A stretch of 64,000 nt of DNA. Origin: a virus. The stretch lies in IMG/VR virus record IMGVR_UViG_3300030329_003334, positions 30,022 through 94,021 of that record; one strand, 5' to 3'. The translations under genes and the position numbers were made by a program. This document shows, piece after piece, positions 1 through 64,000 of the stretch. The notes beneath the pieces are model-generated. The model had not been told where the DNA came from. It was given only the letters and a program-made list of their open reading frames with translations, and ran no database searches. Positions within the stretch are counted from its first letter, which is position 1; every line of letters begins with the position of its first letter.

Positions 1-1
1 A

Positions 2-3000
2 TTATTTGAATTTGATTCTGAAGGTAATATAAAACTAGATGAGTTTGGTAAACCTATTATTAAAGAAGATTTAGATTATAGAATTTTACAAAAAGATGTA
101 CATTATAAACAAGGTCCTAATGGAGAGAAGTTGATATTAGACGAAGATGGTTATCCGTTAGGAGAAATATTTAAGTTTAATAGTTTTGTAGGTTTGAATA
201 ATATTATAGGAATACGTTCTCATGTAAGTCCTAGAACAGGTAAGGGTTTTATTAAGAATTTAGGTATAGGTAATGCTGAGATTAAAGCTATTAATGGAGT
301 TATACAAAATACTTTAACTGATGAAATGTTACAACTTCAAGCTAATCCTGTATTTATGGCTCAAGTTTCTAAATTATGGGCATTAGCTAAAACTACTTAT
401 GCTACTAAAGAACATTTTATTATAGATTTTTTAGGTAATCAAAAAATATCTTTAGTAGAATCTCAAAATTGGTTTGCTGGTAATATAGCTGAGTTTAAGA
501 ATAAACAAGATAGTACTAAGAGAGCAAAACAAACTAATTCTCCTGGTATGAAACAAGCGGGTATATTTACTAATCCTATGTTTGGTGTTATTGTTATTAA
601 AGATTTAGTATTACCTTCTCAAGATATAGAAACAATAGCTACTACTCTTAAAGACGATATACAAAAAAGAAAGAATTATAAAGGAACTGATGCAGAATTT
701 AATATGGATAATATTATAGCAGAAAATCCTCAAAGTAGTCTTGAACGAGAAGTATATAGAATTGCTCGTCATTATTTAGCTATTAATACAGGTGATGCTC
801 AGGGTTATGTAAGCTGGGAAAGGTATAAAAGACAGCTTAAAGATAATGCTATGTGGAATGATGATATAGCATTGATTGTTAAAAAAATAGATAATGATGA
901 GTATATTACTCCTGAAGAGTTAAATGCTATTATGCAGCCTTTAAAAGGATTTTATTATAATAGATCTATTGATAAGAATACAAACAGATTAAGATCTAGA
1001 CAACTTAAATATTCTACGGTACCTTTGATTCCTCAATTAATTAAAGGCACAGATCTAGAGATTTTAGCAGATAAAATGGATGCATATGGTATAGACGAAA
1101 CTGTATTTGAATCTGCATCTAAAGTAGGTACTTTAAGTGTATTTAAACTTCATGACGAAAATGGTCGTATACTTCCTGATATATTTGAAGAGTTAGTTAT
1201 GGCAGATGAATTCCATGTAGAATTATTAGATAATAATAGATGGATGAGGCAGCAAGATGTTCCTACTAAATTAGAACAAGTTACTGGAACATTAGGTACT
1301 CAGATAAAAGATTTGATTTTTACTAATTTATCTAATGATTCTATATATAAAGTAGCATTTAGTGAAATTTCTTTTACAGGTAAAGAGTTATTACAAAAGA
1401 ATCTTGCTATAGCAGCAGCTAATATCGAAGAAGATGCTATGAATCTTTTAATGGAGATTGGGGCTGAAATAGTAGAAGATTCAACAGCAGTTGGAGGTAT
1501 ACGAGTTATATTTAAAAATAATAAGAAAGTAAGAGCTTTATTAATAAGAGAGTTAACTAAGAGAGGACTTAATGATAATTATATAAAAGCTATTTTACCT
1601 AAACCAGGTACAGATGAATTTAATTTACCTTTATTTTTCTCAGGAATGGCATCTAAATTTGAATCAGTATTACTTTCTTTATTTACAAATAATGTAACTA
1701 ATCAAAAGTTTCCAGGATTTACTTCTGTTCAATTTTCTGGAGCATTCTTTAGAACTGGTAAGAAAGCAAGCGAATCTGTTCAAGCTCTGAATGAAGAGAG
1801 AATGCAAGGAGTTGAATATATTGATGGACATGATGCAAGCCAAAGATTAAGAACTACTAGAGATTCTGAATCTGGAATTATAACAGCTGAAGTTATTGTA
1901 TCTCGTCCTAATATGTTTAATCGACCAGATGGTACTCCTATTCCTATTAATGAAATAGATCCTGAAGTATTAGAAATGATTGGGTATCGTATTCCTACTG
2001 AAGCTAAGCATTCTATGGTAGTATTTAAAGTAGTAGGATTTACTCCTGCAGCTACAGGTGATATAATTATTTTACCTGATGATATTATAGCTCAAACTGG
2101 ATCCGATTTTGATATTGATAAGATGCAAGTTATGGTATATACTTCTGAAAATGGTAAGAAGATTCACTATGATGATGATAAAAGTCCTTCGGAAAATAGT
2201 AGAGATCAGAGAAATAATGGTTTATTAGATACGTTTATGTCTGTATTAAAAAATAGATATCATTTATCAGAGATGTTAGATACAGGTAATTTTGATGATC
2301 TTAAAGAGATCAGAGAGGAGATGGATAATATTGATAATATAAAGGAAGAAACATTTGATATATCTTCATTTTCAGGACAAGATGAAATGCGTAAAAGAAA
2401 TATATCTGGTAGAATACTTAAAGGTATATCTGCTACATTTAATAAGTTTGGAGCTATTGCTCAAAATACTAAGATGGTTTTATCTGAACCTTTTATTTGG
2501 AAATATAGATTAACAGAAATAGATGAAGCATCTGGTATAGAAATTAAGAGAAATGTAGAAGATTTTAAAGCTAGATATGGTGAAGAAAATGTTAGAGTAG
2601 AAGGTGAGTTTATTATTGTTACACATGAATTAATAGGTTGGACTAGAGACAATACACATTTAAATGCAAATGGTGATTTAGTTCTTAAACATTCAGCTCA
2701 AGGTATTACTGGTGCTGTTGATATTAGTAGTGATCCTACATTTAGTTCTTTTAATGTAAAAGCTTTTACTTATCCTATGGTAGCTGCAGCTACTTTAGTA
2801 GGTATTCCTTGGAAAGATATAGCTTGGTTAACTAAACAACAGATTGTAAAAGAAGTACAAGATAAATACTATGAAGCTAGAGGTATTCTTGGGGATAATA
2901 CTCCTGTTCATCAAATAATTAGAGATATTAGAAATTCGTTTTTAAACGTATCTACTAATCCTACTTATCAAGGTAAATTATTTGCTTTATTATCTGATGA

Positions 3001-6000
3001 AAAACAAAAACAAATATTAACTTTATTAAATAGAGCTAAGAAAGGTGATATATCATGGTCAGATTACTTTAATAAAAGAGCAGAAATAATAGGTATTTCT
3101 GAAGAAGTTGTTCCTTTAAGTAAAAACGAATTGAAAGATTTATACTTAACAAGTAAAAATTTCGATAACTTAACTAAAGAAGAAAAAATAGAGTATTATA
3201 AAAAACAATTACAAGTATTAAATAATTTCGAATATTTTAGAAAAATAGGTAGTGCTGTTAGTTCTACAGTATCAATTACTAAAGCTGATACTATAGGAGC
3301 AGGACCACAAATGACTGTTACTTCTAATTTTGAACGGCAATTAGATTCTCATTTCGATAATGATGGTTCAATACAGGTTGAATTGGAAAATGGTGAATTA
3401 ATAGATGCTGCTTTAGCTTTGCATCCTTCTTATTTTGGTAGAGATGCAGAATCTGTATATCCTACTTTAGATACTGTATATAGATTCTCTAATCAATTAA
3501 GTATAAAATCTGTAGGACAACATTTTATAGAACAACATCCTAGTTTTAGAATGATACTAGATGGAGTTATGGAAACTTTAAGAGGAGATAGATTCTTTAA
3601 ATATGATGATAGAATAGAAGCGATAGTTAGAAATTGGGTAGTATCTTATCTTTTAAAAGATGCAGATATATTTAGTGATTTAAGTGATTCTGATAAAAGA
3701 GATATACTTGGAATTACTTCTAAAGAAGATAGAAATATAACATCTTTAGCTGAAGATATAGCTAGTATTCAAAAGAGATTTCCTAGTTTAGCACAATCAG
3801 ATGGTCATATATTAGCTTTTTTAAATCCTAAATTATCTGAAAAAGATAAAAAGAATAATAATGGTATAGAATTTATAGAAGTTAATGAAATACCTAAAGA
3901 TACTGTTATACAGAATCATATAAGTAGATCTCTTTTAAGAATGTATAGAGGCACTGCATTAGATGCTGATGGTAGATCTTTACCAGAAGATGTAAGAGAA
4001 GAATTACAAAGAATAGCTAAAAAGATTCTTCAATATGAATTTATAACTAGAGGATTAAACTTTGGACGTAATTCTTTAACTGAAGTTATTGATACTAATA
4101 TTAAATTGGACGAGCAATTAGGAGCGCATCTTGAAAGAAAATTACAGAGTTTTAATATGGGTAATGATCCTATGAAAACAGGTGAAGAAAATTTAAATGA
4201 ATTAATTCATAAAATTATACGAGCTAATTGGTTTAGACATGATATGGTTCCTAGAGTTAAAAGAAAAACTACTAAAGTATTACGTTGGGATAAGAAGACT
4301 AGACAATATCAAGGTAAAGTAGAAACTGTTAGAGGTACAGGTAATTGGGTTCCTAATAGAGATGGTATTATTGTAACTGAAGGCAGAAAAAAATTAGATA
4401 AAGAACCTCCTAATGTTAGAAATTCACAGTATGTATATGTTCCTATATATAAGAAAATTACTCGTGGTAAAAATAAAGGTAATTGGGTATTAGTTTCTGA
4501 TGTTTTATATATGCAATATGGAGAAGATCCTAGTACTGGAAAATTATATTGGATACCTGTGTCAAGGACTAGTCTTCCTGGTAAATTAATGGAGTTTGGT
4601 ACCAAATCTATTTTAGATACTAACGATCCATATAGAGAAGCTTTTCCTTTTTCTAACGAACAAGAGGCTATGGATTATATAGATGGTGTATTAAATGGTG
4701 ATATAGATAGACAACAAGTATTAGATGAAATAGAAGATACTCAACAAGCATCTAAACAAGGATATGGTATAACTGTTAGTGAGGCGCAAAAAAGAGCAAT
4801 AGAAATGATGGAAGATGGTGATCCTGATAAAATGAAAAAACTTATGGCTGCGTTTGAAAAAATGAGTCAAGGTGGCAAGGATAGGACTGATAAAATAATG
4901 AAGGCAATTGAAAAAGCAGATGAGAAAGATACTAATGCTCCTAAAGTTAAACAGATTAAGGCTGATCCTTCTTTTAAAATACACTCTAAATCTGGATATG
5001 CAGCTAGAACTGCGGAAAATACTAAGTCACATGCTACTATAGATTTTTCTTTTGATCCTAATGTAGGATCAGGAGGAGTAAGAGGTACTACAAAAATTAA
5101 TGTAGATAGGTTTAAACGTGAGTATATAGGTATTAGATTAGAATCAGATGGTACTATTCAAATAACTGATGAATTAGTTAAAGATATAGTTAATCAATTA
5201 AATAATGCTAATAAAGGCAAAGGAGCTGTAACTGTTAATATAGCGGGTCATGGTATAGCTAAAATGGCTAAACAAGGAGCTACTCAAAAACAATTAGATG
5301 ATTCAGTGTATAAATTAGTTAAACAAATATTAGCTCATCCTGATCTTAAGAATAAAAATATTAAGATAAATACAGGAGGACAGACAGGATTTGATGAAGC
5401 TGGTACTAAAGCAGCTATGAGATTAGGTATAGAGAATACTATTTTAGCTCCTAGAGGTTGGATGTTTAGAGATAAGGAAAATAATGATATTTCAGATGAA
5501 CATGAGTTTAAAGCTAGATTTGGTATAGAAGCACTTGCTTCTACAGTTAAAGAAAAGAAAAAAACACGTTCTATGCAACAAGAAGTAGGATTAACTAAAG
5601 TAGATTCTTTTCATAAATTTATTACAGAAGAAGGTTTTGTAAAAGTACCTCTTAAAAATTCTCAAAAAATGAAATATGATGTAAAAGGTTGGGAAGGTAT
5701 AGAGTTTTTTATAGAAACTGAAGGAAATAAAACTAGTGGTATTGTAACAGTATCTGAAGCTATAACAGGAGCTAGGGCAGTATCTGTTGAATATGGAAAA
5801 GATAAAAAGTCAAAGACTGCAAAAGAAGCAATATCTGAAGCTCGTAATCAAATGAAGGAAACAGCTAAAAAAGTTTCTTTTGATAAATTTAAAGCTACAA
5901 TAGAAAAACATATAAAGGATTATGGATTAAATCCAGCTTATAGAAAACAAGTAAAATCTGATCCAAGTAAAACAGAAAATCCTACTATGGATAAGATGTT

Positions 6001-6070
6001 AAAATTATTCGAACAACAACAGGTTGAGAAGAAGAAAAATGATGATAATTCAGAAACTAAATGTGATTAA
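2..6070 (+). CDS. Giant virion-associated DNA-dependent RNA polymerase (crAss/phi14:2 gp66-like), 5'-truncated by the window; C-terminal SLOG domain
   Basis: GYRIP (~1982) ... GSDFDIDK (~2099-2122) double-psi-barrel catalytic motif. The frame is open from base 2 (LFEFDSEG...), so the TTG start at 131 is an artefact of the window edge. Confidence 0.9.
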   Translation, partial: LFEFDSEGNIKLDEFGKPIIKEDLDYRILQKDVHYKQGPNGEKLILDEDGYPLGEIFKFNSFVGLNNIIGIRSHVSPRTGKGFIKNLGIGNAEIKAINGVIQNTLTDEMLQLQANPVFMAQVSKLWALAKTTYATKEHFIIDFLGNQKISLVESQNWFAGNIAEFKNKQDSTKRAKQTNSPGMKQAGIFTNPMFGVIVIKDLVLPSQDIETIATTLKDDIQKRKNYKGTDAEFNMDNIIAENPQSSLEREVYRIARHYLAINTGDAQGYVSWERYKRQLKDNAMWNDDIALIVKKIDNDEYITPEELNAIMQPLKGFYYNRSIDKNTNRLRSRQLKYSTVPLIPQLIKGTDLEILADKMDAYGIDETVFESASKVGTLSVFKLHDENGRILPDIFEELVMADEFHVELLDNNRWMRQQDVPTKLEQVTGTLGTQIKDLIFTNLSNDSIYKVAFSEISFTGKELLQKNLAIAAANIEEDAMNLLMEIGAEIVEDSTAVGGIRVIFKNNKKVRALLIRELTKRGLNDNYIKAILPKPGTDEFNLPLFFSGMASKFESVLLSLFTNNVTNQKFPGFTSVQFSGAFFRTGKKASESVQALNEERMQGVEYIDGHDASQRLRTTRDSESGIITAEVIVSRPNMFNRPDGTPIPINEIDPEVLEMIGYRIPTEAKHSMVVFKVVGFTPAATGDIIILPDDIIAQTGSDFDIDKMQVMVYTSENGKKIHYDDDKSPSENSRDQRNNGLLDTFMSVLKNRYHLSEMLDTGNFDDLKEIREEMDNIDNIKEETFDISSFSGQDEMRKRNISGRILKGISATFNKFGAIAQNTKMVLSEPFIWKYRLTEIDEASGIEIKRNVEDFKARYGEENVRVEGEFIIVTHELIGWTRDNTHLNANGDLVLKHSAQGITGAVDISSDPTFSSFNVKAFTYPMVAAATLVGIPWKDIAWLTKQQIVKEVQDKYYEARGILGDNTPVHQIIRDIRNSFLNVSTNPTYQGKLFALLSDEKQKQILTLLNRAKKGDISWSDYFNKRAEIIGISEEVVPLSKNELKDLYLTSKNFDNLTKEEKIEYYKKQLQVLNNFEYFRKIGSAVSSTVSITKADTIGAGPQMTVTSNFERQLDSHFDNDGSIQVELENGELIDAALALHPSYFGRDAESVYPTLDTVYRFSNQLSIKSVGQHFIEQHPSFRMILDGVMETLRGDRFFKYDDRIEAIVRNWVVSYLLKDADIFSDLSDSDKRDILGITSKEDRNITSLAEDIASIQKRFPSLAQSDGHILAFLNPKLSEKDKKNNNGIEFIEVNEIPKDTVIQNHISRSLLRMYRGTALDADGRSLPEDVREELQRIAKKILQYEFITRGLNFGRNSLTEVIDTNIKLDEQLGAHLERKLQSFNMGNDPMKTGEENLNELIHKIIRANWFRHDMVPRVKRKTTKVLRWDKKTRQYQGKVETVRGTGNWVPNRDGIIVTEGRKKLDKEPPNVRNSQYVYVPIYKKITRGKNKGNWVLVSDVLYMQYGEDPSTGKLYWIPVSRTSLPGKLMEFGTKSILDTNDPYREAFPFSNEQEAMDYIDGVLNGDIDRQQVLDEIEDTQQASKQGYGITVSEAQKRAIEMMEDGDPDKMKKLMAAFEKMSQGGKDRTDKIMKAIEKADEKDTNAPKVKQIKADPSFKIHSKSGYAARTAENTKSHATIDFSFDPNVGSGGVRGTTKINVDRFKREYIGIRLESDGTIQITDELVKDIVNQLNNANKGKGAVTVNIAGHGIAKMAKQGATQKQLDDSVYKLVKQILAHPDLKNKNIKINTGGQTGFDEAGTKAAMRLGIENTILAPRGWMFRDKENNDISDEHEFKARFGIEALASTVKEKKKTRSMQQEVGLTKVDSFHKFITEEGFVKVPLKNSQKMKYDVKGWEGIEFFIETEGNKTSGIVTVSEAITGARAVSVEYGKDKKSKTAKEAISEARNQMKETAKKVSFDKFKATIEKHIKDYGLNPAYRKQVKSDPSKTENPTMDKMLKLFEQQQVEKKKNDDNSETKCD

Positions 6071-6072
6071 AT

Positions 6073-9000
6073 ATGGCATGTAGATTAATAATAAAAGCTA
6101 AGAATGGTAAAGATAGTAAATTATTTAATGATTTGAATGATATATTTGGGGAAGAGTATGCTAAAAATTTATATGCTTTAGCTAACACAGATATATTTAA
6201 AACATGGTTAGCAAATAAATATGAATCTCCAGATTTCTCTTATAAGTATGATAACAATGGAGAAATAGAATATAGAGCGATCTTAGAATTTTCTGAAAGT
6301 TATGATACTACTCCTATTAGCATGGCACGAGAATCTAGTAAAAATACAACTAGAAAAATAAATTTACTTAAACAAACATTTAGAAATGTAGGTATTAATG
6401 TTAGTATTATAGAAGATTATGATATAGTAGGAAGAGCTCAGGTAGATCCTGCCACTGATGAGAATCAAGCTGTTATTAGACTTAATCCTGATAAAGTATT
6501 TAAAGATACAATTATACATGAATTTGGTCATATATATGTAGATCTACTTGGAGAGGATCATCCTCTTGTTATAGCTGGTATAAACCAACTTAAGAATACT
6601 GAATTATGGAAACAGGTAGAAGCAGCTTATCCTCATTTAACTCCTAATAAATTAGCTAAGGAAGTATTAGTAACTGCTATTGGAAGAGAAGGTGCTGAAA
6701 TTTTTGATACACAACGAGATCAGAGTAGGTTTCAAAGGGTACTTAATGCTATTTTTTCAGCTATATCTAGAGTATTAGGATTAAATAGTTCTAATATTGC
6801 TAAAAGATTAGCTACAGAAATGCTTAACCAAAATCTTCAAAGAAATTTATCTGGAAAATTATCTGACTATACACAGCATTCTATTAATGTAGAAGAAGGA
6901 TTAAATCAAAAAGAACTTAATAAATATTTAAGTAATAAAATAGGTAATTTACATAAACAAATACGTAAGTTTAAATCTATTGCTCCTGAATTTTCTGAAA
7001 GTTTAAAAGATATAGTTGATGAAATACAAAAAGCAGATACTCATGAACAATTAGAAAAGTTAAATACATATATATCTAGTACTTTAGGACGTGTTATTCA
7101 AATAGAAGATGACAATGGAAATGTGGTAGAAAGAGCAACAGGTATTGAAGGTCGTCTTATAGAAGTGGAAAATATGCTGGATGAAATTGATAGATTAAAA
7201 AACGCTGTCGCGGTAAAAGAATTAAATGGTAAACAATTAAGTCAAGAAGATATTAATAGATTAGAAGAGGATATTAAAGTGAAATTAATGTCAGTTATTA
7301 GATCTTTATATCATGCTAATGTTATGGTAGACTCTTTTAATGATATATCTGATTTAGATGATAGAGCAGAATATCCTCCTGTTATAAAAAAAGCAATACG
7401 AAGCTTACAAGATAATATAGGAAAAATAGCTAAATTAAGAGCAAGAAGTATAAGATTAGGTAAAAGAGCTTTTATAACGCAACTTAAAGAATATACTTCT
7501 AATAAAGAAATATTAGATAATGCTGAAAATATATTTGAAAATAATTTTGATGAATCTGGGACTCAGCGTTGGATGGATGCTTTAGCTGATACAAATCATT
7601 CTTTTATAGCTTTAGTAAGAAAAAGAGTAGCTGAAGAATTAGACAAGAAAAGATTAGATGTTATAAGATTAAAGAGAGAGTGGGAAGATGAAGTAAAAAT
7701 TCTTAAACAAAATGGTATAAAATTAGAAGACTTTTTTGAAGAAGTAGATGGAATCAAAACAGGTCGTTTTATACAAGAATATGATGAGGCTGAGTTTTAT
7801 AGGTTAAAATCAGAAATGTTTGATAGGTATTTTAGTTTAATGAATAGAGCTAATGCTTTAGCTAAAGGTACTAAAGAAAGAAGCGAATTACTTAAAGAAG
7901 CTAAGAAATTAATTAGAGATTTTTATCAAGAAAATACACAACCTATTGAAAATTGGCAACAAATAGTTGAAGCTAAAAAAGCAAAATTATCTCCTGAAAG
8001 ATTCGAACAATGGTTAAAAGATAATTTTTATAGTGGACGTGGAGGCAGGTTATATCCTAGAGGTAAAGAAGTTGTTGAAATGAAAAAAGAAAAATTTCGT
8101 AATCCTAAATTTGATATTTTAATGTCTGATCCAGTTAAAAAAAGGTTTTATGAATATTACCAACGTCTTATAAACGAATTAACAGCGCACAGTAATAATG
8201 ATTTTTTAAGACGAGGATTTTTACCTGCTGTTCCTCTAGATCAGAGAAACTATATACAAGCTTTAAGAGATAATGTAGGTTGGAGAACTTTACAAGAAGA
8301 ACAAGAAGAATTTCAAGAAGATGAAGCTAAAGAAGTATTAGTAGATGAAACTGGTAAAGTAATTAATTTCATACCTTTCTATTATATGACTAAATTAGAT
8401 CAATTAGATTTAAAAGATATAAATAATGAAAGTCTTACTAATGAAGAAATAGAGGAGAGAATAAAAGAAAATAAAAAAATTAGAGAAGAAAATAAAAGAA
8501 GACATGCAGAAAGATTAGATTTTAATCTAGAAAAAACTATGCCTCGTTTTATAGATACGGCTTTAAATCATAGAGCTAAAACAGCTATGGAGGAAGAAGT
8601 ATTATTTGCTAGAGAAATATTGACTCATACTCAAATAAGAAAAAAGACAGGAAGTATATTAGGAAGAGGTAAAAGAGTTATAGATAAAACTTTTAAGCAA
8701 GATATGAATGAAGATAGAGATGCAACTGATGATGCATCAGAGTCTAATATATTAAAACATTTTGATGATTGGATACAGATGGTGTTTTATGAAAAATTTG
8801 AAGAAGACGAAGGTGCTTGGACTAAAGCTTCTAGAGTATTACAAAATTGGGCCTCTCTTAGAGGTATTGGTTGGAATGTATTTTCTGGTATAAATAATAA
8901 GATGTATGGATTTATGCAAACTCATATAGAAGCAGCGGGTAGTCAGTTTTTTGGTTATTCAGAATATAGGAAAGCAAGTTCAGATTATTATGCTAATATA

Positions 9001-10209
9001 CATGAGTATTTAATGGAAGGAATTACTTCTAGTGTAAAAGGAGAAGAATCTAATGTATTTTCTTCTAATAGTAAAGCAGGAGGATTAATGGTTATGTTTG
9101 ATATATTACAATCTCAAGATGAATTAGCTGAGCAAGCGGGAGGGCCTGAAAGATCTAAATTACATAAATTTAAGTTCTTTACAGATTCTGCTTATGCGAT
9201 GCAACATATTGGAGAACATAGTATGCAAAATATTACTATGTTAGCTATGCTTAGAAGATATAAAGTAGATCCTAGTAATGGAAAAATTTATAGAAATTCT
9301 GAAGCATATGCTAGAAAAAATGGATTATCTTATAATACTCCTGAAGAGAAAGCAGATATTCAAAAGAAATTTAAAGAGCTAGAATCTGTATACGATGTAT
9401 ATGAATTAGTAGATGGTTATACACAACTTAAAAAAGGAAGATTTATATCTGATAAAGAATGGTCTGAATTTAGACAAGAAATTATAGGTGTAAATCAATA
9501 TATGCATGGTATTTATAATAAAGAAGATGCGGGCGCCATGCAAAAATATGGTCTTGCAAGATTAGCAATACAATTTAGAAAATGGGCCCGTCCTGGATGG
9601 AACCGTAGATGGGGTAGTAAATTTGGACAATCTTATTGGAATGAAAGACGTAATATGTTAGATGAAGGTATGTATGTAACTACAGCTAAATTTACATGGC
9701 AATTATTAAAAGACTATAGAAACTTTTTTAGTAATTCTAAATTAAATTGGGATAGTCTCGATGAAACACAGAAAGCAAATGTTAAACGATCAGCTATGGA
9801 ATTATTACTTCTAATTAGTGTTATATTATTTACTCAAATGCTAAAAGGAATGGAAGAAGAAGACGATGATTTAAAAGAAAGTAAAGCATTTAATATTCTT
9901 ATGTATCAATCAGATAGATTATGGACTGAAATAGCTACTTATTCTCCTGTATACGGTTGGTTTAATGAGGCTAGTAAGTTAATGCAATCTCCTACTGCTT
10001 CTTGGAATATGGTTGAAGATGTATATAAATTAGCTTATAATACTTTTGCTTATCCATTTAGAACTGAAAAAGAAAGAATATTTAAATCTGGCGTTAATTA
10101 TGGAGATGATAAAATAAATACATATCTTAGAAAATCTGTTCCTTTATATAATCAAGTAGGTAGATGGAATAGATTAGAAAAACATAATAAATTTTATAAA
10201 CTATTCTAA
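6073..10209 (+). CDS. Large virion cargo/ejection protein with N-terminal zincin metallopeptidase motif
   Basis: DTIIHEFGH (HExxH at 6517-6531) followed by KEVLV; 1378 aa; lies directly after the RNAP as in crAss-like cargo clusters; hydrophobic segment near the C-terminus. Confidence 0.7.
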   Translation: MACRLIIKAKNGKDSKLFNDLNDIFGEEYAKNLYALANTDIFKTWLANKYESPDFSYKYDNNGEIEYRAILEFSESYDTTPISMARESSKNTTRKINLLKQTFRNVGINVSIIEDYDIVGRAQVDPATDENQAVIRLNPDKVFKDTIIHEFGHIYVDLLGEDHPLVIAGINQLKNTELWKQVEAAYPHLTPNKLAKEVLVTAIGREGAEIFDTQRDQSRFQRVLNAIFSAISRVLGLNSSNIAKRLATEMLNQNLQRNLSGKLSDYTQHSINVEEGLNQKELNKYLSNKIGNLHKQIRKFKSIAPEFSESLKDIVDEIQKADTHEQLEKLNTYISSTLGRVIQIEDDNGNVVERATGIEGRLIEVENMLDEIDRLKNAVAVKELNGKQLSQEDINRLEEDIKVKLMSVIRSLYHANVMVDSFNDISDLDDRAEYPPVIKKAIRSLQDNIGKIAKLRARSIRLGKRAFITQLKEYTSNKEILDNAENIFENNFDESGTQRWMDALADTNHSFIALVRKRVAEELDKKRLDVIRLKREWEDEVKILKQNGIKLEDFFEEVDGIKTGRFIQEYDEAEFYRLKSEMFDRYFSLMNRANALAKGTKERSELLKEAKKLIRDFYQENTQPIENWQQIVEAKKAKLSPERFEQWLKDNFYSGRGGRLYPRGKEVVEMKKEKFRNPKFDILMSDPVKKRFYEYYQRLINELTAHSNNDFLRRGFLPAVPLDQRNYIQALRDNVGWRTLQEEQEEFQEDEAKEVLVDETGKVINFIPFYYMTKLDQLDLKDINNESLTNEEIEERIKENKKIREENKRRHAERLDFNLEKTMPRFIDTALNHRAKTAMEEEVLFAREILTHTQIRKKTGSILGRGKRVIDKTFKQDMNEDRDATDDASESNILKHFDDWIQMVFYEKFEEDEGAWTKASRVLQNWASLRGIGWNVFSGINNKMYGFMQTHIEAAGSQFFGYSEYRKASSDYYANIHEYLMEGITSSVKGEESNVFSSNSKAGGLMVMFDILQSQDELAEQAGGPERSKLHKFKFFTDSAYAMQHIGEHSMQNITMLAMLRRYKVDPSNGKIYRNSEAYARKNGLSYNTPEEKADIQKKFKELESVYDVYELVDGYTQLKKGRFISDKEWSEFRQEIIGVNQYMHGIYNKEDAGAMQKYGLARLAIQFRKWARPGWNRRWGSKFGQSYWNERRNMLDEGMYVTTAKFTWQLLKDYRNFFSNSKLNWDSLDETQKANVKRSAMELLLLISVILFTQMLKGMEEEDDDLKESKAFNILMYQSDRLWTEIATYSPVYGWFNEASKLMQSPTASWNMVEDVYKLAYNTFAYPFRTEKERIFKSGVNYGDDKINTYLRKSVPLYNQVGRWNRLEKHNKFYKLF

Positions 10210-10244
10210 TTATTCCTTTGAGCAAGGATAAAAAAAAGAAGTAG

Positions 10245-10273
10245 AGAGGGATACAATTAAGTATCCCTCTTTT
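10245..10273. terminator. Intrinsic terminator between convergent late and early units (possibly bidirectional)
   Basis: AGAGGGATAC-AATTAA-GTATCCCTCT perfect 10-bp stem, followed by TTT and preceded by an A-run. Confidence 0.75.
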
Positions 10274-10309
10274 AGTAAAATCGAATAAAACTAAAAACTA
10301 CTTCAATAA

Positions 10310-11683
10310 TTATCTATATCTATCTTTTACTGATTTAGCTACTATTTCAAAATAACCACCATCCTTATTTTTAAATGATTTTTCAAACTTACCATCTATC
10401 CAAAATAATATTTGATTATTATCGTGATATTTTTCAAAACATTCTGGTAATCTTCCACAATCTAGAACAACAAAGTAAACCTTATCAGAATAGTCTTCAA
10501 TGGGATCGAAATAATCATATCCATCTGTTACTATAATACTTGGTCTATTTTGTTGTTTACTTTTATCTATACATTGCTTAATATCAGTACCTCCATCAAA
10601 TGTTTTACTGAAAATTTCACCCTCGTTTAATTTAACTAATTGATCAGTACTGGAAAATAAATATACATCTTTTAATATACCTAACTTTAGCATTTTATAA
10701 ACAAAAATTCTAGATAGTGTTCTCAAAGTGGTAGTTTTTGATTGTGATTCTGTACCATCATTAAAGTTAACTCTGCCGCACATTGATCCAGAATCATCTA
10801 TATAGACATCAAATCCCATATAATATTTTTTTTCATTTACAGATAAATCAGGATATAATACTTCATGTAAAAAGTTTTCTAAGTTATTAATATCATCTAT
10901 ATCATCTGCATCAAATAAAGAATCTTCATTAGTTTTAGCTATTCCTCCTATAGATTCTGTTGCATTAGTTACTATACTTTTAACAAATTGGTTTATTTGT
11001 CTTTTAGTTATATTAACTTTATTTAATATACCAGAGTCTAATAAAGAATCTACCATTTTTAAATCTGCAGGATGATTTCCTTTACCTATACCCATATCAT
11101 CTGCTTTTCTAATACTTTTTCTTATCTTATTCATAGCTCTAGTTGCAGCATTATTTAATCCTTTACCAATATCATTTTGATTAATGTCTTCTCCATTTTT
11201 TATTAATTGATTTAGATTATCCATTGTTTCTTTAAAGTCATGGCTAGAATTATCATAAAAATATTTTCCTAAAGTATCTATAATTACTTTAGCTGCTATA
11301 TAACTAAAACCAAATCTATCTTGAGTAACCATTCTTAATAAATGATTATCTAAACTAGATAGAAAATGATGAAACCAATACATTTTAGGATTTACTTTAA
11401 CAATTCTTTTTTCATTAAACCATAACTTAAAGCAATCTAATGCCGCAGATTTTCCATAACTTTGATCAATTACATCGCTCTCTGATTCTTGATTAACTAA
11501 ACCAATACCCTCTGAAAATTGTCTATAATATTGTGTATCTCTTAATTGCTTACATAACATATCAGCTATATAATTTTCTAGATTAGGTTTAATAATAGCA
11601 TGTTTTTGAACAGATAGATCCACATCGGGATCTATCCATTCATTCAAAATATTATTATTATTTATATTATTTGTGTAACTCAT
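10310..11683 (-). CDS. VWA-domain protein (ViaA-like partner of MoxR ATPase)
   Basis: MIDAS motif DDSGS, plus GGT and IIVTDG; adjacent to a MoxR AAA gene. Confidence 0.8.
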   Translation of the reverse strand: MSYTNNINNNNILNEWIDPDVDLSVQKHAIIKPNLENYIADMLCKQLRDTQYYRQFSEGIGLVNQESESDVIDQSYGKSAALDCFKLWFNEKRIVKVNPKMYWFHHFLSSLDNHLLRMVTQDRFGFSYIAAKVIIDTLGKYFYDNSSHDFKETMDNLNQLIKNGEDINQNDIGKGLNNAATRAMNKIRKSIRKADDMGIGKGNHPADLKMVDSLLDSGILNKVNITKRQINQFVKSIVTNATESIGGIAKTNEDSLFDADDIDDINNLENFLHEVLYPDLSVNEKKYYMGFDVYIDDSGSMCGRVNFNDGTESQSKTTTLRTLSRIFVYKMLKLGILKDVYLFSSTDQLVKLNEGEIFSKTFDGGTDIKQCIDKSKQQNRPSIIVTDGYDYFDPIEDYSDKVYFVVLDCGRLPECFEKYHDNNQILFWIDGKFEKSFKNKDGGYFEIVAKSVKDRYR

Positions 11684-11700
11684 AATTTTTAATTTTTAAT

Positions 11701-12843
11701 TTAAACAATATCATCACTATAATCATTATCATTAGCAGTAGCAAAAGTTACTTCTTTTAAAGTATCTAAAGCTCCATCTTGCCAAAATTGTAATAGATTA
11801 GGTTTAGACTTAAATTTATCGCGGTAGTATATTATTAAATCATCACTCGCTTTTTCATTGAAATGATTATTTAAATCTGCAGTTAATTCTTCTACTTTAC
11901 GTTTATAAGATCTCATTTTACCTAATTCGTCTAAATCTTCTAAAATATTAGATACATATACTTCTGTATAATTCTGATTATTTCCTGCTATAACACCTTC
12001 TAGCCCTTGAATTTTAGTTCTCAAATTGTTTTCTTTCTTTGTCTCTAATTTACTTGAAAGATCTGCAACGTGAGAAGGAGCTATAAGTTCACAACATTTC
12101 ATTAAAGCTTCTATTTCATCTACTTCATAGATTAATTTTATCGCTTTAACTAAATTATGTAAATATGATGCAGTTCTATCTGATACAGCTTCATATACTA
12201 CTTTAATAAATTTAACGATGTTTTTATCACTAATTTGTTCTTTATTTATATCCTCTTTTGTAGGCATAGGAATATCCAAATCTATAACTTTATTTTTCCA
12301 TATGTCTTTAAATTGTCCTGCACCAACTCTTTCAACTTTTTGAGTTAATACAAATCTATCCCAAAAAGGATTTTCTAATTCGTCTTCAGGTATTACATTA
12401 CATGATCCAGCAAATACCGTCCAATCGCATTTCTTTATTTCATCTCCATAAAATAAAGCTTTTTCTCTCATTACAGATAATAAAGTATTTCTTACTCCAG
12501 AAGTACCTTTATCTACCTCATTAATTAATAAAAATTCAGCATCTGCTATAGGCGCATCTATTTTATATTCTTTATCCTCCATTAAAGCTTTCATGTTTAC
12601 TCTACCCTTAATTTCAGAAGTTTTAGTACCTTCATCTAATTCTATAATAAAAGTTTTATCTTTTACTAGATCAGAGTTATAGTTATACTTTGCTGCAGCA
12701 TAATCTATTAAGCATTGAGTTTTTCCAACACCTGGTTCTCCTAATAATAAAACGGGAAGTTGTGTTAACTCCCCGAGCGCTAGTACTTTAAATGTTTCTT
12801 CTTTTCCTACTAATCTTGTTTTAATTTTTCTTATTGTTGTCAT
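11701..12843 (-). CDS. MoxR/RavA-type AAA+ ATPase
   Basis: LVGKEE...VLLLGEPGVGKT Walker A; FLLINEVDK Walker B region; NTLLSVMRE; FWDRF arginine finger. Confidence 0.82.
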   Translation of the reverse strand: MTTIRKIKTRLVGKEETFKVLALGELTQLPVLLLGEPGVGKTQCLIDYAAAKYNYNSDLVKDKTFIIELDEGTKTSEIKGRVNMKALMEDKEYKIDAPIADAEFLLINEVDKGTSGVRNTLLSVMREKALFYGDEIKKCDWTVFAGSCNVIPEDELENPFWDRFVLTQKVERVGAGQFKDIWKNKVIDLDIPMPTKEDINKEQISDKNIVKFIKVVYEAVSDRTASYLHNLVKAIKLIYEVDEIEALMKCCELIAPSHVADLSSKLETKKENNLRTKIQGLEGVIAGNNQNYTEVYVSNILEDLDELGKMRSYKRKVEELTADLNNHFNEKASDDLIIYYRDKFKSKPNLLQFWQDGALDTLKEVTFATANDNDYSDDIV

Positions 12844-13882
12844 ATTTTTTAAATTGATTTAAGTTAATAATTCCACTGTTGTTATATACTTCTTTCTTTA
12901 TTTCCCAGTTTTTAGTTTCTTGATGCCATTCTACCTCACTAATTAGTTCGGTTACACCTTTTACTCTTTTACCAGTATATAAAGATTTGCCTCCGTTCCA
13001 TCCTACTTCTAGATCTTCAGAGCTAGTTTTAAATATTAATGGTTGATTATTGCAAGCAGTTTCTGCAACTATAAATAAAAAAGGTTTTATTTCATATCCA
13101 GGATATAATATAGATAGATCTTTTTCTATAAATTTACTATAAATAGCTGCTTGTCTATAATAAGCATATTTTACATAACTAGATTCAAAACTATATACAG
13201 GTTTTCCTGTAGTTTTTAAATCTATTGCTTGAATAGTTTTAAGATGATGATCTATAATAACTTTATCTATCATTCCTCTAATTATATACTGTTTTCCTGA
13301 CTCAGTTATATATTCCATTTCAAATTCCAGCTGATTCTTTATTTCTTGTAAGGGCCCAGCTGTAATAAAATATTTACCAGTGTGCTCGGATGAAGTTAAC
13401 ATATTCACCATATTAACAGTTTGATTATATTCGTCTTCAGATAAGATAGTTTTATCTGTATTTTCTATTATAAAATTAACATACTCTTGAATATTAGGAT
13501 CTTCAAACTTTTTAATTACGGATTCAAATTTAATTTTAAATCCAGATGCTCCATATGCCATACCTCTTATTTCTTCTTCTAAAAATGAATCTTCAGCACA
13601 GTCTCTGTCTTTTTGCGCAGCAATTTTATACTTTATATACGCACTAATAAAATCTCCCATCATTCCACCAGGGGCTTCTAATTTAGAGACAACATATCTA
13701 TTTTTAAATTCATCGGGCTCAGTAAGCATACAATCTACTGCTGATCCTTTTCTAAAAAAAGTTGTATCCTCTTCTTTAGGATTAAGTATATGTTCTCTAT
13801 AAAATGTTGGACTATAATCCAATAAATTTAATGAAGAAAAACTTAACTTATGATTTTCTAATGTTTTTATTTGTTTTTCCAT
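12821..13882 (-). CDS. PD-(D/E)XK exonuclease, RecE/exonuclease VIII-like
   Basis: LSFSSL...GSAVDCML N-terminus; RGMID...IDLKTT; YYRQAAIY. Confidence 0.8.
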   Translation of the reverse strand: MEKQIKTLENHKLSFSSLNLLDYSPTFYREHILNPKEEDTTFFRKGSAVDCMLTEPDEFKNRYVVSKLEAPGGMMGDFISAYIKYKIAAQKDRDCAEDSFLEEEIRGMAYGASGFKIKFESVIKKFEDPNIQEYVNFIIENTDKTILSEDEYNQTVNMVNMLTSSEHTGKYFITAGPLQEIKNQLEFEMEYITESGKQYIIRGMIDKVIIDHHLKTIQAIDLKTTGKPVYSFESSYVKYAYYRQAAIYSKFIEKDLSILYPGYEIKPFLFIVAETACNNQPLIFKTSSEDLEVGWNGGKSLYTGKRVKGVTELISEVEWHQETKNWEIKKEVYNNSGIINLNQFKKYDNNKKN

Positions 13883-13883
13883 T

Positions 13884-14477
13884 TTATATTATTTGTAAAT
13901 TAAATACTAATTTTCTTTCGTCTACAGATTCTACATAAGATATTTGACCAGAACTTCTAACGATCTCTATACTATCATCAGATATTTTTCCACATTCTAC
14001 CAAAGTATCCAAAAACCATTTAGTCCAGGGCCATAAATTATCACAATCCCACGGTTGACCTTCGTCTGGTTTATATATATCTATCCATACTCTTAGATAT
14101 TCTCCTTTCTTTAATTTTATTATAGGAAGTTCATCTATATAAGGTTTTAGATATTCATGTACCCATCGAGCTACTTTAGCTCTAGAATGATAGTTCAAGC
14201 TACCATCATATATTCTCTGCCCATTAATAGTCCAGTATTTAGGTTTACCTGCTACTAAAGGATTAGACAATACTCTGTTGCCCACAGAGTCTACTAAAAA
14301 TCCTTTTTTATCCCAGTTATATTCTCCGCTTTTTAATCTTCTTTGATGTTTTTGAGGTAAATCTTCTGGTTTTAAAGAATCTTTAATTTTATTATAATAT
14401 TTAGCACGCCTTCTTTTTGAAATAGGGACTCTATTTTCAAAATTAGGGAGCACTACTTTCCACACATTTGCGCTCAT
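13884..14477 (-). CDS. rusA: RusA-like Holliday junction resolvase
   Basis: WDCDNL..TKWFLDTL...KISDD matches the RusA DxDN...K..D...DD pattern. Confidence 0.65.
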   Translation of the reverse strand: MSANVWKVVLPNFENRVPISKRRRAKYYNKIKDSLKPEDLPQKHQRRLKSGEYNWDKKGFLVDSVGNRVLSNPLVAGKPKYWTINGQRIYDGSLNYHSRAKVARWVHEYLKPYIDELPIIKLKKGEYLRVWIDIYKPDEGQPWDCDNLWPWTKWFLDTLVECGKISDDSIEIVRSSGQISYVESVDERKLVFNLQII

Positions 14478-14478
14478 C

Positions 14479-15480
14479 TTAAATTAATTTGGTTAATAAA
14501 TATTTTCCATTTTCACTTCCATACATACTTACATACTCACTTATATCTTTACAATGTGTTGAAGTAGGTATAAATACTATTTTAGCATTAGGAAGTATTT
14601 TTTGTAATTCTTTTGCACCTTTAATACCTGCATCATCATTATCATATAATATAACTATATTCTTATATTGAAGATCTAATGATTCGAGAATCTTATAGTC
14701 TATATGATTAGTTTCAGCTTGTGGTGCTATAGAATCTAAATTAAACGATCGTAAACACATCACGTCTTTCATTGATTTAGTGATCACGAGAGTTTCAGTT
14801 TCTTGTGTTAGTTGTGAAAATCCTTGAAGTTGTTTATTAGTTGCATTACTTAACCACTTATATTTACCTTTTTGAGCTTTAGGCCTATATACTTTTACTT
14901 TATTATCTCCAAGTCTATAACAATATATAGGGTTAGTTTTATAATATCTAAATATAAGTTTCTTATTTACAAATATATATTTAGCTGAAAATACATTATA
15001 TTCTTTAAGTATATTAATATCTATATTAAACTGAGCCCAGTATTCTAAATCTTCTTTAGTAAAATGCTGTGGTTTAAATTGTATTAGAGTATTCTTTTTT
15101 TCTTTAATTACTTCATTTTTAAAACACTCATATTCAATTTTTTCTGTAATTACATTATTAGGGCCATTTAATCCTAAATTCATATCAGAATTTATAATAT
15201 TAAGTGAGGTATTAAAAGTAGATCCAGTTATTAACATAACTAAATCAAAACAACTACCTTGGTAGCCGTTAAAATCTTTAAATCTCATTTCTCCTCCAGG
15301 AGCATAATATATATTAAATGATGGATTTTTATCTTTTCTAAAGGGACTATGATACATTTTCCCTAATTTAAAATCAAATCCTAAATAATGTCTAAATATT
15401 TCTTCTTCACTAGTAACATCAAGTATATCTTTTTTAGTTAAAGAGGGTTTATACTCTTCAACGTTTTCTAAATTATACAT
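14479..15480 (-). CDS. dnaG: DnaG-type primase (crAss-type TOPRIM)
   Basis: SPFRKDKNPSF...FKDF zinc-finger-like N-terminus; LVITKSMKDVMCL; ILYDNDDAG TOPRIM motif. Confidence 0.88.
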   Translation of the reverse strand: MYNLENVEEYKPSLTKKDILDVTSEEEIFRHYLGFDFKLGKMYHSPFRKDKNPSFNIYYAPGGEMRFKDFNGYQGSCFDLVMLITGSTFNTSLNIINSDMNLGLNGPNNVITEKIEYECFKNEVIKEKKNTLIQFKPQHFTKEDLEYWAQFNIDINILKEYNVFSAKYIFVNKKLIFRYYKTNPIYCYRLGDNKVKVYRPKAQKGKYKWLSNATNKQLQGFSQLTQETETLVITKSMKDVMCLRSFNLDSIAPQAETNHIDYKILESLDLQYKNIVILYDNDDAGIKGAKELQKILPNAKIVFIPTSTHCKDISEYVSMYGSENGKYLLTKLI

Positions 15481-15498
15481 AATATTATAGTTTTGAAA

Positions 15499-15577
15499 GA
15501 AACAGAAAAAGAGGAGTTTCGTCCTCTAGGAATGAACTTAATCGTCCTTTAGGCCTCTGTTATCTCCTCAGTTTCTG
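15499..15577 (-). promoter_or_regulatory. Structured intercistronic element: terminator-like hairpin with an alternative pairing
   Basis: On the minus strand GAGGA-CGAAAC-TCCTC-TTTTT; an upstream GAGGAG can also pair with CTCCTC; tandem CCTARAGGACGA repeats. Confidence 0.55.
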
Positions 15578-15594
15578 AATCAAGGTGGATCTTT

Positions 15595-16176
15595 CTAGAA
15601 TGGCAAGTCATCTGAATCAGTAGAATTTACTTCTACTTCTGCTTTAGCGCTTTCTTTTTCCATTTTATCATTATTTCCAATCTTTAATCCAGTTGGATTA
15701 GTTGTCATAATTTCGATAAAAGGACAGAAATTAGGTAAAGCAGCATAATCTCTGTAATTATATATAACTTTTAATCTTATAAGAGTACCTTGATATTTGG
15801 TTCCCATAAAATTAATTAAATTATCACATAATTCATTGAAAGTACTTCCGCTAACTGAAAAAGAGTTTGGATCTACAAATTTTGTACAGATATGCTTAAT
15901 TCTAATAAGCATATTATTTACTCTTCTTTTTGTAGCTTCTTCTTTACTTTCGCCTTCTTTCTTATTCACTCTCTCAGGATCTACATCCCATTCTAAGTGT
16001 TTAAGTTTGTTCCCTTCTAGGTCACTAAAACTAAAACATAAATAAGTACTACCATTGCTAGCAGTTTCTTTACTAATGTTTTCTAAAGTACAGTTATCGT
16101 TTATTCCTACAGGAATACTTGATACTGAACTTTGTTCTTGCACTTGCGTGCTCTGATTAATTTCATACATACTCAT
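15595..16176 (-). CDS. ssb: Single-stranded DNA-binding protein
   Basis: Acidic C-terminal tail ending DSDDLPF; located in the replication block. Confidence 0.75.
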   Translation of the reverse strand: MSMYEINQSTQVQEQSSVSSIPVGINDNCTLENISKETASNGSTYLCFSFSDLEGNKLKHLEWDVDPERVNKKEGESKEEATKRRVNNMLIRIKHICTKFVDPNSFSVSGSTFNELCDNLINFMGTKYQGTLIRLKVIYNYRDYAALPNFCPFIEIMTTNPTGLKIGNNDKMEKESAKAEVEVNSTDSDDLPF

Positions 16177-16208
16177 AATAATTTAAATTTAAATTGGTTA
16201 CTAAAATA

Positions 16209-16895
16209 CTATTTTAATTCGAAATTAGCAAATGCATCATCTTCTTTTTCAACATTGCTATCTTCTTGATTATCAGACTGTTGTACTTCTTGAGAATCAT
16301 CTGTATGATTTTCATTAGTACTATTGTCATGAATTTCACTACTAGAAGACGTAGAAACAACTTCACCTCCAGATTTTTCTATAGCTTGATGTAAATCATT
16401 TATAGTATCTTGAGCTTTTTGTTCATTACTTTTTTCACCAGGAGGATGTTCTTTTATATAAGCTACTGGTACATCTTCTGCTTCTTCTTCTATATTTTCT
16501 TCCCACCCATCATTATCTTCTTCAACTTTAACAATTTTATAAAATACATATTCAGGATAAGTTGTACTATATATAGCTTCTTCACATACATACATATCTT
16601 CTTCTCCAGTTCCTGGTAATCCCATATATGATCTTATATCTCTGTCATGAGGTATATTTTTAATATATCCTTGCTTATTTACAGCTACACCATCTCCATC
16701 AGGAGCAGTATATATATGTAAATCTTTTTCGCCTTCACTTGGGTATGCTATACCTATTCTGTTATTATTAGCGTCTATTTTTAATCTAGACATTAGTGCT
16801 GGTGATAGTCTCATTTGGCCTTCGCCTTTTAATTTTATAGCTAAACTATCTCCGAAAGAATTCAATCTTTCTCTTCTTTTTCCAATTAGTTTCAT
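16209..16895 (-). CDS. Hypothetical protein with long acidic C-terminal tail
   Basis: 228-aa ORF, co-directional with neighbours. Confidence 0.6.
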   Translation of the reverse strand: MKLIGKRRERLNSFGDSLAIKLKGEGQMRLSPALMSRLKIDANNNRIGIAYPSEGEKDLHIYTAPDGDGVAVNKQGYIKNIPHDRDIRSYMGLPGTGEEDMYVCEEAIYSTTYPEYVFYKIVKVEEDNDGWEENIEEEAEDVPVAYIKEHPPGEKSNEQKAQDTINDLHQAIEKSGGEVVSTSSSSEIHDNSTNENHTDDSQEVQQSDNQEDSNVEKEDDAFANFELK

Positions 16896-16897
16896 AT

Positions 16898-17041
16898 TTA
16901 TTTATTTTTATTTGGTTTATCAAAATTTTTCATGTTTTTCATGAATTTTTTATTATCTTCTATTTTAAGACCTTGCTCTAAAGCATATTTTGCTAGTAAT
17001 ATAGTTCCTATTATTACTAGTATTAAAATTAATATATACAT
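16898..17041 (-). CDS. Small membrane-anchored protein (47 aa; not in ORF track)
   Basis: MYILILILVIIGTILLAKYALEQGLK...NK*; fills the gap with 2-nt spacers on both sides. Confidence 0.6.
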   Translation of the reverse strand: MYILILILVIIGTILLAKYALEQGLKIEDNKKFMKNMKNFDKPNKNK

Positions 17042-17043
17042 AA

Positions 17044-17724
17044 TTAGTTATAATATTCGTTTATAGTTTTAATTACATTACTTATATCATTTGGAATCTT
17101 AAATTCAAACATATCTCTAGGAGATTTTGCAGTTGTAGTTCCATCAGATTGAGTTATAAAATTATATATTCTCTCACCGTCAGCATTTAAAGACACGTCT
17201 GTAAATAATACTACAGTAAACATACCCTCCATAGTTATTACATTATCTACTAATTTGCCTACAGTTTTAAATTTAAGTCTTCTACTACCTGATAAATCTG
17301 TAGATTGCTCAGCATGCCCAATCATTACAAAATTAATATCTTCTCTCATATTTTTACCAGCTGTAGCGATCTCCCATGCATGTAATCCTATCTCTGTAAA
17401 TTTATCAAATCCACGTTCATTGGCCCTACGCATGTATTCATTAGCCATTATATATTGAAAATCATCTATAATTACATTCTTAATATGAGGCATATTTTCA
17501 TCTATATGTTTCATAGTTTGTACTATAGTAGAAGCTCTATCAGATTCTATATAATTACCTTGAGGATTTTCTTTAGATAATTTAGTATAATTACCTTTCC
17601 ATCCTCTAAATGGCATAGGCTTATTACCTACATTTACAATGAATGTTTCTTTAGGGTCTAAGTTTTCTAAACTAGTGGACTTCCCTGAACCACTTTCTCC
17701 GATAATTAAAATTTCTTGTGACAT
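17044..17724 (-). CDS. AAA_24/Sak4-like P-loop ATPase (recombination)
   Basis: ILIIGESGSGKSTS; VIIDDFQY; GH; KTVGKLVD; AKSP. Confidence 0.8.
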   Translation of the reverse strand: MSQEILIIGESGSGKSTSLENLDPKETFIVNVGNKPMPFRGWKGNYTKLSKENPQGNYIESDRASTIVQTMKHIDENMPHIKNVIIDDFQYIMANEYMRRANERGFDKFTEIGLHAWEIATAGKNMREDINFVMIGHAEQSTDLSGSRRLKFKTVGKLVDNVITMEGMFTVVLFTDVSLNADGERIYNFITQSDGTTTAKSPRDMFEFKIPNDISNVIKTINEYYN

Positions 17725-17725
17725 T

Positions 17726-18769
17726 TTATTCTTTTTTGTTATTATTTATTTTATCTATATCTTCTATTTTTAACTGACCTTTTTCATCAGGTATATCATA
17801 TTCATCTACTCTATTATATTTTAATATGTCTACCATACTCATTACTATTCCAGATTCTCCATCTCTATTTTTTAAAATATGCCAATATATCATTGGTTGT
17901 GATGGTTTTTCAGGATTAATAACAGGTAAATGATGTGGGCCATATGTTTGCATATTAAGCATATATGGTTTATGTGTAATTAAAACATAATCTGATCCAT
18001 GAAATACAGCATCTGATCCAAAAATATCTTTTTTCATAGGATAATTTTGCATAGGATTAGTCATTCTATCAGATTTTTCTATCTCTCTATTTAACTGACT
18101 TATAACTATAAATATACATTTAATTTCCTTTTTAGCTAGCATCATCATTCTATATAATTTTACTAAACTTTCTCTTTCACTGTCTCCAGCTTTATGTTTA
18201 GTTAATAAAGTGTGATCTATTAATATTACAGTTCCGTATTCTTCATCTTGAGTTTTAGTTTTTCTCATCTCATGAAAATGCATAATAGTATGATACATCT
18301 CTTCTACTGTACCAGGAATATCTACATAATATATACTATATTTTCTAGATATACTATTTACTACATTCTCTGCTCGTTGATACATTTCATCATCTAAGTC
18401 TTCATTGCTAGAATATAACTGACCTACAGTTCTATATAATTTATGAGATATTTTTCTACCTACTTGTTTCATTGCTAGCATCTCAAAGTTAAATGATAAT
18501 ACTGAAAAATTTTCATCAGGATTGTTATCAAAAAGACTAGTTTCTAAATCATTTGCTATACTTGATTTACCAGAACCAGACATTCCTGCTATTGTCATTA
18601 TCACGTTCCAATCTAATCCACCCATAGTTGCTTTATTAAACTTATCCCATCTAGTTGCTAAAGAATGTACTAATCCTTTTCTACGTTGATCTATGTATTC
18701 TAAGATTTCTTTTCCTGCATTTCTAATATGAGAATAAGTTAATGTTTTTTTAGATGACTTTTCCTCCAT
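17726..18769 (-). CDS. dnaB: DnaB-like replicative helicase (C-terminal domain)
   Basis: AGMSGSGKS; FNFEM; LIDH; SQLNR; KNRDG. Confidence 0.88.
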   Translation of the reverse strand: MEEKSSKKTLTYSHIRNAGKEILEYIDQRRKGLVHSLATRWDKFNKATMGGLDWNVIMTIAGMSGSGKSSIANDLETSLFDNNPDENFSVLSFNFEMLAMKQVGRKISHKLYRTVGQLYSSNEDLDDEMYQRAENVVNSISRKYSIYYVDIPGTVEEMYHTIMHFHEMRKTKTQDEEYGTVILIDHTLLTKHKAGDSERESLVKLYRMMMLAKKEIKCIFIVISQLNREIEKSDRMTNPMQNYPMKKDIFGSDAVFHGSDYVLITHKPYMLNMQTYGPHHLPVINPEKPSQPMIYWHILKNRDGESGIVMSMVDILKYNRVDEYDIPDEKGQLKIEDIDKINNNKKE

Positions 18770-19412
18770 AATCTATGTTGTTGTTGTTATTATTATTTGT
18801 ATTTTTCATGTGCTCTTGTACATCTATATATACTTCATCTCTTAAATAATTTTTAAGAGTTTTAATATACATCATTTTTCCGCTTTTTTTCAAATTATCT
18901 ACATAATAAGATAAAAGTTCTAACATTTTTTGATGCTTAAGTTTATTAGATTTTAAAATGCCTATATATATTTCTTTGCATAATTTTTTCTGTAATCTTA
19001 AACTTGATTCTGCTCCATTAGATCTCAAAGTGCTTAAAGGATATGCTTCATAAAATTCTTCAAATTCTTTAATATACTTTTCTAATGCTAAATCGTTTAG
19101 ATCATCATCTCCTAATAGTAAATTATCAGCTTTAGCGTCTGCAAAACTATCTACCATAGATTTAATAAATCTTATTCCTTTAGCGGTTGGCTTAAATCCA
19201 TCCAAATTAACTTCTTTGGCATCTCTTCTCACCATTATATATTTTGCTTTGACTAAAGGAGCAACATCTTTCATTGTTATTGTATCTATTTCTTTATAAG
19301 TACGTAATAAATATACTTTATTATATACATAACAATATATTATAAAATAATCTTTTAGACTTAAGTTATTATCTATTAATATGTTGATAAAAGGTTTTCC
19401 AAATGGTATCAT
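18750..19412 (-). CDS. Putative replication initiator/helicase loader
   Basis: FEEFYEAYP motif of phage replication proteins; overlaps the DnaB start. Confidence 0.45.
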   Translation of the reverse strand: MIPFGKPFINILIDNNLSLKDYFIIYCYVYNKVYLLRTYKEIDTITMKDVAPLVKAKYIMVRRDAKEVNLDGFKPTAKGIRFIKSMVDSFADAKADNLLLGDDDLNDLALEKYIKEFEEFYEAYPLSTLRSNGAESSLRLQKKLCKEIYIGILKSNKLKHQKMLELLSYYVDNLKKSGKMMYIKTLKNYLRDEVYIDVQEHMKNTNNNNNNNIDYGGKVI

Positions 19413-19645
19413 TTTCCTTTTTTAATTTCTGCTTCCCATTCAGCCCAAGTTTCATGCATTTGTTCTGCTTGTTCCGCTGTTATAAATTGTTTTTCTTTTA
19501 AATGTATTTTATGATCATGTTCTTCTTCAAAAAATATTTCTTTTGTTTTAGTAGCTTTATATATATTCCACAATTTTCCTCTAAAAAATATTCTTTTAAT
19601 CTTTTCCTTCTTCTGGTTTGCTAGCTTTTTTAACTGTTGTATCAT
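19409..19645 (-). CDS. Hypothetical protein
   Basis: Overlapping ORF in the operon. Confidence 0.55.
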   Translation of the reverse strand: MIQQLKKLANQKKEKIKRIFFRGKLWNIYKATKTKEIFFEEEHDHKIHLKEKQFITAEQAEQMHETWAEWEAEIKKGK

Positions 19646-19934
19646 AATTTGTAAAGTTTAGTGAAATTAATAATAAAATTATATATCCTGCTAGATCCCA
19701 TAATGAATCTGCTGTCTTACTTGTAATTCCTCCATTTTGTAATCTATGTAGTTTATCATCTATTCTACAACATAATCCAAATTGTTTAGGAGTCATTGCT
19801 TCCATATTCGATTTTGTTCCAAATATAGGATCTCCTTGAGTAGCAGAATCACCATAGTCTTGATTTTTAGCAGTAAGTAAATTAATTAATTGTTCACCTA
19901 CTTTTTTAATTTTCCATTGTGTGTGTTTTTCCAT
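19596..19934 (-). CDS. DUF1599 / nucleotide modification associated domain 1 protein
   Basis: LLTAKNQDYGDS...RIDDKLHRL...DSLWDLAGYIIL. Confidence 0.8.
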   Translation of the reverse strand: MEKHTQWKIKKVGEQLINLLTAKNQDYGDSATQGDPIFGTKSNMEAMTPKQFGLCCRIDDKLHRLQNGGITSKTADSLWDLAGYIILLLISLNFTNYDTTVKKASKPEEGKD

Positions 19935-19947
19935 AATTTTAATTTTA

Positions 19948-20061
19948 AAGGGCGAGGTCGGCCAAGTATTTATGGTGGCAGTCTCCCTATCATATAAACC
20001 ACATTTGACATTTTTAAAGCTAGCTCGTTAGACTCTAAAATACTCAACCTGTTTGGCCCTT
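19948..20061 (-). promoter_or_regulatory. Structured intercistronic RNA element
   Basis: Alternative closings AAGGGC/GCCCTT and GGCCAA/TTGGCC; inner AGTATTT/AAATACT stem. Confidence 0.45.
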
Positions 20062-21238
20062 ATGTTAATATTTCATTTAATGTTTCTATCCATTCACAGT
20101 TATAATCATTTTGAGTTCTCTTTCGTACCCATTTAACTTCCTGAGTACCACGTACATAGAGATTTATATACAAAGCTTGTTTACCTTCTATCATTCTTAA
20201 TACTCTACCTCTTCTTTGTATATTATCTAATGCTTTAGAACTACCTGCAGCACATATTCCAAGAGAACATTCTGGTACATTTAAACCAGCATTTAATGCT
20301 TTAACAGAACTTATTAATCTTACTTTAGTTCTTCCATCACCGAATTCTTTGAGAGCTCGTTTCTTGTCTTTAAGTTTCATTTTAGAATGAAAAGTTATAC
20401 ACTCTTCTCCTAAAATATCTTGTAGATTCTCCGCAAAGTTAATACTTTGACTAAAAACAAGACCCTTTCTGTTAGGAAATTTATTAACAATTTTCTTGAT
20501 TAATTCTACTTTATTTACAGCATTATAGCAAATATTTTTCCTTTTTTGCATTGCCATATAAAATATATTTGCCCATTTAGCTTCTTCTTTATCTTTAGAA
20601 TTCTTTAATTTTGTAGCATTCTCAAAAGCTACAAATCTACCTCCTAATTCATTAGTTGCTTTATTAAATAATGTATCAAATCTCTTATATTCTTTAACTT
20701 CTTCTTCGGTAAAACTTACTCCTAAATTATATACTTTATATGGTGATACTAATTCTAGATCTAATGCATCTAAAGTATCTGTTTTTTTAATTGTAGGCGC
20801 AAATCCTTTTAGATATTCTTTATATTCATCATTTTCTGGTTCTGTAGCTGTTAAACAATATATATTATCAAAACTATTATTTTCGTATAAGTTTCTATAT
20901 TCATAAGATAAAGTAGTATGTACTTCATCTACTATTAATATAGAACAGGTATAATTTTCCCATTTGTATACAGTTTGTATACATTGTATATCTATTCGAT
21001 CTTTATATTTAGATAATTTCCATTTTTTTAATTCATTTGGCCATTCATTATCTCTTAAATTTTCAGTAGGAACAACTATTAAAGCCTTATTATATATATC
21101 TTTAGATAAAATATGATCAATTGCCATTAATCCCATTTTAGTTTTACCTATACCTGTAGCTGCTATAGAAGTTCCTTTACAATTATTATTTATCCACGCA
21201 TCTATATGTTCTTTTTGTTCTTTATCTTTATTATTCAT
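20060..21238 (-). CDS. Superfamily 2 DNA/RNA helicase
   Basis: ATGIGKT; IVDEVH; LTAT; LNAGLNVP; QRRGRVLR. Confidence 0.88.
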   Translation of the reverse strand: MNNKDKEQKEHIDAWINNNCKGTSIAATGIGKTKMGLMAIDHILSKDIYNKALIVVPTENLRDNEWPNELKKWKLSKYKDRIDIQCIQTVYKWENYTCSILIVDEVHTTLSYEYRNLYENNSFDNIYCLTATEPENDEYKEYLKGFAPTIKKTDTLDALDLELVSPYKVYNLGVSFTEEEVKEYKRFDTLFNKATNELGGRFVAFENATKLKNSKDKEEAKWANIFYMAMQKRKNICYNAVNKVELIKKIVNKFPNRKGLVFSQSINFAENLQDILGEECITFHSKMKLKDKKRALKEFGDGRTKVRLISSVKALNAGLNVPECSLGICAAGSSKALDNIQRRGRVLRMIEGKQALYINLYVRGTQEVKWVRKRTQNDYNCEWIETLNEILT

Positions 21239-21486
21239 ATTAAAATATTTATAATTTTTCTAAATCTTGCCATTACTTGTGTAAAAGTTTTGGAAGATTT
21301 ATTATAATACATTGGACTTAGAGGTACAAACTGATGCTTTTCCATTGTTTCATTTACTCCCTTTTGTAATCTTTTTTTATTAGGACCTTCAGCTAAAATA
21401 ACTTCTTCTATATCAGGCATAAACCTATCGTGAGGCCCTCTGTCATTACCAAAAAGCTGTTTTTTCTTTTTTGTTTGTTTTTTCAT
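21235..21486 (-). CDS. Hypothetical protein
   Basis: 83-aa ORF overlapping the helicase start. Confidence 0.55.
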   Translation of the reverse strand: MKKQTKKKKQLFGNDRGPHDRFMPDIEEVILAEGPNKKRLQKGVNETMEKHQFVPLSPMYYNKSSKTFTQVMARFRKIINILI

Positions 21487-21503
21487 GTTGTGTGTAATTT
21501 AAT

Positions 21504-21707
21504 AAAAGAGCGGGTAAGCGCTCTTTTGGTACTACGACTGATAAAACAAGTATTAGTTCTAGCTTACCCTAGAACTGTAAAAAGGAAAGAAAGAGAAATT
21601 GCATAACTGTATGTATATTACTAACGCAATATTTCATATACTATCTAGTTTTCTCTCTTTCTAACCTATTAATTAAAGGCAGAAATCATGACATAACGAC
21701 CTTTAAT
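21504..21707 (-). ncRNA. Cluster of four intercistronic hairpins including a kissing-loop pair
   Basis: AAAAGAGCG-GGTAAG-CGCTCTTTT; AGTTCTAG-CTTACC-CTAGAACT; AGAAAGAGA/TCTCTTTCT; ATTAAAGG/CCTTTAAT. Confidence 0.6.
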
Positions 21708-21951
21708 CATTTTTATCTTCTTTAAATACTACAGTTTTAAATCTATCATCTTCTGGATTATTATCTGTATATTTATTTTTCCATTTATCTACCTCTGCAA
21801 AATATAGTTTTCTGAATTTATCTAATTCTTCTCGCGTATCTTTAATTTCTATTGATACTACAGAAAACGTTAACAACGATCCAAGTATTGCTCCTCCTGC
21901 TATTGATATAGCTATTACCAGTAAAGGTACAAATATATTTGTATATTCCAT
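21703..21951 (-). CDS. Small membrane protein
   Basis: N-terminal hydrophobic helix followed by a charged tail. Confidence 0.6.
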   Translation of the reverse strand: MEYTNIFVPLLVIAISIAGGAILGSLLTFSVVSIEIKDTREELDKFRKLYFAEVDKWKNKYTDNNPEDDRFKTVVFKEDKND

Positions 21952-22196
21952 TATTTCTTAAATTTAATATGTTTTATTTTTATTTTACTTATACAAGATT
22001 CAATTTTAATTATATCTATGTATCCATTTTTATCATAAGGAACATAGTCTAATCCTGTAATTTTATTAAACTTCTTCATATCATTATCTATTAGATTTAA
22101 TATATACTTTTGAAAATCTATCATTTTCTGAAGTTCTTCTCTGAATTGTTTTTTAGTTATTTTATTCTTTTTTAACTTTTTAATTGTTTCTTTCAT
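21951..22196 (-). CDS. Hypothetical basic protein
   Basis: Translationally coupled to its neighbour. Confidence 0.55.
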   Translation of the reverse strand: MKETIKKLKKNKITKKQFREELQKMIDFQKYILNLIDNDMKKFNKITGLDYVPYDKNGYIDIIKIESCISKIKIKHIKFKK

Positions 22197-22218
22197 AATT
22201 TTAAATATTAAATAAAAA

Positions 22219-22345
22219 AGAAGAGAGTCCAGCTGACCTGAGTAACGTTGTTGTACCCTTCAGGAATAAACCACTATAGTGTTTCGTTTAATTTATTCTC
22301 TGGGGAATCTATTTCCAGTACTTCTGAGGTATGAAACTCTCTTCT
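22219..22345 (-). ncRNA. Multibranch intercistronic RNA element downstream of polA
   Basis: 10-bp closing stem AGAAGAGAGT/ACTCTCTTCT followed by a U-tract on the minus strand; inner stems CCTGA/TCAGG and GAATAAA/TTTATTC. Confidence 0.55.
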
Positions 22346-22356
22346 ATTTATATTAT

Positions 22357-24255
22357 TTATTTACACCATTTATCTGATATATTTTCATCTACAACCATAT
22401 CAACGTCTTTGCAGATAACTTTACCTGCTGCTAACATTAATTTTTCTTGCTGACTTACCCAATGATCTACATAATCTTCTCTTACTTCACAAGTTATTTC
22501 ATCATGTACTTGTGAAACTATTCTAACTTTATCATGTAAATTATTCATTATAATATAATCAGCAATCCAGGCTAATGCTTGTTTTATCATATCAGCTCCT
22601 GATCCTTGAATCGGTGTATTTTTAGATGCTCGTTCAATTTCGCCTAATCTTTGAAATTTATGAGAATTTGGCATAGTGTCTAAATCTTTATGATCTTCAA
22701 ACCATCTAATCCTTCTATAAGGCTTAAATGTTTTAATATATCCATATTTTTTCCCATAATTACCTAATGAATTAAGAAACTTTTTAATTTTAGGCAAAGA
22801 CTCAAAATATTTATCAATAAAATGTTTAGCATCTGTCTGTGGTATATCTAAAGTATCTGCTAATTTCATATATGACATGCCATAAGCTAAACCAAAATTA
22901 ATAGTTTTGGCTACATCTCTGTAAGATTTACCTCTTAAAAAATCAGGTTTATTTTTAACTTTATTTATATCTATATCAAATACTAAAGCAGCTACTTTAC
23001 CGTGAACATCTTCTCCTTTATTAAATGCAGTTAACCACATAGGGTCCTTCGATCCCTCAGCAATTAATCTTAACTCCTGGCCTGAATAATCCATAGTAAC
23101 TAATTTCCATCCTTCTTCAGCATGAAAACAGTTTCTATATTTATCATCAGCTGGTATATTTTGCATATTAGGATAACTCTGATATGAATATTTACCTTTT
23201 TGCCCAGAAGACACACGACCTGTATTTAATATTTGCCAAAATACAGTATGTATTTTTTGACTACTTTTATTTAAATATTTAATAAATTCTTTACCATATG
23301 TAGTTCTTAATTTAGCTTTCTTTCTATAATCTATTATAGTTTTAATAAGAATATGCTGCTTCTGCCTTTTAAATAATTCTAACATATTAGTGTTCTGTAA
23401 ACTAGGATCCAGGGTTTGTAATACTTTAGTTACCTGTGACGGGGACGACCATTTAATACCTACCTCCCTTCCTTTTTTACCAAACATATCTAATTGAATA
23501 CCAGGTAGTTTGAATTTTTCTAACTCTTTTGTAGATAGTACTATATTATCTAGTTCAGTCTCTAATTCTTGTGAAGTATCTTCGGCATTCTTTGCTAGCT
23601 CCAGCCACCTGTCTTTATCAAAACACATACCATTCCATTCTATTTCAGCAAATGCTCTTAAGGCCCCATTTTCTAAATCTAAAACGTTCTTCAGATCTAA
23701 ATTATTAATTGATTCCATTTGTTTCTCTCTTATAGGTATCAAATATTCTACATCTTTAGCACCATATATAATTTGATTTTCTGTAAATGGTTCACCTTTT
23801 TTTATTTTACTAAACTCTCCTCTAGTATCCTTTTCCATTTCTACTCCCATGTACCTAAGCAATACTTTATCTAATCCATATCCATATCCTCTTTTTCCAC
23901 AGTTTAAGACTACCTCTGCTAACATAGTATCATATATACCATTCAATCTAAATCCAAAACTACTTAAAATAAATTTATAATCAAATTTTAAATTATGGCC
24001 TAATTTGATCCATCTATCGTCTTCAAATAAAGGGCGTAATATACTTATATCAATATCTCTAGTATCTATAACGAACTGCACATTCTCATCTCCAATTTGA
24101 AGCATAATAACTTTATTTTTATGCCAGTCTACTCCATCAGTTTCAGTATCTATAGCTACAAAAGTTTTATAATTAAAATAATCTATTACATCATTTAATG
24201 TAGCTGTTTCTAAATTATTAAAAACTGTTTGTTTATTACTTATATATTTAATCAT
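22357..24255 (-). CDS. polA: Family A DNA polymerase with 3'-5' exonuclease
   Basis: IDTETDG and HNLKFD (exonuclease); TGRVSS...PNMQNIP; DYSGQELR (motif A); KTINFGLAYG (motif B); QVHDE (motif C). Confidence 0.95.
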   Translation of the reverse strand: MIKYISNKQTVFNNLETATLNDVIDYFNYKTFVAIDTETDGVDWHKNKVIMLQIGDENVQFVIDTRDIDISILRPLFEDDRWIKLGHNLKFDYKFILSSFGFRLNGIYDTMLAEVVLNCGKRGYGYGLDKVLLRYMGVEMEKDTRGEFSKIKKGEPFTENQIIYGAKDVEYLIPIREKQMESINNLDLKNVLDLENGALRAFAEIEWNGMCFDKDRWLELAKNAEDTSQELETELDNIVLSTKELEKFKLPGIQLDMFGKKGREVGIKWSSPSQVTKVLQTLDPSLQNTNMLELFKRQKQHILIKTIIDYRKKAKLRTTYGKEFIKYLNKSSQKIHTVFWQILNTGRVSSGQKGKYSYQSYPNMQNIPADDKYRNCFHAEEGWKLVTMDYSGQELRLIAEGSKDPMWLTAFNKGEDVHGKVAALVFDIDINKVKNKPDFLRGKSYRDVAKTINFGLAYGMSYMKLADTLDIPQTDAKHFIDKYFESLPKIKKFLNSLGNYGKKYGYIKTFKPYRRIRWFEDHKDLDTMPNSHKFQRLGEIERASKNTPIQGSGADMIKQALAWIADYIIMNNLHDKVRIVSQVHDEITCEVREDYVDHWVSQQEKLMLAAGKVICKDVDMVVDENISDKWCK

Positions 24256-24808
24256 CTTTTAATTCTTCTTTACAATCATCACACATATTATAAGCTTTCT
24301 TTAAAAGCCCAACAAATCTACCACTCATGCTTTTAGCATCTTCACCTTCTATAATAAGGTCATCTCTAGGAATTAAACTAAGATTATTATTTTCTTCTTT
24401 TATTTCAAAACTCATTGCTGCCATATTTTCTCCTAAAAATTCAAACCATAAATTCAATAATTCTATTCTTTCTTCATGCTGAGAAGGCCTCATCTGCATT
24501 GCTTCTTCTTTAGTTAAATTTTCTGTTATTTCTCTAGGTAATGCCCAAGCTTCAGATGCAAAACAAATAATATTAGTTTCAGCTGTTCTGATCATATCTA
24601 ACATTATTTCTAATACTGCGTCCTTACCATTTTGACTTTCGAATCCTTCCATAGGTAATCCAAATTTCTTTCTATAACCATCTTTAGATAATAAAAATAA
24701 AGCTGGAGATAATCTTAAATTTTCATTTAAATATAAATTAGTAACAAACTTTAATGTAGCTAATTTAAAATCATTAATTTCTTCTTTAGTTGGTTTTTCA
24801 ATTGACAT
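24248..24808 (-). CDS. Hypothetical protein
   Basis: 186-aa ORF containing SEAW...RPSQH..RIE. Confidence 0.65.
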   Translation of the reverse strand: MSIEKPTKEEINDFKLATLKFVTNLYLNENLRLSPALFLLSKDGYRKKFGLPMEGFESQNGKDAVLEIMLDMIRTAETNIICFASEAWALPREITENLTKEEAMQMRPSQHEERIELLNLWFEFLGENMAAMSFEIKEENNNLSLIPRDDLIIEGEDAKSMSGRFVGLLKKAYNMCDDCKEELKDD

Positions 24809-24844
24809 AATAATATAATTTATTGGTTAATACTTAAAAAAATA

Positions 24845-24946
24845 CCTCAACTCTAATAGGATCCATGATCTAGATAAAAACGGAAACTATAAAAATCTAG
24901 GTATAGTTCTTCAATGTATAAACTATACAATCCTATTAAAGTGAGG
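24845..24946 (-). ncRNA. Three-way-junction intercistronic RNA element
   Basis: Closing stems TAATAGGAT/ATCCTATTA and CCTCA/TGAGG; inner hairpins CTAGAT/ATCTAG and GTATAGTT/AACTATAC. Confidence 0.55.
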
Positions 24947-24957
24947 GTGAAATATTT

Positions 24958-25251
24958 TTAATCTTCAGTCTCGTCAGGTGGCGTGTCTTCTGATTGTTGT
25001 TGTGCGGCTTCTATATATTTTATGGTTTGATTTACCATATCTTCTTCATGACCTTTAAATTCTTTGTAATAAGTTCCCATTAATTTACTTGGCCATATAT
25101 GTTTACCTTTAAGTTTTTGTTTTTCTATTGTTTTAATTAACTTACGTCTAGCTTTATACTCTTCATAAGTTTCTCCTTCTAATCTATATGATGCACTAGA
25201 AAATTTAAATTCTTTTTCTACAGATCTATCTTCTTTTTTATCTTTAGCCAT
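24958..25251 (-). CDS. Hypothetical protein (start revised to MAKDKK)
   Basis: ATG overlaps the upstream stop; RLEGETYEEYKARRK motif. Confidence 0.6.
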   Translation of the reverse strand: MAKDKKEDRSVEKEFKFSSASYRLEGETYEEYKARRKLIKTIEKQKLKGKHIWPSKLMGTYYKEFKGHEEDMVNQTIKYIEAAQQQSEDTPPDETED

Positions 25252-25586
25252 TATTTTGTTTTTAAAACATCTAATAAATAACATTCAGAATCATTATGTA
25301 AATAATTATATATATCTATTATTTTATATTTACCTCTTTCATTAAATGTTATAGTATTACCTATAGATAGCACAGGGCCTCCTTCATACGCTATTTCTAT
25401 TATTTTTCCTTCTTCTTTATCATCATATTTTATGGATGAAGTTGGATCATCAGAATAAATAATTATTCCTCCTTCGTCTTCAGGTAAAAACTTAAATGTA
25501 CGTCTTTGTTTGTCTTTATTTAATATATTTATTACTCTTCTCTTCATATTAAATGCAAACATACAAAAAATAATATACATTAGCAA
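25251..25586 (-). CDS. Hypothetical protein
   Basis: ORF with an EGGP motif; true start may lie further downstream. Confidence 0.55.
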   Translation of the reverse strand: MLMYIIFCMFAFNMKRRVINILNKDKQRRTFKFLPEDEGGIIIYSDDPTSSIKYDDKEEGKIIEIAYEGGPVLSIGNTITFNERGKYKIIDIYNYLHNDSECYLLDVLKTK

Positions 25587-25589
25587 CTA

Positions 25590-25823
25590 TTACATATTTT
25601 TTTTCAACATAATAGTGTGTATATCATGGCATCTTCTGTTAGTTTTAAATGGAGATTTCATTGTATTATAAGATTCAAATTTATATAAAGGTACACTTAA
25701 TTCTATTTCTCCACTATATTTAAAATAGTTATCAAAATTAATTACAGTACTTTTATATAATTCATTTAATCTTTGTTCTGTTTTTTGTTCTTCTATAAAA
25801 TTTTTTATTATATCTTCGTCCAT
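25590..25823 (-). CDS. Hypothetical protein
   Basis: Co-directional small ORF. Confidence 0.55.
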   Translation of the reverse strand: MDEDIIKNFIEEQKTEQRLNELYKSTVINFDNYFKYSGEIELSVPLYKFESYNTMKSPFKTNRRCHDIHTIMLKKNM

Positions 25824-25993
25824 AAGTCTTCTTCTTTTAAATTATATTTTTTCATTAAGTTTATTAATTTTCTCTTTAATGTACTTTTTTTAGCACTTGG
25901 AACATCAAACGGACTATCCATTACAACTCTTTTCATTCTAGTTATTGTTTTAGATAGATTTTTACAAATTTCTATTGCAGATTCTTTTGACAT
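25808..25993 (-). CDS. Hypothetical protein
   Basis: Co-directional small ORF. Confidence 0.55.
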   Translation of the reverse strand: MSKESAIEICKNLSKTITRMKRVVMDSPFDVPSAKKSTLKRKLINLMKKYNLKEEDLWTKI

Positions 25994-26020
25994 AATTATT
26001 TGGTTTTAGTTAATAAAAAA

Positions 26021-26070
26021 AGAACGGAGCTACAAATTGGCTAGTCGTAATACTTGTAATACTCCGTTCT
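26021..26070 (-). terminator. Long hairpin with U-tract (terminator or processing site)
   Basis: AGAACGGAG/CTCCGTTCT 9-bp stem, inner TACAA/TTGTA; A-run on + reads as U-run on -. Confidence 0.6.
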
Positions 26071-26098
26071 CTCTCCTCGTACAACACACAACAAGAAA

Positions 26099-26578
26099 TC
26101 ATTTAAAGACTTTATTAAATTTATCAGAACAATCTTCTAATTCATTATCTATAATATCTCTTATTCTCATTAATATAGAAATTAAAGAATTGTCTGTTAA
26201 ATCTTTTAAATTTATATTAAAATTAGATAGCTTAATCTTTTCATCTTTATATTTGTCTTTCTTATTAATATATTTATCTATTTGTTTAAGTTTATCTACA
26301 AAATCACTAGGATTATCTACATCAGCTAAAGATTTTAATAATCCATCAGCATTAGAAGAATATTCATCCTTATTATTATCAGGTAACTTAATTTCTACAT
26401 TAATAGATATTTTATTAATACTAGAATTCTTATCCATATTAATAATAGCTTCACATGCATTATTAATAGTTTCCTTATAGTTTCTAAATTTATCACAAAG
26501 TTCTACTATATTCTTTGTTTGATTAAACTTAGCTTTTACTATATCATAATTTTTAACTGTATCTTTTTTACTAGCCAT
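26099..26578 (-). CDS. Hypothetical protein
   Basis: 159-aa ORF. Confidence 0.6.
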   Translation of the reverse strand: MASKKDTVKNYDIVKAKFNQTKNIVELCDKFRNYKETINNACEAIINMDKNSSINKISINVEIKLPDNNKDEYSSNADGLLKSLADVDNPSDFVDKLKQIDKYINKKDKYKDEKIKLSNFNINLKDLTDNSLISILMRIRDIIDNELEDCSDKFNKVFK

Positions 26579-26605
26579 AATATTTATTTTTATACATTTA
26601 TAATA

Positions 26606-27001
26606 TTAGAAATCATTCTTTTTCTCACTTAAATGAGATTCAAAACCTTCTCTATCAACACCATATGCTTGATAGCTGTTTTCTTTTCCATATGCTCTTT
26701 CAAGTATATTTTCGAATAATGCTTTAGTTATTTCAGGTGGAGGTAAATGGTGTGCCATTTGTTCTGTCATTCTATGTACAGTATTTGCATTACCAAATGC
26801 CATGCCTAAAACTAATATATCATTAGCATTTTTTGGATTAACTTTTTTAATTATTTTTTCTATAAGTAAAGATTTACTAATATCTCCTTCTTTTGCACCT
26901 ATTTCATGCATAAATTTAGGTATATCCATAGGATCTAAATTAGTAGGAACAGCTTTTGAGAAATGTTTTTCTTCATGGTCAAAATTAAATTTTATTTCCA
27001 T
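26606..27001 (-). CDS. Hypothetical protein
   Basis: 131-aa ORF. Confidence 0.6.
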   Translation of the reverse strand: MEIKFNFDHEEKHFSKAVPTNLDPMDIPKFMHEIGAKEGDISKSLLIEKIIKKVNPKNANDILVLGMAFGNANTVHRMTEQMAHHLPPPEITKALFENILERAYGKENSYQAYGVDREGFESHLSEKKNDF

Positions 27002-27554
27002 CTTTCTTGTTTTTGTTGTTAATATTTATTTCTTCTATCATACTACATATATTTTCATATTCAGAACTATCTATCATACTATCTTCAGATTTCTCTAAAG
27101 TCATTTCAAAATTATTTATAATAATATGACCATGTCCTTTAAATATAGAATAGATATTTTCACCAGGTAATATAACATATGTTGCTGTATGAACTAATTC
27201 ATCTTTTATCTTATACGGAATTACTTCTCTTGTAACTATATCACCAGCTATTTTTGTTCCAATATAATTAAGTGCTTTATCAGGTGGTACTCTTTTCCAA
27301 ACAGGAATGCCTATACTATTTCTAGACTGAAACATTAATCTAGATCTAACTAATCCAAAAGGACAATTAACGCTAACAAAATCTATTAAATAATACTCAA
27401 CTGGTTCTTGATCAGTTTCTTTTGTTATATTAATATATCCTTTTATACCATTAGAACTTTTTATTCTAATGGCTTTAGGATTATCAGATAATCTAACACC
27501 AACTATTTCAATCTCTCTGTCTTCTTTTATAAATTCTACTTCAGTCATCACCAT
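26985..27554 (-). CDS. Hypothetical protein (possible OB/beta-fold)
   Basis: GDIVTREVIPYKI....HTATYVILPGE beta-strand pattern. Confidence 0.6.
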   Translation of the reverse strand: MVMTEVEFIKEDREIEIVGVRLSDNPKAIRIKSSNGIKGYINITKETDQEPVEYYLIDFVSVNCPFGLVRSRLMFQSRNSIGIPVWKRVPPDKALNYIGTKIAGDIVTREVIPYKIKDELVHTATYVILPGENIYSIFKGHGHIIINNFEMTLEKSEDSMIDSSEYENICSMIEEININNKNKKDGNKI

Positions 27555-27738
27555 ATGCTTTAATTAATTTTAAAAGTTGCTCTGCTACATCTCCATTAAA
27601 TTCTGCATTCTTTCTGATCCAATCTCTGTTTTCTTGTATACACTTTAATAATAACTCTTGATTCTGTATAATTATTTGTAAATATTCTCCAATAATATAA
27701 TCTTTATCAGAGGTTTTCTGTTGTGTTGTTTTGCTCAT
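27541..27738 (-). CDS. Hypothetical protein
   Basis: Overlapping small ORF. Confidence 0.55.
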   Translation of the reverse strand: MSKTTQQKTSDKDYIIGEYLQIIIQNQELLLKCIQENRDWIRKNAEFNGDVAEQLLKLIKAYGDD

Positions 27739-27916
27739 TTTTCAATAGTTTTTTATAATCATTAATATAGTCTAATAAGTGTTTTGCATATGTAGTATAA
27801 TACATTGCGCCTTCAAAGTGAAATCTCACTTGTTCATCTTCTATTGCGGCTTCATACGCTTCTCTTAAACTTTTTTCTTTTTCCACCAATATACTTACTA
27901 ATTTCATTTTTGCCAT
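27707..27916 (-). CDS. Hypothetical protein
   Basis: AYEAAI...FHFEG...T.YAK.LLDYI small phage protein pattern. Confidence 0.6.
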   Translation of the reverse strand: MAKMKLVSILVEKEKSLREAYEAAIEDEQVRFHFEGAMYYTTYAKHLLDYINDYKKLLKNEQNNTTENL

Positions 27917-27918
27917 AT

Positions 27919-28221
27919 CTATTCTTTTTTAATTACTCTATCAAATTTATACCTACCCCAAAAGTTTTTCCTAAATATAATTAAATCATCTATTTTAATC
28001 AATGCAAATTCTCCAAATGTACAATAATAGGTATCACCATTTTCTAATGCAATTGCATAATTTGTATAAGGTTCTTCTATTATCTTATCTATAACTTTGA
28101 GTGTAATTTCTTTATTATATTTAAAATCATTAGCCATTGTTTGGCTATAACTATTATGACTTAGTAACATAAAAACAGTACTAATCAAAGATAGCATTAT
28201 TATTTTTATTATTGCTTTCAT
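27919..28221 (-). CDS. Small exported protein
   Basis: Bacteroidota-type signal peptide ending SYS|Q. Confidence 0.6.
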   Translation of the reverse strand: MKAIIKIIMLSLISTVFMLLSHNSYSQTMANDFKYNKEITLKVIDKIIEEPYTNYAIALENGDTYYCTFGEFALIKIDDLIIFRKNFWGRYKFDRVIKKE

Positions 28222-28242
28222 TTTAAATTCATTTAATTGTTA

Positions 28243-28662
28243 TTATTTTACCCATTCTCCTTCTTTTATATCTTTCATCTCTTTAGATATTAATCTAATT
28301 TTATTAGATCTAATTACAGACATTAATGTTTTCTTTAACTCATACATCTTATTTTCTATATCTTCATAGAACTTTGGAGATGATTTCACTACATCAAAAA
28401 TGTGAATATAATATCTACATTTAAGATCATAATTACCAACATGGTAATTTCTAGAACTTATATCTATATTCTTTTGATTATAAGATTTTAAATTTACTTT
28501 TTGAATAAATTTGTATACATCTTTACTTATTTGTAAAGTATATAGTATTTCCATAGCTCCATCTAATAATAATTTATATCTATATCCTTTATTTCTAATA
28601 GTAAACAAATCCTGCGTTATATTTTCTTGAAATATAACTGGCTTTTTAGTTTCCTTTTCCAT
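28243..28662 (-). CDS. Hypothetical protein
   Basis: 139-aa ORF. Confidence 0.55.
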   Translation of the reverse strand: MEKETKKPVIFQENITQDLFTIRNKGYRYKLLLDGAMEILYTLQISKDVYKFIQKVNLKSYNQKNIDISSRNYHVGNYDLKCRYYIHIFDVVKSSPKFYEDIENKMYELKKTLMSVIRSNKIRLISKEMKDIKEGEWVK

Positions 28663-28933
28663 TATTAAATAGTTTAATTATAATTTCTGTTAATATATCT
28701 ATTTTTCCTTCTAATATTTTTATATCTGTTGTAGCTTTATGTCTTTCATTAAGCAATTCATTCTTAGTTGCTTCTAACTCTTTTTGTACATCTATTGTAC
28801 ATGCATTACCTCTTGCTGATGGATAATTTTGTATCATTTCTAATACATCTTCATAGTTTAATATGTCATAATCAGCTTGGCCAGCACCATCATGACCTAT
28901 TTGTATTGAATTTAATATATCTTCTGCTTTCAT
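28646..28933 (-). CDS. Hypothetical coiled-coil protein
   Basis: 95-aa ORF. Confidence 0.55.
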   Translation of the reverse strand: MKAEDILNSIQIGHDGAGQADYDILNYEDVLEMIQNYPSARGNACTIDVQKELEATKNELLNERHKATTDIKILEGKIDILTEIIIKLFNNGKGN

Positions 28934-28951
28934 ATCTTTATATTTTAAGTA

Positions 28952-29167
28952 TTATTTAACTTTACATTTATTCTCATCAACACACTTTTCATCCTCTTCT
29001 AAATCCCATATAACTACCATGCCATCTCCTCCTTCACTATCCCAAGTATCTGGATGGTTATCTCTTATTTTCTCTGCTTCTTCCATTGTATCTACATTTG
29101 CTATGAAATATGTACTAACTCCACAACACATACATCCTATTTGCTGTACTAAATATCTTTTCTTCAT
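28952..29167 (-). CDS. Hypothetical protein with CxCC motif
   Basis: IGCMCCGVST. Confidence 0.6.
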   Translation of the reverse strand: MKKRYLVQQIGCMCCGVSTYFIANVDTMEEAEKIRDNHPDTWDSEGGDGMVVIWDLEEDEKCVDENKCKVK

Positions 29168-29185
29168 CTTTTTATATTTTAAATG

Positions 29186-29317
29186 TTAATATAAACTGTA
29201 AAATCCTGATAAATATAAAATGAGAAGAAATATTGATGTTCCTAATACAGATCCCCAAAATCCAACCCAAATTACTATTCCTAATAATTCTAATATTATT
29301 TTTAATATATCTTTCAT
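29186..29317 (-). CDS. Small membrane protein (43 aa; not in ORF track)
   Basis: MKDILKIILELLGIVIWVGFWGSVLGTSIFLLILYLSGFYSLY*; A-rich leader. Confidence 0.55.
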   Translation of the reverse strand: MKDILKIILELLGIVIWVGFWGSVLGTSIFLLILYLSGFYSLY

Positions 29318-29344
29318 AATTTCTTTTTTAAATAAATTGATAAA

Positions 29345-29560
29345 ATTCGCCTTGGGACTACCTCTATTCGCTAGAATAGAAGTAGCGTGCTCGTCAGCAC
29401 TATTTCTGAGTCGCTAAACTCAACCCGATTATACTCCATAAAAGAGAATAACCCACATATCGGACTTCAATGTGTTTATTAATGAGCCTATATATAAGGA
29501 CTCATCCTTAGAGATGCACATGAGGCTTAGCATAAAGCTTTGAACCGTTCGCATCGTTTG
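29345..29560 (-). ncRNA. About 215-nt multi-hairpin non-coding RNA candidate
   Basis: At least 7 consecutive hairpins (TCTATTC/GAATAGA, GTGCT/AGCAC, TGAGT/ACTCA, CACAT/ATGTG, ATGAGCCT/AGGACTCAT, GATGC/GCATC and others); GC higher than flanks. Confidence 0.6.
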
Positions 29561-29564
29561 TTTA

Positions 29565-29831
29565 TTACCTATAAGCTGGGCAATTTTGCGCTGCTTGCCA
29601 ACTAAATCCTCCACAAGAAGATTGAGTTGACATACAAGATGAGAATAAAAACATACATATAATAGCTATTGCTATTGATGTAAGTATTCCATATCCTAAT
29701 CCTTTTTCTATTCTCTTGTGTTTTATATCTCTATCTATTCTTTCATAGTTAGCCCTCATTACTTCTGGATCTGATTTATAAGGACTAATCTTCTGTCCTT
29801 TACTATTTACCATATATTTTATTTCTGCCAT
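29565..29831 (-). CDS. Small membrane/lipoprotein-like protein
   Basis: TM segment ending FLFSSC, then ...SSCGG...NCPAYR. Confidence 0.6.
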   Translation of the reverse strand: MAEIKYMVNSKGQKISPYKSDPEVMRANYERIDRDIKHKRIEKGLGYGILTSIAIAIICMFLFSSCMSTQSSCGGFSWQAAQNCPAYR

Positions 29832-29938
29832 GATTTCTAATTTTTTAATTAATAACTATCTCTTTCTTTTGAAGAAGGTAATAGAACTATTGCTAGTCCT
29901 ATCACCACTAATATTTTGAATAACATTATAAATTCCCT

Positions 29939-30088
29939 TTACAACTTAGTAGGGATAGAATGCATTCCTATACCTATTATACAAAATGGTAAAATGATAA
30001 CTAAACCATTATGACTTTCATAACCAATACCAAATGCAAATAGTTTTTCAAAACTTGCTTTAAGAACGAACTTTTTTCTAATTTCCAT
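29939..30088 (-). CDS. Small protein (49 aa; not in ORF track)
   Basis: MEIRKKFVLKASFEKLFAFGIGY...IILPFCIIGIG...*; starts in an AGAAATCATG context. Confidence 0.6.
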   Translation of the reverse strand: MEIRKKFVLKASFEKLFAFGIGYESHNGLVIILPFCIIGIGMHSIPTKL

Positions 30089-30124
30089 GATTTCTAATTT
30101 AAAGTTAATACTGTTAATTGTGTG

Positions 30125-30721
30125 TTAATACCTGTAATGTCCTGTTATTTTCCAATCAAATAAACAATCTTCAATTACTTGTCCATAACCTATGTTATGT
30201 ATCACTTTGTATTCAGAGTGATAGTTGCTTGGTACATTTACTACTATACCAATATGATTTAATCCTCCTCCTAAATCCCAGGTTACAATATCACCTGGTA
30301 AATATTTAGTTGGATTAGGTATTGTCGGCAATGATTCTCCATATCTTTCAAATAATGTTTGAAGATTTGGTACTCTTCTATGATCTATATTTGGATCAAC
30401 TTTATCATCTGTTAATTGATAACAATTTAGACCTATTTCTCTAGTGTACTTAATATCTTCATGTATTAATTGTTGTAAATCAATACCTAATTTCCTATAA
30501 GCTCTTATAACAACGTCAGTACATACACCTATGTTATCTGGTACATCACCCATTGGATAATCTATTGCATAATAAGAACCATCATACTTTATAGTCCAAT
30601 CTTCCAATGATTTCGCTGCTACTGCTAATTTATCATAAAAGCTAGGATTGTCTTGTGCATTTATATTTAAAAATATAAATAAACAATAACTAATAATCAA
30701 TAAAATTCTATTCGTTTTCAT
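30125..30721 (-). CDS. DUF1287 (YijF-like) exported protein, papain/NlpC-P60-like Cys-His fold
   Basis: YDGSY..IDYPMGDVP..GVCTDVVIRAYR..GIDLQ; DPNIDHRRVPNL; PGDIVTW; HIGIV; HNIG; signal peptide. Confidence 0.88.
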   Translation of the reverse strand: MKTNRILLIISYCLFIFLNINAQDNPSFYDKLAVAAKSLEDWTIKYDGSYYAIDYPMGDVPDNIGVCTDVVIRAYRKLGIDLQQLIHEDIKYTREIGLNCYQLTDDKVDPNIDHRRVPNLQTLFERYGESLPTIPNPTKYLPGDIVTWDLGGGLNHIGIVVNVPSNYHSEYKVIHNIGYGQVIEDCLFDWKITGHYRY

Positions 30722-30869
30722 GATTTCTTTTGTGTTTATCCTTCCTGTTATAAGCCTTCTTACTTTTATGTACTCTAGATGAGGGAGGCCTTATACCTAA
30801 TTCTAGATCAACTCTTCTTCTTATTGCTCTTTTTCTCTTTATACTTAGTCTTTTATTTTCTCGTGCCAT
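30708..30869 (-). CDS. Basic 53-aa peptide with ArfA-like motif (not in ORF track)
   Basis: MARENKRLSIKRKRAIRRRVDLELGIRPPSSRVHKSKKAYNRKDKHKRNHENE*; AGAAATCATG start context. Confidence 0.65.
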   Translation of the reverse strand: MARENKRLSIKRKRAIRRRVDLELGIRPPSSRVHKSKKAYNRKDKHKRNHENE

Positions 30870-30880
30870 GATTTCTTTTT

Positions 30881-30970
30881 TTATTTATCATCATTACATA
30901 CTGAATATACTATACATACTAGTAATAGCATTACTACTGCAGTAATTATAAGTGGTGGTAATATTGTCAT
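30881..30970 (-). CDS. Single-pass membrane micropeptide (29 aa)
   Basis: MTILPPLIITAVVMLLLVCIVYSVCNDDK*. Confidence 0.45.
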   Translation of the reverse strand: MTILPPLIITAVVMLLLVCIVYSVCNDDK

Positions 30971-30994
30971 ATCATTTAAATATTAATATAAAAA

Positions 30995-31153
30995 GAACAG
31001 TACTAATAAATCCATGTATCTTAGCGGTATTTATAAAGTATTTTCTTGAATTTAATCAAGACGTTTTATACTATTTATATCTACGGTTATAAATAATAAT
31101 CACTGATCAAGTGATATTTAAACTAACTGTTCAATGTCACACCTAAATGTGAC
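30995..31153 (-). ncRNA. Multibranch intercistronic RNA element
   Basis: GAACAGT/ACTGTTC closing stem encloses TCTTGA/TCAAGA, TATTTATA/TATAAATA and ATCACT/AGTGAT hairpins; GTCACA/TGTGAC hairpin adjacent. Confidence 0.55.
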
Positions 31154-31157
31154 TAGT

Positions 31158-31367
31158 TTATTTTATTCTTTTGTTTTTATTTGGGATTATATCTGCATAT
31201 GCAAACACAGCAGCTGCAAATAAAAAGATTAATGAGTAGATTAAACAGAAATTACTCTGAAATGACCCACTGTTAGATCCATATAATCCTACATACATTA
31301 ATAAGAATGCCTGTATAACAGACATGATTGATCCTATTATGTATTTGTTCTTACTTATTTTCTTCAT
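31158..31367 (-). CDS. Two-TM small membrane protein
   Basis: Two hydrophobic helices. Confidence 0.6.
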   Translation of the reverse strand: MKKISKNKYIIGSIMSVIQAFLLMYVGLYGSNSGSFQSNFCLIYSLIFLFAAAVFAYADIIPNKNKRIK

Positions 31368-31402
31368 GATTACTCTTTTTATAGTCTTTTATTCTATTAA
31401 AT

Positions 31403-31707
31403 TAAAGAGTACACAATAGTAATGTCCCACAGAGTTATTACTTCAGTGTGGAACTGTGTTTGTCCTCTCCATTACTATTGTGATTACTCTTTATGTTATT
31501 GCTATACTATATTAATGTATAGTGTTGTATGTTGTATTAAAAAACAAGTGAAATACCCCTGTTGAGAGGTATAACACTCGTTTTTGTTCAGATTAAGCAT
31601 TAACTGTTCGATTCTTAACCAAATCAATGGAAGAACGGATGCATAGCTTCCGTATAATCTGTTATATTCTACTTATAGTAGTAAGAGTTTGAGCAAAGCT
31701 CTCTTAC
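31403..31707 (-). ncRNA. Array of long hairpins after the first early gene
   Basis: 22-bp near-perfect stem (31403-31424/31470-31493); stem 31540-31585 with G-U pairs only on the minus strand; GTAAGAG/CTCTTAC. Confidence 0.6.
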
Positions 31708-31946
31708 GAGAACTTTAACCACGTGAACTCAATCACTTCACCAGTTTCTTCGTCCGTGACTGAAGAGACTTCAGTGTGAACTTTAGTTGCGCCTTCAATA
31801 TTGAGATAGTCGCCTATCTCAGGATTGATGCCTTCCTTCAAGTTGGTGAAGCCAACTGTAGATTGAATAATGTCACCCATTTGTTGCTCAACGGCAACAG
31901 TGGCTGCTTTGCCACTTTCTGATACATACAAAACTTTTGCTTTCAT
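31704..31946 (-). CDS. First early gene, small acidic beta-rich protein
   Basis: 80 aa; GC and codon usage visibly different from neighbours. Confidence 0.65.
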   Translation of the reverse strand: MKAKVLYVSESGKAATVAVEQQMGDIIQSTVGFTNLKEGINPEIGDYLNIEGATKVHTEVSSVTDEETGEVIEFTWLKFS

Positions 31947-32100
31947 AATTTCGATTTTAGAATTTCATACGGGGACTATCCCCGCACAAAACTGAGTGGG
32001 AGTCTTTGATAGTGGTGGTTTATGATCTCGAATATATATATATTTTTATTTTTTTTCTTCAAAATTTTTTTTTAGAATTTTTTTATTGTATATTTGCATA
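31947..32100. promoter_or_regulatory. Divergent early/late switch region (candidate virion-RNAP promoter/leader, genome end or origin)
   Basis: Strand switch; GC-rich GGGGACTATCCC...GGGAGTC hairpin, then (AT)n and poly-T tracts. Confidence 0.5.
32089..32096 (+). promoter_or_regulatory. Bacteroidota sigma-A -7 element
   Basis: TATATTTG matches TAnnTTTG; -33 box weak. Confidence 0.5.
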
Positions 32101-32103
32101 TCA

Positions 32104-32303
32104 TTAGTTTATAACTAAGACACCTCGCCAGGAGAAAAAAGGGTTTAATGAAGCGGGGCAACTACGTCTTATGATATATACAAATCATACTATATATCAC
32201 AACTGTTCTTAATTGAACAGAAAAGATCCATGGAGATCTCTTCTTCGGAAGTTCTTGGGAAAATTCAAACGGCACAAAAAAATCGGGTGGGGGATAAGGT
32301 GTC
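32104..32303 (+). ncRNA. About 200-nt structured RNA candidate just downstream of a host-type promoter
   Basis: GACACCT/AGGTGTC closing stem; TGATATATA/TATATATCA, CTGTTC/GAACAG, AGATC/GATCT and CTTC-TTCG-GAAG (cUUCGg) hairpins; no ORF in the supplied track. Confidence 0.6.
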
Positions 32304-32339
32304 GTGTATCTAGTAGAAGTATAAATACTTAATAAAAGT

Positions 32340-32370
32340 TTTGGTAATTAAAATAAATGTTATATATTTG
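32340..32370 (+). promoter_or_regulatory. Consensus Bacteroidota housekeeping promoter (-33/-7) for the late operon
   Basis: TTTG (32340-32343)-N19-TATATTTG (32363-32370). Confidence 0.8.
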
Positions 32371-32393
32371 CATTGAATTGCTATATAATAGTT

Positions 32394-32771
32394 ATGAAAA
32401 GATTGAAGAAACAGAATGTTAATAGAAAAGAGTTCTACCCACAATATCTTAAATTAGTAAATGTGATATTGCCTAAACCTCTTACTGCAAAGGAGATTGA
32501 AATACTGTCTGCTTTTATGGAGTTAGAGGGGGATTTAGTGGAAAGTGATAGATTCGGAACTCAGGCTAGAAAACTTGTTAGGGAGAAATTTGGGTTTAAG
32601 AAACATTCTAATATAGACAATTATATAAAATATTTTAAAAGAAAGGGGATTTTGTATATTGATAAATCTGATAATAAGTTAAAAGTTATTGGAAGTATTG
32701 ATATACCTAAAGAAGAAAAAGAAGTCGAGTTATCATTTAATTTTACATTTAGTGATGGAGGAAATAAGTAA
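32394..32771 (+). CDS. Putative winged-helix transcription regulator
   Basis: LTAKEIEILSAF...RKLVREKFG..SNIDNYIKYFKRKGIL; ATG at 32394 preferred over TTG at 32373. Confidence 0.55.
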   Translation: MKRLKKQNVNRKEFYPQYLKLVNVILPKPLTAKEIEILSAFMELEGDLVESDRFGTQARKLVREKFGFKKHSNIDNYIKYFKRKGILYIDKSDNKLKVIGSIDIPKEEKEVELSFNFTFSDGGNK

Positions 32772-32985
32772 AAATACTGGAATAGATAGTCTTATCCAAA
32801 TGGGTAAAGAAGAAGCCATTGAAAAAAGAGGTAATGCAAAGTTTTTAATTATAAATCCTTTAGGGTCTATGGTTTTAAAAGAAATACTAGCACTTGAAGA
32901 TACTATGGAATTACCTAAGTTTTATAAGGGATTAGAGGTAGTTTATACAATAGATCAGTATGAAGAAGTCGCAAGAGTTTATTAA
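32755..32985 (+). CDS. Hypothetical protein (start revised to MEEISK)
   Basis: ATG overlapping the end of the upstream gene. Confidence 0.55.
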   Translation: MEEISKNTGIDSLIQMGKEEAIEKRGNAKFLIINPLGSMVLKEILALEDTMELPKFYKGLEVVYTIDQYEEVARVY

Positions 32986-33220
32986 AAATTTGGCAGAAGA
33001 GAAAAATTTACCTATCTTTGCAATAGATAAAGTTATTAAGCATCAATTTAGATTCTTAAAAAAATGTATGCAGAGTGATGAATTACCTAATATTTATTTA
33101 AAAAATTTAGGGAGATTTAAGGTAAAGTTAAAAAGATTAGAATGGATGATAGAGCAAATAGATGATAAAAAAGAATTAGATAAACTAAATAAAGCAAAAA
33201 ATGCCAGGGAAAAAAAATAA
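32960..33220 (+). CDS. HU/IHF-like DNA-binding protein
   Basis: EFIKNLAEEKNL...IYLKNLGRFKVK. Confidence 0.7.
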   Translation: MKKSQEFIKNLAEEKNLPIFAIDKVIKHQFRFLKKCMQSDELPNIYLKNLGRFKVKLKRLEWMIEQIDDKKELDKLNKAKNAREKK

Positions 33221-33434
33221 TGATATAAGTAATGAAGCTATAAATTTAGCTACTACTTATTGGGAGAGTAAAAAAAATGATTCATCTAGTTTATTACTTG
33301 ATCTTATAGAAGACGCTGCAGATGATACTATGGAAAGATATGAAGCTAAAATGAGAAAAGCTGTAAATGAATTTCATCAAGCTAATGATATATTAACTAT
33401 TTTAAATAACGTAAAAAATGACAGAAAAAAATAA
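33201..33434 (+). CDS. Hypothetical protein
   Basis: Overlapping small ORF. Confidence 0.55.
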   Translation: MPGKKNNDISNEAINLATTYWESKKNDSSSLLLDLIEDAADDTMERYEAKMRKAVNEFHQANDILTILNNVKNDRKK

Positions 33435-33654
33435 ATGCTATTATGATTTTACAAGGAATTTACCGCCAGAAGATGGTATAAGTATGGTTATGTGTGGAAA
33501 AGGAAGTTGTAAATGTCCTGCTGTGAATATACATAAAGAATTAGAAAAAGTAGTTTTAGGTGGAGAAGAAGAAGGATATAGTGTATGGACGAAAGAACAA
33601 TTTAAAATAATGGTAGAAAATATTAAAAAAGGAGAATTCGATGAGTATATTTAA
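33418..33654 (+). CDS. Small Cys-containing protein
   Basis: CGKGSCKCP...TKEQF..MV..IKKGEFD, DUF397-like pattern. Confidence 0.55.
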   Translation: MTEKNKCYYDFTRNLPPEDGISMVMCGKGSCKCPAVNIHKELEKVVLGGEEEGYSVWTKEQFKIMVENIKKGEFDEYI

Positions 33655-34036
33655 AAACATTAAAGACGGCTGGACTAATTATATGAAAGCCTTTGGAGAC
33701 TATCACGGAGAAAAGGTAAGTCCTCAAGTAGAAAAGATAGCTAGAGAAAGAGCTGATATTTGTAAAGGATGTCCTGAATTAAAAGAATCAGGATTTTATA
33801 AACTAGTAGATAAAGTAATAAATAGAATAGACGGCACGAAAGATCATAAAAAGGTTTTACATCGTGCTGAAACTCCTACAGTAGCTGATGAAAGCATGTG
33901 GGATGGAAGAACGTATAAGTGTGGACAATGTGGTTGTCAATTTCCTGCTAATGTATATTCTCCTGGTAAAACGTGTCCTATGGGTAAATGGGATGCATAT
34001 GAATTAGAAAATAACCAAGATTTAAACGTAGGATAA
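33641..34036 (+). CDS. Zinc-ribbon protein
   Basis: RADICKGC...CGQCGC...CPMGKW. Confidence 0.65.
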   Translation: MSIFKNIKDGWTNYMKAFGDYHGEKVSPQVEKIARERADICKGCPELKESGFYKLVDKVINRIDGTKDHKKVLHRAETPTVADESMWDGRTYKCGQCGCQFPANVYSPGKTCPMGKWDAYELENNQDLNVG

Positions 34037-34314
34037 TGAAAACAAATATTGAAATGGTAGGTAATAATATATTAGTATATATAGAATTGCCTAAAACAGA
34101 AACAGAATCAGGAATACAATTAACAGAGCAAACAGCTTCAACACTAAATAGAGATATAGTTGGAGAAGTAATGGCTATAGGACCTGAAGTTAATAATTTT
34201 TCTACAGGAGATAAGATTTTATTACCTCCTCATGGAAATACACCTATTAGTTATAAAGGCGAGGTTTATCATGTATTTAGAGAAACAAGTTTATTTGCTA
34301 AAGTAAATGGATAA
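34036..34314 (+). CDS. groES: Co-chaperonin GroES (Cpn10)
   Basis: GNNILV...KTETESGIQL...GEVMAIGP...GDKIL...YHVFRE. Confidence 0.85.
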   Translation: MKTNIEMVGNNILVYIELPKTETESGIQLTEQTASTLNRDIVGEVMAIGPEVNNFSTGDKILLPPHGNTPISYKGEVYHVFRETSLFAKVNG

Positions 34315-34507
34315 TAGTACAACAGATAGTACCGTACATGGAGTAGTTATAGTAATAGATTCTACTCATAAAGAAGCTGTATTAGCTACTGCTAAAAGTT
34401 ATTTTGGTAAAGAATTAACTAAAGAAGATCTTAATAAAGATGGTAGCTACACTATGCGTTTGTATGTTAAAGAAGGATATGAGGTTTGTAAAGAGTCAAA
34501 TGAATAA
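34307..34507 (+). CDS. Hypothetical protein
   Basis: Translationally coupled small ORF. Confidence 0.55.
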   Translation: MDNSTTDSTVHGVVIVIDSTHKEAVLATAKSYFGKELTKEDLNKDGSYTMRLYVKEGYEVCKESNE

Positions 34508-35055
34508 TGGATTTATTTGATTTAAGAGATTTTAAAGTAACTATCTCACCTAAAGCACTAATAGTACCAGAATTTAAAGCTCTTTGGGATAGAGACGAAA
34601 GTAAAAATAAGAGTACAGCTTTAAGTGAATTAGCTTATGTTTATTATCTCAGCGATTTTAAATCTCCATATTTGTTATCTTTAGATATTAGTGTGGTTAA
34701 ACATACTGTAGCTAAAGATTTTATGAAAGATGAAAACTATAAACCTGATGATCTTGTAGAAGAGGCTATTAAAAAGTATAAATCTTTGCAAGAAACTCCT
34801 TCTATGAGGTTATTAAATTCATCTTTGGTTACTGTAAGTAAGTTAACTGATTATTTAGAGTCTGTGGATTTAGATGAGAGAGATGATAAGAATAAACCTA
34901 TTTATAAACCTAGTGATATTACTAATAGTTTAAAATCTATTGGTGGTATTGTTGAGTCACTAACAAAAGTTAGAGATCAAGTAGAAAAAGAAATAACTCA
35001 AGCTGGAGCTCTTAGAGGACAGCGTAAAAAAGGAAATCGTGAAGACCCGAGGTAA
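34507..35055 (+). CDS. Conserved crAss-like protein, candidate terminase small subunit
   Basis: FKALWDRDESKNK..A..ELAYVYY..DFKSPY...TPS.RLL...D..KPIYK; TerS role is an inference. Confidence 0.55.
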   Translation: MDLFDLRDFKVTISPKALIVPEFKALWDRDESKNKSTALSELAYVYYLSDFKSPYLLSLDISVVKHTVAKDFMKDENYKPDDLVEEAIKKYKSLQETPSMRLLNSSLVTVSKLTDYLESVDLDERDDKNKPIYKPSDITNSLKSIGGIVESLTKVRDQVEKEITQAGALRGQRKKGNREDPR

Positions 35056-35067
35056 TATAGTAGTAAT

Positions 35068-35202
35068 ATGGCCTTCTTAAGAAAATTATTAAGGAAGTAT
35101 AAATGGTTGCATTATTTAGGTTTACATAATGAAGATTGTAAGCGTAGATTATTTACAACTAAAGATAAATGTATTTGTTTAAGAACAGGAAATAAAATTT
35201 AA
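35068..35202 (+). CDS. Small Cys/His basic protein (44 aa; not in ORF track)
   Basis: MAFLRKLLRKYKWLHYLGLHNEDCKRR...KCICLRTGNKI*. Confidence 0.5.
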   Translation: MAFLRKLLRKYKWLHYLGLHNEDCKRRLFTTKDKCICLRTGNKI

Positions 35203-35205
35203 ATT

Positions 35206-35427
35206 ATGGGTTATTTAACACATTTAAAAAGAACTGCTCATTGCCCATCTTGTAGATGGTTTATAAAGAGAGATTCTAATGATGATATAAAAGAAGTAAA
35301 ATTAGTTTATAAACCATCAGAGTATAGGCAAACATCAAATGCAAGAAAATTATATACTCAAAAAGGATTAATATCTATATTAGAAGCAGAAAAAAATAAA
35401 AAGAATAATGAAATCAGTCGTACATAA
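35206..35427 (+). CDS. Hypothetical protein
   Basis: 73-aa ORF. Confidence 0.55.
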   Translation: MGYLTHLKRTAHCPSCRWFIKRDSNDDIKEVKLVYKPSEYRQTSNARKLYTQKGLISILEAEKNKKNNEISRT

Positions 35428-35713
35428 AATATCAGGATCTACAGCCGTTGAGTTAATAGATATTAATACTAGAGTAAGACCTTTAAAATCTATGTCATTA
35501 GCTAATATACATGCAAGTGATGCAGCTGCTGTAGATTTATATTTAAAGAATGCAGGAGGAACAGATTATTATATAATGAAGGGATTGTCTATTCCAGCTG
35601 GAGTAACTTTATCTTTAGATAGTGATGATCTGCAATATGATTTTGATACCTTTAATTTTTATATTAAATTAGGAGCTGGTGGTAGTACTGTAGATGTTAT
35701 TATTAAATCATGA
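35408..35713 (+). CDS. Small beta-rich structural/decoration-like protein
   Basis: SLANIH...VDLYL...YYIMKGLSIPAGVTL; coupled to the fibre gene. Confidence 0.55.
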   Translation: MKSVVHKISGSTAVELIDINTRVRPLKSMSLANIHASDAAAVDLYLKNAGGTDYYIMKGLSIPAGVTLSLDSDDLQYDFDTFNFYIKLGAGGSTVDVIIKS

Positions 35714-37410
35714 AATGGTTAGGACAATATATTATAGATTTTATAGCTAGATTTAGGTCTGATGTATATTTAGATTCTCCAACAGCTGGAGGATCTGATC
35801 CAGATAAATTTCTTGGTATAGATTCTAATAATAAAATTATATATAGAACTGGTAGCGAGGTTTTATCTGATATAGGAGCTGGTTCTGGTGATATAACTGG
35901 AGTAGTTGTAACAGCAGACGATACAAATACCGTATCTGATACAGCTGGTAGTGCAGATTTTGGTATAAAAGGTGGAGAAGGAATAGATACCTCTGTTGAT
36001 GGAACTGATATAGTTATAACTGGTGAAACCGCTTCTACCACAAACCCAGGCGTTGTCGAATTAGCAACCACAGCAGAAACAACTACTGGTACAGATACAG
36101 CTAGAGCAGTAACACCAGATGGCTTAAAAGATGGCTATCAAGGAAGTGCTAATGTTACTACGCTAGGAACTATAACATCTGGAGAATGGAATGGAGATGC
36201 TATAGTAAAAACATATATAGATCCAGATCAAAGAAATATAACACAAGTTGGTACGTTGACGAACTTATTACTATCATCTGCAGTTGCGGATAATCCAGCA
36301 ATTACTATTACAAATACTACTGACGATGATCAAGCCGCACAGATAATATTTAATAAACTAAGGGCTGATGATGGGGTTGCTACAGGACAAAATGTAGGTG
36401 AAATAAAATTTGATGGTCAAGATAGCGCACAAAACACGCAGAGGTATGCTATTATTACAGGTGAAATTGACGTATCAACTCACGGTCAAGAATCTGGGCA
36501 ACTAGTACTTGGTGTAGCAAGTCATAATGGTACAGTTCAATCTGGTCTTTCATTAGTTGGAGGTAGTGTTGCAGGTGAAGTAGATGCAACAATTGGAAGA
36601 GGAACCGCCTCAGTGACAACTGTTGCTGGTACATTAACAATGGGTAGTACTGCTACTTTAGATAACAGCGGTTTATTACAAGTAGCAAATCAAAGTAATA
36701 TAACGGGTGTTGGTACTATTTCTTCTGGAACTTGGCAGGGGACAGCTATTGCATCTGCTTATCTAGACGCTGATACAGCGCACCTAAGTGGTGCTCAAAC
36801 TATTGGAGGTGTAAAAACTATAGAGGAAGATGTGAAACTTCAATTTAGAGATGCTAATGCTTATATAAATTCTCCAGAAGCTAATGATATAGAAATTGCA
36901 GCTACAGATATAACTTTAGACGCGGATGGTACTATAAAATTAGAAGGACCAACTAGGTCTACTGGCCAAATACACATGACACATCATAATTTTAGTGATG
37001 ATATAGATACAACTAAACATTATGTAGGTTTAGCAAGAGGTGATTCAGAAAACACAGCTACAACTCAAATACAACTTCCTTTAGTTTTTCCAACAGCAGC
37101 AAAGTTATTAAAAATATATTTAAGATCTAATCAAAATTTAAGCGCAAAAGAAATTACATTTACACTGGAAACACAGGCTGCTGGGGTAACGTTTGGAACT
37201 GGACCAACTATTGTTGGCACCAAAGCGCTTTCTGGTCCTACAAATAGTAGTATAGTTACTTATGATATGGCCGCGGGCCACATTGATAGTGGTGATAATA
37301 TTGTAGACGCGGGTGATGCTGCTTACTTAGGTATACAATCAAGTGCTAGTACAAGTACAACTAAGTTTTATATAACTTGTGTTTGGGAAGTTGATTTTAG
37401 TTCAATATAA
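35710..37410 (+). CDS. Tail/head fibre protein
   Basis: ASTTNPGVVELATTAETTTGTDTARAVTP fibre repeat; repeated N(I/V)TxxGTIxSGxWxG; rich in G/T/A/D. Confidence 0.75.
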   Translation: MKWLGQYIIDFIARFRSDVYLDSPTAGGSDPDKFLGIDSNNKIIYRTGSEVLSDIGAGSGDITGVVVTADDTNTVSDTAGSADFGIKGGEGIDTSVDGTDIVITGETASTTNPGVVELATTAETTTGTDTARAVTPDGLKDGYQGSANVTTLGTITSGEWNGDAIVKTYIDPDQRNITQVGTLTNLLLSSAVADNPAITITNTTDDDQAAQIIFNKLRADDGVATGQNVGEIKFDGQDSAQNTQRYAIITGEIDVSTHGQESGQLVLGVASHNGTVQSGLSLVGGSVAGEVDATIGRGTASVTTVAGTLTMGSTATLDNSGLLQVANQSNITGVGTISSGTWQGTAIASAYLDADTAHLSGAQTIGGVKTIEEDVKLQFRDANAYINSPEANDIEIAATDITLDADGTIKLEGPTRSTGQIHMTHHNFSDDIDTTKHYVGLARGDSENTATTQIQLPLVFPTAAKLLKIYLRSNQNLSAKEITFTLETQAAGVTFGTGPTIVGTKALSGPTNSSIVTYDMAAGHIDSGDNIVDAGDAAYLGIQSSASTSTTKFYITCVWEVDFSSI

Positions 37411-37420
37411 AATAAATAAA

Positions 37421-37897
37421 ATGAAATTAAAAGTATTAAGATTTAGCAGTCAAGAGGATTCTACAAATGGATTATTGTTTAGAGAAACTGATTCAGGATT
37501 AGAATTTTTATGTTATACTCTAGAAGACGAAGCTAGAGATAAAAAAATAAGAAGTGAAACAAGAGTACCTTCTGGTACGTATGAAATTAAATTACGTAAA
37601 GAAGGAGGTTTTCATTCAAGATATAAGAAAAAATATGGTACTTGGCATAAAGGAATGTTACATATTACTAATGTACCAAATTTTGAATATATTCTGATAC
37701 ATACTGGAAATACAGATGAGCATACTGCTGGATGTTTGCTTGTGGGTGATTCACAAGAAAATAATATCATTATTAAAGATGGTTTTATTGGAAAGTCGAA
37801 TAATGCATATAAAAGAATATATCCAGAAATTGTAGAAGCAATTGAAAAAAATAATAAAGTATTAATTACATATATAGATTATGATGGCAATAAATGA
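37421..37897 (+). CDS. DUF5675-family putative endolysin/peptidase
   Basis: MKLKVLR...STNG.L...CYTLED...VPSGTY...VPNFEYILIHTGNT...TAGCLLVG; start revised to ATG at 37421. Confidence 0.8.
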   Translation: MKLKVLRFSSQEDSTNGLLFRETDSGLEFLCYTLEDEARDKKIRSETRVPSGTYEIKLRKEGGFHSRYKKKYGTWHKGMLHITNVPNFEYILIHTGNTDEHTAGCLLVGDSQENNIIIKDGFIGKSNNAYKRIYPEIVEAIEKNNKVLITYIDYDGNK

Positions 37898-38138
37898 TTA
37901 TCTTGATTCAGAAATATTAGATATTTCAATGAATAATGCATATAGATTATTAACAAATAAAGCAACCTTTGATCAGTTGTTTCCTTCTGATAATGATGAG
38001 GATGGATTTTGGATGCCTTATAGAAATTTTAAAAATCCTTCTGAAGAAGAGATAGATGATGTTATTGATTATTTCTGTGAGTTAGAAGAATATGAAAAAT
38101 GCGCTGAATTAGTAAAAATTAAAGAAAAGAAAAAATGA
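37881..38138 (+). CDS. Hypothetical protein with UVR-like C-terminus
   Basis: IDYFCELEEYEKCAEL. Confidence 0.6.
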   Translation: MMAINDYLDSEILDISMNNAYRLLTNKATFDQLFPSDNDEDGFWMPYRNFKNPSEEEIDDVIDYFCELEEYEKCAELVKIKEKKK

Positions 38139-40081
38139 GTAGTCATTGGGGTTTTCATTATTGGAGAATACATAGTTGTGTAGGAACACCATCTCCCTAT
38201 ACATGGTGGTTTCCATTTAAACCAAGTAGTACGGGTACAACCCTTATGTCTACAAGTAATAATGCCACATTTTATTCGATGGTAGGTTCTCCAGCTGTGG
38301 GGACATTTCTTCGGTATACTAATCCAGGATATTTAATAACACAACCAGGTCAGACACCAACTAATGATCCAGACACAGTTCTTTGTATGGAATATATGGG
38401 AAGGGCCGATACTACATTACCAAACCAATCAGCCAGTCTACAGGCTTGGATTATAGCTAATCATGGGTCAGGTAATATAGTTATAAAAGATTATGGTAAT
38501 AATTTTTTTACCAATCATGGTGGGCAGACATTTAGTTCAAACTCTTTGTGTTGTGATACTAGTTTTTTTGGCTTAGGAGTAGATGATCCAACTTTAACAG
38601 GGATACCACCAAAACCACCAAAACCGCCAACGGGGCTTCCAGGTCAAGTATATAGTCCTTGTGATCCTAAGCCAGCTATATTAAGTAATCCTGAATTTTG
38701 TATTAATTGTCATTCTGGCGGCTACTATGGAGCAGGCGGAGGTTGGGGCGGATCTGGAGAGCATCCTCATTGTCAGTGTTGTGAAGATACTTTTCCTGAT
38801 GATCCTATTGGTTCTAATCAACCTAGGCTGGGAAAAAGTGCTGATGATCAAAGTTTAAACGTTTATACAGGACTTCCTATAACTAATCAACCTAGGCTAG
38901 GAAGACTTTCTGAAGGTCAAGATATAGATATACATCCTGAAGGAGTTACTGGAGCTGTTTATAGTACCCATATTCAGAGGTTTAATACTGCCCCTGCGAC
39001 CTCTTGTACATCAAAGAGTGGTGTTGTCTCCTTTCACCTTGAGGCTGAAATAAGTATAGTACCTGGTCCATATGCTGGTTCAACACAATGGCCATATACT
39101 ACAGGTTATGCTGGTCCTCATGGTTGGATCACATCTAATAGCCCTGCTACAACCTGGTCTGGAGTAGGTGAACAAGAATGGGATATTTATCTTTTAGATG
39201 CAAATGGTATCTCTCTAACATTAGATCCAATAGTATTAGCAGCTTTTACAACTGGTACTCAGGCCCCTGGTTTTACTTTAGCTATAGCACATAATCCATC
39301 GCCACCAGGTTCTGGATTACCCTCTTATTATACTATTACTAAAACTAATCATACTTTTACAACTCCAGTTAATGGTTCGATCGACTCTCCCTCTTGGTAT
39401 GTATCTCAAGGTACATATCATGCAGGAATACTGGATTATAGAGTTGATGGTGTTTCATCAGACTTAGGTCTTAATAGTGTATGTAATTGTTGTACGACAT
39501 ATACAGCGTCAGGAACACCAGTTATTGGTACAACGCAATTAGATTGTCCCCATAGAAAAAGCGTTACTGTTGGCACTGTACCAGGTGTTCTTTGTCCTCC
39601 TGCATATTTTTGTGATGATTATAATTGCTTTGAAATTTTATATGCTGGAGATCCTGGTTGGATACCATATGGAAGTTATCCAGGCTCTGGAACATCCTCT
39701 TATACACCACCACCAACTATTTACAATCCAGCAACTCAAATTCTAGATTGGCAGGCTTTTAATACGGCTACTACTCATCCGAGAGGTCAGGCAGCTTTTG
39801 CACCAGGACAACCATGGCATGGATCTACAAATGTAAGTCAATTATGGGCAGCGCAAGGTATTATAAATAGTTATACGCCTTTTAAAGGTACTTTAGATGA
39901 TTGTATAAATTGTTGTGGTGGAATGAATCAACCAGCATATTTAAATGGAGGTTCTAATCCATTTTATGCTTGGGTGCAAGCTAATGGTTGGCAGTTTGGA
40001 CAAGGGCAACCATTATATGGACAATTTATGCCACATATGTATAGCAATTTTGGTATTACTGGTTGTGGAGTATATCCGTAA
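38135..40081 (+). CDS. Cys/Pro/Gly/Thr-rich putative virion surface protein
   Basis: 648 aa; N-terminal VGSP domain shared with 55244..56524; PPKPPKPP linker; NQPRLG duplicated; no signal peptide. Confidence 0.6.
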   Translation: MSSHWGFHYWRIHSCVGTPSPYTWWFPFKPSSTGTTLMSTSNNATFYSMVGSPAVGTFLRYTNPGYLITQPGQTPTNDPDTVLCMEYMGRADTTLPNQSASLQAWIIANHGSGNIVIKDYGNNFFTNHGGQTFSSNSLCCDTSFFGLGVDDPTLTGIPPKPPKPPTGLPGQVYSPCDPKPAILSNPEFCINCHSGGYYGAGGGWGGSGEHPHCQCCEDTFPDDPIGSNQPRLGKSADDQSLNVYTGLPITNQPRLGRLSEGQDIDIHPEGVTGAVYSTHIQRFNTAPATSCTSKSGVVSFHLEAEISIVPGPYAGSTQWPYTTGYAGPHGWITSNSPATTWSGVGEQEWDIYLLDANGISLTLDPIVLAAFTTGTQAPGFTLAIAHNPSPPGSGLPSYYTITKTNHTFTTPVNGSIDSPSWYVSQGTYHAGILDYRVDGVSSDLGLNSVCNCCTTYTASGTPVIGTTQLDCPHRKSVTVGTVPGVLCPPAYFCDDYNCFEILYAGDPGWIPYGSYPGSGTSSYTPPPTIYNPATQILDWQAFNTATTHPRGQAAFAPGQPWHGSTNVSQLWAAQGIINSYTPFKGTLDDCINCCGGMNQPAYLNGGSNPFYAWVQANGWQFGQGQPLYGQFMPHMYSNFGITGCGVYP

Positions 40082-40098
40082 ATATAAATTAAAATAAA

Positions 40099-40395
40099 AT
40101 GAAAATAAAAAATATAGATGGTATACCTTTGTATAGCACACAACGAGAGGCTAGAGACCATTTTGCGCAATATGGAATAACAGACTATCATGTTCATTAT
40201 TATATAAATAATAGAGGTAGATCAGCTAATGGTTATATGCCTGGAAAATCTCATGAAGATATATTAAAACAAATACAACGTCTAAGTTTGAAATATCCAG
40301 AAATTATTACAAATACAGAAATTATTACAAACAATATATCTAGATCCTCTACTAGCGGAAGTGGAAGCGGAAGCAGTAGTGGAGGTGGATATTAA
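40099..40395 (+). CDS. Hypothetical protein
   Basis: IDGIPLYST..EA......YHVH...YMPGKSH; Ser/Gly tail. Confidence 0.6.
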   Translation: MKIKNIDGIPLYSTQREARDHFAQYGITDYHVHYYINNRGRSANGYMPGKSHEDILKQIQRLSLKYPEIITNTEIITNNISRSSTSGSGSGSSSGGGY

Positions 40396-40409
40396 ATAAA
40401 AATAAAATT

Positions 40410-40802
40410 ATGAGTATAATAAGTAAAATATTTTCAGCAGGAGCTGGAGAATTAGTTAAAAATGTAGGAGGTGTTATAGACAATCTTACTACTAGTAAAG
40501 AAGAAAAAATGGAAGCTGAACGCAAAATCAAAGATATGATTATGGGTTATGAAGCTGAAATGCAAAAACAAGTAACAGAGCGATGGTCGATGGATATGAA
40601 GTCTGATTCATGGCTTAGTAAAAATATAAGACCACTAGTTTTAATATTTCTAGTAGTATCTACAGTATTGTTAGTTTTTATTGACGCTGGAGTTATTTCT
40701 TTTGAAGTTAAAGCTTCATGGGTGGATTTATTACAATTAGTTCTTATAACAGTTATTGGTGCATATTTTGGAGGACGTTCACTTGAAAAAGTAAAAAAAT
40801 AA
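40410..40802 (+). CDS. Holin (3TM/GTA-holin-like)
   Basis: DNLTTSKEEK...RW..DM.SDSWLSKNIRP; two TM segments; AYFGGRSLEK. Confidence 0.8.
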   Translation: MSIISKIFSAGAGELVKNVGGVIDNLTTSKEEKMEAERKIKDMIMGYEAEMQKQVTERWSMDMKSDSWLSKNIRPLVLIFLVVSTVLLVFIDAGVISFEVKASWVDLLQLVLITVIGAYFGGRSLEKVKK

Positions 40803-40933
40803 TGGCTGTAAAACTATTTGTAAAGAAAAATATTATTACTAAAAAAAGACCTGGAATTCACGCAAAAAGTAAAATGTCTAAGTCAAAGAATTCTAAGAAT
40901 TATGTCAAAAAATATAAAGGACAAGGTAGATAA
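40802..40933 (+). CDS. Highly basic 43-aa peptide (not in ORF track)
   Basis: MAVKLFVKKNIITKKRPGIHAKSKMSKSKNSKNYVKKYKGQGR*; TAATG coupling to the holin; overlaps the TerL start. Confidence 0.65.
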   Translation: MAVKLFVKKNIITKKRPGIHAKSKMSKSKNSKNYVKKYKGQGR

Positions 40934-42974
40934 TACTATTGCTATACCTTGGTCAGAAATAGATAAAAATAAAAATAATCCTGTTCGTCATACTGATCAG
41001 GAGTATTTGCATTTTATAGATACTGTACGTTTTAGCGAAACTAGTCAATATTATTTGAAGCATGGAGTTTATACCCATGCACCTGAAGGTACATCTGAAC
41101 ATAAAGAATTTTGGGATGAAGAAGAACGTAGATGTAAAGAAGGATATACTATAGAAGGTATTCGAATTACTGGTGAACATTATGCATATTTGAATTATGG
41201 TAGAATTTTAGCTACTGTCGAACAAGATGGAAGAACTAGAAAGGTAGATACTTTTCCTAAGTTTCTAGATATGGATTATTATTGGTATCATGAATTAGAA
41301 ACAGCTGAAAAAAATGGTGAAGGAATGATAGTAGTGAAAGCTAGACGTAAAGGTTTTTCCTATAAGAATGCTTTTGGGATGGCTTGGAAATATCATTTCT
41401 TTCCTTTTTCTATTTCTATTCTTGCTGCTTTTGAAAAGACATTCTGGGCTAATACTATGGAAATGGCTAAGAATATGATTAACTTTATCAATGAGAATAC
41501 TGATTGGGTTAAAGGTACTTTAGTAGATAGGCAAGATCATATTAAAGCAGGATATATAGAAAAAGATCCTATTTCTGGAGTTAATATTCAAAAAGGATAT
41601 AAGTCTGAGATTTTAGCATTATCATTTAAAGATGCTCCTCAAAAATCTGTAGGTCGTACAGCTGAACGAATGTTATTTGAAGAAGCTGGGGATTGGCCTG
41701 GACTTATGCAAGCATATCAACGTTCATACCCTTTGTTTAAAGATGGTAATATTATGATTGGTATTCCTATCATTTATGGTACAGGAGGTAATAATAAAAA
41801 TGGAACAAATGCAGATTTTGAATCTATGTTTTATAATCCTTCAGCATATGGTCTTAGATCTTATGATAATATATATGATGATAACGCTGTTGGTGAAGCA
41901 GGTTGGTTTGTTGATGACGCTTGGTATAGAGAGCCTTTTATAACTGAAGCTGGAGAACATGAAAGAGAAAAAGCTGCTGAAGATATAGATTTAGAAAGAG
42001 AAGAAAAAAAGAAAGCCGATCCTATTGCTTACAACATGATGGTAACGCAGCATCCTCATACTCCTAAAGAAGCTTTTTTAAGGAATGAAGGAGCAGTATT
42101 TCCAGCTGTAGAATTATATAATGTTTTAGCTAAATTAAAATCTGATGATCGGTATAAAAAGTTAGGAACTCCTGGAACACTTTATTTAGAAGAAGGAGAA
42201 ATTAGATTTAAACCTGATCTAAGAAAAGAATTATTTCCTTTAGAAAAATTTCCTCATAAACCAAATGATAATGTAGAAGGATGTGTTATGGTATATCAAC
42301 ATCCTCCAGAAACTATACCTTATGGATTGTATAAGATTGGACTCGATCCTGTAGCTTTTGATAAATCAGGAAGTAGATCATTAAATGCTGCTTATGTATA
42401 TAAATCTATGCAAAGTTTTGAACATGGTTATGATGAGATTGTAGCTGAGTATGTAGGAAGACCAGATAATATTGAGATTTATAATAGGAATCTTGAGTTA
42501 TTATCTGAGTACTATGGAGGCGCTGAAATTATGTTTGAGAATGATCGAGGAGAAGTTTTATCTTATTTTAAAAGAAAAGGTAAAATGCATTTATTAGCTG
42601 ATCAACCTGATAATGTAATTTCTAAAGTTATTAAAGATTCTACAGTTTCTAGAATAAAAGGTTGTCATATGAACGAACGTATGAAAGACGCTGGAGAAAA
42701 ATTTATACTTAGATGGTTATGGACTGAAAGAGGTACAAATAGTGAAGGTAATAAGATATATAATATGGATTTAATTCCTAGTCCTGGTTTAATTGAGGAG
42801 TTAATTGGGTATTTTAGAGGAGGTAATTTTGATAGAGTTATGGCTCTTATGCAGGTAATGTTTATGGTTGAAGAGTCTTATGAAGAAGAAATCGGACCCG
42901 AAAAACGTAGAAATAAGGCTGCAGATTACCTTGTAAGCAATATTAGTAGCATGTTTAGTAGGAGTAGAAGATAA
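40902..42974 (+). CDS. terL: Terminase large subunit
   Basis: KARRKGFS Walker A; LFEEAG Walker B; YGTGG; IGLDP nuclease; FENDRG; GNFDRVMA. Confidence 0.93.
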   Translation: MSKNIKDKVDNTIAIPWSEIDKNKNNPVRHTDQEYLHFIDTVRFSETSQYYLKHGVYTHAPEGTSEHKEFWDEEERRCKEGYTIEGIRITGEHYAYLNYGRILATVEQDGRTRKVDTFPKFLDMDYYWYHELETAEKNGEGMIVVKARRKGFSYKNAFGMAWKYHFFPFSISILAAFEKTFWANTMEMAKNMINFINENTDWVKGTLVDRQDHIKAGYIEKDPISGVNIQKGYKSEILALSFKDAPQKSVGRTAERMLFEEAGDWPGLMQAYQRSYPLFKDGNIMIGIPIIYGTGGNNKNGTNADFESMFYNPSAYGLRSYDNIYDDNAVGEAGWFVDDAWYREPFITEAGEHEREKAAEDIDLEREEKKKADPIAYNMMVTQHPHTPKEAFLRNEGAVFPAVELYNVLAKLKSDDRYKKLGTPGTLYLEEGEIRFKPDLRKELFPLEKFPHKPNDNVEGCVMVYQHPPETIPYGLYKIGLDPVAFDKSGSRSLNAAYVYKSMQSFEHGYDEIVAEYVGRPDNIEIYNRNLELLSEYYGGAEIMFENDRGEVLSYFKRKGKMHLLADQPDNVISKVIKDSTVSRIKGCHMNERMKDAGEKFILRWLWTERGTNSEGNKIYNMDLIPSPGLIEELIGYFRGGNFDRVMALMQVMFMVEESYEEEIGPEKRRNKAADYLVSNISSMFSRSRR

Positions 42975-42981
42975 TTTTTAT

Positions 42982-42989
42982 TATATTTG
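42982..42989 (+). promoter_or_regulatory. Possible -7 promoter element upstream of portal
   Basis: TATATTTG about 30 nt before the ATG; no clean -33 box. Confidence 0.4.
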
Positions 42990-43018
42990 TTAATTAGGGA
43001 ATTTTTAAATTAAGTGAT

Positions 43019-45451
43019 ATGGGATATTCGTTTCCACAACAGAAGCTTACTAGAAAGCAAAAATCTAAAAATAATTTTGCGTGGGGTAAGCGTGTATTAG
43101 ATGAGATAGATGGCTATAATTCAAAAGGATTTGATGAAAGATCTAACAATCAAAGAAAAAGAGTTAACTATAAATTATTTAATGGGCAAATAGATTTAGA
43201 TGATTATGAGTATGTATGTAAGCCATATGGTATGCAAGTAAATGGTGAATTACCTGCTGAATTAAGACATTATGATATTACTACACCTAAGTTACGAGTT
43301 TTATTTGGAGAAGAAATTAAACGTCCTTTTAATTTTAAAGTAGTTTCAATTAATCAAGAAGCTGTTACTGAAAGAGAGCGTGCTCAATATAAAATGATTG
43401 CTGAATATGTTAAAGAGCAAATCATGACTAGAGTAAATGCAATGCTAGCGGAAGAAGCTGAAAAGATGCAAGCAGGTGTTCCACCTGAATCTGCGACTCC
43501 TGAGATGCAACAACAAATGCAGCAACAATTAGACGGTATGAAAGCTTCTATGACACCCCCAGAAATTGAAGAATACATGAAGAGAGATTATGCGGGATCT
43601 AGAGAAATACAAGGACAGCAAATACTTAATTATTTACTTAAAAAAGAAAATGTAAAAGAAAAATTTATTAAAGGGTGGAAACATGCTTTAATCTCTGGCG
43701 AAGAGATTTATTGGACTGGTATTGTTAATGGAGAACCTATTGTAAGAACTGTTAATCCTTTATACTTTGATTATGATATGGATCCTGATTTAGACTATAT
43801 ACAAGATGGTCAATGGGCTAAATACATAATGAGAATGACTCCAGGATCTGTAATTGATAATTTTGGAGAATTTTTAACAGAAAGACAACTTAAAGACCTG
43901 TATGATGAGACAGGTATTACAGGGTCTGATCATGTAATAAATGAAACATTTGGTGAGTTTTCATATGATTATGGTAATGATTTCGATCCTGATAATTTTG
44001 GTGATTTTAGTCATGGTACTGGAGGATCTGGAGCTTATATTAAAGTAGTACATTGTGAATGGAGATCTTTAAGAAAAATTGGATTTCTAACTTATATGGA
44101 TGAGAAAGGAGTTCCTCAAGAAACTATAGTAGATGATACTTATGTATTAGATGAGCCTAAAGGAGATATAGCTTTAAGATGGGAATGGATTCCAGAAATA
44201 TGGGAAGGAACTAAAATAGAAGATGATATATATGTTAATATACGTCCTAAACCAAATCAATTTAAAGATCTAGATAATTTATATGAATGTAAATTAGGAT
44301 ATACTGGAGTAGCGTATAATAATTTAAATGCTGAATCTGTATCTGTAATTGATAGAATTAAACCTTATCAGTATTTATATAATATTATTATGTATAGATT
44401 AGAATTAGATCTAGCTTCTGATAAAGGTAAAAAGTTTTTAGCTGATATAAATCAAATTCCTAGTGATTTAGGAATGGATATGGAAAAGTGGTTATATTAC
44501 TTTGATGCTATGGGAATAGCCTGGGTTAATCCTCATGAAGAAGGTAATAGAGGGAAACCTCATTCATTTAATCAATGGCAAGCAGTCGATCTATCTATGG
44601 CTCAAACTATCAATCAAAAAATACAATTATTAGAATATTTAGAAATACAAAGTGGAGAAATTGCAGGTGTTACTAAACAACGAGAGGGGCAAATTGGTCC
44701 TAGAGAAGGATTAGGAACATCTCAACAAGCTATTGTACAATCATCTCATATTACAGAAGATTTATTTAATACTCATAGTGAAGTTAAAAAACAAGTATTA
44801 ACATCTTTAATAGAAACAGCAAAAGTAGCATGGGGAGATGGTAAGTCTAAGAAAATGCAATATGTTCTTGATGATATGAGTGTTGCTATGTTTACAATAG
44901 AACCAGAGATATTTAATAACTCTTCTTATAACGTCTTCGTATCTGATTCTGCTAAAGACCAAGAAACATTCATGGTCCTTAAACAGCTAGCACAAGCTGC
45001 ACTTCAAAATCAAAGAGCAGAACTTTCTGATGTTATTAAAATGTTCTCTACTGATTCAACGGCTGAATTGAAAGCTATTTTAGAAAAAGCTGAAGACAAA
45101 CGTAGAGCCGAAGAACAGCAAGCTAGACAAGAGCAAGCTCAATCTCAAGAACGTATAGCACAAGGACAGCAAGAACAAAAAGATAAAGAAATGATGCTAG
45201 ATAAATATAAAGTAGATGAAGATAATGCTACTAAATTAGAAATAGCTAGGATGAAAGAAGATGGTACTGCTAAAGCATTAGATATGAATAGAAATAAAAT
45301 ACCTGATGTTCTTGAAGTTGCTAAGTTTAAGAAAGAAAGTGAAAATGCTAAAGAAAAGATTAAACTTGAAGAAAAGAAACTTGATTTAAAATCTCGTGAA
45401 CTAGATATTAAAGCTAGAGAATCTAGAAAAAAAGCTAAAGAAAGAAAATAG
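43019..45451 (+). CDS. Portal protein
   Basis: FPQQKL N-terminus; GEEIKRPF; KPYQYLYNI; GVTKQREGQI; C-terminal coiled coil; follows terL. Confidence 0.9.
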   Translation: MGYSFPQQKLTRKQKSKNNFAWGKRVLDEIDGYNSKGFDERSNNQRKRVNYKLFNGQIDLDDYEYVCKPYGMQVNGELPAELRHYDITTPKLRVLFGEEIKRPFNFKVVSINQEAVTERERAQYKMIAEYVKEQIMTRVNAMLAEEAEKMQAGVPPESATPEMQQQMQQQLDGMKASMTPPEIEEYMKRDYAGSREIQGQQILNYLLKKENVKEKFIKGWKHALISGEEIYWTGIVNGEPIVRTVNPLYFDYDMDPDLDYIQDGQWAKYIMRMTPGSVIDNFGEFLTERQLKDLYDETGITGSDHVINETFGEFSYDYGNDFDPDNFGDFSHGTGGSGAYIKVVHCEWRSLRKIGFLTYMDEKGVPQETIVDDTYVLDEPKGDIALRWEWIPEIWEGTKIEDDIYVNIRPKPNQFKDLDNLYECKLGYTGVAYNNLNAESVSVIDRIKPYQYLYNIIMYRLELDLASDKGKKFLADINQIPSDLGMDMEKWLYYFDAMGIAWVNPHEEGNRGKPHSFNQWQAVDLSMAQTINQKIQLLEYLEIQSGEIAGVTKQREGQIGPREGLGTSQQAIVQSSHITEDLFNTHSEVKKQVLTSLIETAKVAWGDGKSKKMQYVLDDMSVAMFTIEPEIFNNSSYNVFVSDSAKDQETFMVLKQLAQAALQNQRAELSDVIKMFSTDSTAELKAILEKAEDKRRAEEQQARQEQAQSQERIAQGQQEQKDKEMMLDKYKVDEDNATKLEIARMKEDGTAKALDMNRNKIPDVLEVAKFKKESENAKEKIKLEEKKLDLKSRELDIKARESRKKAKERK

Positions 45452-48333
45452 TGAGTAAAATATTTGAAGAATATAGAAAGTGGGCTCTTTCTAAAACGCC
45501 TTCTTATGATCATGGAGATGATGTTCATGAAGAGGAATCTACATTTACATATGAACTTCCTCCGTCTCCATTTAAAACAGTTACTCCTAAAGATGAAGAT
45601 TTTCCGTTTAAAGATTATGGTCTAAGTCAAGATACTATTTTAGAATTCTATGATAAAAATCAATCTGAGAGACCTGTAGGATATTATACACAATCAGGAG
45701 AGCGTGTTAACTTTGCCGATGCTATTAGTGTAGGAGAAATAAAAGAACCTTTTGAAAATAAACCTGGTGATTCAGAATATACTCTTAAAGATGTTGAGAA
45801 CTATATGATGAATTATTTAAAAGATGCAGGAGCTTTTGGAGATTACAAAGATTTACGAGATATGTATACACAACAAGCTAAAACCCATTATGGGGATTTT
45901 TATCCAAAACTTGTACAAACAGCTGAAGAATTATTTCCTAATAATGCAGAATCACAGAAAAGATATATTGATCAACATAAATCTAAAGGTACTAAAAAGT
46001 GGGGATATTATGATAAGATTAATCCTATTATGACTGATGCAATAAAACAGCGAATGGTAGATGATAATATTGCTGTTATGATGCAGGAACAATTTGGACC
46101 TGAACTTATTACTGCATTTCAACAAAGACAAATGGAATTATTACCTGGTTTAGAAAAATTTGTTTACGAGGGAGGAGAAGAAAAACCATATGATGATAGT
46201 TGGGCTGGTCCTGCTACTTTTGAAAATTTGTTAAAATATAGAATTAATGAAGCAAGTAGACATGCTAGAGGAAATATTAGATCATCTGGTTGGCCCTATC
46301 TAAAAGTATTTCATAAAAAGACTACAGAAATTCCAGATGTTGATCCTGCTACATTTCAAGGAGCTACAACATCTGTAGATTTACCCGCAGGTTCAATAAA
46401 TATACAAAAACGTGGTGATGTAGTAAAATCATATGATGAAGGAGATCATGTTCATCCGCATGAAGGAGATGATTTAAATAGATTATTACAACTACATAAG
46501 GATGGTGTTTTAAATAATGTTCAGAAACAAAAATTGATTAAATTATTAAAATCAGATATAACAACTTTTAAAAGTAATGATCCTAGTTTTCAAAAATTTC
46601 AATTTAATTTAGCACAACAGGCTGCTGCATCAGGTACAGATTTTTATTTACAAACTGATATTACAACACAAGAAGAACTTGAAGAAGCACGTGATAAAGG
46701 AATTATTTTTACGCAGGGACAGCTGGTAGGTGGTGATGATATATTAACGAAAGAAGATATTGTAAAAAAACAAGAAAATCCTGAGAGATATGGACCTTTA
46801 ACCGAAGAGTATACTACACGAAAAGGTATGTTAAGAGCTTATAAAACTACAGGAGAAGATGTAGTTATAAATCGTAAAGATTATAGTGTAAGTGGAGATA
46901 ATTTGTTAGATGAAAATATATTATGGAAGAATGCTTATGAAAGACGTGGAGTTTATGATGAAACAGATCCTAATATAGCAGGTTGTGGAGATAATATGAC
47001 TTGTATAACTGCTCAGACATATTTAATGAATGATGCTATTGATGCTTGGAATAAAGTTGATGGTAATCCTAAAATTCAACTTCCACGAGGAGGGCGGGGT
47101 GTTGCAACAGCTCATCCAGCTTTTTGGGGTACAGGTTACTATGCTCAATTTGGAGAAGCTGGTATGAATACAAATGATAGAAATTTTTTAACTAATATGT
47201 ATGATAGATCTTCTTTTTATGATAGAGTAGAAGATGAAGATGGTACAATTAGAGATTATGCTAATCCTGAGGCTATAGCAGACTTTTTTAAAAATTTAGA
47301 ACCAGGTACTATTATGGGAGTTCATGGCGGTAGTCATAGAGGTAGTCAGAGTGAAGAATCAGCTAACATGCCTGGACATGCAATGATGTATGCTGGAGGG
47401 GTAAGATATTATTTAGGTGGAGGAGAATATCAAGGTTTAGATTTTAGTACTAAAGAAGGTTATGAAAAGGCTTTAAAGTTTTTTAAGGATCAAGGAAAAG
47501 ATCTTAATCTTCAAAATATAGGATTTTTAAATTTACAAGATCCTACTACTAATTCGCCTTGGCAATATAGAACAGAAAATATGGGTTATGATTTTTGGAC
47601 GAAAGCCAAGAATATTAGAACATCAACTTTTCAAGGTAATCCAGCATATAGAGATTGGTATAAAAAAACATATACTGATCCTTTAATGGAAAAAGAAAGT
47701 ATATTATCACAACTGACTACAGATCCGTCAAGTGTTAATTCTCAATTGGGGACTAATTATGAATTATTTAAAGGATCTGAAGATATTTATTCAAAAGTTA
47801 AAGAAAAAGAAAAAGAAGTAAATGTTAATAAGAAAACAGATGTAACAGAGTCAGGAACTAGACCTACTAGTTGGTGGCTAGGCGAGGAGGGTTGGATTCC
47901 CGATGAATTCCAAGCAGGTGTAAATCGTCCAGATGTAGTAATAGATTCACAGGAAACAGGTGATGTAGTAACTCCTTCAACTAATTTAGATTTTGGTAGA
48001 AAAATTAATATAGATAAAGAGAATATTGTAGATCTTAAACTTAATAACTTTAGAAAAACAAGATCTTATCCTTCTGTAACTCCTATTGGCGGAATAGAGG
48101 GAGGAGGACAATTAGGTGAATCAGGACTAGGAAACTATTCATTTAATGCTTTTGGTGGATTAGGAGTTAATGTAAATCCTAATTTAACTTTTAATATAAC
48201 TCAAGGAACTAATTTTGGAGGAGGTGGTTATAAAGATCCTAATGAAGATTCGGGTATTGGAACATATACTTTTAGTAATGTAGAACTTCCTAAATTAGGA
48301 TTGAGGTATACTATACCACATAAAAAAAGATAA
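45451..48333 (+). CDS. 960-aa protein between portal and scaffold; possible NlpC/P60-like Cys-His domain
   Basis: GTG start overlapping the portal stop; TCITAQTYLM...LEPGTIMG...PGHAMMYAG; duplicated SYD(H/E)GD(D/H)VH. Confidence 0.55.
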   Translation: MSKIFEEYRKWALSKTPSYDHGDDVHEEESTFTYELPPSPFKTVTPKDEDFPFKDYGLSQDTILEFYDKNQSERPVGYYTQSGERVNFADAISVGEIKEPFENKPGDSEYTLKDVENYMMNYLKDAGAFGDYKDLRDMYTQQAKTHYGDFYPKLVQTAEELFPNNAESQKRYIDQHKSKGTKKWGYYDKINPIMTDAIKQRMVDDNIAVMMQEQFGPELITAFQQRQMELLPGLEKFVYEGGEEKPYDDSWAGPATFENLLKYRINEASRHARGNIRSSGWPYLKVFHKKTTEIPDVDPATFQGATTSVDLPAGSINIQKRGDVVKSYDEGDHVHPHEGDDLNRLLQLHKDGVLNNVQKQKLIKLLKSDITTFKSNDPSFQKFQFNLAQQAAASGTDFYLQTDITTQEELEEARDKGIIFTQGQLVGGDDILTKEDIVKKQENPERYGPLTEEYTTRKGMLRAYKTTGEDVVINRKDYSVSGDNLLDENILWKNAYERRGVYDETDPNIAGCGDNMTCITAQTYLMNDAIDAWNKVDGNPKIQLPRGGRGVATAHPAFWGTGYYAQFGEAGMNTNDRNFLTNMYDRSSFYDRVEDEDGTIRDYANPEAIADFFKNLEPGTIMGVHGGSHRGSQSEESANMPGHAMMYAGGVRYYLGGGEYQGLDFSTKEGYEKALKFFKDQGKDLNLQNIGFLNLQDPTTNSPWQYRTENMGYDFWTKAKNIRTSTFQGNPAYRDWYKKTYTDPLMEKESILSQLTTDPSSVNSQLGTNYELFKGSEDIYSKVKEKEKEVNVNKKTDVTESGTRPTSWWLGEEGWIPDEFQAGVNRPDVVIDSQETGDVVTPSTNLDFGRKINIDKENIVDLKLNNFRKTRSYPSVTPIGGIEGGGQLGESGLGNYSFNAFGGLGVNVNPNLTFNITQGTNFGGGGYKDPNEDSGIGTYTFSNVELPKLGLRYTIPHKKR

Positions 48334-48339
48334 AATAAG

Positions 48340-48441
48340 TTGTAAGATAAATAAAAAAGTATTACTTTTGCTATAATATTCACTAAAATATAAAATATAA
48401 CAAGATTTGTTATGATATTAATTAAAATTAACTTATATTTG
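48340..48441 (+). promoter_or_regulatory. Tandem Bacteroidota-type promoters upstream of scaffold/MCP
   Basis: TTG (48340)-N20-TACTTTTG (48363-48370) and TTTG (48406)...TATATTTG (48434-48441). Confidence 0.6.
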
Positions 48442-48454
48442 TAAAACATTAATT

Positions 48455-49657
48455 ATGGAAGAAAACAAAATAGAAGAAACATCAGTACCTAAAAACGCAG
48501 ATACGTTATGGGATATTGATGAAAGTACAACTTTCGAAAATGCTTTTGATATGACAGAAACTGCTGATCCTGATCCTATCTTGGATTTTGATAAAAAGTT
48601 AAATCCTGTTGAAGATAAAGCTGAAGAAATTAAAGAAGAAACTAAAGAAGAAAAACCAGAAGAATTAGTAGGTAATTTAGATGATGAATCTAAAGATACT
48701 GAAGAAACTTCTGAGTCTCCAGATTTTGATCCAGAGGCAGTTTCTACTACTGAGGTAGATACAGAAGACAATACAATTGACGAGGATAATCCCGTTGCTG
48801 TATTTGCTAGTATGTTGAATGAGAAAGAAATCATTGAATTAAATGATGATTTCGAAGCTACTGAAGAAGGATTACTTGAAGCAGTAGAAGGTACTGTTGA
48901 AAGTAGAGTTAAAGAGGAACTTGATCTATTTCAAAATAGTCTTACTAAAGAAGGTAGGGAGTTATTAAAGCATCTTATCAATGGAGGTAAGGTTTCTGAT
49001 TTTGTTGATACATATTCTCAATTAGGATTTGAAGAAGTAGATATTTCTAAAAGTACTAATCAAAAATATGTATTAAGAGAATTTATGAAATTAAGAGGCG
49101 ACAGTGAAGAGGAGATACGTGAGAACATGGAATTATACGAAGATAATGGTATTCTAGCTAAGAAAGCCCAAGTTGCTCAGCAACGATTAGCTGCTTATCA
49201 AGATCAAAGAAAGCAGAAATTTGCTGAGGAACAGCAAAGAGCTGCCAGACAGAAAGAAGACAAAAGGAAAGAAATTGTAACTAATATCCAAGAGACTATT
49301 TCAAAGTCTGAGGAAATAAAGGGTATTCCTTTATCTAAGAAAGCTAAGAAGCAATTATTATCGTATATGACCGTCCCTACTGTTAAGATTAATGATCCTA
49401 GTGGAGGGGTTCAATACGTTACTCAGTTTCAAGCCGATGAAGCAAAATCATCTAATAATTTAGATGAATTTATTTTAAAGGCTTATTTACGTATGACTGA
49501 TTATGATTTGTCTAGTGCAAAGAAAAGATCAGTTACGGATTTTAGCTCTAAACTTAGAACTAGTCTTCAGAACAAAAAAAGTTTGACTGACACTAAAGCA
49601 AAGTTTGGGGGTAACAAGAAAGTAGGAGGTAAATCTTCTGTTTCTTGGGATTTATAA
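48455..49657 (+). CDS. Capsid scaffolding-like protein
   Basis: Very acidic N-terminal half, coiled coil, immediately upstream of MCP. Confidence 0.7.
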   Translation: MEENKIEETSVPKNADTLWDIDESTTFENAFDMTETADPDPILDFDKKLNPVEDKAEEIKEETKEEKPEELVGNLDDESKDTEETSESPDFDPEAVSTTEVDTEDNTIDEDNPVAVFASMLNEKEIIELNDDFEATEEGLLEAVEGTVESRVKEELDLFQNSLTKEGRELLKHLINGGKVSDFVDTYSQLGFEEVDISKSTNQKYVLREFMKLRGDSEEEIRENMELYEDNGILAKKAQVAQQRLAAYQDQRKQKFAEEQQRAARQKEDKRKEIVTNIQETISKSEEIKGIPLSKKAKKQLLSYMTVPTVKINDPSGGVQYVTQFQADEAKSSNNLDEFILKAYLRMTDYDLSSAKKRSVTDFSSKLRTSLQNKKSLTDTKAKFGGNKKVGGKSSVSWDL

Positions 49658-49686
49658 CTTAATATTAATAATTTAAATTTAAAAAG

Positions 49687-51129
49687 ATGGCAAGAGCACA
49701 ATCAAAATTGGTAACAATGACTCGTCCTTGGCATGCTAATTTTACTGAGATGAACCACTTAGGTAATGCTTTTATGGCTGAACCTCATAAGTTTGATTCA
49801 GTATTAACTAGAGTATTTACTGCTTCAAGATTAGCAGATAATCCTTTAACAGCTATGACTAAAGGTATGGGTAAAACTTCCGAGATAGAGTCTTTTGAGT
49901 GGGAATGGGAATTGATGGGATCATCTTCTCGTCCTTTAGTAGTAATTGAAAACTTTGAGTCAGGAGCTTCAGCTGCTGCAGGTAATACCACTAATCCTGG
50001 TATTGCTGGTACTGAGTTCAGACTAAAAGTTGACGAAGACTGGTGGAAGCCTGGAGACGTTGTTACTCCAGACAAGAAGTATCTTTGTAGAGTACAAAGA
50101 GAGCCTATTGCAGATGGAGATGGGTATATATATTTCATGAGATTAGTAACTGATGATAATAGTTTATTTTTAGACCCAGACTACATGAAGGTAGGCACAC
50201 AATGGACTAAATATTTCTCTATTTATGAAGAAGGTGGCGATCAAAGTGGTTCTACTACTTACGCGATGCCTATGAAACTAAAATCTTCTTTATCTACTTT
50301 AAGAAAAGAATATTCCGTTACAGGTGATGCTGCTAATCAAGCATTAGTAGTTGCATTAATGGACGCAGAAGGTAAAGTATACAAAGACTATAAATGGTTA
50401 AAGTATGCTGAAGCTGAATATTGGATTCAATGGCACAAGGAAAAAGAGAGATCTCTATGGTATGGAAGATCTAACTCTACTGTTCCTGGAGCTAATGGTA
50501 GAATGGCAAGAACAGGTCCTGGAGTTCAGGAATTGTTAGAAGATTCTCATATCCATTATTATTCTACACTAACTGAAAATTTAATCCGTGAGTATTTATT
50601 GGATATTTTCTTTGGTAGAGTAGATATGGCTAATAGAAATATTGTAGCCTTTACAGGTGAATATGGTATGTTAGCATTCCATCAAGCTATGATGAATGCG
50701 TCTGCTCCTTTCTTAACTACTGATAGTAAGTTTATTGGAGGAAGCGGAAGTAATCTAGAGTTTGGAGGACAGTTCGTTAAATATAATGGACCTAATGGTA
50801 TTTCTTTAACATTAAGACACAATCCTGTGTATGATGATAGAGAAATTAATTTAAAAATGCACTCAAGCCTACAAGTTCCTGTAGAATCAATGAGATTTAC
50901 TTTCCTTGATTTTGGAGGAGGTGATGGTATGGGTAACATTAAATATGTTCATAAGAAAAATGGTTATAAACTAGGATATGTTTCTGGTTTACAAACTCCT
51001 TATGGACCAAATCAAGGTGGATTAATGAGTAACGCTAAAGATTCGTATACTATGATCGTTCATGATCAGTGTGGTATTCAGATTGATGACGTAACTCGTT
51101 GTGGAGAATTAATTCTTCAAGAAAATTAA
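49687..51129 (+). CDS. Major capsid protein (HK97 fold, crAss-type)
   Basis: TEMNHL; EWEWEL; EKERSLWYG; TGPGVQE; FTGEYG; FGGQFVKY; HNPVYDD; DVTRCGEL. Confidence 0.88.
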   Translation: MARAQSKLVTMTRPWHANFTEMNHLGNAFMAEPHKFDSVLTRVFTASRLADNPLTAMTKGMGKTSEIESFEWEWELMGSSSRPLVVIENFESGASAAAGNTTNPGIAGTEFRLKVDEDWWKPGDVVTPDKKYLCRVQREPIADGDGYIYFMRLVTDDNSLFLDPDYMKVGTQWTKYFSIYEEGGDQSGSTTYAMPMKLKSSLSTLRKEYSVTGDAANQALVVALMDAEGKVYKDYKWLKYAEAEYWIQWHKEKERSLWYGRSNSTVPGANGRMARTGPGVQELLEDSHIHYYSTLTENLIREYLLDIFFGRVDMANRNIVAFTGEYGMLAFHQAMMNASAPFLTTDSKFIGGSGSNLEFGGQFVKYNGPNGISLTLRHNPVYDDREINLKMHSSLQVPVESMRFTFLDFGGGDGMGNIKYVHKKNGYKLGYVSGLQTPYGPNQGGLMSNAKDSYTMIVHDQCGIQIDDVTRCGELILQEN

Positions 51130-51146
51130 TCTAACTTAAAATAATT

Positions 51147-52064
51147 ATGATGAGTAAAAGAACTTTGGTTTATGTAAAACCTATTATTAGAAATAAATGG
51201 CACGGTTTAAATGACTTAAATCGTTCTAAATTTCAAGATACTGCAGATGTCTTAATGGCTTTGTATGATTCAAAAATTGGTAAATTAGCAACTGGACTTG
51301 ATTCAGATGATGAGACTAGATTGGGGGCGGCTCTTGGAGCTGACCTCGGATCTACCTCTGAGTACTGGGATAATTTTCGTGTTAGGCTAAAAGATCAAAC
51401 GATGATTTATGATTTAAGCATTCCTTTACAGGAAGTACAAATTAAACTACTTAAAGCTAGTAGATTTGTAGCTAATTCTCAAAAAGAGTTTGATCAAGGA
51501 AAATGGCCAGCAGCTAAGTATATTATCTTTGATGAAGAACAAGAGCTTGAAAAGAAGGCAACTGAGGTAGAGTTAAAAACTAAAGCTATAGAGTTATTTA
51601 ATAATTTATCTCTTGAAAAAAAGATAGATTTATTAAAAATTTATGGAAAGTATACTATGGATTCTTCAAGAGATTTTGTATATACAAAATTATATGAGAT
51701 TGTTGAAGAAACACCAACTGACTTTTTAAAAGTAGCTTCGTTAAAACCAGAACAGATTAAAATTAAAGCTCTTGTTTTTGATTTAGAAAGAACTGGTATA
51801 TTTAGGAGAAAAGGTACGGCTTTTTTATATAATGATCAGCAAGTAGGTTTCGACTATGATAATACAGTAGAAAATTTATTAGATCCTATGAAACAAGAAC
51901 TTTTAGTTAAACTTAAAGGTGATTTGGAAGCTAGAATTCCTTCTCATACTATTGCAGTAAAAGAAGAGGTTATAGAAGAAGTAACTAATGTTGAATCAGA
52001 AGTTAAAGAATCTAAGCCTAAAGCTACTGCAAAAAAAGTTAAGAAGGATAAGAAAACTAAATAG
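51147..52064 (+). CDS. Conserved crAss-like protein following MCP
   Basis: Position after MCP; YWDNFRV.L...DLS.P; ANS.KE. Confidence 0.65.
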   Translation: MMSKRTLVYVKPIIRNKWHGLNDLNRSKFQDTADVLMALYDSKIGKLATGLDSDDETRLGAALGADLGSTSEYWDNFRVRLKDQTMIYDLSIPLQEVQIKLLKASRFVANSQKEFDQGKWPAAKYIIFDEEQELEKKATEVELKTKAIELFNNLSLEKKIDLLKIYGKYTMDSSRDFVYTKLYEIVEETPTDFLKVASLKPEQIKIKALVFDLERTGIFRRKGTAFLYNDQQVGFDYDNTVENLLDPMKQELLVKLKGDLEARIPSHTIAVKEEVIEEVTNVESEVKESKPKATAKKVKKDKKTK

Positions 52065-52067
52065 TAG

Positions 52068-52838
52068 ATGGATGTTAGAGAAATGCATTATGAAGTTAAG
52101 TTAAAACTTAACAAAATTGATAGTTCGGATTATGAAAATTTAACTGTTCCTGAGATAGATTGGTATCTAAATGAGGCTCAAGATATTTTTATAAAACAAC
52201 GCTATGGTATTTCTAATAACAAACGTCAAGGTTTTGAAACAACTCAAAAAAGAATAGATGATCTTAGGAAGTTAGTAGTTAAAGGTAATATTATACCTTT
52301 TACTACTTCTTCTGTTGATCTAAATTCTTATGAGGCTTGTTTACCTGAAAATTATATGTTTCATATAAGAAGTAGAGCAAATATAAGTAAAGAGACTTGC
52401 GCAACAAAATTAGGAGTATCAACTGTACAAGTACAACATGATGATCTTGATTCTATTTTACAAGACCCTTTTTACTCTCCTTCTTTTGAATGGGAAGAAA
52501 TACCTATAGTTTTTATGGAAGGAGGTCCTCAAGGGGTTACAGGAGCCGATGATATATGTCCTACAGGTTATGTTATAGGATATTCTGATGGAACTTTTAT
52601 TTTAAATGATTTAAGACTGGATTATCTACGAATGCCTAGACGTATAGCGTGGGGAGCAGGAGTAGGTAGTACATCTTACATCTATCCTAGCGGATTGCCA
52701 GCAGCACTTCTTGATAGTTGTGAGTTGGCTGAACATACACATCACGAGATTGTGGACATAGCCGTTATGATAGCTTCGGGTGATTTAGACCACCCAAATC
52801 TTCAAAGTAAGATTTTGAAGACACAATTAAATGAATAA
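52068..52838 (+). CDS. Head-tail connector/ring-like structural protein
   Basis: EMH......KIDS...EIDWYLNEAQ...GFETTQKRIDDLRKLV...YLRMP...CELAEHTHHEIVDIAV. Confidence 0.7.
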   Translation: MDVREMHYEVKLKLNKIDSSDYENLTVPEIDWYLNEAQDIFIKQRYGISNNKRQGFETTQKRIDDLRKLVVKGNIIPFTTSSVDLNSYEACLPENYMFHIRSRANISKETCATKLGVSTVQVQHDDLDSILQDPFYSPSFEWEEIPIVFMEGGPQGVTGADDICPTGYVIGYSDGTFILNDLRLDYLRMPRRIAWGAGVGSTSYIYPSGLPAALLDSCELAEHTHHEIVDIAVMIASGDLDHPNLQSKILKTQLNE

Positions 52839-52859
52839 TAATAAATAAAAATTAAAACA

Positions 52860-54305
52860 ATGAGTACAAGAAATATGACAACCGATGTCTTAGTACCTTT
52901 TGTAGATAATGTTATAGCACAAGATGCTGATGTTGCTACATTTGTGAGCTCTGGGACTGTTGGTGAATTATATGCGTATGATACTGATACCAATTTAAAT
53001 GCTGGGGATACTAGTGCTATAGTTAGTCCTAATGTTCCTAGATCTATTACTTGGTGTGTCAAATATACGGATGAAGATGGAAATACTGCTTTGAAGAAAA
53101 GTAGTCCTATTCCTACTAAATGTATTAGATCTGTTCGTTATGAAGTAGGTGGAGCTGGTACAGCAAAAGTTGTAACAATTGATAGTGTTGATAATATCGA
53201 CTGTGAAACTGAATATTGTTTAAAAGTGAGATACGAGTCTCCAGAAATTGCTAAAACATATGGTTATCAAGATATGGTTAAAACATATTCTTATGTAACT
53301 AGATGTTGTGGTAGTGCATGTGGATGCCCTGATGGAGCTGCATGGGATGCTCTTATGGGTCTTGCTGAGCAATTAAATAATGATAATGATTCAGGAATGA
53401 ATAATGGTACTGCTAAATCAATAACACATGCTAGAGTATTAAACTCTACTTCTCCTACTGCTTCTAATGATCCAGATGAAATTTGGACATTAACTAAAGG
53501 TTCTAATATTATTAACTGTGCAACAGATATAGACTACGCTAGTGGTACTGATGTTGCTGTTGGTGACTTTATTAGAATTATGGATGGTGGTGGAACTGTT
53601 ACTACTGCTGCTGGTGATACATTTAGAGTAGAAGCTACTGATACAACTGCATTAACTATTACATTAGATCGTCCTTGGCCTTATTCTACGCAAAACCTAG
53701 ATACTACTGGTGATGCAGAGGTAATTCCTAAAGCTACTGGTGAGGCGTTTGCTGACTCTACGTGGTCTATGGAAATAGCTGGAGCTGGACAAGTTAATCC
53801 TTCTGGTGGTAATAATGTAAATTATACTCCAGCTTATATGACAGATTTCTATGTTGGATTAAGTTGTAATTTAGATTGTAATGCTACTGTAACTACTAGT
53901 ACTGCTTTAGTACAACCTGAAGGTTATGGTGTTGGTATCCAACAAATGGAAATAGCTAATTCTAGAATGCATAAGCCTTATATGGGTGCTACAATTACTG
54001 ATCAACCAAAATCTGGTTATGATTATTTTGTAGGAACAGGAACTACGCAAACTACTGCTTACTTCAATCAATTAATCGTTGAGTACACTGATTGTGGACA
54101 CGAATCTGCAGAGCAACCAATTATTTCTAGAAAGAAATTAATTATTGCTATGGATGCAGGTGATACTACTTTAAGAGGTGCAGCTGCCGCTGATGCGTCA
54201 GGTGAAACTGATGATGATGTTGTTACTTGGTGGGCAAGTCTGTGTGACTCTTTAGAGATTAATTTCGAAATGGAGCATATTGATCTAGATGCAGGAACTG
54301 ACTAA
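52860..54305 (+). CDS. Structural protein (auxiliary capsid/decoration-like)
   Basis: 481 aa, rich in T/G/D, last gene before the terminator; RCCGSACGC cluster. Confidence 0.6.
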   Translation: MSTRNMTTDVLVPFVDNVIAQDADVATFVSSGTVGELYAYDTDTNLNAGDTSAIVSPNVPRSITWCVKYTDEDGNTALKKSSPIPTKCIRSVRYEVGGAGTAKVVTIDSVDNIDCETEYCLKVRYESPEIAKTYGYQDMVKTYSYVTRCCGSACGCPDGAAWDALMGLAEQLNNDNDSGMNNGTAKSITHARVLNSTSPTASNDPDEIWTLTKGSNIINCATDIDYASGTDVAVGDFIRIMDGGGTVTTAAGDTFRVEATDTTALTITLDRPWPYSTQNLDTTGDAEVIPKATGEAFADSTWSMEIAGAGQVNPSGGNNVNYTPAYMTDFYVGLSCNLDCNATVTTSTALVQPEGYGVGIQQMEIANSRMHKPYMGATITDQPKSGYDYFVGTGTTQTTAYFNQLIVEYTDCGHESAEQPIISRKKLIIAMDAGDTTLRGAAAADASGETDDDVVTWWASLCDSLEINFEMEHIDLDAGTD

Positions 54306-54326
54306 TAGTTAGTTACCTCAGATATT

Positions 54327-54360
54327 AAGAGAGCGAGGGATTTATTCCCTCCCTCTTTTA
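54327..54360 (+). terminator. Intrinsic terminator after the capsid operon
   Basis: AGAGAGCGAGGGA-TTTAT-TCCCTCCCTCT-TTTA. Confidence 0.7.
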
Positions 54361-54381
54361 TCTGTTTAAAAATTTATATCA

Positions 54382-54609
54382 ATGGATCGAGTTCTCTGTA
54401 TTCTTCAAGCTTACGCTGCACAAATTGTATTAGACTGTGATAAATGTAATGAAGAGTTTCTAAGAAAGTTTTTAGAAGCTCATGCCTTATATAGGACTGT
54501 TATTATTGCTACTAATGAAGGCTGTGATCAGACAAAAATAGATAATGTTACTAAAACATTAGAAAATTATGTATTGACTATGGAATGCAGATATTGTGGT
54601 AATTGTTAA
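54382..54609 (+). CDS. Small Cys-rich protein, paralogous to the C-terminus of the next gene
   Basis: LDCDKCNEEFLRKFLEAHAL...CRYCGNC. Confidence 0.65.
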   Translation: MDRVLCILQAYAAQIVLDCDKCNEEFLRKFLEAHALYRTVIIATNEGCDQTKIDNVTKTLENYVLTMECRYCGNC

Positions 54610-54619
54610 TAATTAATTT

Positions 54620-55237
54620 ATGGCAACAAAAACAACATTAAATACAGGAGATAATACAAAAGAAATATTTCCAAATAGTAAGAGTACATTTACGACTACT
54701 GCAAAAGTAGACCGTCATTTAATTAGTCCTGCTCAGGATTGTAGTGGCTTTTTACTTGTATTAAGTTTAAATACTATTTTGGATGATCAAGATCCTAATC
54801 AAATAACTAATATGGCTATTACATTAGATGTAATACAACATAATGATGGAAGTACAACAACTTATAGTGATGGTACAGATTATGATATAGATTATTATAA
54901 TGATGAGCTTATATATGGAGTTTTTATTACTCATTCTTTTACTAGTGGATATTATACTATAAGATATAAAGTATCTGGAGATAATATTGATACCATATAT
55001 GTAGATAAAAAAATAAAAGTAGATTGTAATTGTTGTTTAAATAAAGCTTTAAAGAAACTGCATTCTTTAGAATGTGATGAATGTGATGATGAATATAGGA
55101 GAAAGTTTTTAAAAGCTTATGCTTTGAGTAAGGCTATTGAATTTGCACCTCATGCTACAAATAAAACTATGGTAGCTAGAGCAATTAAATTAAGAGACAA
55201 TTTATGTAATAACTTATGTGATTGTAAAAACTGTTAA
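54620..55237 (+). CDS. Beta-sandwich plus Cys-rich helical domain protein
   Basis: SGYYTIRY; CNCCL...LECDECDDEYRRKFLKAYAL...CDCKNC. Confidence 0.65.
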   Translation: MATKTTLNTGDNTKEIFPNSKSTFTTTAKVDRHLISPAQDCSGFLLVLSLNTILDDQDPNQITNMAITLDVIQHNDGSTTTYSDGTDYDIDYYNDELIYGVFITHSFTSGYYTIRYKVSGDNIDTIYVDKKIKVDCNCCLNKALKKLHSLECDECDDEYRRKFLKAYALSKAIEFAPHATNKTMVARAIKLRDNLCNNLCDCKNC

Positions 55238-55243
55238 AAAATA

Positions 55244-56524
55244 ATGGCTATTATATATAAATTTACTAATTGTATTGCGCCTAATACTGATATATACCCA
55301 TTTTTCTGTGGTAACTCAAATGGTGTAATGAGTATTAATTGTACTTCACCGCCTACACCTATAGCTACAATGGTTGCAGCAAATGCTGCTTGGTATAATG
55401 CTGTAGGTTCTCCTGTTCCTGGAACAGTTATACAAATTAATGGTTCTGCAGAGTTTACATATATGGGTAGTGCAACCTATACTCCAGGATCACTTCCAAA
55501 TCTTACTCCATGGGTAAGTGCGATTAATAGTGTTAGTACTCTTACAACAGGGTGTACAACTAACAGACCACCTCCAATAACAACAAAACATCATAAATGG
55601 ATGGAGTGTGATGGTCCATCAACTTTATTTAATGTAATAGAACAAGGACTTGTGGCGTATACTGCAGTGCTTTCAAATCAATGGTGGGTTAGTGTAGGTT
55701 CTCCTGCTTCTGGTGAGGTAGTTAAAATTACAGTAGATGGAAATCCTAAATGTTTAATGTATAAAGGTTGGGATAATATAGCTCAAAGTTCCTTTGATGA
55801 TTTATCTTCTTCTAGTGCTAGTATTTATAGTGATTGTGTAGATTGTGAAGCTATTTACGGTTGTACAGACCCAACAGCCACTAATTATGATCCAAATGCA
55901 ACAATTGATGATGGAAGTTGTATATATACTGGAAGTGTGGTTAGAGGTTGTACTGATCCTAGTGCAACTGTTGCAACATATAACCCTAATGCAACTGCTG
56001 ATTGTGATGGTAATGTTATAGGTGGTTCAGTTTATAATTCATTTTCTGGTGGTTATGGAGATACTCAATGTTGTGTTTATCCCATTGCTATTCTTGGGTG
56101 TACTGATCCATTATCGTGTAATTATAATCCAAATGCTACAGTCGATGATGGATCATGTTGTGATTTGTTGGGTTGTATGGATCCAGCAGCTACCAACTAT
56201 GATCCAAATGCGTGTTGCGATGACGGTTCTTGTATCTATCCGCCAAATCCTTCTATTTCAGGATGTACCGATCCTACAGCTCTTAATTATAATCCTTTAG
56301 CTACTGCAGATGATGGTTCTTGTCAGTATCCATGTACTCCAGAAATAGTTGATCCTAATTCTGATCCAACAGATCCAAGTACTCCAAATCCTTGTTCTAT
56401 ATTACAGTTGGCTAATCAATGGTCGGCTAATGTTAGTATAGGTACAATAGATTGTAGTCCTACTTTAATGAATGATTTAATAATGATAATAGCATTAAAT
56501 GATATGCTTAATGAAATAGTTTAA
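55244..56524 (+). CDS. GCTD-repeat Cys-rich protein
   Basis: Five GC(T/M)DP...NY(D/N)P.A..DDGSC-type repeats (one degenerate); two N-terminal VGSP domains. Confidence 0.75.
   Translation: MAIIYKFTNCIAPNTDIYPFFCGNSNGVMSINCTSPPTPIATMVAANAAWYNAVGSPVPGTVIQINGSAEFTYMGSATYTPGSLPNLTPWVSAINSVSTLTTGCTTNRPPPITTKHHKWMECDGPSTLFNVIEQGLVAYTAVLSNQWWVSVGSPASGEVVKITVDGNPKCLMYKGWDNIAQSSFDDLSSSSASIYSDCVDCEAIYGCTDPTATNYDPNATIDDGSCIYTGSVVRGCTDPSATVATYNPNATADCDGNVIGGSVYNSFSGGYGDTQCCVYPIAILGCTDPLSCNYNPNATVDDGSCCDLLGCMDPAATNYDPNACCDDGSCIYPPNPSISGCTDPTALNYNPLATADDGSCQYPCTPEIVDPNSDPTDPSTPNPCSILQLANQWSANVSIGTIDCSPTLMNDLIMIIALNDMLNEIV
55859..56330 (+). repeat. Tandem GCTDPxAxNYxPxAxxDDGSC protein repeats
   Basis: Directly visible in the translation. 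Confidence 0.85.
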
Positions 56525-56526
56525 TT

Positions 56527-59500
56527 ATGCCAAATATAGGAGATTATATACCATCGGTTGATGGATTTTGTTATTGGATAGATCCTTTGGATTCGCAACA
56601 TATAAAGGTTGCTAAAGTGATGTATACTAGTATAATACAAAATGTATTAGGTACTGCTAATACAACTCCTAGTATTGCTGCAGGTACTCCAGCGGTTAAT
56701 GGAAATATTCAGACTAGAATATGGGGATGTGATGCGATATATCAAGCTCCTAATACTACGAATCCAGATAATGGAACTACATATCCTTCAGAAAGTCATA
56801 CAGATGGTGTAGGAAATACTATAGGTATGATTCATTATTGGAATGCTACTTATGGTATAACTCCGTCTTATTCTAATACAGATCCTAATTGCGATTTTTA
56901 TAATGTAACAAGAAAGCTTATGGGTTGTGGACCTATGGTATATAGTAATTGTAATACATACAATGCTAATTATTATATTTATAGTAGTTCTCCATTTCAT
57001 TCGGCAGCCTCAGGATTAGAATCATATTTCGAAAATGGAGTTGGAACTTATCATTGGTATTTACCCGCTATAGACGAGTTAGTAGAAGTTGTCCAAAGTA
57101 TAGGAAGTGTGGGTGCTAATACAATAGGAGATCCTAATGGTATTCATAAAGTTTATCCTTCTTCTACTCAAGTATCAGAAGACGAAGAAACAAATGGTTG
57201 TTTTGATTTAAATGGTGCTAATCTTAGTGATTATAAATATGGTACAGCTCCAAGTAGAAGACTTAATGTGTGGGGAGTTGATACTACTGGAGAACCGTTA
57301 ATGGGTACTGGAAGTTCTAATACTATTATTTTACCTAAGAATGTTTGGACACAGTTTATTATGATAAAGGAATATAACATTCCTGAAGATACTTATGATT
57401 GTAGTAATGGAACTTGTGTTCTTAATCAGTTTGGTTTAGGACAATATCAAGGACCAACAGCATTAGCAGATTGTCAAGCTCTTTGTGGCGTAGTAGACTG
57501 TACTAATCAACATCCTGTATGTGACGCTGCTGCTGTTACTAATATTAGTGTTGCTGGTGCTAATGATGGTCAAGTAACATTACCTTTTCATTATGAAGAT
57601 CAATTTGGTGCTACAATACCTAATCCTGTAAGCTCTACATTTACATTAACTTATGAATTATTTATAGATATTAGTGGTAGTTGGAGTAGTCAAGGAGGTG
57701 CAGGACAATTAAATTCTAGTTCACAAACATCTTTTACTTATACAAATCTTGGTCCTGGAAGTTATAAACATACTATATTTGATGTTGAAGGATGTTCATG
57801 TGATCATTTTTTTACTATAACTGAACCTGCTGATCCTTGTGCAAGTACTAATATAGTAACATCAAATGTATCTTCTGTTTTACCTGGTTGTACAACAAAT
57901 TTAAATGGAGGAGAAAGTACTTATACTATAAGCGGAGGAACATCACCATATAATATAACTAATGTTTTTTCTCCTTCATGTTATAGTACATATTTACAAA
58001 ATTATACTAGTACAGGATCTATTACTTTTCCTAATTTATGCCAAGGAAACTATGAATGGGAAATAGAAGATGAAGATGGTTGTACAACAATGCTTACTTT
58101 TACTGTAGGATGTGAACAATGTGATATTTCATTATCAGGAGTTGTAAAACCGCCTCAATGTTTTGGTGGGAATAATCCTTTAGGAGGCTATGAAGCTACA
58201 GTAAATACAACTAATATTTCTACTTTTCAATATACACTAACTGGTAGTTTAGGATATTCTTTTAGTACTACTACTGGTCAATTAGGTGTTTATACTTTTA
58301 CAAATTTACCGCCAGATACATATACTTTGGTTGTAGTAGATGATACAACATTATGTACAGATACTATAACTTTTGCTGTAAGTACTCCTCCAACTATAAT
58401 AATTTCTGGAATTGTATCTCATGTAAGTATGTATGGATTAAGCGATGGTTCAATAACTTTATCTGTGTCAGGAGGAACACCTCCATTTAGTTATATATGG
58501 AATACAGGAGCAACAACACAGAATTTAACAGGTATTCCAGCAGGAACTTATACAGTTTCTATTACAGATATGAGCGGTTGTACAGCAGAACAAACATTTG
58601 TAGTAGAAGAACCAGAATGTAATTTAGTTATAGCAGGTTCTGTTACATGTCCTTCAGAAGGTACTGTAGATAGTACTACAACTGCAACAGCTACTATAGA
58701 TGTAGATTCTTCTACTGTAGCTGATTATGATGGAAAAAGATTTTTAATAGATATACCTAATAGTTCAGGAGGTTTTGGGTATTACGAAGTATGGTTTGAT
58801 GCTACAGGATCTACTACAGCACCTACTGCTATTACGGGATATACTCAAATAGAGATTGATATTAGTGCTGCAACAACTGTTGCTGATATTGCTACACAAA
58901 TAAAAATTGCATTAAATTTAAATACATCTAATATTACAGTTACTGCTAATTCGGATATTGTAAGTATTACTTTTGATAATGCAGGTACTGCAGTATTAGA
59001 ACATGCAAGTTCTAATGGTACTACTAATTCTCAATTAAATATAAGTTTAACTCAACAATCTGGTAATGATGGCTCTATTAATTTATATACACCTTTAGGA
59101 GGATTACCTCCTTATACTTATAATTGGATAGGTCCTGATTCATTTTCAGACACTACACAAGATATTGATGGTTTATCTTCAGGATTATATACAGTAACTG
59201 TTTGTGATTCTTTAGGTTGTTGTGAAGATAAAACTTTTATAGTTCAGACTGGATGTTGTATTAGTTCAGACGATGCTGATGATGCAGTTGATTATTTAAA
59301 TTCTATATTAGCTAGATGTGGATGCGAAATAGATCCTTGTAAAGATGGTGTTACTTCAACACCACCGACAACAAAACCTAAAAGTGGTGGTTCTAGTAGA
59401 ACATTTACTAATTTATATCATCAATCAATTTCAATAGGTGGAATTAATTTAACAACTACTCCACTGAATAATAGACAAAATGTAAGAGTTCCTCAAGTTT

Positions 59501-60399
59501 CAAAAGAATTACGAGCGATTATTACTAGTCCTTCTTTTCGGAAAGATCAAATTAGTCAAGTATCTGTTTTAGAAAAAACAGCACAATTAGCTAATAAAAA
59601 TGAAATTAAAGGTTTTAAAGAGTATGCTAAATTTGTAGTAGAATCAGGAATGGAAAGTGTATATAAAAGTCTAGTAATAGATAATCCGAGTTTTCAAAAT
59701 CCTTTATTAAATAAAGATGTAAATGTAATAGCAGAATTAACAGATAGAGAAATAGAAAAAATACAAAAAGAAAATAAAGATGATCTTTCTTTTGTAGAAT
59801 TAAGTAATCCTGTAATAAAAAAATCTATTGGTAGTAATATATATGAAGATCCTACAGATGAACCATCTGAACCTGGTAGCCGCGATAGGGACGAACCAGA
59901 AACTGGTGGTTGTTTCTTAGAAGGAACTAAAGTAAGAACTCCTAAAGGAGAAAAGATGATAGAAAGTATAATAAAGGGAGATGTTGTTTATTCTTATAAT
60001 CTAGAAACAAAAAAGATTGTTAAAAATACCGTAGATAAATTACTAGTTCATAGAGATTATAATGATGAAGCAGTATTATTAATATTATCTAATAATGAAG
60101 AATTGTATGTTACATTAAATCATCCATTCTTTAGTATTTCAGATGATAAATTTAAGAGACTAGAGAAGTTTGAAATCGGAGATTTAGTATATTATTATAA
60201 AAATGGAGAATTAGAGATTGTTAAAATAAAACAGATGAAACCAATTGGTACTTTTGAAGTACAGTATAATTTAGAGTTAGAAGGCGAACCAAGAAATTAT
60301 TTTGCTAATAATACTTTAGTTCATAATGCTCAAGAAAAAAATGGTGAGGGAGAAACTGAAGGTGAATACGAGGGAGAATGTGAAGGACTGGATTGTTAA
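56527..60399 (+). CDS. Modular adhesin-like protein: DUF1566/Lcl-like lectin fold, SprB repeats, C-terminal Hint domain
   Basis: IGD...YWID, GVGNT, WYLPAIDEL, SSTQ; DGSITLSVSGGTPPFSYIWNTGATTQNLTGIPAGTYTVSITDMSGC; CFLEGT...NYFANNTLVHN. Confidence 0.8.
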   Translation: MPNIGDYIPSVDGFCYWIDPLDSQHIKVAKVMYTSIIQNVLGTANTTPSIAAGTPAVNGNIQTRIWGCDAIYQAPNTTNPDNGTTYPSESHTDGVGNTIGMIHYWNATYGITPSYSNTDPNCDFYNVTRKLMGCGPMVYSNCNTYNANYYIYSSSPFHSAASGLESYFENGVGTYHWYLPAIDELVEVVQSIGSVGANTIGDPNGIHKVYPSSTQVSEDEETNGCFDLNGANLSDYKYGTAPSRRLNVWGVDTTGEPLMGTGSSNTIILPKNVWTQFIMIKEYNIPEDTYDCSNGTCVLNQFGLGQYQGPTALADCQALCGVVDCTNQHPVCDAAAVTNISVAGANDGQVTLPFHYEDQFGATIPNPVSSTFTLTYELFIDISGSWSSQGGAGQLNSSSQTSFTYTNLGPGSYKHTIFDVEGCSCDHFFTITEPADPCASTNIVTSNVSSVLPGCTTNLNGGESTYTISGGTSPYNITNVFSPSCYSTYLQNYTSTGSITFPNLCQGNYEWEIEDEDGCTTMLTFTVGCEQCDISLSGVVKPPQCFGGNNPLGGYEATVNTTNISTFQYTLTGSLGYSFSTTTGQLGVYTFTNLPPDTYTLVVVDDTTLCTDTITFAVSTPPTIIISGIVSHVSMYGLSDGSITLSVSGGTPPFSYIWNTGATTQNLTGIPAGTYTVSITDMSGCTAEQTFVVEEPECNLVIAGSVTCPSEGTVDSTTTATATIDVDSSTVADYDGKRFLIDIPNSSGGFGYYEVWFDATGSTTAPTAITGYTQIEIDISAATTVADIATQIKIALNLNTSNITVTANSDIVSITFDNAGTAVLEHASSNGTTNSQLNISLTQQSGNDGSINLYTPLGGLPPYTYNWIGPDSFSDTTQDIDGLSSGLYTVTVCDSLGCCEDKTFIVQTGCCISSDDADDAVDYLNSILARCGCEIDPCKDGVTSTPPTTKPKSGGSSRTFTNLYHQSISIGGINLTTTPLNNRQNVRVPQVSKELRAIITSPSFRKDQISQVSVLEKTAQLANKNEIKGFKEYAKFVVESGMESVYKSLVIDNPSFQNPLLNKDVNVIAELTDREIEKIQKENKDDLSFVELSNPVIKKSIGSNIYEDPTDEPSEPGSRDRDEPETGGCFLEGTKVRTPKGEKMIESIIKGDVVYSYNLETKKIVKNTVDKLLVHRDYNDEAVLLILSNNEELYVTLNHPFFSISDDKFKRLEKFEIGDLVYYYKNGELEIVKIKQMKPIGTFEVQYNLELEGEPRNYFANNTLVHNAQEKNGEGETEGEYEGECEGLDC
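59911..60327 (+). other. Hint (intein-like, BIL/PT-HINT type) autoprocessing domain, 139 aa
   Basis: Block A CFLEGTKV; block B VTLNHPFF; block F QYNLEL; terminal HN followed by Ala; no endonuclease. Confidence 0.88.
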
Positions 60400-60408
60400 A
60401 ATTAAATT

Positions 60409-61458
60409 ATGAAAAAAATACTATTAATATTATTAATTATTTTTATTTCTTGCACAGTTCCAAAGAAATGCTGCTCACAAGAAATAAAGAAAATATTTAA
60501 ATTTTCTACATTTTATGCGGCAGCAAGTGGTGGTACATCTATATCAGATGTAGATGTTTTTTCTGTAACTAATGGTTTAGAAACATCTATTGTACAAACT
60601 CCGTTTGATTATAATTTAGCATTTGGTATTAGAAAGATTGCTAGATTTGGATATGAAAATAGAGCTAACACATTTTATGATGGTACAGAAACATCATGGT
60701 CTGATGCTGCTAATATCGGTAAGAAAAGTGGATTAGAGTTTTTATTTGAAGCAGATATAAAAAGACAAGAAGGTGTTGACTATTTAGACCAACATCATTT
60801 TATTAGATATGTAGCTGATAGTTGGATATTAAAAGGAGAATATTTACAAGATGGATTTGCAGATATTAAATATTTTGAAACTTCGCAAAGATATAGATAT
60901 AATATAGGTAAATTATCATTTAATATAGGTGCTGCACAAAGATTATCTGAGCCTTATGGGTATGATCCTTTAGAAGAGTGGTTATTAGATAATGGTGGAA
61001 TACACTATACATATTTAGCTATACAAGAAGGATATAATATAGATGTGTATAATTCTATTTATACAGATCCTGATGGAAAAGTAGTTGCTACAAATCCAGA
61101 AGTTTGGGAAGAAGTTGTTATACCTCAAATGTTATCTGATTATACAGAGAAAAAAAGAAATGAGTTAGAGAGAAAAATGCAACAATCTTTAGTAATAGGA
61201 TTTGATTATTATTACTATAAAAAAGATTTTTGGCTTCATAGTTGGGGAAATATAATGCCCTGGCACTACGATGATGGAGGCACTTTTTCTTATCATAATT
61301 ATAATGATGGGAATCAGTGGTATGATTATTCTGGTGGACTTATATTTGGGTATAAATTAAGTAAAAGTTTAGGTACTTTTATAGAAGGAAAATATAATAA
61401 ATACTGGAATAGAGAGTGGTATGATTTTAAGTTTGGTGTAAATTATATCATATTTTAA
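60409..61458 (+). CDS. Outer-membrane beta-barrel protein
   Basis: Signal peptide; alternating aromatic strands; C-terminal beta-signal DFKFGVNYIIF. Confidence 0.72.
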   Translation: MKKILLILLIIFISCTVPKKCCSQEIKKIFKFSTFYAAASGGTSISDVDVFSVTNGLETSIVQTPFDYNLAFGIRKIARFGYENRANTFYDGTETSWSDAANIGKKSGLEFLFEADIKRQEGVDYLDQHHFIRYVADSWILKGEYLQDGFADIKYFETSQRYRYNIGKLSFNIGAAQRLSEPYGYDPLEEWLLDNGGIHYTYLAIQEGYNIDVYNSIYTDPDGKVVATNPEVWEEVVIPQMLSDYTEKKRNELERKMQQSLVIGFDYYYYKKDFWLHSWGNIMPWHYDDGGTFSYHNYNDGNQWYDYSGGLIFGYKLSKSLGTFIEGKYNKYWNREWYDFKFGVNYIIF

Positions 61459-61485
61459 AACAAGTATTAATTAAAACTAATAAAC

Positions 61486-61710
61486 ATGGATAATGTATTT
61501 AATTTAGTAACAAGTTTTGTAAGTAAAATGACAAGTTTATTTATGACTATGCTATCGTTTGGTATAATGGCAGAAATCTTATTTGGTGGACCTATGATGG
61601 GATTATCTGTTATTTCGAACATAATGGATCTGATAAACATGTTAGGAAGTAATGGTGTTATAGGACTTATAACATTAGTAGTATTATTTGGATTATTAAA
61701 TAAAGAATAA
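61486..61710 (+). CDS. Small two-TM membrane protein
   Basis: EILFG...SVISNI...LGSNGVIGLI. Confidence 0.65.
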   Translation: MDNVFNLVTSFVSKMTSLFMTMLSFGIMAEILFGGPMMGLSVISNIMDLINMLGSNGVIGLITLVVLFGLLNKE

Positions 61711-61714
61711 TACT

Positions 61715-62083
61715 ATGTATACCTATAATATTAAATTACTAAGAGTTATTGATGGAGATACAATAGACGCACAAATTGATTTAGGATTTGATGTTTCGGT
61801 AAAGAAAAGGATTCGATTCTTAGGGGTTAATACCCCTGAGTCTCGGACCAGAGACTTAGAAGAAAAAGCTAGGGGTTTAGCTGCCAAAGATAGGGTTAAA
61901 CAGTTGCTAGAAGGAACAAATACAATACGATTAGTTTCACATGGAGTTGGAAAATACGGAAGATGTTTAGGAGAATTAAGTATAGATGTATTAGATGGAA
62001 AAGAATGTTTAACAATGATTAGTATAAATGAATTATTAATTAAGGAAGGCCATGCTGTAGAATATCATGGTGGAAAAAGATAA
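61715..62083 (+). CDS. Thermonuclease (SNase-like)
   Basis: RVIDGDTI...IRFLGVNTPES...GKYGRCLG...LIKEGHA. Confidence 0.88.
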   Translation: MYTYNIKLLRVIDGDTIDAQIDLGFDVSVKKRIRFLGVNTPESRTRDLEEKARGLAAKDRVKQLLEGTNTIRLVSHGVGKYGRCLGELSIDVLDGKECLTMISINELLIKEGHAVEYHGGKR

Positions 62084-62087
62084 AATT

Positions 62088-62252
62088 ATGAATTGGATAA
62101 ATAGTTGGAAAGAAGGTAATAAAAAGGAAAAGTATAATATGGAAATTAGATTAGGAAAACTTACCATATTAGAAATGAAATATTGCGCATGTTCAGAAAA
62201 GAAATGTGCTAAATTTAGAATGATGTTGTTTAACTTAGGATTTGAAATATAA
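62088..62252 (+). CDS. Hypothetical small protein
   Basis: MNWINSW...RMMLFNLGFEI; start revised to ATG at 62088. Confidence 0.55.
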   Translation: MNWINSWKEGNKKEKYNMEIRLGKLTILEMKYCACSEKKCAKFRMMLFNLGFEI

Positions 62253-62527
62253 TGGCAAAAGAATTAAATGAAGAGACTGGTTTTACGGTCAGTATAAAAA
62301 CAATGATCGCTGTAGGTTTTGCTATGGCAACTATAATAGGAATGTGGTTTGCTTTACAAGCAGATATAGCGGAAGCAAAAGAGCTTCCCAAACCAGATAT
62401 TTCCAGAATGGAATTTAATATGAAAGATGAAAATATCCGAAATACTATTATAGAAACTAGAGATGATGTTAAAAAACTAGAAGAAAGAATGATCAGAATG
62501 GAAGATAAAATAGATGATTTAAGATGA
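62252..62527 (+). CDS. Membrane-anchored coiled-coil protein
   Basis: One TM segment, then a heptad-rich C-terminus. Confidence 0.65.
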   Translation: MAKELNEETGFTVSIKTMIAVGFAMATIIGMWFALQADIAEAKELPKPDISRMEFNMKDENIRNTIIETRDDVKKLEERMIRMEDKIDDLR

Positions 62528-62886
62528 AAGAAACTTGGAGAATTTTTTGTATATATCTACTAATACTTAGTTTAGTATTATTTGGAGGAATGGCTTTTGG
62601 TCAAAGTCCTTGTAAAAAAGATGTGTGTGTTGTAGAATTTAATGCAAGCTGGAATTCAGCAAATGGTGTAGATTATCTAAATGATCTTACTGATTGTGGG
62701 ATTAAAAAAATAAGTATAGATGAAGGAGATTGGCAAAAGAAATATAATATAGTTATAGTTCCTACTATTATAGTTTTTAATGGGGACGAAGTAAAAAGAT
62801 TTCAAGCTGATCTTAGTTTTAAACTATTAGCAACTAAAGAAGAAATACAAGGAGTTGTTGATGAAATTATAATGAGCGATTTTTAA
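62524..62886 (+). CDS. Exported thioredoxin-fold protein lacking CxxC
   Basis: Signal peptide; VVEFNASWNSAN; KYNIVIVPTIIVFNGDEVKRF (cis-Pro region). Confidence 0.7.
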   Translation: MKETWRIFCIYLLILSLVLFGGMAFGQSPCKKDVCVVEFNASWNSANGVDYLNDLTDCGIKKISIDEGDWQKKYNIVIVPTIIVFNGDEVKRFQADLSFKLLATKEEIQGVVDEIIMSDF

Positions 62887-62887
62887 T

Positions 62888-64000
62888 ATGAAAAGAATAC
62901 CTGATATATTATACCCTTGGATAGCAATATATATTGCTGTCTTTTTAGTAGCAATAAGTGCATTTTTTAATGTAGCCTTTAGTCAAAATACCTGGGTAAA
63001 CTTTAAAGTACAATATGATTTCTATGGAGTTCAGGAATCTAATTTCTTTATGGTTAATGACAGCTCTGGACAACAAGTTTTTTATCATCAACCAACAGTA
63101 TCTTATGAATATTTAGATACGACTATACAATTACAATCTGGTAATTATACAGTATCATTAACAGATAACTATGGTGATGGATGGACATCTAATTTACCAT
63201 CTTGGTTTAAGATGCAGAATACTTGTCAGGGATTAATGATAGACTGGCAGTTACAAGGACTTAATTTCTTTTTAAGAGATACAACTGTAAATATAATGCC
63301 TTGTCCTCCTCCTTATGGAGCATGTACTGATCCTTTAGCTTTAAATTATGATTCACTAGCAGGTTGGGATGATGGCAGCTGTATATATCCACCTTGTACA
63401 GGTTTAGATACATTTTATGTTTTAAATTATTGTCAAGGAGCTCAAAATAGAGTTCACTATAAATGGACAAATATGCCAAATCCTAGTTGCAGAATGGCGT
63501 ATTATACTAGAACAACAGATCCAAACACATTAGGAAATGTTTGGTATCCTTATCCTACAAACTGGTCAAATACAGGTGTAATATTTAGTAATTCTCAAAA
63601 TAATACTACATATTATTTCTTAGGTATGTTAGCTGATTCAAGTTTAACAGATACCTTAGTTGTAACAACTATAGAATGTATACCAGGATGTATGGATCCT
63701 GCTGCTTTAAACTATAATCCATGGGCAAACGTAGATGATGGTAGCTGTCAAATGCCTCCAGCGAATTGTACGGTAGGAGAATCTAATATAGTAGTAACTG
63801 TAATACCAGATACATATCCAGGAGAAACTTCCTGGGAAATAGCAGACACAACAGGAACTATATTAGCAACTTCACCTCCGTTCACTCAAGTGGGTATTCC
63901 AGTGGTAACTGAAGTTTGTATTCCAAATGGAACTGTTATAGAATTTACTATGTTTGATTCTTTTGGAGATGGTTTATGTGGATCATGTTATGGAGGTGTA
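62888..64000 (+). CDS. Secreted GCTD-repeat protein (T9SS-cargo-like), 3'-truncated; not in ORF track
   Basis: Open from ATG at 62888 to the window end (371 codons); signal peptide ...VAFS|Q; TDNYGDGW; ACTDPLALNY..DDGSC; GCMDPAALNYNP..DDGSC; PDTYPGETSW; DSFGDGL. Confidence 0.8.
   Translation, partial: MKRIPDILYPWIAIYIAVFLVAISAFFNVAFSQNTWVNFKVQYDFYGVQESNFFMVNDSSGQQVFYHQPTVSYEYLDTTIQLQSGNYTVSLTDNYGDGWTSNLPSWFKMQNTCQGLMIDWQLQGLNFFLRDTTVNIMPCPPPYGACTDPLALNYDSLAGWDDGSCIYPPCTGLDTFYVLNYCQGAQNRVHYKWTNMPNPSCRMAYYTRTTDPNTLGNVWYPYPTNWSNTGVIFSNSQNNTTYYFLGMLADSSLTDTLVVTTIECIPGCMDPAALNYNPWANVDDGSCQMPPANCTVGESNIVVTVIPDTYPGETSWEIADTTGTILATSPPFTQVGIPVVTEVCIPNGTVIEFTMFDSFGDGLCGSCYGGV

Follow-up and report, generated by a model that had tools for sequence, protein, structure and literature searches.

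The window analysed here, 64,000 nt of phage DNA, carries on its minus strand a block of early and replication genes, among them those for an SSB-like protein (15595-16176, C-terminal DDLPF), a primase (14479-15480) and a DNA polymerase. The gaps of this block hold the structured elements collected in Table 1, every one of which lies 3' of a minus-strand stop codon, with stems of 7-22 pairs across the elements. An earlier note on this DNA, made from the letters alone, had placed stems at nine positions between 15499 and 31707; all nine proved to be low-coordinate ends of real minus-strand helices, with stems as it described. The structure at the end of the block (10238-10304) lies beyond the range of that note. 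The gaps 29168-29428 and 30870-31157 also include membrane ORFs, of 43 aa and 29 aa, respectively.

Table 1. Structured elements in the gaps of the minus-strand early/replication block (P, ensemble probability of the closing stem)
Element	Coordinates	Strand	Structure and context	z	P
M1	15499-15581	(-)	14 pairs around 47 nt; between SSB-like gene and primase		
	19948-20059	(-)	11-bp closing stem (19960-20049) plus outer 4 bp; two hairpins inside	-1.35	0.83
Hairpin pair	21504-21527 and 21555-21576	(-)	both perfect		
M2	21583-21667	(-)	85-nt irregular hairpin, then 20-nt pyrimidine tract		
	22212-22351	(-)	after DNA polymerase; 17 pairs around 103 nt	-2.15	0.98
	24845-24946	(-)	18-pair closing stem; two inner hairpins	-4.5	0.97
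	26020-26098	(-)	18-pair hairpin and U tract (26020-26071) after 159-aa gene	-3.5	
	29357-29423	(-)	three hairpins side by side (7, 5 and 13 pairs); no U tract		
	29877-29906	(-)	13-bp hairpin, 4-nt loop, weak U tract	-2.65	
	30995-31153	(-)	cluster of five hairpins	-1.6	
	31403-31661	(-)	most structured gap; partly conserved in relatives L002 and L008	-7.5	
Block-end terminator	10238-10304	(-)	branched stem, then eight U; convergent end	-4.95	

We compared the folding of the gaps on the coding (minus) strand with dinucleotide shuffles. In this check, which the earlier note had proposed, they fold better than the shuffled controls, with z from -1.35 to -7.5 and 8 of 11 whole gaps below -2.1, while coding controls from the same strand (n = 36, 120 nt each) had a mean z of -0.02 (sd 0.91, minimum -1.65). 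With 40-nt coding flanks, the closing stems had ensemble probabilities of 0.83-1.0. The sole exception was 30995/31132, a 7-bp long-range closure (30995-31132) around four hairpins and followed by a U run, for which the probability with flanks was 0.00. The U-tracts reported on the coding strand after the stems were also recovered: a U-rich tract, defined as at least five U within the 8 nt after the stem, follows 9 of 15 stems, compared with 7.3% of all same-strand 8-mers (binomial 2e-7). It is absent or weak at 19948-20059 (weak), 29357-29423, 29877-29906 and 21555-21576. Pyrimidine runs of at least 10 nt on the sense strand all fall inside gaps (7/7), and gaps account for 9.6% of the block. 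The 72-kb plus (late) block has only about five gaps of at least 50 nt, and only one of the three that we folded was a strong hairpin (54306-54381), in line with the statement that the late operon has no comparable series.

The elements differ in their interiors. Short loops of about 3-10 nt are present at 21504-21527, 26020-26071, 29877-29906 and 31540-31585, whereas the elaborate elements enclose 47, 68, 103, 65 and 124 nt. Nested helices lie in the interior of 22212-22351, with a U run 3' of its stem, and the tail of 24845-24946 has 7 U in 8 nt. The gap 31403-31661 comprises a 21-pair stem around a 12-pair hairpin (31403-31493), a 19-pair hairpin with a U run (31540-31585) and a branched domain (31589-31661). 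In the hairpin pair, the 6-nt loops of 21555-21576 and 21504-21527, GGUAAG and CUUACC, are complementary and extendable to 8 bp, and the 21504-21527 hairpin, the second of the pair, ends in a U run 17 nt upstream of the next gene. Inserts of 45-125 nt are atypical for intrinsic terminators, and stems that enclose them may terminate poorly.

All-against-all BLAST found no shared sequence between the gaps of this genome. Searches of Rfam, a check that the earlier note had proposed, matched no family over the 64 kb at gathering thresholds, nor, with the cutoff relaxed to E = 5, in the gaps over 10000-33000 (riboswitch, ribozyme, sRNA, Y RNA and tRNA-like families), and no tRNA or tmRNA was found. 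The description of the elements as sharing architecture but not sequence therefore holds within this genome; it fails beyond it, in that three elements have sequence relatives in other phages. A single family or control system is not what we found, since the elements have no common sequence, are mixed in content and vary in presence among close relatives. Nothing found points to decoy or antitoxin roles.

The strand on which the structures form bears on their nature. The summed fold energy is -330 kcal/mol on the sense strand vs -289 kcal/mol on the antisense strand (-17.5 vs -8.7 for 29877-29906), and the sense strand has 32 G-U pairs vs 15 on the antisense strand. A model of M2 scores 103 bits in sense and 27 in antisense. 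These results agree with the action at the RNA level that had been proposed for the elements. They argue against a very improbable alternative, in which the elements are DNA hairpins or cruciforms that serve as structure-based promoters of a virion RNA polymerase, as in N4, or as priming or origin signals by the replication genes: the G-U pairs on which the pairing relies are A-C mismatches on the other strand, and a sense-strand U tract would have no role. Such signals would fit elements that end 15-45 nt upstream of the next start codon and share an architecture with no common sequence, as expected of a signal read by structure, but in many relatives nothing of the kind precedes the same genes. 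The promoter hairpins of N4 combine a conserved sequence with small size (5-7 bp stem, 3-nt loop), unlike the elements here, whose larger stems, lack of common sequence and G-U dependence led us to reject an N4-type hairpin promoter. Bacteroidota -7 boxes are absent from the minus-block gaps, while the opposite block is headed by a full Bacteroidota promoter, and sigma-70-like sites show no excess. The missing -7 boxes and the promoter of the opposite block would suit DNA hairpins, as would phi14:2, whose early transcripts have no common upstream motif and whose virion polymerase uses denatured or single-stranded DNA in vitro. That the block is transcribed by a virion RNA polymerase, as the earlier note assumed, is suggested by analogy with phi14:2, and the absence of -7 boxes is consistent with it.

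We then looked at the same junctions in related phages. At the junction of 24845-24946, a plain 13-bp terminator is found in L002, L007, L008 and L012, while L006 and L010 have a different conserved element, M3. Plain canonical terminators stand at the same junctions in relatives, for instance before the 186-aa gene and in L169, L170 and L176, and are common across the early blocks of relatives. After the polymerase gene, the gap is either 29 nt or 160-186 nt long, and relatives have there an unrelated long-range structure of 168-186 nt or the short 29-nt gap; the gap before the primase is 0-12 nt in some and 57-205 nt in others; and at the site of 19948-20059 relatives have a Dam-type methyltransferase gene. 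Element presence thus varies between close relatives, and the elements mark boundaries of indels and replacements between them. Five relatives retain the hairpin that follows the 159-aa gene; its arms differ in sequence between them yet still pair in every case. All relatives conserve a 14-nt stretch close to the hairpin top and the 17 nt that directly follow the stop codon of that gene (26082-26098).

M1 has a closing stem (P1) of GAGGAG/CUCCUC with an outer 6 bp, which encloses a core of about 48 nt containing two CCUANAGGA repeats paired as one hairpin. A U/C tract lies 3' of the stem, 30 nt upstream of the primase start. Six distinct variants were found in marine phage contigs, and M1 occupies the same SSB-like/primase junction in four lineages. 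Across lineages the core is near-invariant, although the flanking primase is only 31-67% identical and the sequence of P1 is completely different in each, with 4 of 6 pairs changed on both sides. Covariation of closing stems, another proposed check, was thus observed, and the M1 stem covaries fully over the six variants. In several variants the closing stem is only 6-7 bp. In the variant of L036, L037 and L039, a stable hairpin replaces the terminal loop and the U tract is missing, so being a terminator is not inherent to M1.

M2 folds into P1, P2, P3 and a 4-nt loop, with about 28 pairs. Its identity is 88% with L002:2253-2322 and 95% with L166:11108-11172, both of them in non-syntenic contexts, and each of the three contexts has its own outer stem. 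Four pairs of the outer stem show compensatory changes. One-sided substitutions all preserve pairing via G-U, and the G-U pairs of the core are invariant. No further members of M1 or M2 were found in 1.4 Mb of related loci or in GenBank phages, and neither model matched L030, which represents the phi14:2 comparison. Judged from sequence, M1 and M2 are conserved RNA motifs without an Rfam counterpart.

Such conservation raises the possibility, which we hold only tentatively, that M1, M2 and perhaps 26020-26098 are sequence-specific RNAs, for instance regulators that respond to a protein or ligand, or small ribozymes, and that the terminator-like stem is merely their closing helix. Invariant cores within changing stems speak for it, including the 14-nt stretch and 17-nt flank of 26020-26098, and a swap of the M1 loop for a hairpin is expected of a modular RNA fold. 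However, no Rfam family matched even at the permissive threshold, the two motifs gained no more members, and the high identity could reflect recent lateral transfer instead of constraint. Relatives without M1 or M2 at the same junction imply that any function is dispensable. Since the cores do not vary, they yield no covariation.

The inserts are exchanged between stems. Between L173 and L191, identity is 97-100% over the two arms of the stem, its tail and the flanking sequence, while the 66-nt interiors are unrelated; L002 and L007 likewise have a common outer stem and tail with different interiors. This clean replacement between near-identical flanks, the variable presence among close relatives and the three non-syntenic sites of M2 in three genomes would be compatible with inserts that are selfish miniature mobile elements landing in hairpin loops, functionless for the phage. 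We give this idea little credence: conserved, G-U-compatible pairing argues for selection on RNA, and we saw neither conserved terminal repeats nor target duplications nor a transposase. A MITE or Correia-like element was rejected on its own terms, as there is one copy per genome and the stems vary around a conserved interior, the reverse of a MITE.

Taken together, structure, strand, covariation, U tracts, variable occupancy and cassette exchange are observed, and on balance most elements are probably intrinsic-terminator-type RNA hairpins that punctuate the early/replication transcript, many with modular folded inserts. The elements would sit along a transcript of ~22 kb in a marine crAss-like phage, most of them with a 5' arm rich in purines, a 3' arm of pyrimidines and a U-rich tail. 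In many stems the place of a small loop is taken by an insert of 45-125 nt that folds on its own, and the inserts are modular, one insert occurring in different stems across phages and one stem holding different inserts in close relatives. We infer termination at the elements, and with it the polymerase affected and the roles of the inserts. The likely function would be attenuation by partial termination, together with protection of the 3' ends of mRNAs, and attenuation may set the relative dosage of neighbouring genes, for example an abundant SSB-like protein and a scarce primase. Among the mechanisms listed in the earlier note, attenuators fit best: U tracts follow many of the stems, and relatives have plain terminators at the same junctions. 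As no host-type promoter follows the elements, efficient termination would starve essential replication genes; the elements must therefore be leaky, or else the polymerase that transcribes the block must ignore them or read them in another way. M1 and M2, which appear strongly sequence-constrained, probably have a specific role on top of this, for example in protein-regulated termination or as a stable processed RNA.

Several stems are far longer than termination needs: with 18 pairs in 24845-24946, 21 in 31403-31493, 19 in 31540-31585 and about 28 in M2, they are of the size of a T7-type RNase III site, a duplex of some 20 bp or more that often has an internal loop, while M1 (6-14 bp) and the short hairpins are smaller. 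For the longest stems (18-30 bp), RNase III processing or excised small RNAs are possible. As an account of the elements in general, RNase III-type sites, in which closing stems are cut to free mRNAs with protective 3' hairpins and the inserts are possibly small stable RNAs, seem unlikely to us. The elements are indeed intercistronic, sense-strand RNA structures, excised stable RNAs such as those of rRNA precursors and T7 R sites are likewise laid out as a folded insert within a closing stem, and abundant stable early non-coding RNAs come from phi14:2 intergenic regions. Yet RNase III has no need for the U or pyrimidine tract directly 3' of most stems, the hairpins of 10-14 bp at the same junctions in relatives are too short, and the M1 closing stem has only 6-7 bp in several variants.

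Leaky terminators of the kind we favour have known parallels. In the E. coli rpsU-dnaG-rpoD operon, an intra-operon terminator lies upstream of dnaG. Like the elements here, it is an intercistronic stable hairpin with a U-rich tract within an operon, and in both cases one copy sits just upstream of a primase, which is needed in small amounts. Unlike intrinsic terminators, many stems here close 45-125-nt inserts, not a 3-8-nt loop. The 3' arms here also consist almost entirely of pyrimidines, conserved motifs are found among the inserts, and transcription may depend on a virion-borne two-barrel enzyme. Phage T7 has about ten intercistronic RNase III hairpins with internal loops, likewise a structured series in a long phage transcript with similar architecture and little common sequence, and some stems here are also 18-28 bp with internal loops. 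The T7 sites differ in having no U tracts after them and no large inserts, and in the short hairpins that relatives have here at the same sites.

In T4-type phages, PeSL cassettes (promoter-early stem-loops) place terminator-type stem-loops between early genes; they form a repeated, sequence-conserved family that includes a strong promoter of the sigma-70 type, and the genes lying between them are exchanged by recombination (PMC2839356, PMC4122927). The elements here similarly mark the sites of insertions, deletions or replacements between close relatives, but they have no repeated sequence and no promoter motif, so we did not class them as PeSL cassettes, and the swapped part is the hairpin interior. 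Thermus phage P23-45 has a virion RNA polymerase, related to the crAss type, whose terminators carry a conserved 26-nt motif (PMC10770324). Pre-early units of this two-barrel enzyme end at unusual terminators, as may be the case here, but those share a sequence motif, which the ones here do not, and the phages are unrelated. [quoted passage not shown] Its regions differ in being 0.7-1.7 kb with tRNA-like parts, with no sequence similarity seen, but phi14:2 belongs to the same phage order and has the same kind of block, a replicative module with structured intergenic regions.

The 94,021-bp record, of which the window covers the final 64 kb, is a complete genome with direct terminal repeats. 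The phage is marine crAss-like; its nearest relatives are marine metagenome contigs, and its DNA polymerase shares only ~30% identity with those of gut crAss phages. As the DFDID catalytic motif lies within a single giant ORF (see the table), the virion polymerase is fused into a giant protein. Gene direction is rightward throughout, except for one 21.7-kb minus-strand block (10310-31946). In the marine crAss-like phage phi14:2, the entire replicative module belongs to the early class and is rifampicin-resistant, with the virion polymerase gp66 as its transcribing enzyme (bioRxiv 10.1101/2020.03.07.982082). By analogy, the premise of the earlier note, that the minus block is an early operon transcribed by the virion RNA polymerase (RNAP), seems reasonable. 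A "middle", host-transcribed module, as in crAss001, was considered and dropped, since the whole phi14:2 module is early. No common promoter motif was found for the phi14:2 early transcripts (bioRxiv 10.1101/2020.03.07.982082). On the sense (minus) strand, no Bacteroidota −7 box (TAnnTTTG) was detected in any minus-block gap, a detail that would support the virion-RNAP premise. Within the window, the sole intergenic full -33/-7 promoter of Bacteroidota type (TTTG, 23 nt, TAnnTTTG) spans 32340-32370 (+) and immediately precedes the first of the rightward genes.

Coordinates of genes and conserved RNA motifs (window positions, unless a related locus, L-number, is named)
Feature	Coordinates	Strand	Remarks
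Giant ORF, 4,528 aa	131-6070 (part of genome 22505-36091)		DFDID motif of crAss virion RNA polymerase
Replication genes	10310-24808	-	polymerase A, two helicases, Sak4, primase, exonuclease, ATPase
Small unknown ORFs	24958-31946	-	
SSB-like gene upstream of M1	15595-16176	-	193 aa; C-terminal DDLPF; ESM Atlas: near DUF669 phage proteins
Motif M1	15499-15581	-	
Motif M2	21583-21667	-	
Motif M3, copy 1	L006:1688-1830		
Motif M3, copy 2	L172:8330-8470		
Motif M3, copy 3	L171:15200-15320		

The nine positions at which structured RNA had been proposed were all ends of real helices. Compared with dinucleotide-preserving shuffles, eleven minus-strand gaps gave folding z-scores from −1.35 to −7.5, while 36 coding segments of 120 nt from the same strand, used as controls, had a mean z of −0.02 (sd 0.91), none falling below −1.65. 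When 40 nt of coding flank were added on each side, the closing stems had an ensemble probability of 0.83-1.0, with the exception of the 7-bp closure 30995/31132, which disappeared. Directly after 9 of 15 stems, the next 8 nt contain at least five U, versus 7.3% of all same-strand 8-mers (binomial 2e-7), and all seven sense-strand pyrimidine runs of at least 10 nt fall inside gaps, which occupy 9.6% of the block. Two of the proposed gaps are partly coding, holding very small membrane-protein ORFs of 43 aa at 29186-29317 (-) and 29 aa at 30881-30970 (-). That the late operon has no comparable series also held: in the rightward block, which measures 72 kb, only about five gaps reach 50 nt, and just one of the three tested holds a strong hairpin (54306-54381). 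At its end, an ORF from 62888 (+) extends past the end of the window and genome at 64000; given the 117-bp terminal repeat, it probably resumes at the record start, so there is no gap there.

That these elements are RNA structures of the sense strand is supported by their strand asymmetry. The summed fold energy is −330 kcal/mol for the sense strand versus −289 kcal/mol for the antisense strand, and the elements contain 32 G-U pairs in sense versus 15 in antisense. Across three M2 homologues, pairing survives each one-sided substitution through G-U, and two G-U pairs never vary; at its own locus, the M2 covariance model gives 103 bits for the sense strand versus 27 bits for the reverse strand. 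We also considered that the elements might be DNA-level promoters or origin signals, a model that is disfavoured because of the G-U dependence and the strand asymmetry.

The elements are not a single family or system: an all-against-all BLAST of the gaps found no sequence in common within this genome, a lack of shared sequence that the earlier note had also observed. The gaps had no Rfam match at gathering or permissive thresholds (E up to 5), ARAGORN predicted no tRNA or tmRNA, and searches of the flanking unknown proteins against Pfam and PHROGs revealed no RNA-binding or RNA-processing protein. In one related locus (L171:2160-2437), a tRNA-like gene with T arm, acceptor end and CCA lies between two 26-nt direct repeats inside a long closing stem, which looks like an insertion with duplication.

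Against syntenic relatives, three behaviours of the elements could be distinguished: conserved position with a simple function, variable occupancy and conserved inserts. After the 159-aa gene, a hairpin with a U tract occurs in all relatives, where the stem arms diverge in sequence and pairing is kept in each. At the junction before the gene preceding the polymerase, the 18-pair stem of this phage, which encloses two hairpins, corresponds in four relatives to a plain terminator of 13 bp. After the polymerase gene, unrelated long-range structures of 160-186 nt are found in this phage and four relatives; the gap of the two closest relatives measures only 29 nt. Syntenic relatives lack any counterpart of the elements at 19948-20059 and 21487-21702. 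Relatives have a D12-class (Dam-type) N6-adenine methyltransferase gene between those for the helicase and the 112-aa protein (9984-10799 in the contig L002), in place of which the window carries a 125-nt structured element (19935-20059).

Two stretches next to the 159-aa gene are invariant in five of five relatives, namely 17 nt directly 3' of its stop codon (26082-26098, -) and 14 nt near the top of the terminator hairpin (26045-26058, -), the stem of which differs. The pairing partner of the 14-mer changes between relatives. The two stretches are partly complementary (5-6 bp), so that a pseudoknot or protein site would be possible. Scanning with a 14-nt pattern for the conserved part of the 26020-26071 hairpin lacked specificity and returned more than 119 chance matches. 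Elsewhere, the loops of two perfect hairpins (21512-21519 and 21562-21569, -) are exact complements over 6 nt, extendable to 8 bp. They could engage in a kissing interaction, or pair as an alternative helix at the expense of the terminator hairpin.

M1 is the first of the conserved motifs. A 97-nt stretch containing it is 99% identical to L002, versus 66% for the flanking proteins, and pattern scans of IMG/VR recovered six distinct variants. The core of about 48 nt is nearly invariant, and its two CCUANAGGA repeats pair together as a single hairpin with a 2x2 purine internal loop. The closing stem is wholly different per lineage (GAGGAG/CUCCUC, CAUAAAG/CUUUAUG, UGAGAG/CUCUCA and a fourth), with 4 of 6 pairs changed on both sides and 94.9% of all cells paired. 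M1 lies immediately upstream of the primase gene in four lineages, in which primase identity is as low as 31%; one variant has another location, a stable hairpin in place of the terminal loop and no U tract. In other relatives, the junction between the SSB-like gene and the primase gene either has no gap or holds a plain terminator or a different insert within the same architecture. The SSB-like protein had no Pfam or PHROG match; its DDLPF end, which we take to be the acidic tip that SSB proteins typically carry, makes it the probable SSB of this phage.

A hammerhead was considered for M1 because hammerhead-like words flank the core, and was ruled out by inspection, since stem III has no room and these words vary in other variants. 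A guanidine-II-like reading of the repeated ACGA was also rejected, as there are no tetraloop hairpins and no Rfam match. In bacterial and archaeal genomes, a degenerate M1 pattern gave only chance matches, apart from the mis-binned L002 contig. The same 18,547-bp contig (NZCU01000020.1, our L042) was deposited within a "Nanoarchaeota archaeon" MAG, an assignment that almost certainly reflects an error in binning.

M2 forms an irregular hairpin of 85 nt. The M2 core shares 88% identity with an element at a non-syntenic site in L002 and 95% with one in L166, a 93-kb phage with otherwise weak similarity and different neighbouring genes. The inner stem is common to the three contexts, and the outer stem differs yet is complementary in each, with four compensatory pairs. 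When 91 sources were searched with covariance models for M1 and M2, no additional members turned up, and BLAST of both motifs against GenBank phages gave no match. M3 is a conserved two-domain element, which occupies the site of 24845-24946 in L006 and L010 and is also present in L171 and L172. In the second domain of M3, a long hairpin encloses a smaller one with a GNRA cap, and a U tract comes next; from phage to phage, the M3 stems seem to covary.

Two pairs of relatives bear on how such elements change. From the end of the upstream gene to the start of primase, L173 and L191 are 97-100% identical in the two closing-stem arms, the U tail and the flanks, but between the arms their 66-nt interiors are unrelated. 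At one site, L002 and L007 have the outer stem and tail in common and different interiors, one of which is M2. Taken with M3, these cases indicate that the hairpin interior is the unit of exchange, and the stem plus tail the stable frame. For a regulatory RNA, it is an unusual way to evolve in modules that interiors are swapped while the stems around them are conserved. The inserts might alternatively be selfish elements, which is disfavoured because the interiors are conserved while the stems vary and because they are single-copy; the M1 covariance model detected no second copy in 1.4 Mb of related loci or elsewhere in the genome.

Stem, pyrimidine arm and U tail together form the frame of an intrinsic terminator. 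Since plain terminators occur in relatives at these very junctions and all through their early blocks, the most economical function of the elements is leaky termination with 3'-end protection, towards which we lean slightly. They cannot be efficient terminators for the polymerase that expresses the replication genes, because no host-type promoters follow; this fits attenuation that would set gene dosage, for example of the SSB-like protein versus primase. Thus the RNA-level, attenuator-like part of the earlier interpretation stands, and the notion of one system does not; nothing that we found speaks for decoys or antitoxins. For M1 and M2, a role that depends on their sequence is very probable.

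CrAss-like phages rank with the most abundant of all known phages. For their early transcription, this genome offers about a dozen candidate RNA signals, precisely mapped and close together in the presumed early block. New here are two conserved RNA motifs with covariation support, and the observation that hairpin interiors are exchanged while the terminator frames around them are conserved. Both motifs lend themselves to synthesis and to direct assays of termination, of cleavage by RNase III and of binding to proteins or ligands. Should the elements be no more than leaky terminators, they would represent ordinary phage gene-dosage control.

Cleavage of the longest stems by RNase III, releasing the inserts as small RNAs, would also be compatible with the elements. 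Phi14:2 produces abundant early non-coding RNAs, with unexplained function, from two long intergenic regions (bioRxiv 10.1101/2020.03.07.982082). We regard it as rather unlikely, though conceivable, that M1, M2 and their counterparts represent a new class of small exchangeable structured-RNA cassettes inside the terminator stems of the early operon that the virion polymerase would transcribe in marine crAss-like phages. Either the crAss virion RNA polymerase would read their structure as a signal to start or stop, or, once released, they would be stable early small RNAs and short counterparts of the phi14:2 early non-coding RNAs.

Follow-up and report, generated by a model that had tools for sequence, protein, structure and literature searches.

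Why do two neighboring hairpins within one intercistronic spacer of a phage replication operon carry loops that are perfect complements of each other? The locus lies in a window of 64,000 nt (positions 30,022 to 94,021) of the IMG/VR record IMGVR_UViG_3300030329_003334, and all coordinates below are those of the window unless stated otherwise. The source record is a 94,021-bp virus genome with direct terminal repeats and 30% G+C. Its major capsid protein shares 45% identity with the counterpart from Flavobacterium phage FpV4, and its polymerase and helicase match only crAss-like or other Bacteroidota phages, at 26–32% identity. Owing to these resemblances, the host is probably a member of the marine Bacteroidota, and the absence of Shine–Dalgarno sequences fits such a host. 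A 1979-aa ORF (131–6070) matches the giant virion-protein family phrog_16227, and the product of the capsid gene (49687–51129) matches phrog_11589 as well as FpV4. Together with the terminal repeats, these matches mark a crAss-like or Fipvunavirus-like marine phage.

The complementary loops are found in a spacer of 216 nt (21487–21702) inside a minus-strand replication operon. In the direction of transcription, the genes around the spacer are arranged as follows:

22357–24255, minus strand: DNA polymerase A gene, upstream of the site
Between the polymerase gene and the 82-aa ORF, minus strand: 81-aa ORF
21703–21951, minus strand: 82-aa ORF, directly 5' of the spacer
21235–21486, minus strand: 83-aa ORF, directly 3' of the spacer and conserved in metagenomes
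20060–21238, minus strand: helicase gene, following the 83-aa ORF

Read on the plus strand, the first hairpin is AAAAGAGCG-ggtaag-CGCTCTTTT (21504–21527; 9-bp stem, loop at 21513–21518) and the second is AGTTCTAG-cttacc-CTAGAACT (21555–21576; 8-bp stem, loop at 21563–21568). The two are separated by 27 nt, and their 6-nt loops are perfect complements. The match can be extended to the 8-mer GGGTAAGC at 21512–21519, whose complement occupies 21562–21569; this extension adds little, because its two outer pairs coincide with the G-C pairs that close the stems. A first-pass annotation of the sequence had described both perfect hairpins, their spacing, their complementary loops, and the 8-mer extension exactly as they stand in the sequence. 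It had also placed a terminator-like hairpin upstream of the helicase genes, and this location is correct, since 17 nt separate that hairpin from the ATG of the 83-aa ORF, with the helicase gene next. The orientation had to be revised: the genes lie on the minus strand, and in the sense RNA the GGUAAG hairpin (H2) is the 5' member of the pair, whereas the terminator-like CUUACC hairpin (H1) is the 3' member. From 5' to 3', the sense RNA of the spacer comprises H0, a large hairpin, H2, a linker, and H1, with a short leader between H1 and the next gene:

21672–21707, minus strand: H0, the first hairpin of the spacer, with a loop of ~20 nt; its 5' arm overlaps the stop codon of the 82-aa ORF
21584–21667, minus strand: large variable hairpin, in which a purine-rich arm, AGAAAGAGAGAAAA, faces UUUCUCUUUCUUU
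21555–21576, minus strand: H2, 8 bp, sense loop GGUAAG (21563–21568)
21528–21554, minus strand: linker, 27 nt, U-rich, unpaired or weakly paired in the folds
21504–21527, minus strand: H1, 9 bp, terminator-like, sense loop CUUACC (21513–21518)
21487–21503, minus strand: leader from H1 to the ATG of the 83-aa ORF, CA-rich (..ACACACAAC), without a Shine–Dalgarno sequence

The H1–H2 element covers 73 nt, and its two loops are 44 nt apart in one transcript. Whichever strand of the 216-nt spacer is folded, the MFE and centroid structures contain both hairpins with their loops unpaired, and the fold of the spacer is better than that of shuffled sequences (z = −3.1 and −3.7). The predicted energies of the two hairpins are −9.4 and −9.9 kcal/mol, the latter being that of H1, and the six-pair duplex between the loops is predicted at −5.7 kcal/mol in the window and at −4.0 kcal/mol in the related contig L009 described below. 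Given these values, a kissing contact would contribute its energy on top of that of the stems, which could stay intact. An 8-bp contact (−12.4 kcal/mol) would come at the cost of opening both closing pairs. Fully paired loops of 6–7 nt are sterically possible and stable, as in TAR–TAR*-type complexes, and a linker of 27 nt easily spans a stack of ~23 bp. The spacer is present in the genome as a single copy, which led us to reject a repeated or mobile element, and it contains no tRNA or tmRNA.

The chance expectation was derived from every perfect hairpin in the complete 94-kb genome, with the loops compared all against all; neighbors no more than 100 nt apart with at least 6 complementary loop bases were counted as pairs. 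The number of such neighbor pairs expected is 0.003 for stems of at least 8 bp, 0.01 for stems of at least 7 bp, and 0.13 for stems of at least 6 bp. One was seen, namely H1/H2. A laxer scan, which allowed one G·U pair and loops of up to 12 nt, returned a few other matches of 6–7 nt (~0.3–0.6% of neighbor pairs). These matches involve long AT-rich loops of weak hairpins, mostly in coding sequence, and none of them spans a whole loop. It is unlikely that the complementarity of the H1 and H2 loops arose by chance, and this result taken alone is not overwhelming. No other convincing pair of complementary loops was found in this genome or in the other viral and metagenome loci compared, and the gaps within the replication block of FpV4 hold no comparable hairpin pair. 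A third occurrence of GGGTAAGC in the window forms the loop of a weak, wobble-rich hairpin at 43078–43096 on the plus strand, inside a plus-strand gene. This loop is likewise complementary to that of H1, probably by chance, as 0.6 copies of the 8-mer are expected.

Related sequences were sought to establish how the element has evolved. Queries of IMG/VR with the helicase, the 83-aa protein, the 82-aa protein, and an alignment of the 83-aa protein returned only relatives at the ~60% level. In seven of these, with ~60% helicase identity, one small ORF is all that separates the polymerase from the helicase and the whole spacer is missing, so it is dispensable. Exact and gapped DNA patterns gave chance matches only in IMG/VR and GTDB genomes, and GenBank phages yielded neither a DNA match nor a match to the 83-aa protein. 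The latter has a few metagenomic homologs, and about 10 further contigs encode them. A scan of metagenomes identified two contigs, L009 and L010; L010 is identical to L009 and starts inside the 83-aa gene, and the comparison of spacers is therefore one between two independent sequences, the window and L009. Three other contigs (L021, L023, and L024) were dismissed as relatives because they proved unrelated by tblastx. One of them, L021, a viral contig of 31% G+C that shares no genes with this phage, carries TAGGGTAAGC ... GCTTACCCTA at its positions 9529–9596, a 10-bp long-range inverted repeat around ~48 nt.

The helicase encoded by L009 is 88% identical to that of the window at the amino acid level, with 72% identity at fourfold-degenerate sites, and the small flanking proteins are 50–68% identical. 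Other parts of the operon have been remodeled between the two. The 125-nt structured spacer that follows the helicase gene in the window (19935–20059; −27.6 kcal/mol) is replaced in L009 by an unstructured one of 57 nt (2159–2215 of that contig), which indicates that spacers are not conserved by default in these phages. The 81-aa ORF and a 160-nt structured spacer after the polymerase gene, both within 21951–22356, are absent from L009, in which the polymerase stop codon is followed within ~30 nt by a homolog of the 82-aa ORF.

The spacer of L009 is 211 nt long and repeats the four-hairpin arrangement. In the window as in L009, one transcript contains two stable hairpins whose unpaired loops are complementary, and all 23 pairs proposed for H2, H1, and the loop–loop helix form in both. 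In L009, H2 has an 11-bp stem in which one G-C pair is replaced by A-U, a compensatory change, and one C-G pair by U·G, and its loop is identical at 6/6 positions. H1 displays one compensatory change (C-G to U-A) and one change from G-C to G·U, and its loop reads CUUACU. The helix between the loops consequently retains five invariant pairs, and the sixth passes from G-C to G·U as CUUACC becomes CUUACU; in this comparison of two sequences only, no loop pair has changed on both sides. H0 is identical at 33 of 36 positions, its loop of ~20 nt is unaltered, and its changes (U·G to U-A, G-C to G·U, and U-A to U·G) keep pairing on the sense strand. Taken over H0, H1, H2, and the loop helix, six one-sided changes pair on the sense strand only and produce A·C mismatches on the other; six transitions that all favor the sense strand would have a probability of about (1/2)^6. 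Because every one of them pairs on the sense strand alone, the structures are formed in RNA, by the sense transcript.

In terminators, the loop sequence is normally free to change. Here, the loops are identical at 11 of 12 positions and the stems at 28 of 34, compared with 12 of 30 alignment columns in the linker, 35 of 84 in the large hairpin, and 13 of 28 in the leader. The large hairpin of L009 sits in the same place and is shorter, with an unrelated sequence (GGGGG/CCCCC). The leader conserves CACACAACATG and is 11 nt longer in L009, where H1 ends 28 nt before the ATG. If the loops had changed at the rate of the linker, joint retention of pairing-competent loops would have a probability of ~1e-4; at the rate of the fourfold-degenerate sites of the helicase gene it would be ~0.04, and a retention of ~4% is not negligible. 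The loop of H1 considered alone, with 5/6 positions kept, is not significant. On this comparative evidence, the hairpins and selection on their loops are supported. The large hairpins of both sequences also contain open frames of 23 codons, counted from stop to stop, with hydrophobic tails (21569–21640 on the minus strand of the window and 573–644 of L009). We regard these small ORFs as spurious, since their sequences are dissimilar and the U-rich arm probably generates such frames incidentally.

The 3' member of the pair is a hairpin of the intrinsic-terminator type, and we infer that termination occurs there. Its 9-bp stem contains four G-C pairs and constitutes a stable G+C-containing stem-loop, an A tract precedes it, and UUUUAUU runs through and beyond its 3' arm. 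Within this U tract, UUUU lies inside the 3' arm and AUUAAAUU follows; in L009, seven U follow the stem. A consensus terminator scan omits H1, whose GC core is 5 bp, because four of its U lie inside the stem. H2, for its part, receives a terminator-like score on the minus strand. Among the minus-strand gaps between 15481 and 31703, most end in a long closing stem and a U tract located 15–35 nt before the next ATG, for example those at 15481–15594, 22197–22356, 24809–24957, and 25994–26098. The leftward operon is punctuated by terminator-like folds, and H1 is accordingly one of a set of terminator-like intercistronic elements. The H1/H2 element is not promoter-proximal, as it follows a gene and two other hairpins, and the minus strand of 21487–21702 contains no TAnnTTTG, the −7 box of Bacteroidota.

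The simplest reading of the complementary loops, and a plausible one, would be that they engage in a kissing contact. We consider the chances about evenly balanced that such an intramolecular contact forms and has a cis effect on termination or stability. The 216-nt spacer would then represent a conserved cis-acting multi-hairpin RNA in the sense transcript of the replication operon. H2 would fold first, and its GGUAAG loop would dock by six Watson–Crick pairs onto the CUUACC loop of H1 as the latter emerges. The resulting intramolecular kissing complex may lock the stems of H1 and H2 into one stacked unit. The likely effect would be to set how much transcription, or how much intact mRNA, passes from the polymerase cistrons into those of the 83-aa ORF and the helicase, and possible routes include an altered folding speed of the terminator hairpin or a nuclease-resistant 3' end. 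Neither stem has to open for the loops to pair, and the contact would therefore act on terminator folding kinetics or 3'-end stability, with no choice between mutually exclusive helices.

The first-pass annotation had gone further and proposed a tertiary RNA switch. Of that proposal, the comparison supports the sense-strand hairpins, which carry compensatory changes, and the retention of their loops. The term switch is unsupported: no promoter motif turned up, the window and L009 yielded neither an effector nor an aptamer nor a conserved alternative pairing, and in Rfam every match to the spacer of the window and to L009 fell far below the gathering score. A conserved antiterminator was considered and rejected: in the window, AAAGAG in the 5' arm of H1 is a potential partner for the large hairpin's pyrimidine arm, but L009 is without the sequence of that arm.

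Several explanations would dispense with a kissing contact. H2 and H1 could be independent hairpins, either tandem terminators or stabilizers of 3' ends, with a coincidental complementarity or with an H2 loop that is conserved for another reason; the top of H2 (UAGGGUAAGCUA), for instance, could be a protein site comparable to lambda boxB. Such independence is consistent with the terminator-like score of H2 on the minus strand, with the 72% identity of the helicase fourfold sites, with the non-significant retention of the H1 loop by itself (5/6), with the few chance loop matches of 6–7 nt in the laxer scan, and with the lack of a double change in the loop helix. However, only 0.003–0.13 neighbor pairs of this strength would be expected, and both loops have been kept while the linker and neighboring segments are ~40% identical, the sole change in a loop preserving its pairing. 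We consider independent hairpins rather unlikely on balance. A clearly less probable alternative is that the spacer is a trans-acting small RNA of ~200 nt that ends at H1, in which the loop of H0 (containing CAUGAUUUCU) would serve as an antisense seed against AGAAAUCAUG at early-gene starts and the H2–H1 contact would be mere architecture. The loop of H0 is indeed identical over ~20 nt in L009, and CAUGAUUUCU is the exact complement of AGAAAUCAUG at 29829–29838, 30086–30095, 30719–30728, and 30867–30876, the start codons of four early ORFs, with AGAAATCATG exact at four early-gene starts. The combination of a conserved loop, a variable hairpin, a U-rich stretch, and a terminator also resembles bacterial small RNAs, which we count in favor of this alternative. 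Nevertheless, many genes here share AGAAAT[ACT]ATG as a common start context, so the match may not be specific; a promoter motif is absent from the spacer and from the sequence ahead of it, with no TAnnTTTG on the minus strand of 21487–21702; and a spacer inside an operon is transcribed anyway.

The same letters might instead act as a signal in the DNA, an explanation that we hold to be very improbable. In that case, the GGTAAG-loop hairpin would be present once per strand, or GGGTAAGC would form an inverted repeat, and the element would serve as a replication origin, as a signal for priming, or as the target of a dimeric DNA-binding protein. Its location between the polymerase and helicase genes is in keeping with such a role, and with one GGTAAG hairpin on each strand, priming would proceed divergently. 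However, the cumulative GC skew runs straight through 21.5 kb without an inflection at the site, its only turn coinciding with the strand switch near 32 kb, on which ground we reject a replication origin. The antisense hairpins of L009 carry A·C mismatches and its second motif becomes AGTAAG, and a half-site in duplex DNA needs no local, differently sequenced, and compensated palindromes.

Covariance models excluded the guanidine-IV riboswitch, the cobalamin riboswitch, and pRNA. The gene context likewise excludes the two riboswitches, as the downstream genes are the 83-aa ORF and the helicase and not exporters or B12 genes. A phi29-type pRNA was rejected on the grounds that Rfam gave no match and that the genome measures 94 kb, has direct terminal repeats, and carries crAss-like genes. 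The nearest published systems are the guanidine-IV riboswitch and the L5–L13 contact of corrinoid riboswitches, with the pLS20 attenuator and OxyS–fhlA also close. In the guanidine-IV riboswitch (mepA motif), two hairpins are proposed to kiss through their loops, and this contact determines whether an intrinsic terminator is active (PMC11611296, PMC7736828). The element described here shares with it two hairpins with complementary loops in one transcript. It differs in that the partner is the loop of the terminator itself, and neither a conserved ligand pocket nor an alternative stem was found. In the corrinoid (cobalamin) riboswitch, the L5–L13 kissing loop shifts terminator formation, which was proved by mutants that disrupt and restore the pairing (PMC10327014). 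That contact is similarly intramolecular and joins an upstream hairpin to the hairpin of the expression platform, but it consists of 3–4 pairs and a bulge and belongs to a large ligand-bound aptamer, whereas here six perfect pairs would connect two plain hairpins without an aptamer.

Complementarity to a terminator is also known from the zipper-type attenuator cATT of pLS20, in which a sequence 5' of a long hairpin complements an intrinsic terminator located downstream, just ahead of a long operon's first gene (PMC13401043). The complementarity of cATT concerns stems and creates a mutually exclusive antiterminator; that of H1 and H2 is between loops and compatible with both hairpins. Kissing through nucleotides exposed in a terminator loop is seen in OxyS–fhlA, as discussed in PMC11979758. 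In OxyS–fhlA, as in ColE1 RNA I/RNA II and TAR–TAR*, the contact is made between two molecules, whereas the two loops described here belong to one transcript. The H1/H2 element thus differs from the guanidine-IV, corrinoid, pLS20, and OxyS–fhlA systems in that it would involve the terminator's own loop and six perfect pairs between two plain hairpins, lacks an aptamer, and is intercistronic.

More tentatively, and with some doubt on our part, the element may exemplify, in an intercistronic position, a so far undescribed class of phage RNAs that could be widespread in Bacteroidota phages. If such a class exists, the tip of an upstream hairpin would dock on the tip of an intrinsic terminator and thereby gate read-through. 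This gate would set the ratio of the polymerase to the helicase cistrons, and the invariant top of H2 could provide a handle for a phage or host factor by which the gate is opened or closed. The control of transcription in crAss-like phages of Bacteroidota is poorly known, and intrinsic terminators are usually viewed as a stem and a U tract with an irrelevant loop. If the contact proposed here is real, a selected terminator-loop contact would constitute a simple tuner of termination or of mRNA 3'-end stability, possibly one that operates without a ligand.

Follow-up and report, generated by a model that had tools for sequence, protein, structure and literature searches.

The divergent gap between the two main gene blocks of this phage carries a structured, non-coding RNA element of roughly 200 bases (~32100-32305, + strand). 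Positions are those of the window, the whole 64,000-nucleotide stretch analysed here, taken from a 94,021-bp IMG/VR virus record (bases 30022-94021) that has direct terminal repeats. The RNA is a previously undescribed family, no Rfam family or literature description having been found for it, within the broad kind of orphan phage-borne structured RNAs. Among the sequences recovered, the family is shared by uncultured crAss-like phages of marine origin and by a few mobile elements of Chitinophaga and, judged from its alignments, seven helices are maintained by selection through compensatory changes. We favour the view that it is a stable, folded RNA that acts in trans, made by the host RNA polymerase and binding a conserved host or phage factor, and we put the probability of this at about 0.5. 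An initial annotation of this DNA had proposed a discrete RNA, structured and non-coding, that has a host-type promoter to itself at the boundary of two gene blocks; fold and promoters are both conserved in relatives, and the element does lie where the coding strand switches, between the leftward block of replication genes and the rightward one.

The covariance model used throughout (R1) was built from the window copy and its three nearest relatives (four sequences), and finds the element as a single copy in the whole 94-kb genome. The element stands at the head of the rightward block and is divergent from the replication block (Table 1), whose family-A DNA polymerase shares ~30% identity with the polymerases of gut crAss-like phages. 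The rightward block opens with small genes, the first of which, the 125-aa protein gene, is the usual downstream neighbour of the RNA. In Flavobacterium phage FpV4, a distant cultured relative, the homologous block continues into an endolysin and a large terminase. The segment had been described as free of open reading frames, and this holds in substance: those listed within it encode only 33-39 aa and none is conserved, the relatives varying by indels and compensatory changes.

Table 1. Window coordinates of the RNA element, its promoters and the surrounding genes
Feature	Position	Strand	Description
Two giant ORFs	2-10209	+	Precede the leftward block
Leftward (replication) block	10310-31946	-	Holds family-A DNA polymerase and helicase
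80-aa gene	31704-31946	-	First gene of the divergent leftward block
Divergent gap, 447 nt	31947-32393		Site of the RNA element
Promoter P1	32086-32096	+	TTG and Bacteroidota -7 box TATATTTG (32089-32096), read from the sequence
P0, 5' hairpin UUAGUU-UAU-AACUAA	32104-32118	+	Abuts the conserved GAYAC
5' domain	32119-32169	+	GACAC, helix Ha, loop CAGGAGAAAA...AAUGAAG, then CAACUACGUCU
Helix Ha	32123-28 with 32153-58	+	Covariation
Candidate pseudoknot LR, 5' strand	32129-32135	+	Pairs with 32252-32258
HP1 hairpin	32172-32199	+	Variable; missing from some lineages
HP2 hairpin	32203-32220	+	Palindromic loop UUAAUU; missing from some lineages
HP3 hairpin	32224-32239	+	GG-containing loop (CAUGGA in the window copy)
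HP4 hairpin	32240-32251	+	c-UUCG-g loop in the window copy
UUCUUGGG (3' strand of the candidate pseudoknot), then conserved AAAAUUCAAAC	32252-32270	+	
3' hairpin GGCAC/GUGUC	32271-75 with 32299-303	+	Encloses conserved G-rich loop GGGUGGGGGAUAAG (32285-32298)
Promoter P2	32340-32370	+	-33 TTTG 32340-43, 19 nt, -7 TATATTTG 32363-70; ATG 32394
Rightward block	ATG at 32394	+	Opens with small genes
125-aa protein gene	32394-32771	+	phrog_16323, weak winged-helix hint; first protein gene of the rightward block

Several features of the neighbourhood deserve mention in their own right. Nucleic-acid-binding and chaperone genes are likely at the start of the rightward block (32394-34311), where an 86-aa protein has a sub-threshold HU/IHF-like match and a 92-aa protein (34036-34311) is a Cpn10/GroES homolog (E = 1.6e-11). 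The 80-aa gene on the other side of the gap has 43-45% G+C, compared with 25-30% in its surroundings, and matches nothing among the Pfam or PHROG families. Between that gene and the RNA, the motif GTGG(G/C)..(A/C)(T/C)GA(T/C)CTCGAA(T/A)A at 32005-32040, which reads TTCGAGATCATAAACCACC on the - strand, occurs once in the window and keeps its position in several relatives. It lies ~30-50 nt upstream of 31987, where a metatranscriptome contig of the 80-aa gene ends, and is a candidate promoter of the leftward early/replication block, with the virion RNA polymerase perhaps its user. In FpV4 (L066, 1-400), three copies of a AATAAGTGAGGGGTTTTGA-like repeat precede gp01 and resemble ACTGAGTGGGAGTCTTTGA at window positions 31990-32010.

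The RNA family comprises about 30 distinct sequences from viral and metagenome contigs, ranging in size from ~170 to 260 nt. A clearly homologous element, in which compensatory changes are visible, lies upstream at loci encoding relatives of the 125-aa protein, and further lineages were obtained by DNA-pattern scans of viral and metagenome contigs and by a profile-based search with the 125-aa protein family. In two lineages, other genes stand between the RNA and the 125-aa gene. A covariance search at the same locus in other Crassvirales had been suggested as a check, and it returns a conserved fold: at each related locus, R1 gives exactly one match (54-237 bits), which invariably shares its strand with the downstream gene. 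A score of 232 bits is obtained for the window copy, but this is one of the four sequences from which R1 was built; it shows the full family signature of GAYAC, a 6-bp helix, the loop A-GA-AA...AUGA, GC-NN-CUACG, the hairpins and the G-rich 3' hairpin. Its closest relative (237 bits) is on NZCU01000008.1 (L100, 7754 bp), part of a 'Nanoarchaeota archaeon' MAG. The viral contig IMGVR_UViG_2785511176_000002 is also 7754 bp long and has identical match coordinates, and NZCU01000008.1 is most likely a mis-binned phage contig.

Most of the pair counts come from an alignment of 25 sequences fitted to the model (A10). Within its helices, 97.8% of cells hold standard pairs, as against 68% in shuffled controls and 32-42% when the partners are slid; 29 of 33 pairs have changed on both sides (4-8 when slid), and the covariation score is 0.58 (0.05-0.10 when slid). 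The four hairpins of the initial annotation are all present and all covary across relatives. HP1 (helices 2 and 3) is 93-100% paired with six of its seven pairs changed on both sides, HP2 (helix 4) 95% paired with five of six, HP3 (helix 5) 98% paired with all five, and HP4 (helix 6) 96% paired with all four. The 3' hairpin (helix 7) is paired in 100% of cells with four of five pairs changed on both sides, and its relatives form a compensatory series from CAC/GUG through CUC/GAG to CCGC/GCGG. Because A10 was fitted to the model, the helix Ha was tested again on 27 distinct 5' domains in a plain MAFFT alignment that was not fitted to any structure (A11); there it is 100% paired, with 5/6 pairs changed on both sides, while slid controls reach 34-50%.

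Two details of the fold as first drawn fared less well. The cUUCGg tetraloop is present in HP4 of the window copy, but loop sequence and stem length of this hairpin differ among lineages and UUCG is not conserved. The closing stem GACACCT/AGGTGTC (32119-25 with 32297-303) can form in the window phage, but across the family it is 73.5% paired, compared with a shuffle mean of 70.4%, and one pair has changed on both sides; its arms have better covarying partners, the 5' arm overlapping Ha and the 3' arm lying in the local GGCAC/GUGUC hairpin. Two other pairings were also set aside. An alternative closing helix of GAYAC with GURU just 3' of the last hairpin is 62% paired, which equals the shuffle level, and a local hairpin CCA.../...UGG within the Ha loop, predicted by RNAalifold from four sequences, requires a GGU that is not conserved in the wider sampling.

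Pairs of the G-U type outnumber A-C pairs in the family by 26 to 10 (in Ha alone, 10 U-G and no A-C), which identifies the + strand as the RNA strand. Folding of the single sequence is not significant on the + strand (z = -1.64) and is better on the - strand (z = -3.0); the evidence for the fold is comparative.

The 5' domain is the most conserved part of the element, with the consensus GAYAC, a 6-bp helix, the loop AAGAAAA...AUGAAG and then CNACUACGUC. All members of the phage family have Ha, HP3, HP4 and the G-rich 3' hairpin, while HP1 and HP2 are dispensable in some lineages. At the position of P0, which lies outside the covariance model, a hairpin of lineage-specific sequence is predicted in most lineages. 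The HP2 loop (32209-32214) keeps its palindrome in many lineages, and loop-loop dimerisation could be conceived. More than 20 loop nucleotides are invariant and are kept across hosts as far apart as Flavobacteriia-type phages and Chitinophagia, which suggests a specific three-dimensional fold and a conserved partner. In addition, the A-rich 5' part of the Ha loop and the U-rich-GG segment after HP4 (the LR segments) are complementary in 24 of 25 homologs, with a mean z of -2.25 relative to shuffles; examples are CCCAUGAAAA/UUUUUAUGGG in L104 and CCAU/AUGG in L007. This pairing (32129-35 with 32252-58) would form a pseudoknot, which we grade as a candidate because covariation there is limited.

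Scanning with a pattern of the 5' domain extended the family beyond these phages, matching 32 viral stretches, including 98-kb and 112-kb contigs with a different 3' part, and two Chitinophaga genomes. With R2, a short covariance model restricted to the 5' domain, three Chitinophagaceae genomes and the 98-kb phage contig give scores of 59-71 bits, and the bacterial copies, when inspected by eye, apparently follow the same plan (hairpins, a U-run then GGG, and a G-rich segment). The crAss-like setting assumed at the outset is right in that the RNA is conserved in crAss-like phages, but it proves too narrow, since the 5' domain also occurs in Chitinophagaceae elements and in the tRNA-rich 98-kb contig. 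The Chitinophagaceae copies adjoin serine recombinases, or two tyrosine integrases and an AAA_24 gene, or an ApeA HEPN gene. About 3-4 of 151 genomes of the family Chitinophagaceae match R2, two of them weakly, and in a sample of the phylum the query genome is alone among 151 genomes. Such sporadic occurrence in bacteria speaks for a gene of mobile elements, not a host housekeeping RNA.

In Chitinophaga ginsengisoli DSM 18107 (NZ_PYGK01000017.1; L099/L111), the RNA lies ~300-400 nt upstream of a co-directional ApeA-type HEPN defence gene, with a tRNA gene nearby on the opposite strand, and a defence island or a hot spot for integration may be situated here. The RNA of Chitinophaga sp. CF118 has its next sizeable genes on the opposite strand. 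The 98-kb viral contig (L112, G003:C1:12000-30000; 75% complete by CheckV) has at least 19 tRNA genes in an 18-kb stretch, and the RNA lies on the strand of the first 18-tRNA run, ~190 nt past its last gene, tRNA-Arg. Depending on context, the downstream gene encodes the 125-aa protein, a membrane protein or ApeA, or there is no co-directional gene; a search for a protein neighbour common to the phage and bacterial copies found none. Among better known phages, the family was not encountered. Neither the region nor a second family member had a blastn homolog in 50,697 GenBank phage records, phi14:2 and FpV4 contain no match to either R1 or R2, and Fpv1 contains none to R1. FpV4 and Fpv1 do possess a homolog of the neighbouring 125-aa protein.

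The promoter that had been proposed at 32089 is supported by its conservation. P1 contains the only exact TTGTATATTTG in the window, and in most homologs a TAnnTTTG-type box lies 16-35 nt upstream of GAYAC, with T-runs before the box and P0 after it; some such box is kept upstream of nearly every copy. From general knowledge of promoter geometry, transcription would start a few bases downstream of P1, near 32100-32104. The second full promoter that had been noted ahead of the protein genes is likewise sustained. P2 has the canonical Bacteroidota geometry, and relatives retain a TAnnTTTG box immediately before the 125-aa gene, also where another gene comes ahead of it. Most lineages inspected have a second TAnnTTTG box between the RNA and the next gene, whatever that gene may be.

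No intrinsic terminator was found in 31500-32900, and in the absence of one 3' of the RNA, transcripts from P1 may read through into the genes. In the lineage represented by L046/L051/L064, a short membrane-peptide ORF begins ~16 nt beyond the 3' hairpin and no promoter intervenes, so that the RNA would be a leader there. One marine metatranscriptome run contains near-identical phage contigs at 31659-31987 (the 80-aa gene) and at ~34.0, 36.9 and 48.6-50 kb, and none over 32002-32668, a gap that cannot show absence of transcription since these are contigs. The stand-alone status of the RNA and its timing in infection, which the initial annotation took to be late, are inferred.

Several observations lead us to favour action in trans: the RNA keeps its own promoter, a second promoter usually follows it, the downstream genes are unrelated, and it occurs in a tRNA cluster and in bacteria without a large co-directional gene. 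The host RNA polymerase would transcribe the RNA as its own unit, and the product, folded into a stable particle, would act by binding some conserved factor of the host or the phage. Among classes of partner, the translation or transcription machinery, or a defence protein, would be the most plausible, and the RNA would then be neither an mRNA leader nor an antisense RNA. Weighing against this are the lack of a terminator 3' of the RNA in the window and the ORF that directly follows it in L046/L051/L064; further points on this side are that phage and bacterial copies have no conserved protein neighbour in common and that most pair counts come from a model-fitted alignment.

The first two of these points keep alive a rather unlikely alternative, namely that the element is a cis-acting leader of the rightward operon. 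Carried at the 5' end of P1 transcripts, it would modify the elongating polymerase or sense a signal, through processive antitermination like that of HK022 put and Bacillus EAR, or as a riboswitch or attenuator; it would thereby set the read-through from P1 into the ~30-60-kb structural block, a property that P2 transcripts would not have. The RNA invariably opens a long co-directional gene block, and its conserved, pseudoknot-type 5' domain resembles the architecture of an aptamer. A leader, however, does not readily account for the conserved promoter before the next gene in most lineages, the unrelated downstream genes across contexts, the position within a tRNA cluster of the 98-kb contig, or the opposite orientation of the next sizeable genes in Chitinophaga sp. 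CF118. Neither a riboswitch or leader family (Rfam) nor an expression platform was found, the scanned interval having no terminator-like site.

It is improbable that the RNA is a base-pairing regulatory sRNA, whose conserved loops would pair with phage or host mRNAs and alter their translation or stability. Its own promoter, its conserved single-stranded loops and its size would all suit an sRNA, but six loop segments compared with the 75 translation-start regions of the window gave no outlier (best z -3.8). Moreover, a seed-type sRNA would need far less invariant sequence and far fewer helices, and the same loops are found in phages and in Chitinophaga elements that have no neighbour genes in common.

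We consider a role as a replication-origin RNA to be somewhat more improbable still. Here a promoter-driven transcript beside an AT-rich tract would remain hybridised through its G-rich 3' segment and so serve as a primer for DNA synthesis, like ColE1 RNA II and the origin transcripts of T4. The conserved G-rich run does lie near the 3' end, (AT)n and T-runs occur at 32040-32085, the DNA 3' of the RNA is also AT-rich, and the strand switch is where the cumulative GC skew turns. The skew turn is not independent evidence, however, because the gene strand changes at the same place; the copies beside integrases and after a tRNA array would be odd places for an origin, and no tie to any replication protein was found.

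It is very improbable that the element is a virion-associated RNA, whether a packaging RNA like the pRNA of phi29 or some other. The element is, like pRNA, a promoter-driven phage RNA of similar size, and the self-complementary HP2 loop could mediate loop-loop dimers, but HP2 is missing in several lineages, no Rfam model of pRNA or any other is matched, copies occur in integrated bacterial elements, and the syntenic FpV4, in which no such RNA was found, has a large terminase of the ordinary kind downstream. Finally, N4-type virion polymerases use DNA hairpin promoters and the element adjoins the early block, but that its hairpins act as DNA (for instance as extruded promoters for a virion RNA polymerase), or that its conservation is not RNA-related, is hardly credible given the strand asymmetry of its G-U and A-C pairs, seven covarying helices and conserved loops over 200 nt, a host-type promoter that points into the element, and bacterial copies that show no virion polymerase nearby.

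The complexity of the RNA is of particular interest. Few conserved RNAs combine many helices, a likely pseudoknot and dozens of invariant loop nucleotides, and those that have been solved have usually turned out to be ribozymes, riboswitches or the cores of RNA-protein machines. We tentatively suggest, as a bolder and distinctly less probable proposal, that the family is a new class of complex-folded RNA common to lytic crAss-like phages, tRNA-rich large phages and integrated Bacteroidota elements, and that it may be a ribozyme, or else the RNA core of a particle by which a core host machine, for example the ribosome, RNA polymerase or an RNA-targeting defence, is reprogrammed or blocked. If true, this would be a biochemical role without a described counterpart. 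The crAss-like phages are a major group of Bacteroidota phages whose transcription programme is only partly understood, and the RNA sits at the control point between their early and structural gene blocks. Since the family is present in the named and sequenced Chitinophaga sp. CF118 and C. ginsengisoli DSM 18107, bench study becomes possible for an RNA otherwise known from uncultured phages only.

Comparison with catalogued families, which the initial annotation had put forward as a check, produced no match to Rfam 15 (4227 families): a scan of 31500-32900 with a permissive E-value returned only chance-level hits (E 0.8-9, bits far below gathering), and the Chitinophaga and 98-kb phage-contig copies likewise gave only chance-level hits. 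ARAGORN detected no tRNA or tmRNA gene in the whole window, and a literature search for a described structured RNA of crAss-like phages yielded nothing specific. Resemblances noted by eye to the twister and hammerhead ribozymes, the CR-I region of RNase P and CRISPR repeats were not supported by the Rfam models. A complementarity of the G-rich loop and AAGGUG to the 3' end of 16S rRNA, also noted by eye, was dropped because the GUG sits in a covarying stem.

Some known RNAs nevertheless share features with the family. Like 6S RNA, it would be a stable RNA of ~180-200 nt that could bind RNA polymerase; 6S RNA, however, is a rod with a central bubble, whereas covariation gives the window RNA a multi-branched fold of seven helices, and no Rfam 6S model matches. 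The phi29 pRNA (about 120-174 nt) is also a promoter-driven, multi-helix phage RNA at a module boundary. It belongs to a different type of phage with different packaging genes, its model is not matched, and the window family occurs in integrated bacterial elements as well. As for interlocking loops like those of pRNA, the HP2 loop UUAAUU of the window family is self-complementary in many members, but HP2 is absent in several lineages. HK022 put and Bacillus EAR are processive antitermination RNAs and, as folded RNAs that start a long operon, could be compared with the window RNA in acting on the transcribing polymerase. They have no similarity to it in sequence or structure, and the window family differs in that it usually has a promoter before the genes and also occurs without a co-directional operon. 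GOLLD and ROOL are large structured RNAs of phages and prophages that often lie beside tRNA genes. They too are orphan, complex-folded phage or prophage RNAs, and one lineage of the window family lies just after a tRNA array; they differ in being 3-4 times larger (500-800 nt, compared with ~170-260 nt), in belonging to other bacterial groups and in having Rfam models that the window family does not match.

The nearest parallel by host and phage type is found in phi14:2, a crAss-like phage of a marine Bacteroidota host that also makes non-coding RNA (g004-g006 region). RNA-seq of this phage revealed two long intergenic non-coding regions that are transcribed above most genes, from the first time point and persistently, with function unknown (bioRxiv 10.1101/2020.03.07.982082). 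These transcripts have no described structure or family and no R1 or R2 homolog, and they differ from the window RNA in lying inside the early (replicative-direction) block, ~3-4.6 kb from the junction, in a non-coding region of ~1.7 kb. They are a precedent for the window RNA, not a homolog of it.

Follow-up and report, generated by a model that had tools for sequence, protein, structure and literature searches.

A variable island of a marine crAss-like phage encoding cysteine-rich proteins and a putative mobile envelope cassette

The window analysed in this work, a stretch of 64,000 nucleotides (positions 30,022 to 94,021 of the IMG/VR record IMGVR_UViG_3300030329_003334), belongs to the complete genome of a marine crAss-like phage of ~94 kb with direct terminal repeats of 117 bp, and its end is the contig end, within the 117-bp repeat. 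The phage encodes a major capsid protein of the crAss type (PF23898, 424 bits in the family search) and the tail ring proteins 3/4 (PF25710), 2 (PF25702) and 1 (PF24228), and thus belongs to the Crassvirales. The complete record, the terminal repeats, the capsid protein and the ring proteins together rule out a chimera with host DNA, which the initial annotation had considered. All the ORFs listed for the segment starting at position 54382 are present and lie in the same direction on the + strand. The segment is flanked by the ring 3/4 gene and a gene encoding a 481-aa protein on one side and by the ring 2 and ring 1 genes on the other, and a hairpin resembling a terminator, with a run of T after it (54335..54351, + strand), lies between the segment's first gene and the 481-aa gene of the capsid module. 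At the equivalent position FpV4 has unrelated genes. The segment is best explained as an island of variable content within the late (virion) operon, as part of an overall reading that we hold with about even confidence. The C-terminal domain (CTD) of type IX secretion systems (T9SS) and the Q-rule, both described below, together with the crAss-like lineage, lead us to infer a host belonging to the Bacteroidota.

The segment consists of two units and is not a single system. The first unit (54382-60399) contains genes for Cys-rich proteins, and the second, an envelope cassette, extends from 60409 to genome position 2298. The first gene of unit 1 (54382..54609, + strand) encodes a 75-aa protein with 7 Cys, which is paralogous to the C-terminal portion of the protein of 205 aa encoded next to it (38% over 40 aa, E 2e-8). 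The latter (54620..55237, + strand) bears a Cys-rich helical module at its C-terminus and is probably a fibre adaptor; family searches gave no match for it. These two genes are conserved only among close relatives of the present phage, the 205-aa protein being kept at 87% in one related contig and short related contigs carrying 71-88% identical copies of the 75-aa protein behind the 481-aa gene. The third gene (55244..56524, + strand) codes for a 426-aa protein containing 27 Cys and GCTD..NY.P.A..DDGSC repeats, nothing but which matches other loci; it probably forms a virion fibre or decorates the virion. The fourth (56527..60399, + strand) encodes a 1290-aa protein composed of an N-terminal region, labelled a lectin in the initial annotation but without match in Pfam and PDB sequence searches, SprB repeats, a Hint domain and a 23-aa acidic tail. 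A pattern scan of viral contigs gave no relatives of this protein. Its identification as an SprB-Hint protein was confirmed, both domains scoring above the family cut-offs (SprB, PF13573, 49.6 bits for a cut-off of 28; Hint, PF07591, 28.3 bits for a cut-off of 27.7, and TIGR01445, 29.1 bits for a cut-off of 24.5). An N-terminal hydrophobic segment was looked for in the 75-, 205-, 426- and 1290-aa proteins and is absent in all four, in agreement with the annotation of the adaptors, the GCTD-repeat protein and the SprB-Hint protein as lacking signal peptides. Judging from gene position and the missing signal peptides, the unit 1 proteins would most likely be made in the cytoplasm and form virion fibres with small docking adaptors. 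As a set they are confined to the lineage of this phage.

The Hint domain of the 1290-aa protein (residues 1129-1267, nt 59911-60327) is bacterial-intein-like. As in BIL and pretoxin Hint domains it begins with Cys (GGCFLEG), and the closest solved chain is that of a BIL domain (PDB 2LWY, E 8e-6). Unlike in pretoxin Hint proteins, it is followed by just the 23-aa acidic tail and by no toxin domain. When considered as a splicing intein, the domain has Cys1 and the terminal His-Asn, but the +1 residue is Ala instead of Cys, Ser or Thr, and because of this Ala classical splicing is unlikely.

The second unit starts with a gene for a 349-aa protein (60409..61458, + strand). Its signal peptide contains a lipobox-like ISC, after which comes ..CCSQ, and the protein closes with ..NYIIF, with Phe as the last residue. 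Its AF2 model (pLDDT 76) contains 12 long strands and matches 12-strand barrels such as EstA, KdgM, NanC and Tsx with Z scores of 13-14 over 163-200 aligned residues. With a signal peptide, a closed antiparallel barrel in the model and a C-terminal aromatic residue, the protein is predicted to be an outer-membrane beta-barrel, as initially annotated. Relatives of the barrel were found in 413 viral contigs and in 3687 protein clusters, and none in GenBank phage records. PorP/SprF was tried as an identity for the barrel and rejected: neither the protein nor 27 relatives gave a match to PF11751 or another Pfam family, and hhalign against 14 PorP/SprF domains gave a probability of 0.4%.

Downstream of the barrel gene lie an occasional cassette insert, present in 1-3 of 80 related loci and encoding a 74-aa protein with the two TM-like segments annotated (61486..61710, + strand), and a mobile insert, present in 20 of 80 loci and encoding a 122-aa endonuclease of the staphylococcal nuclease type without signal peptide (61715..62083, + strand). 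The assignment of the latter as a nuclease was borne out by matches to PF00565 (E 1.4e-10) and phrog_452 (E 9e-38), and over 128 nt its gene is 72% identical at the DNA level to endonuclease genes of cyanophages. A 61-aa ORF (62067..62252, + strand) recurs in 9/80 loci of the first and 27/80 loci of the second of two barrel clades. The next gene (62252..62527, + strand) encodes a 91-aa protein whose N-terminus contains a single TM segment (residues 17-37) and whose C-terminal ~55 aa are charged and probably helical. The stop of this gene overlaps the start of the following one by 4 nt. The latter (62524..62886, + strand) encodes a 120-aa protein with an SPI-type signal (AFG|Q). A profile of its homologues matches PDB thioredoxins (E 7e-9 for 2VIM, and many others). 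The CxxC is replaced by N..N in the family, FNA.WN..N being invariant in 24 homologues; the cis-Pro VPT is kept and the C-terminal MSDF is invariant. The annotation as an exported thioredoxin fold without CxxC is thus correct, and a redox-active thioredoxin was rejected on account of the N..N. Relatives of this protein are encoded in 502 viral contigs.

The last ORF of the window (62888..64000, + strand) holds the first 371 aa of a protein that, once read through the 117-bp terminal repeat, continues at genome positions 118-2298 and totals 1097 aa. Its signal peptide precedes beta-sandwich domains that contain a D..GDGW motif; 18 GCTD repeats and a ..YCC..WD..C module come next, and the protein closes with a T9SS CTD of type A. 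For the N-terminal region the model is of low confidence (pLDDT 50) and yields only generic beta-sandwich matches. A T9SS domain had been suspected beyond position 64000, and it is indeed found there, above both the Pfam and the NCBIfam cut-offs: the C-terminus matches Por_Secre_tail (PF18962, 35.3 bits for a cut-off of 27, and 39.4 bits on the last 110 aa) and TIGR04183 (32.1 bits for a cut-off of 23). Like the 349-aa and 120-aa proteins, the 1097-aa protein has an N-terminal hydrophobic segment (residues 4-34), which is followed by AFS|Q; signal peptides were judged from such segments and from cleavage motifs. The Gln at +1 follows the Bacteroidetes Q-rule (PMC5837995), and the signal peptides of the homologues all end in ..Q.

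Bacteroidota genomes hold proteins of the same architecture, with signal peptide, GCTD repeats and CTD, and 4 of 5 bacterial GCTD-repeat proteins checked carry a Por_Secre_tail. Because of this shared architecture, the 1097-aa protein is very likely a T9SS substrate that the phage has hijacked. With the strict pattern, 18 GCTD repeats were counted in this protein, 3 in the 426-aa protein and 0 in the 1290-aa protein, compared with at most 1 in shuffled sequences. In related phages, large proteins that lack a signal peptide likewise contain GCTD repeats, and the repeat therefore serves both exported and non-exported proteins. In this respect the proposal that one repeat toolkit is used twice was upheld, but not its extension to the whole run as one system. 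A CTD is detectable by Pfam in 11 of 47 related cargo proteins; the remaining 36 end in a tail of 38 aa, too short for the seven-strand CTD fold described as essential (PMC11285876), which counts against the overall reading.

The cassette recurs in hundreds of ocean phage contigs. In 80 loci of the first barrel clade, the barrel is accompanied by the 91-aa TM protein in 73, the thioredoxin in 70 and the repeat protein in 57. When loci were anchored on the thioredoxin and had enough flank, the other cassette genes were present in 48, 49 and 49 of 49, with the TM protein in 49/49. The second clade keeps the barrel, the TM protein (65-75/80) and the thioredoxin (71/80), and the repeat protein is swapped for a different exported protein, which the core genes adjoin in 77/80 loci. 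This pairing contradicts the initial view of the barrel and the thioredoxin as dedicated helpers of GCTD/T9SS cargo. The gene order is permuted among loci, yet the genes remain contiguous, with overlapping stops and starts, and one phage shares 79% identity in the barrel but only 25% in the capsid protein. The cassette is restricted to viral contigs: a search of 185,579 species genomes gave 3 matches, all of them MAG contigs, and the one that yielded a test result carries a crAss capsid. The conservation of gene neighbourhood thus holds for the four cassette genes, but not for the 75-, 205- and 1290-aa proteins, which were found near the cassette in 0-1 of 80 loci; since these three proteins do not travel with the cassette, the single-system claim was abandoned. 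Within the same evenly weighted reading, unit 2 is best explained as a mobile four-gene envelope cassette, with the barrel, the 91-aa TM protein and the thioredoxin as its constant core.

In this explanation the cassette products would reach the host envelope late in infection. The 1097-aa repeat protein would be exported by Sec, and the host T9SS would then recognise its type A CTD and deliver the cargo to the cell surface or release it, as its tags suggest. The barrel would insert into the outer membrane and the 91-aa protein into the inner membrane, the redox-dead thioredoxin would lie in the periplasm, and these three core proteins would work with a swappable exported fourth protein. Their most likely role, with no better than even confidence in the explanation as a whole, would be an end-of-infection envelope function tied to lysis and release, either a breach of the outer membrane or a coating of the cell as it lyses and of the resulting debris. 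The endolysin and holin genes that often lie beside the cassette in both clades speak for this role. Against it, a lysis device has no obvious need for a large, fast-changing repeat protein. It is less likely that the cassette is devoted to folding and displaying the adhesin.

Several other readings were weighed against this explanation. The cassette might serve surface display, much as initially proposed, the barrel anchoring or passing the exported protein in the outer membrane, the thioredoxin-like protein chaperoning the Cys-rich repeats or the C-terminal tail in the periplasm, and the 91-aa protein tethering the set to the inner membrane, with the purpose of hiding receptors, preventing superinfection or making infected cells adhere to hosts or particles. 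We regard this as possible but doubtful. Whichever of the two clades and two gene orders is considered, the variable exported protein always adjoins the three core genes, and in some cases its stop or start codon overlaps with the barrel gene. The thioredoxin is invariant on the face that once held the active site, although this protein cannot form the disulfides of the repeats because its redox cysteines are missing. Autotransporter barrels are among the best fold matches, and PorP/SprF-like barrels are known to anchor type B CTD cargo encoded alongside (Gorasia et al. 2022, PMC9143113). As in that system, a gene for a secreted surface protein here adjoins that of an outer-membrane barrel of ~300-350 aa, but the CTD is of type A, which has no need of a private barrel, and the barrel has no PF11751 match or PorP/SprF relationship. 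Unrelated exported proteins also share a short C-terminal motif, found in 40/227 signal-peptide ORFs versus 2/512 others in clade 1 and in 61/248 versus 4/958 in clade 2, counts that are not independent, many of the ORFs being homologues; compared by profile between families, the tails show no significant similarity. A more specific version, which we consider improbable, would make the four genes a phage-borne surface-anchoring machine, in which the barrel, with the thioredoxin and the inner-membrane protein, captures exported proteins via a short C-terminal beta-tail, a cut-down relative of the T9SS signal. If so, a single conserved anchor on the dying host cell could be loaded with a different adhesin-like protein by each phage.

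The three core genes could instead be a new spanin-like device of Bacteroidota phages for breaching the outer membrane at lysis, with the T9SS cargo as an unrelated accessory gene in the same island, which we also judge unlikely. The layout spans the envelope and resembles lambda Rz/Rz1 in that a small protein of the inner membrane has a charged, helical part in the periplasm and is encoded beside an outer-membrane partner, and few spanins are annotated in flavobacterial phages (PMC8776804). As for the spanin genes, lysis genes lie nearby in one third to one half of related loci: endolysin (phrog_894) in 19/50 and holin (phrog_3427) in 24/50 clade-2 loci within 6 kb, and an endolysin homologue in 26/80 clade-1 and 17/49 thioredoxin-anchored loci. 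In the present phage, however, the cassette does not adjoin the holin gene (40410-40802), which is 20 kb away, and no endolysin of the relatives' type was found in the genome, both of which count against a link with lysis. The outer partner is a 349-aa barrel instead of a small lipoprotein; the gene adjoining the 91-aa gene encodes the thioredoxin fold with its SPI-type signal, and not a lipoprotein o-spanin; and the 91-aa protein, with its N-terminal TM segment and charged part of merely ~55 aa, is short for an i-spanin. The periplasmic thioredoxin fold is an extra component, and the exported fourth gene, as constant as the other three, is left unexplained. It is very improbable that the barrel works as a channel for nutrients, of the Tsx or KdgM/NanC type, raising nucleoside or sugar uptake during infection, with the other genes unrelated. 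The best fold matches do include Tsx (Z 13.0), KdgM (Z 13.5) and NanC (Z 13.1), but every 12-strand barrel scores alike, so the fold does not point to channels; moreover, the gene is located in the late operon, and its close association with the genes for the TM protein, the thioredoxin and the exported protein would not be explained.

Phage-made outer-membrane proteins and lipoproteins include Lom and Bor of lambda, Llp of T5 and the Phage_OMP family of cyanophages (PF24653). The barrel resembles these in being a phage product for the host outer membrane, but its family is confined to uncultured marine phages, where its conservation greatly exceeds that of the capsid genes. Pfam searches with the protein and 27 relatives gave no sequence relationship to them, PF24653 being seen merely as a weak language-model neighbour. 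T9SS type A cargo encoded by phages is known from the 'Cryophage' (Bellas et al. 2020, PMC7468147), and T9SS sorting domains close to the head genes have been described in crAss-like contigs (de Jonge et al. 2019, PMC6949934). The present cargo differs from these in being a GCTD-repeat protein instead of a glycoside hydrolase, PA14 or BACON protein and in its conserved four-gene envelope cassette, undescribed in either study. It resembles them as a protein of a lytic-type Bacteroidota phage with a type A CTD and presumed use of the host T9SS, and in both cases the cargo differs among related phages.

The record is 94,021 bp long and carries a 117-bp direct terminal repeat, and the genome was therefore considered complete, the end of the window being the end of the contig. 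It is that of a crAss-like phage with a GC content of about 30%, in which we identified the terminase and portal genes, a crAss-type capsid protein (PF23898, 424 bits) and ring 3/4, as well as ring 2 and ring 1, which lie at 7232-9301 in genome coordinates. The closest cultured relative is the Flavobacterium phage FpV4 (capsid identity 45%), which carries unrelated genes between gp17 and the ring 2 gene, the exact site of the island studied here. A terminator-like hairpin (54335-54351) lies ahead of the first gene of this island. Promoter scans gave sigma-70 matches no more often than expected by chance, with the Bacteroidota -7 motif barely enriched. A 92-aa protein encoded at 34036-34314 matched a phage GroES-like co-chaperonin family (phrog_3188, E 4e-12).

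The initial annotation had described a co-directional run and proposed it as a single candidate system. Every listed ORF exists and all have the same direction, but the run divides into two units, the first of which (54382-60399) is restricted to this phage lineage. The second, starting at 60409, is a mobile envelope cassette composed of three constant genes, coding for a barrel (349 aa), a transmembrane (TM) protein (91 aa) and a thioredoxin fold (120 aa), and of one swappable exported gene, here that of a GCTD-repeat protein (the cargo). A chimera with host DNA was rejected, since the GC content is even across the region and the cassette was seen in viral contigs only.

The composition of the cassette was deduced from its neighbourhood in other phages. 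Among the best 80 loci encoding relatives of the barrel (clade 1), the 91-aa TM protein was present in 73, the thioredoxin-like protein in 70, a GCTD-repeat protein with signal peptide in 57 and the SNase nuclease in 20, and clustering of all their ORFs gave no further family in more than 29 loci. The reverse search, starting from the thioredoxin profile, yielded 502 contigs; 49 loci with 4 kb on each side were counted, and these contained the barrel in 48 cases and both the TM protein and the GCTD-repeat protein in all 49. The fourth, exported gene is as constant there as the three core genes. The order was either barrel, TM protein, thioredoxin, cargo or TM protein, thioredoxin, cargo, barrel, with some overlapping stop and start codons, and the contigs bearing the cassette are crAss-like yet distant from this phage. 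The nuclease announced in the run is indeed a 122-aa ORF (61715-62083) with an SNase fold above family thresholds. Its gene shows 72% DNA identity over 128 nt to endonuclease genes of Prochlorococcus myophages (P-SSM4, P-RSM3 and P-SSM3), and appears to be a small gene common to unrelated marine phages.

By hydropathy, the 349-aa, 120-aa and last proteins carry signal peptides, and both the 91-aa protein and a 74-aa protein (61486-61710) contain TM segments. In agreement with the proposed outer-membrane beta-barrel, the AF2 model of the 349-aa protein (pLDDT 76) is a predicted 12-strand barrel, with Z scores of 13-14 to the EstA and NalP autotransporter barrels, KdgM, NanC and Tsx. No family was found for it in Pfam, PHROGs or NCBIfam, and its identification as PorP/SprF was rejected (no Pfam match, hhalign probability 0.4%). 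Relatives are encoded by 413 viral contigs and form 3687 clusters in a large protein collection, every one of them marine and without a name; the core is widespread. There was no match among 50,697 GenBank phage records, and only 3 contigs of metagenome-assembled genomes (MAGs) were found in 185,579 species genomes, one of them with a crAss capsid. These contigs (L088, L089 and L090) come from MAGs labelled Parvibaculum, Sphingobacteriales and Rickettsiales; the last, which also contains the crAss capsid gene, probably includes a mis-binned phage contig. Conservation of the core greatly exceeds that of the capsid genes in the phages concerned: in one complete, distant crAss-like genome the barrel is 79% identical but the capsid protein 25%.

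The exported thioredoxin lacking CxxC was likewise recovered, a profile of 24 homologues matching PDB thioredoxins (E 7e-9) and the signal peptide being predicted by hydropathy. In the homologues an invariant N..N takes the place of CxxC, and the cis-Pro motif is conserved, as is MSDF at the C-terminus. Lacking CxxC, the protein cannot be the oxidase that makes the disulfides of the cargo repeats.

Continued across the terminal repeat, the last ORF reaches 1097 aa, with its end at genome position 2298. The type IX secretion (T9SS) C-terminal sorting domain (CTD) predicted beyond 64000 was found there: the C-terminal 75 aa gave matches to the type A sorting domain (PF18962, 35.3 bits; TIGR04183, 32.1 bits), both scores exceeding the curated cut-offs. 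A Gln follows the signal peptide in this protein and in its homologues, in agreement with the Bacteroidetes Q-rule (PMC5837995). In 400 sampled Bacteroidota genomes, GCTD repeats occurred in 5, and in 4 of 5 bacterial proteins checked they are preceded by a signal peptide and followed by a Por_Secre_tail domain; the phage cargo therefore has the architecture of T9SS substrates of the host phylum. These tags give good support for its predicted use of Sec and the host T9SS. Putative phage-encoded T9SS cargo has been mentioned twice before (Bellas et al., PMC7468147; de Jonge et al., PMC6949934).

All 47 complete cargo homologues share a C..PYWLND..YCC..WD..C module (YCC module), followed by a CTD detectable with Pfam in 11 of them, including the protein of this phage, whereas the remaining 36 terminate in a tail of 38 aa. 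The seven-strand sandwich of the CTD is described as essential (PMC11285876), and this tail is too short to form it. The short tails were rejected as detectable T9SS CTDs, since Pfam finds none in these 36 proteins. Cross-matches between HMMs of the full CTD, the short tail and the tail of a more distant barrel group (clade 2) were weak or absent. A C-terminal motif is shared among unrelated exported proteins of these loci and is nearly absent from non-exported ORFs; in profile searches the tail families were not significantly linked to each other. The model of the cargo N-terminus was weak (pLDDT 50), with generic beta-sandwich matches only (Z 7 or less), and a protein atlas search with the N-terminal domains gave nothing useful. 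Against the 50,697 GenBank phage records the repeat protein had one weak match. Some loci encode extra exported proteins between the thioredoxin and cargo genes (L025:12111-13115, L037:12041-13075, L042:12745-13245 and L029:12283-12801), all ending in a short tail, ..YD.xG[KR]V.TD.KKN.IYI....KFI...; one family of these has a true CxxC (EEFTGIYCGFCPDGH).

Clade 2 is defined by a barrel 33% identical to that of this phage, a relative of which is encoded by 96 viral contigs. In its best 80 loci the TM protein was found in 65-75 and the thioredoxin fold in 71, GCTD proteins in only about 5, and in 77 the gene after the barrel codes for a different exported protein. This protein (L099-L178, e.g. 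L144:6707-7399) contains an LDL-receptor-class-A-like motif, W.NDGWEDC.D..DE, and long acidic (V/I)EY..DT repeats before a short C-terminal tail. Homology between its N-terminal Cys module and the YCC module of clade 1 was rejected (hhalign probability 2%).

No description of the barrel, TM protein and thioredoxin core was found in the literature and family libraries searched. Among three candidate roles we rank first a function at the envelope late in infection, linked to lysis and release. The link to lysis genes holds in part. In clade 2 a holin (phrog_3427) was present within 6 kb in 24 of 50 loci and an M15-type endolysin (phrog_894) in 19 of 50, and in clade 1 an endolysin homologue lies downstream of the cargo in 26 of 80 loci. 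The holin of this phage is located 20 kb from the cassette (40410-40802), and the M15-type endolysin of its relatives (phrog_894) was not found. We place second a dedicated display machine for surface proteins, and third a pure spanin analogue. The core may serve to breach the outer membrane, to coat the debris of lysed cells or to display proteins at the surface. Whatever its role, it would represent a common step in the treatment of the Bacteroidota envelope by ocean phages, Bacteroidota being major degraders of algal carbon.

A 172-aa protein (37379-37897; phrog_1501), encoded 2.5 kb upstream of the holin, contains HTGN....TAGCLLVG, which we take to resemble L,D-transpeptidase-type active sites. 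Its homologues lie near lysis genes in related loci, which makes it a candidate endolysin. Between the phrog_1501 gene and the holin, a 648-aa ORF (38135-40081) without PHROG or Pfam match occupies the only stretch of raised GC (0.39 vs about 0.30).

The four proteins of the first unit (75, 205, 426 and 1290 aa) have no signal peptide according to hydropathy, as initially reported, and this unit probably belongs to the virion. Both the SprB repeats and the Hint domain of the 1290-aa protein scored above family thresholds, the closest solved structure of the latter being a bacterial intein-like domain. Its N-terminus, proposed to be a lectin, had no match in Pfam and PDB sequence searches, and a pattern scan of viral contigs gave no relatives of the protein. 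The strict GCTD pattern occurs 3 times in the 426-aa protein and 18 times in the cargo, compared with at most 1 in shuffled sequences. The 75-aa protein is paralogous to the C-terminal portion of the 205-aa protein, and both genes are kept downstream of a 481-aa gene in close relatives. In the best 80 clade-1 loci, the 75-aa, 205-aa and 1290-aa proteins were found in 0-1. Upstream of the barrel, six loci (L029, L031, L034, L035, L036 and L079, at about 3.4-8.1 kb) encode proteins of ~1500 aa without signal peptides. Each of these bears 4-5 GCTD repeats together with a C-terminal motif, ..FC.DCN.., reminiscent of the Cys pair in the 75-aa and 205-aa proteins.
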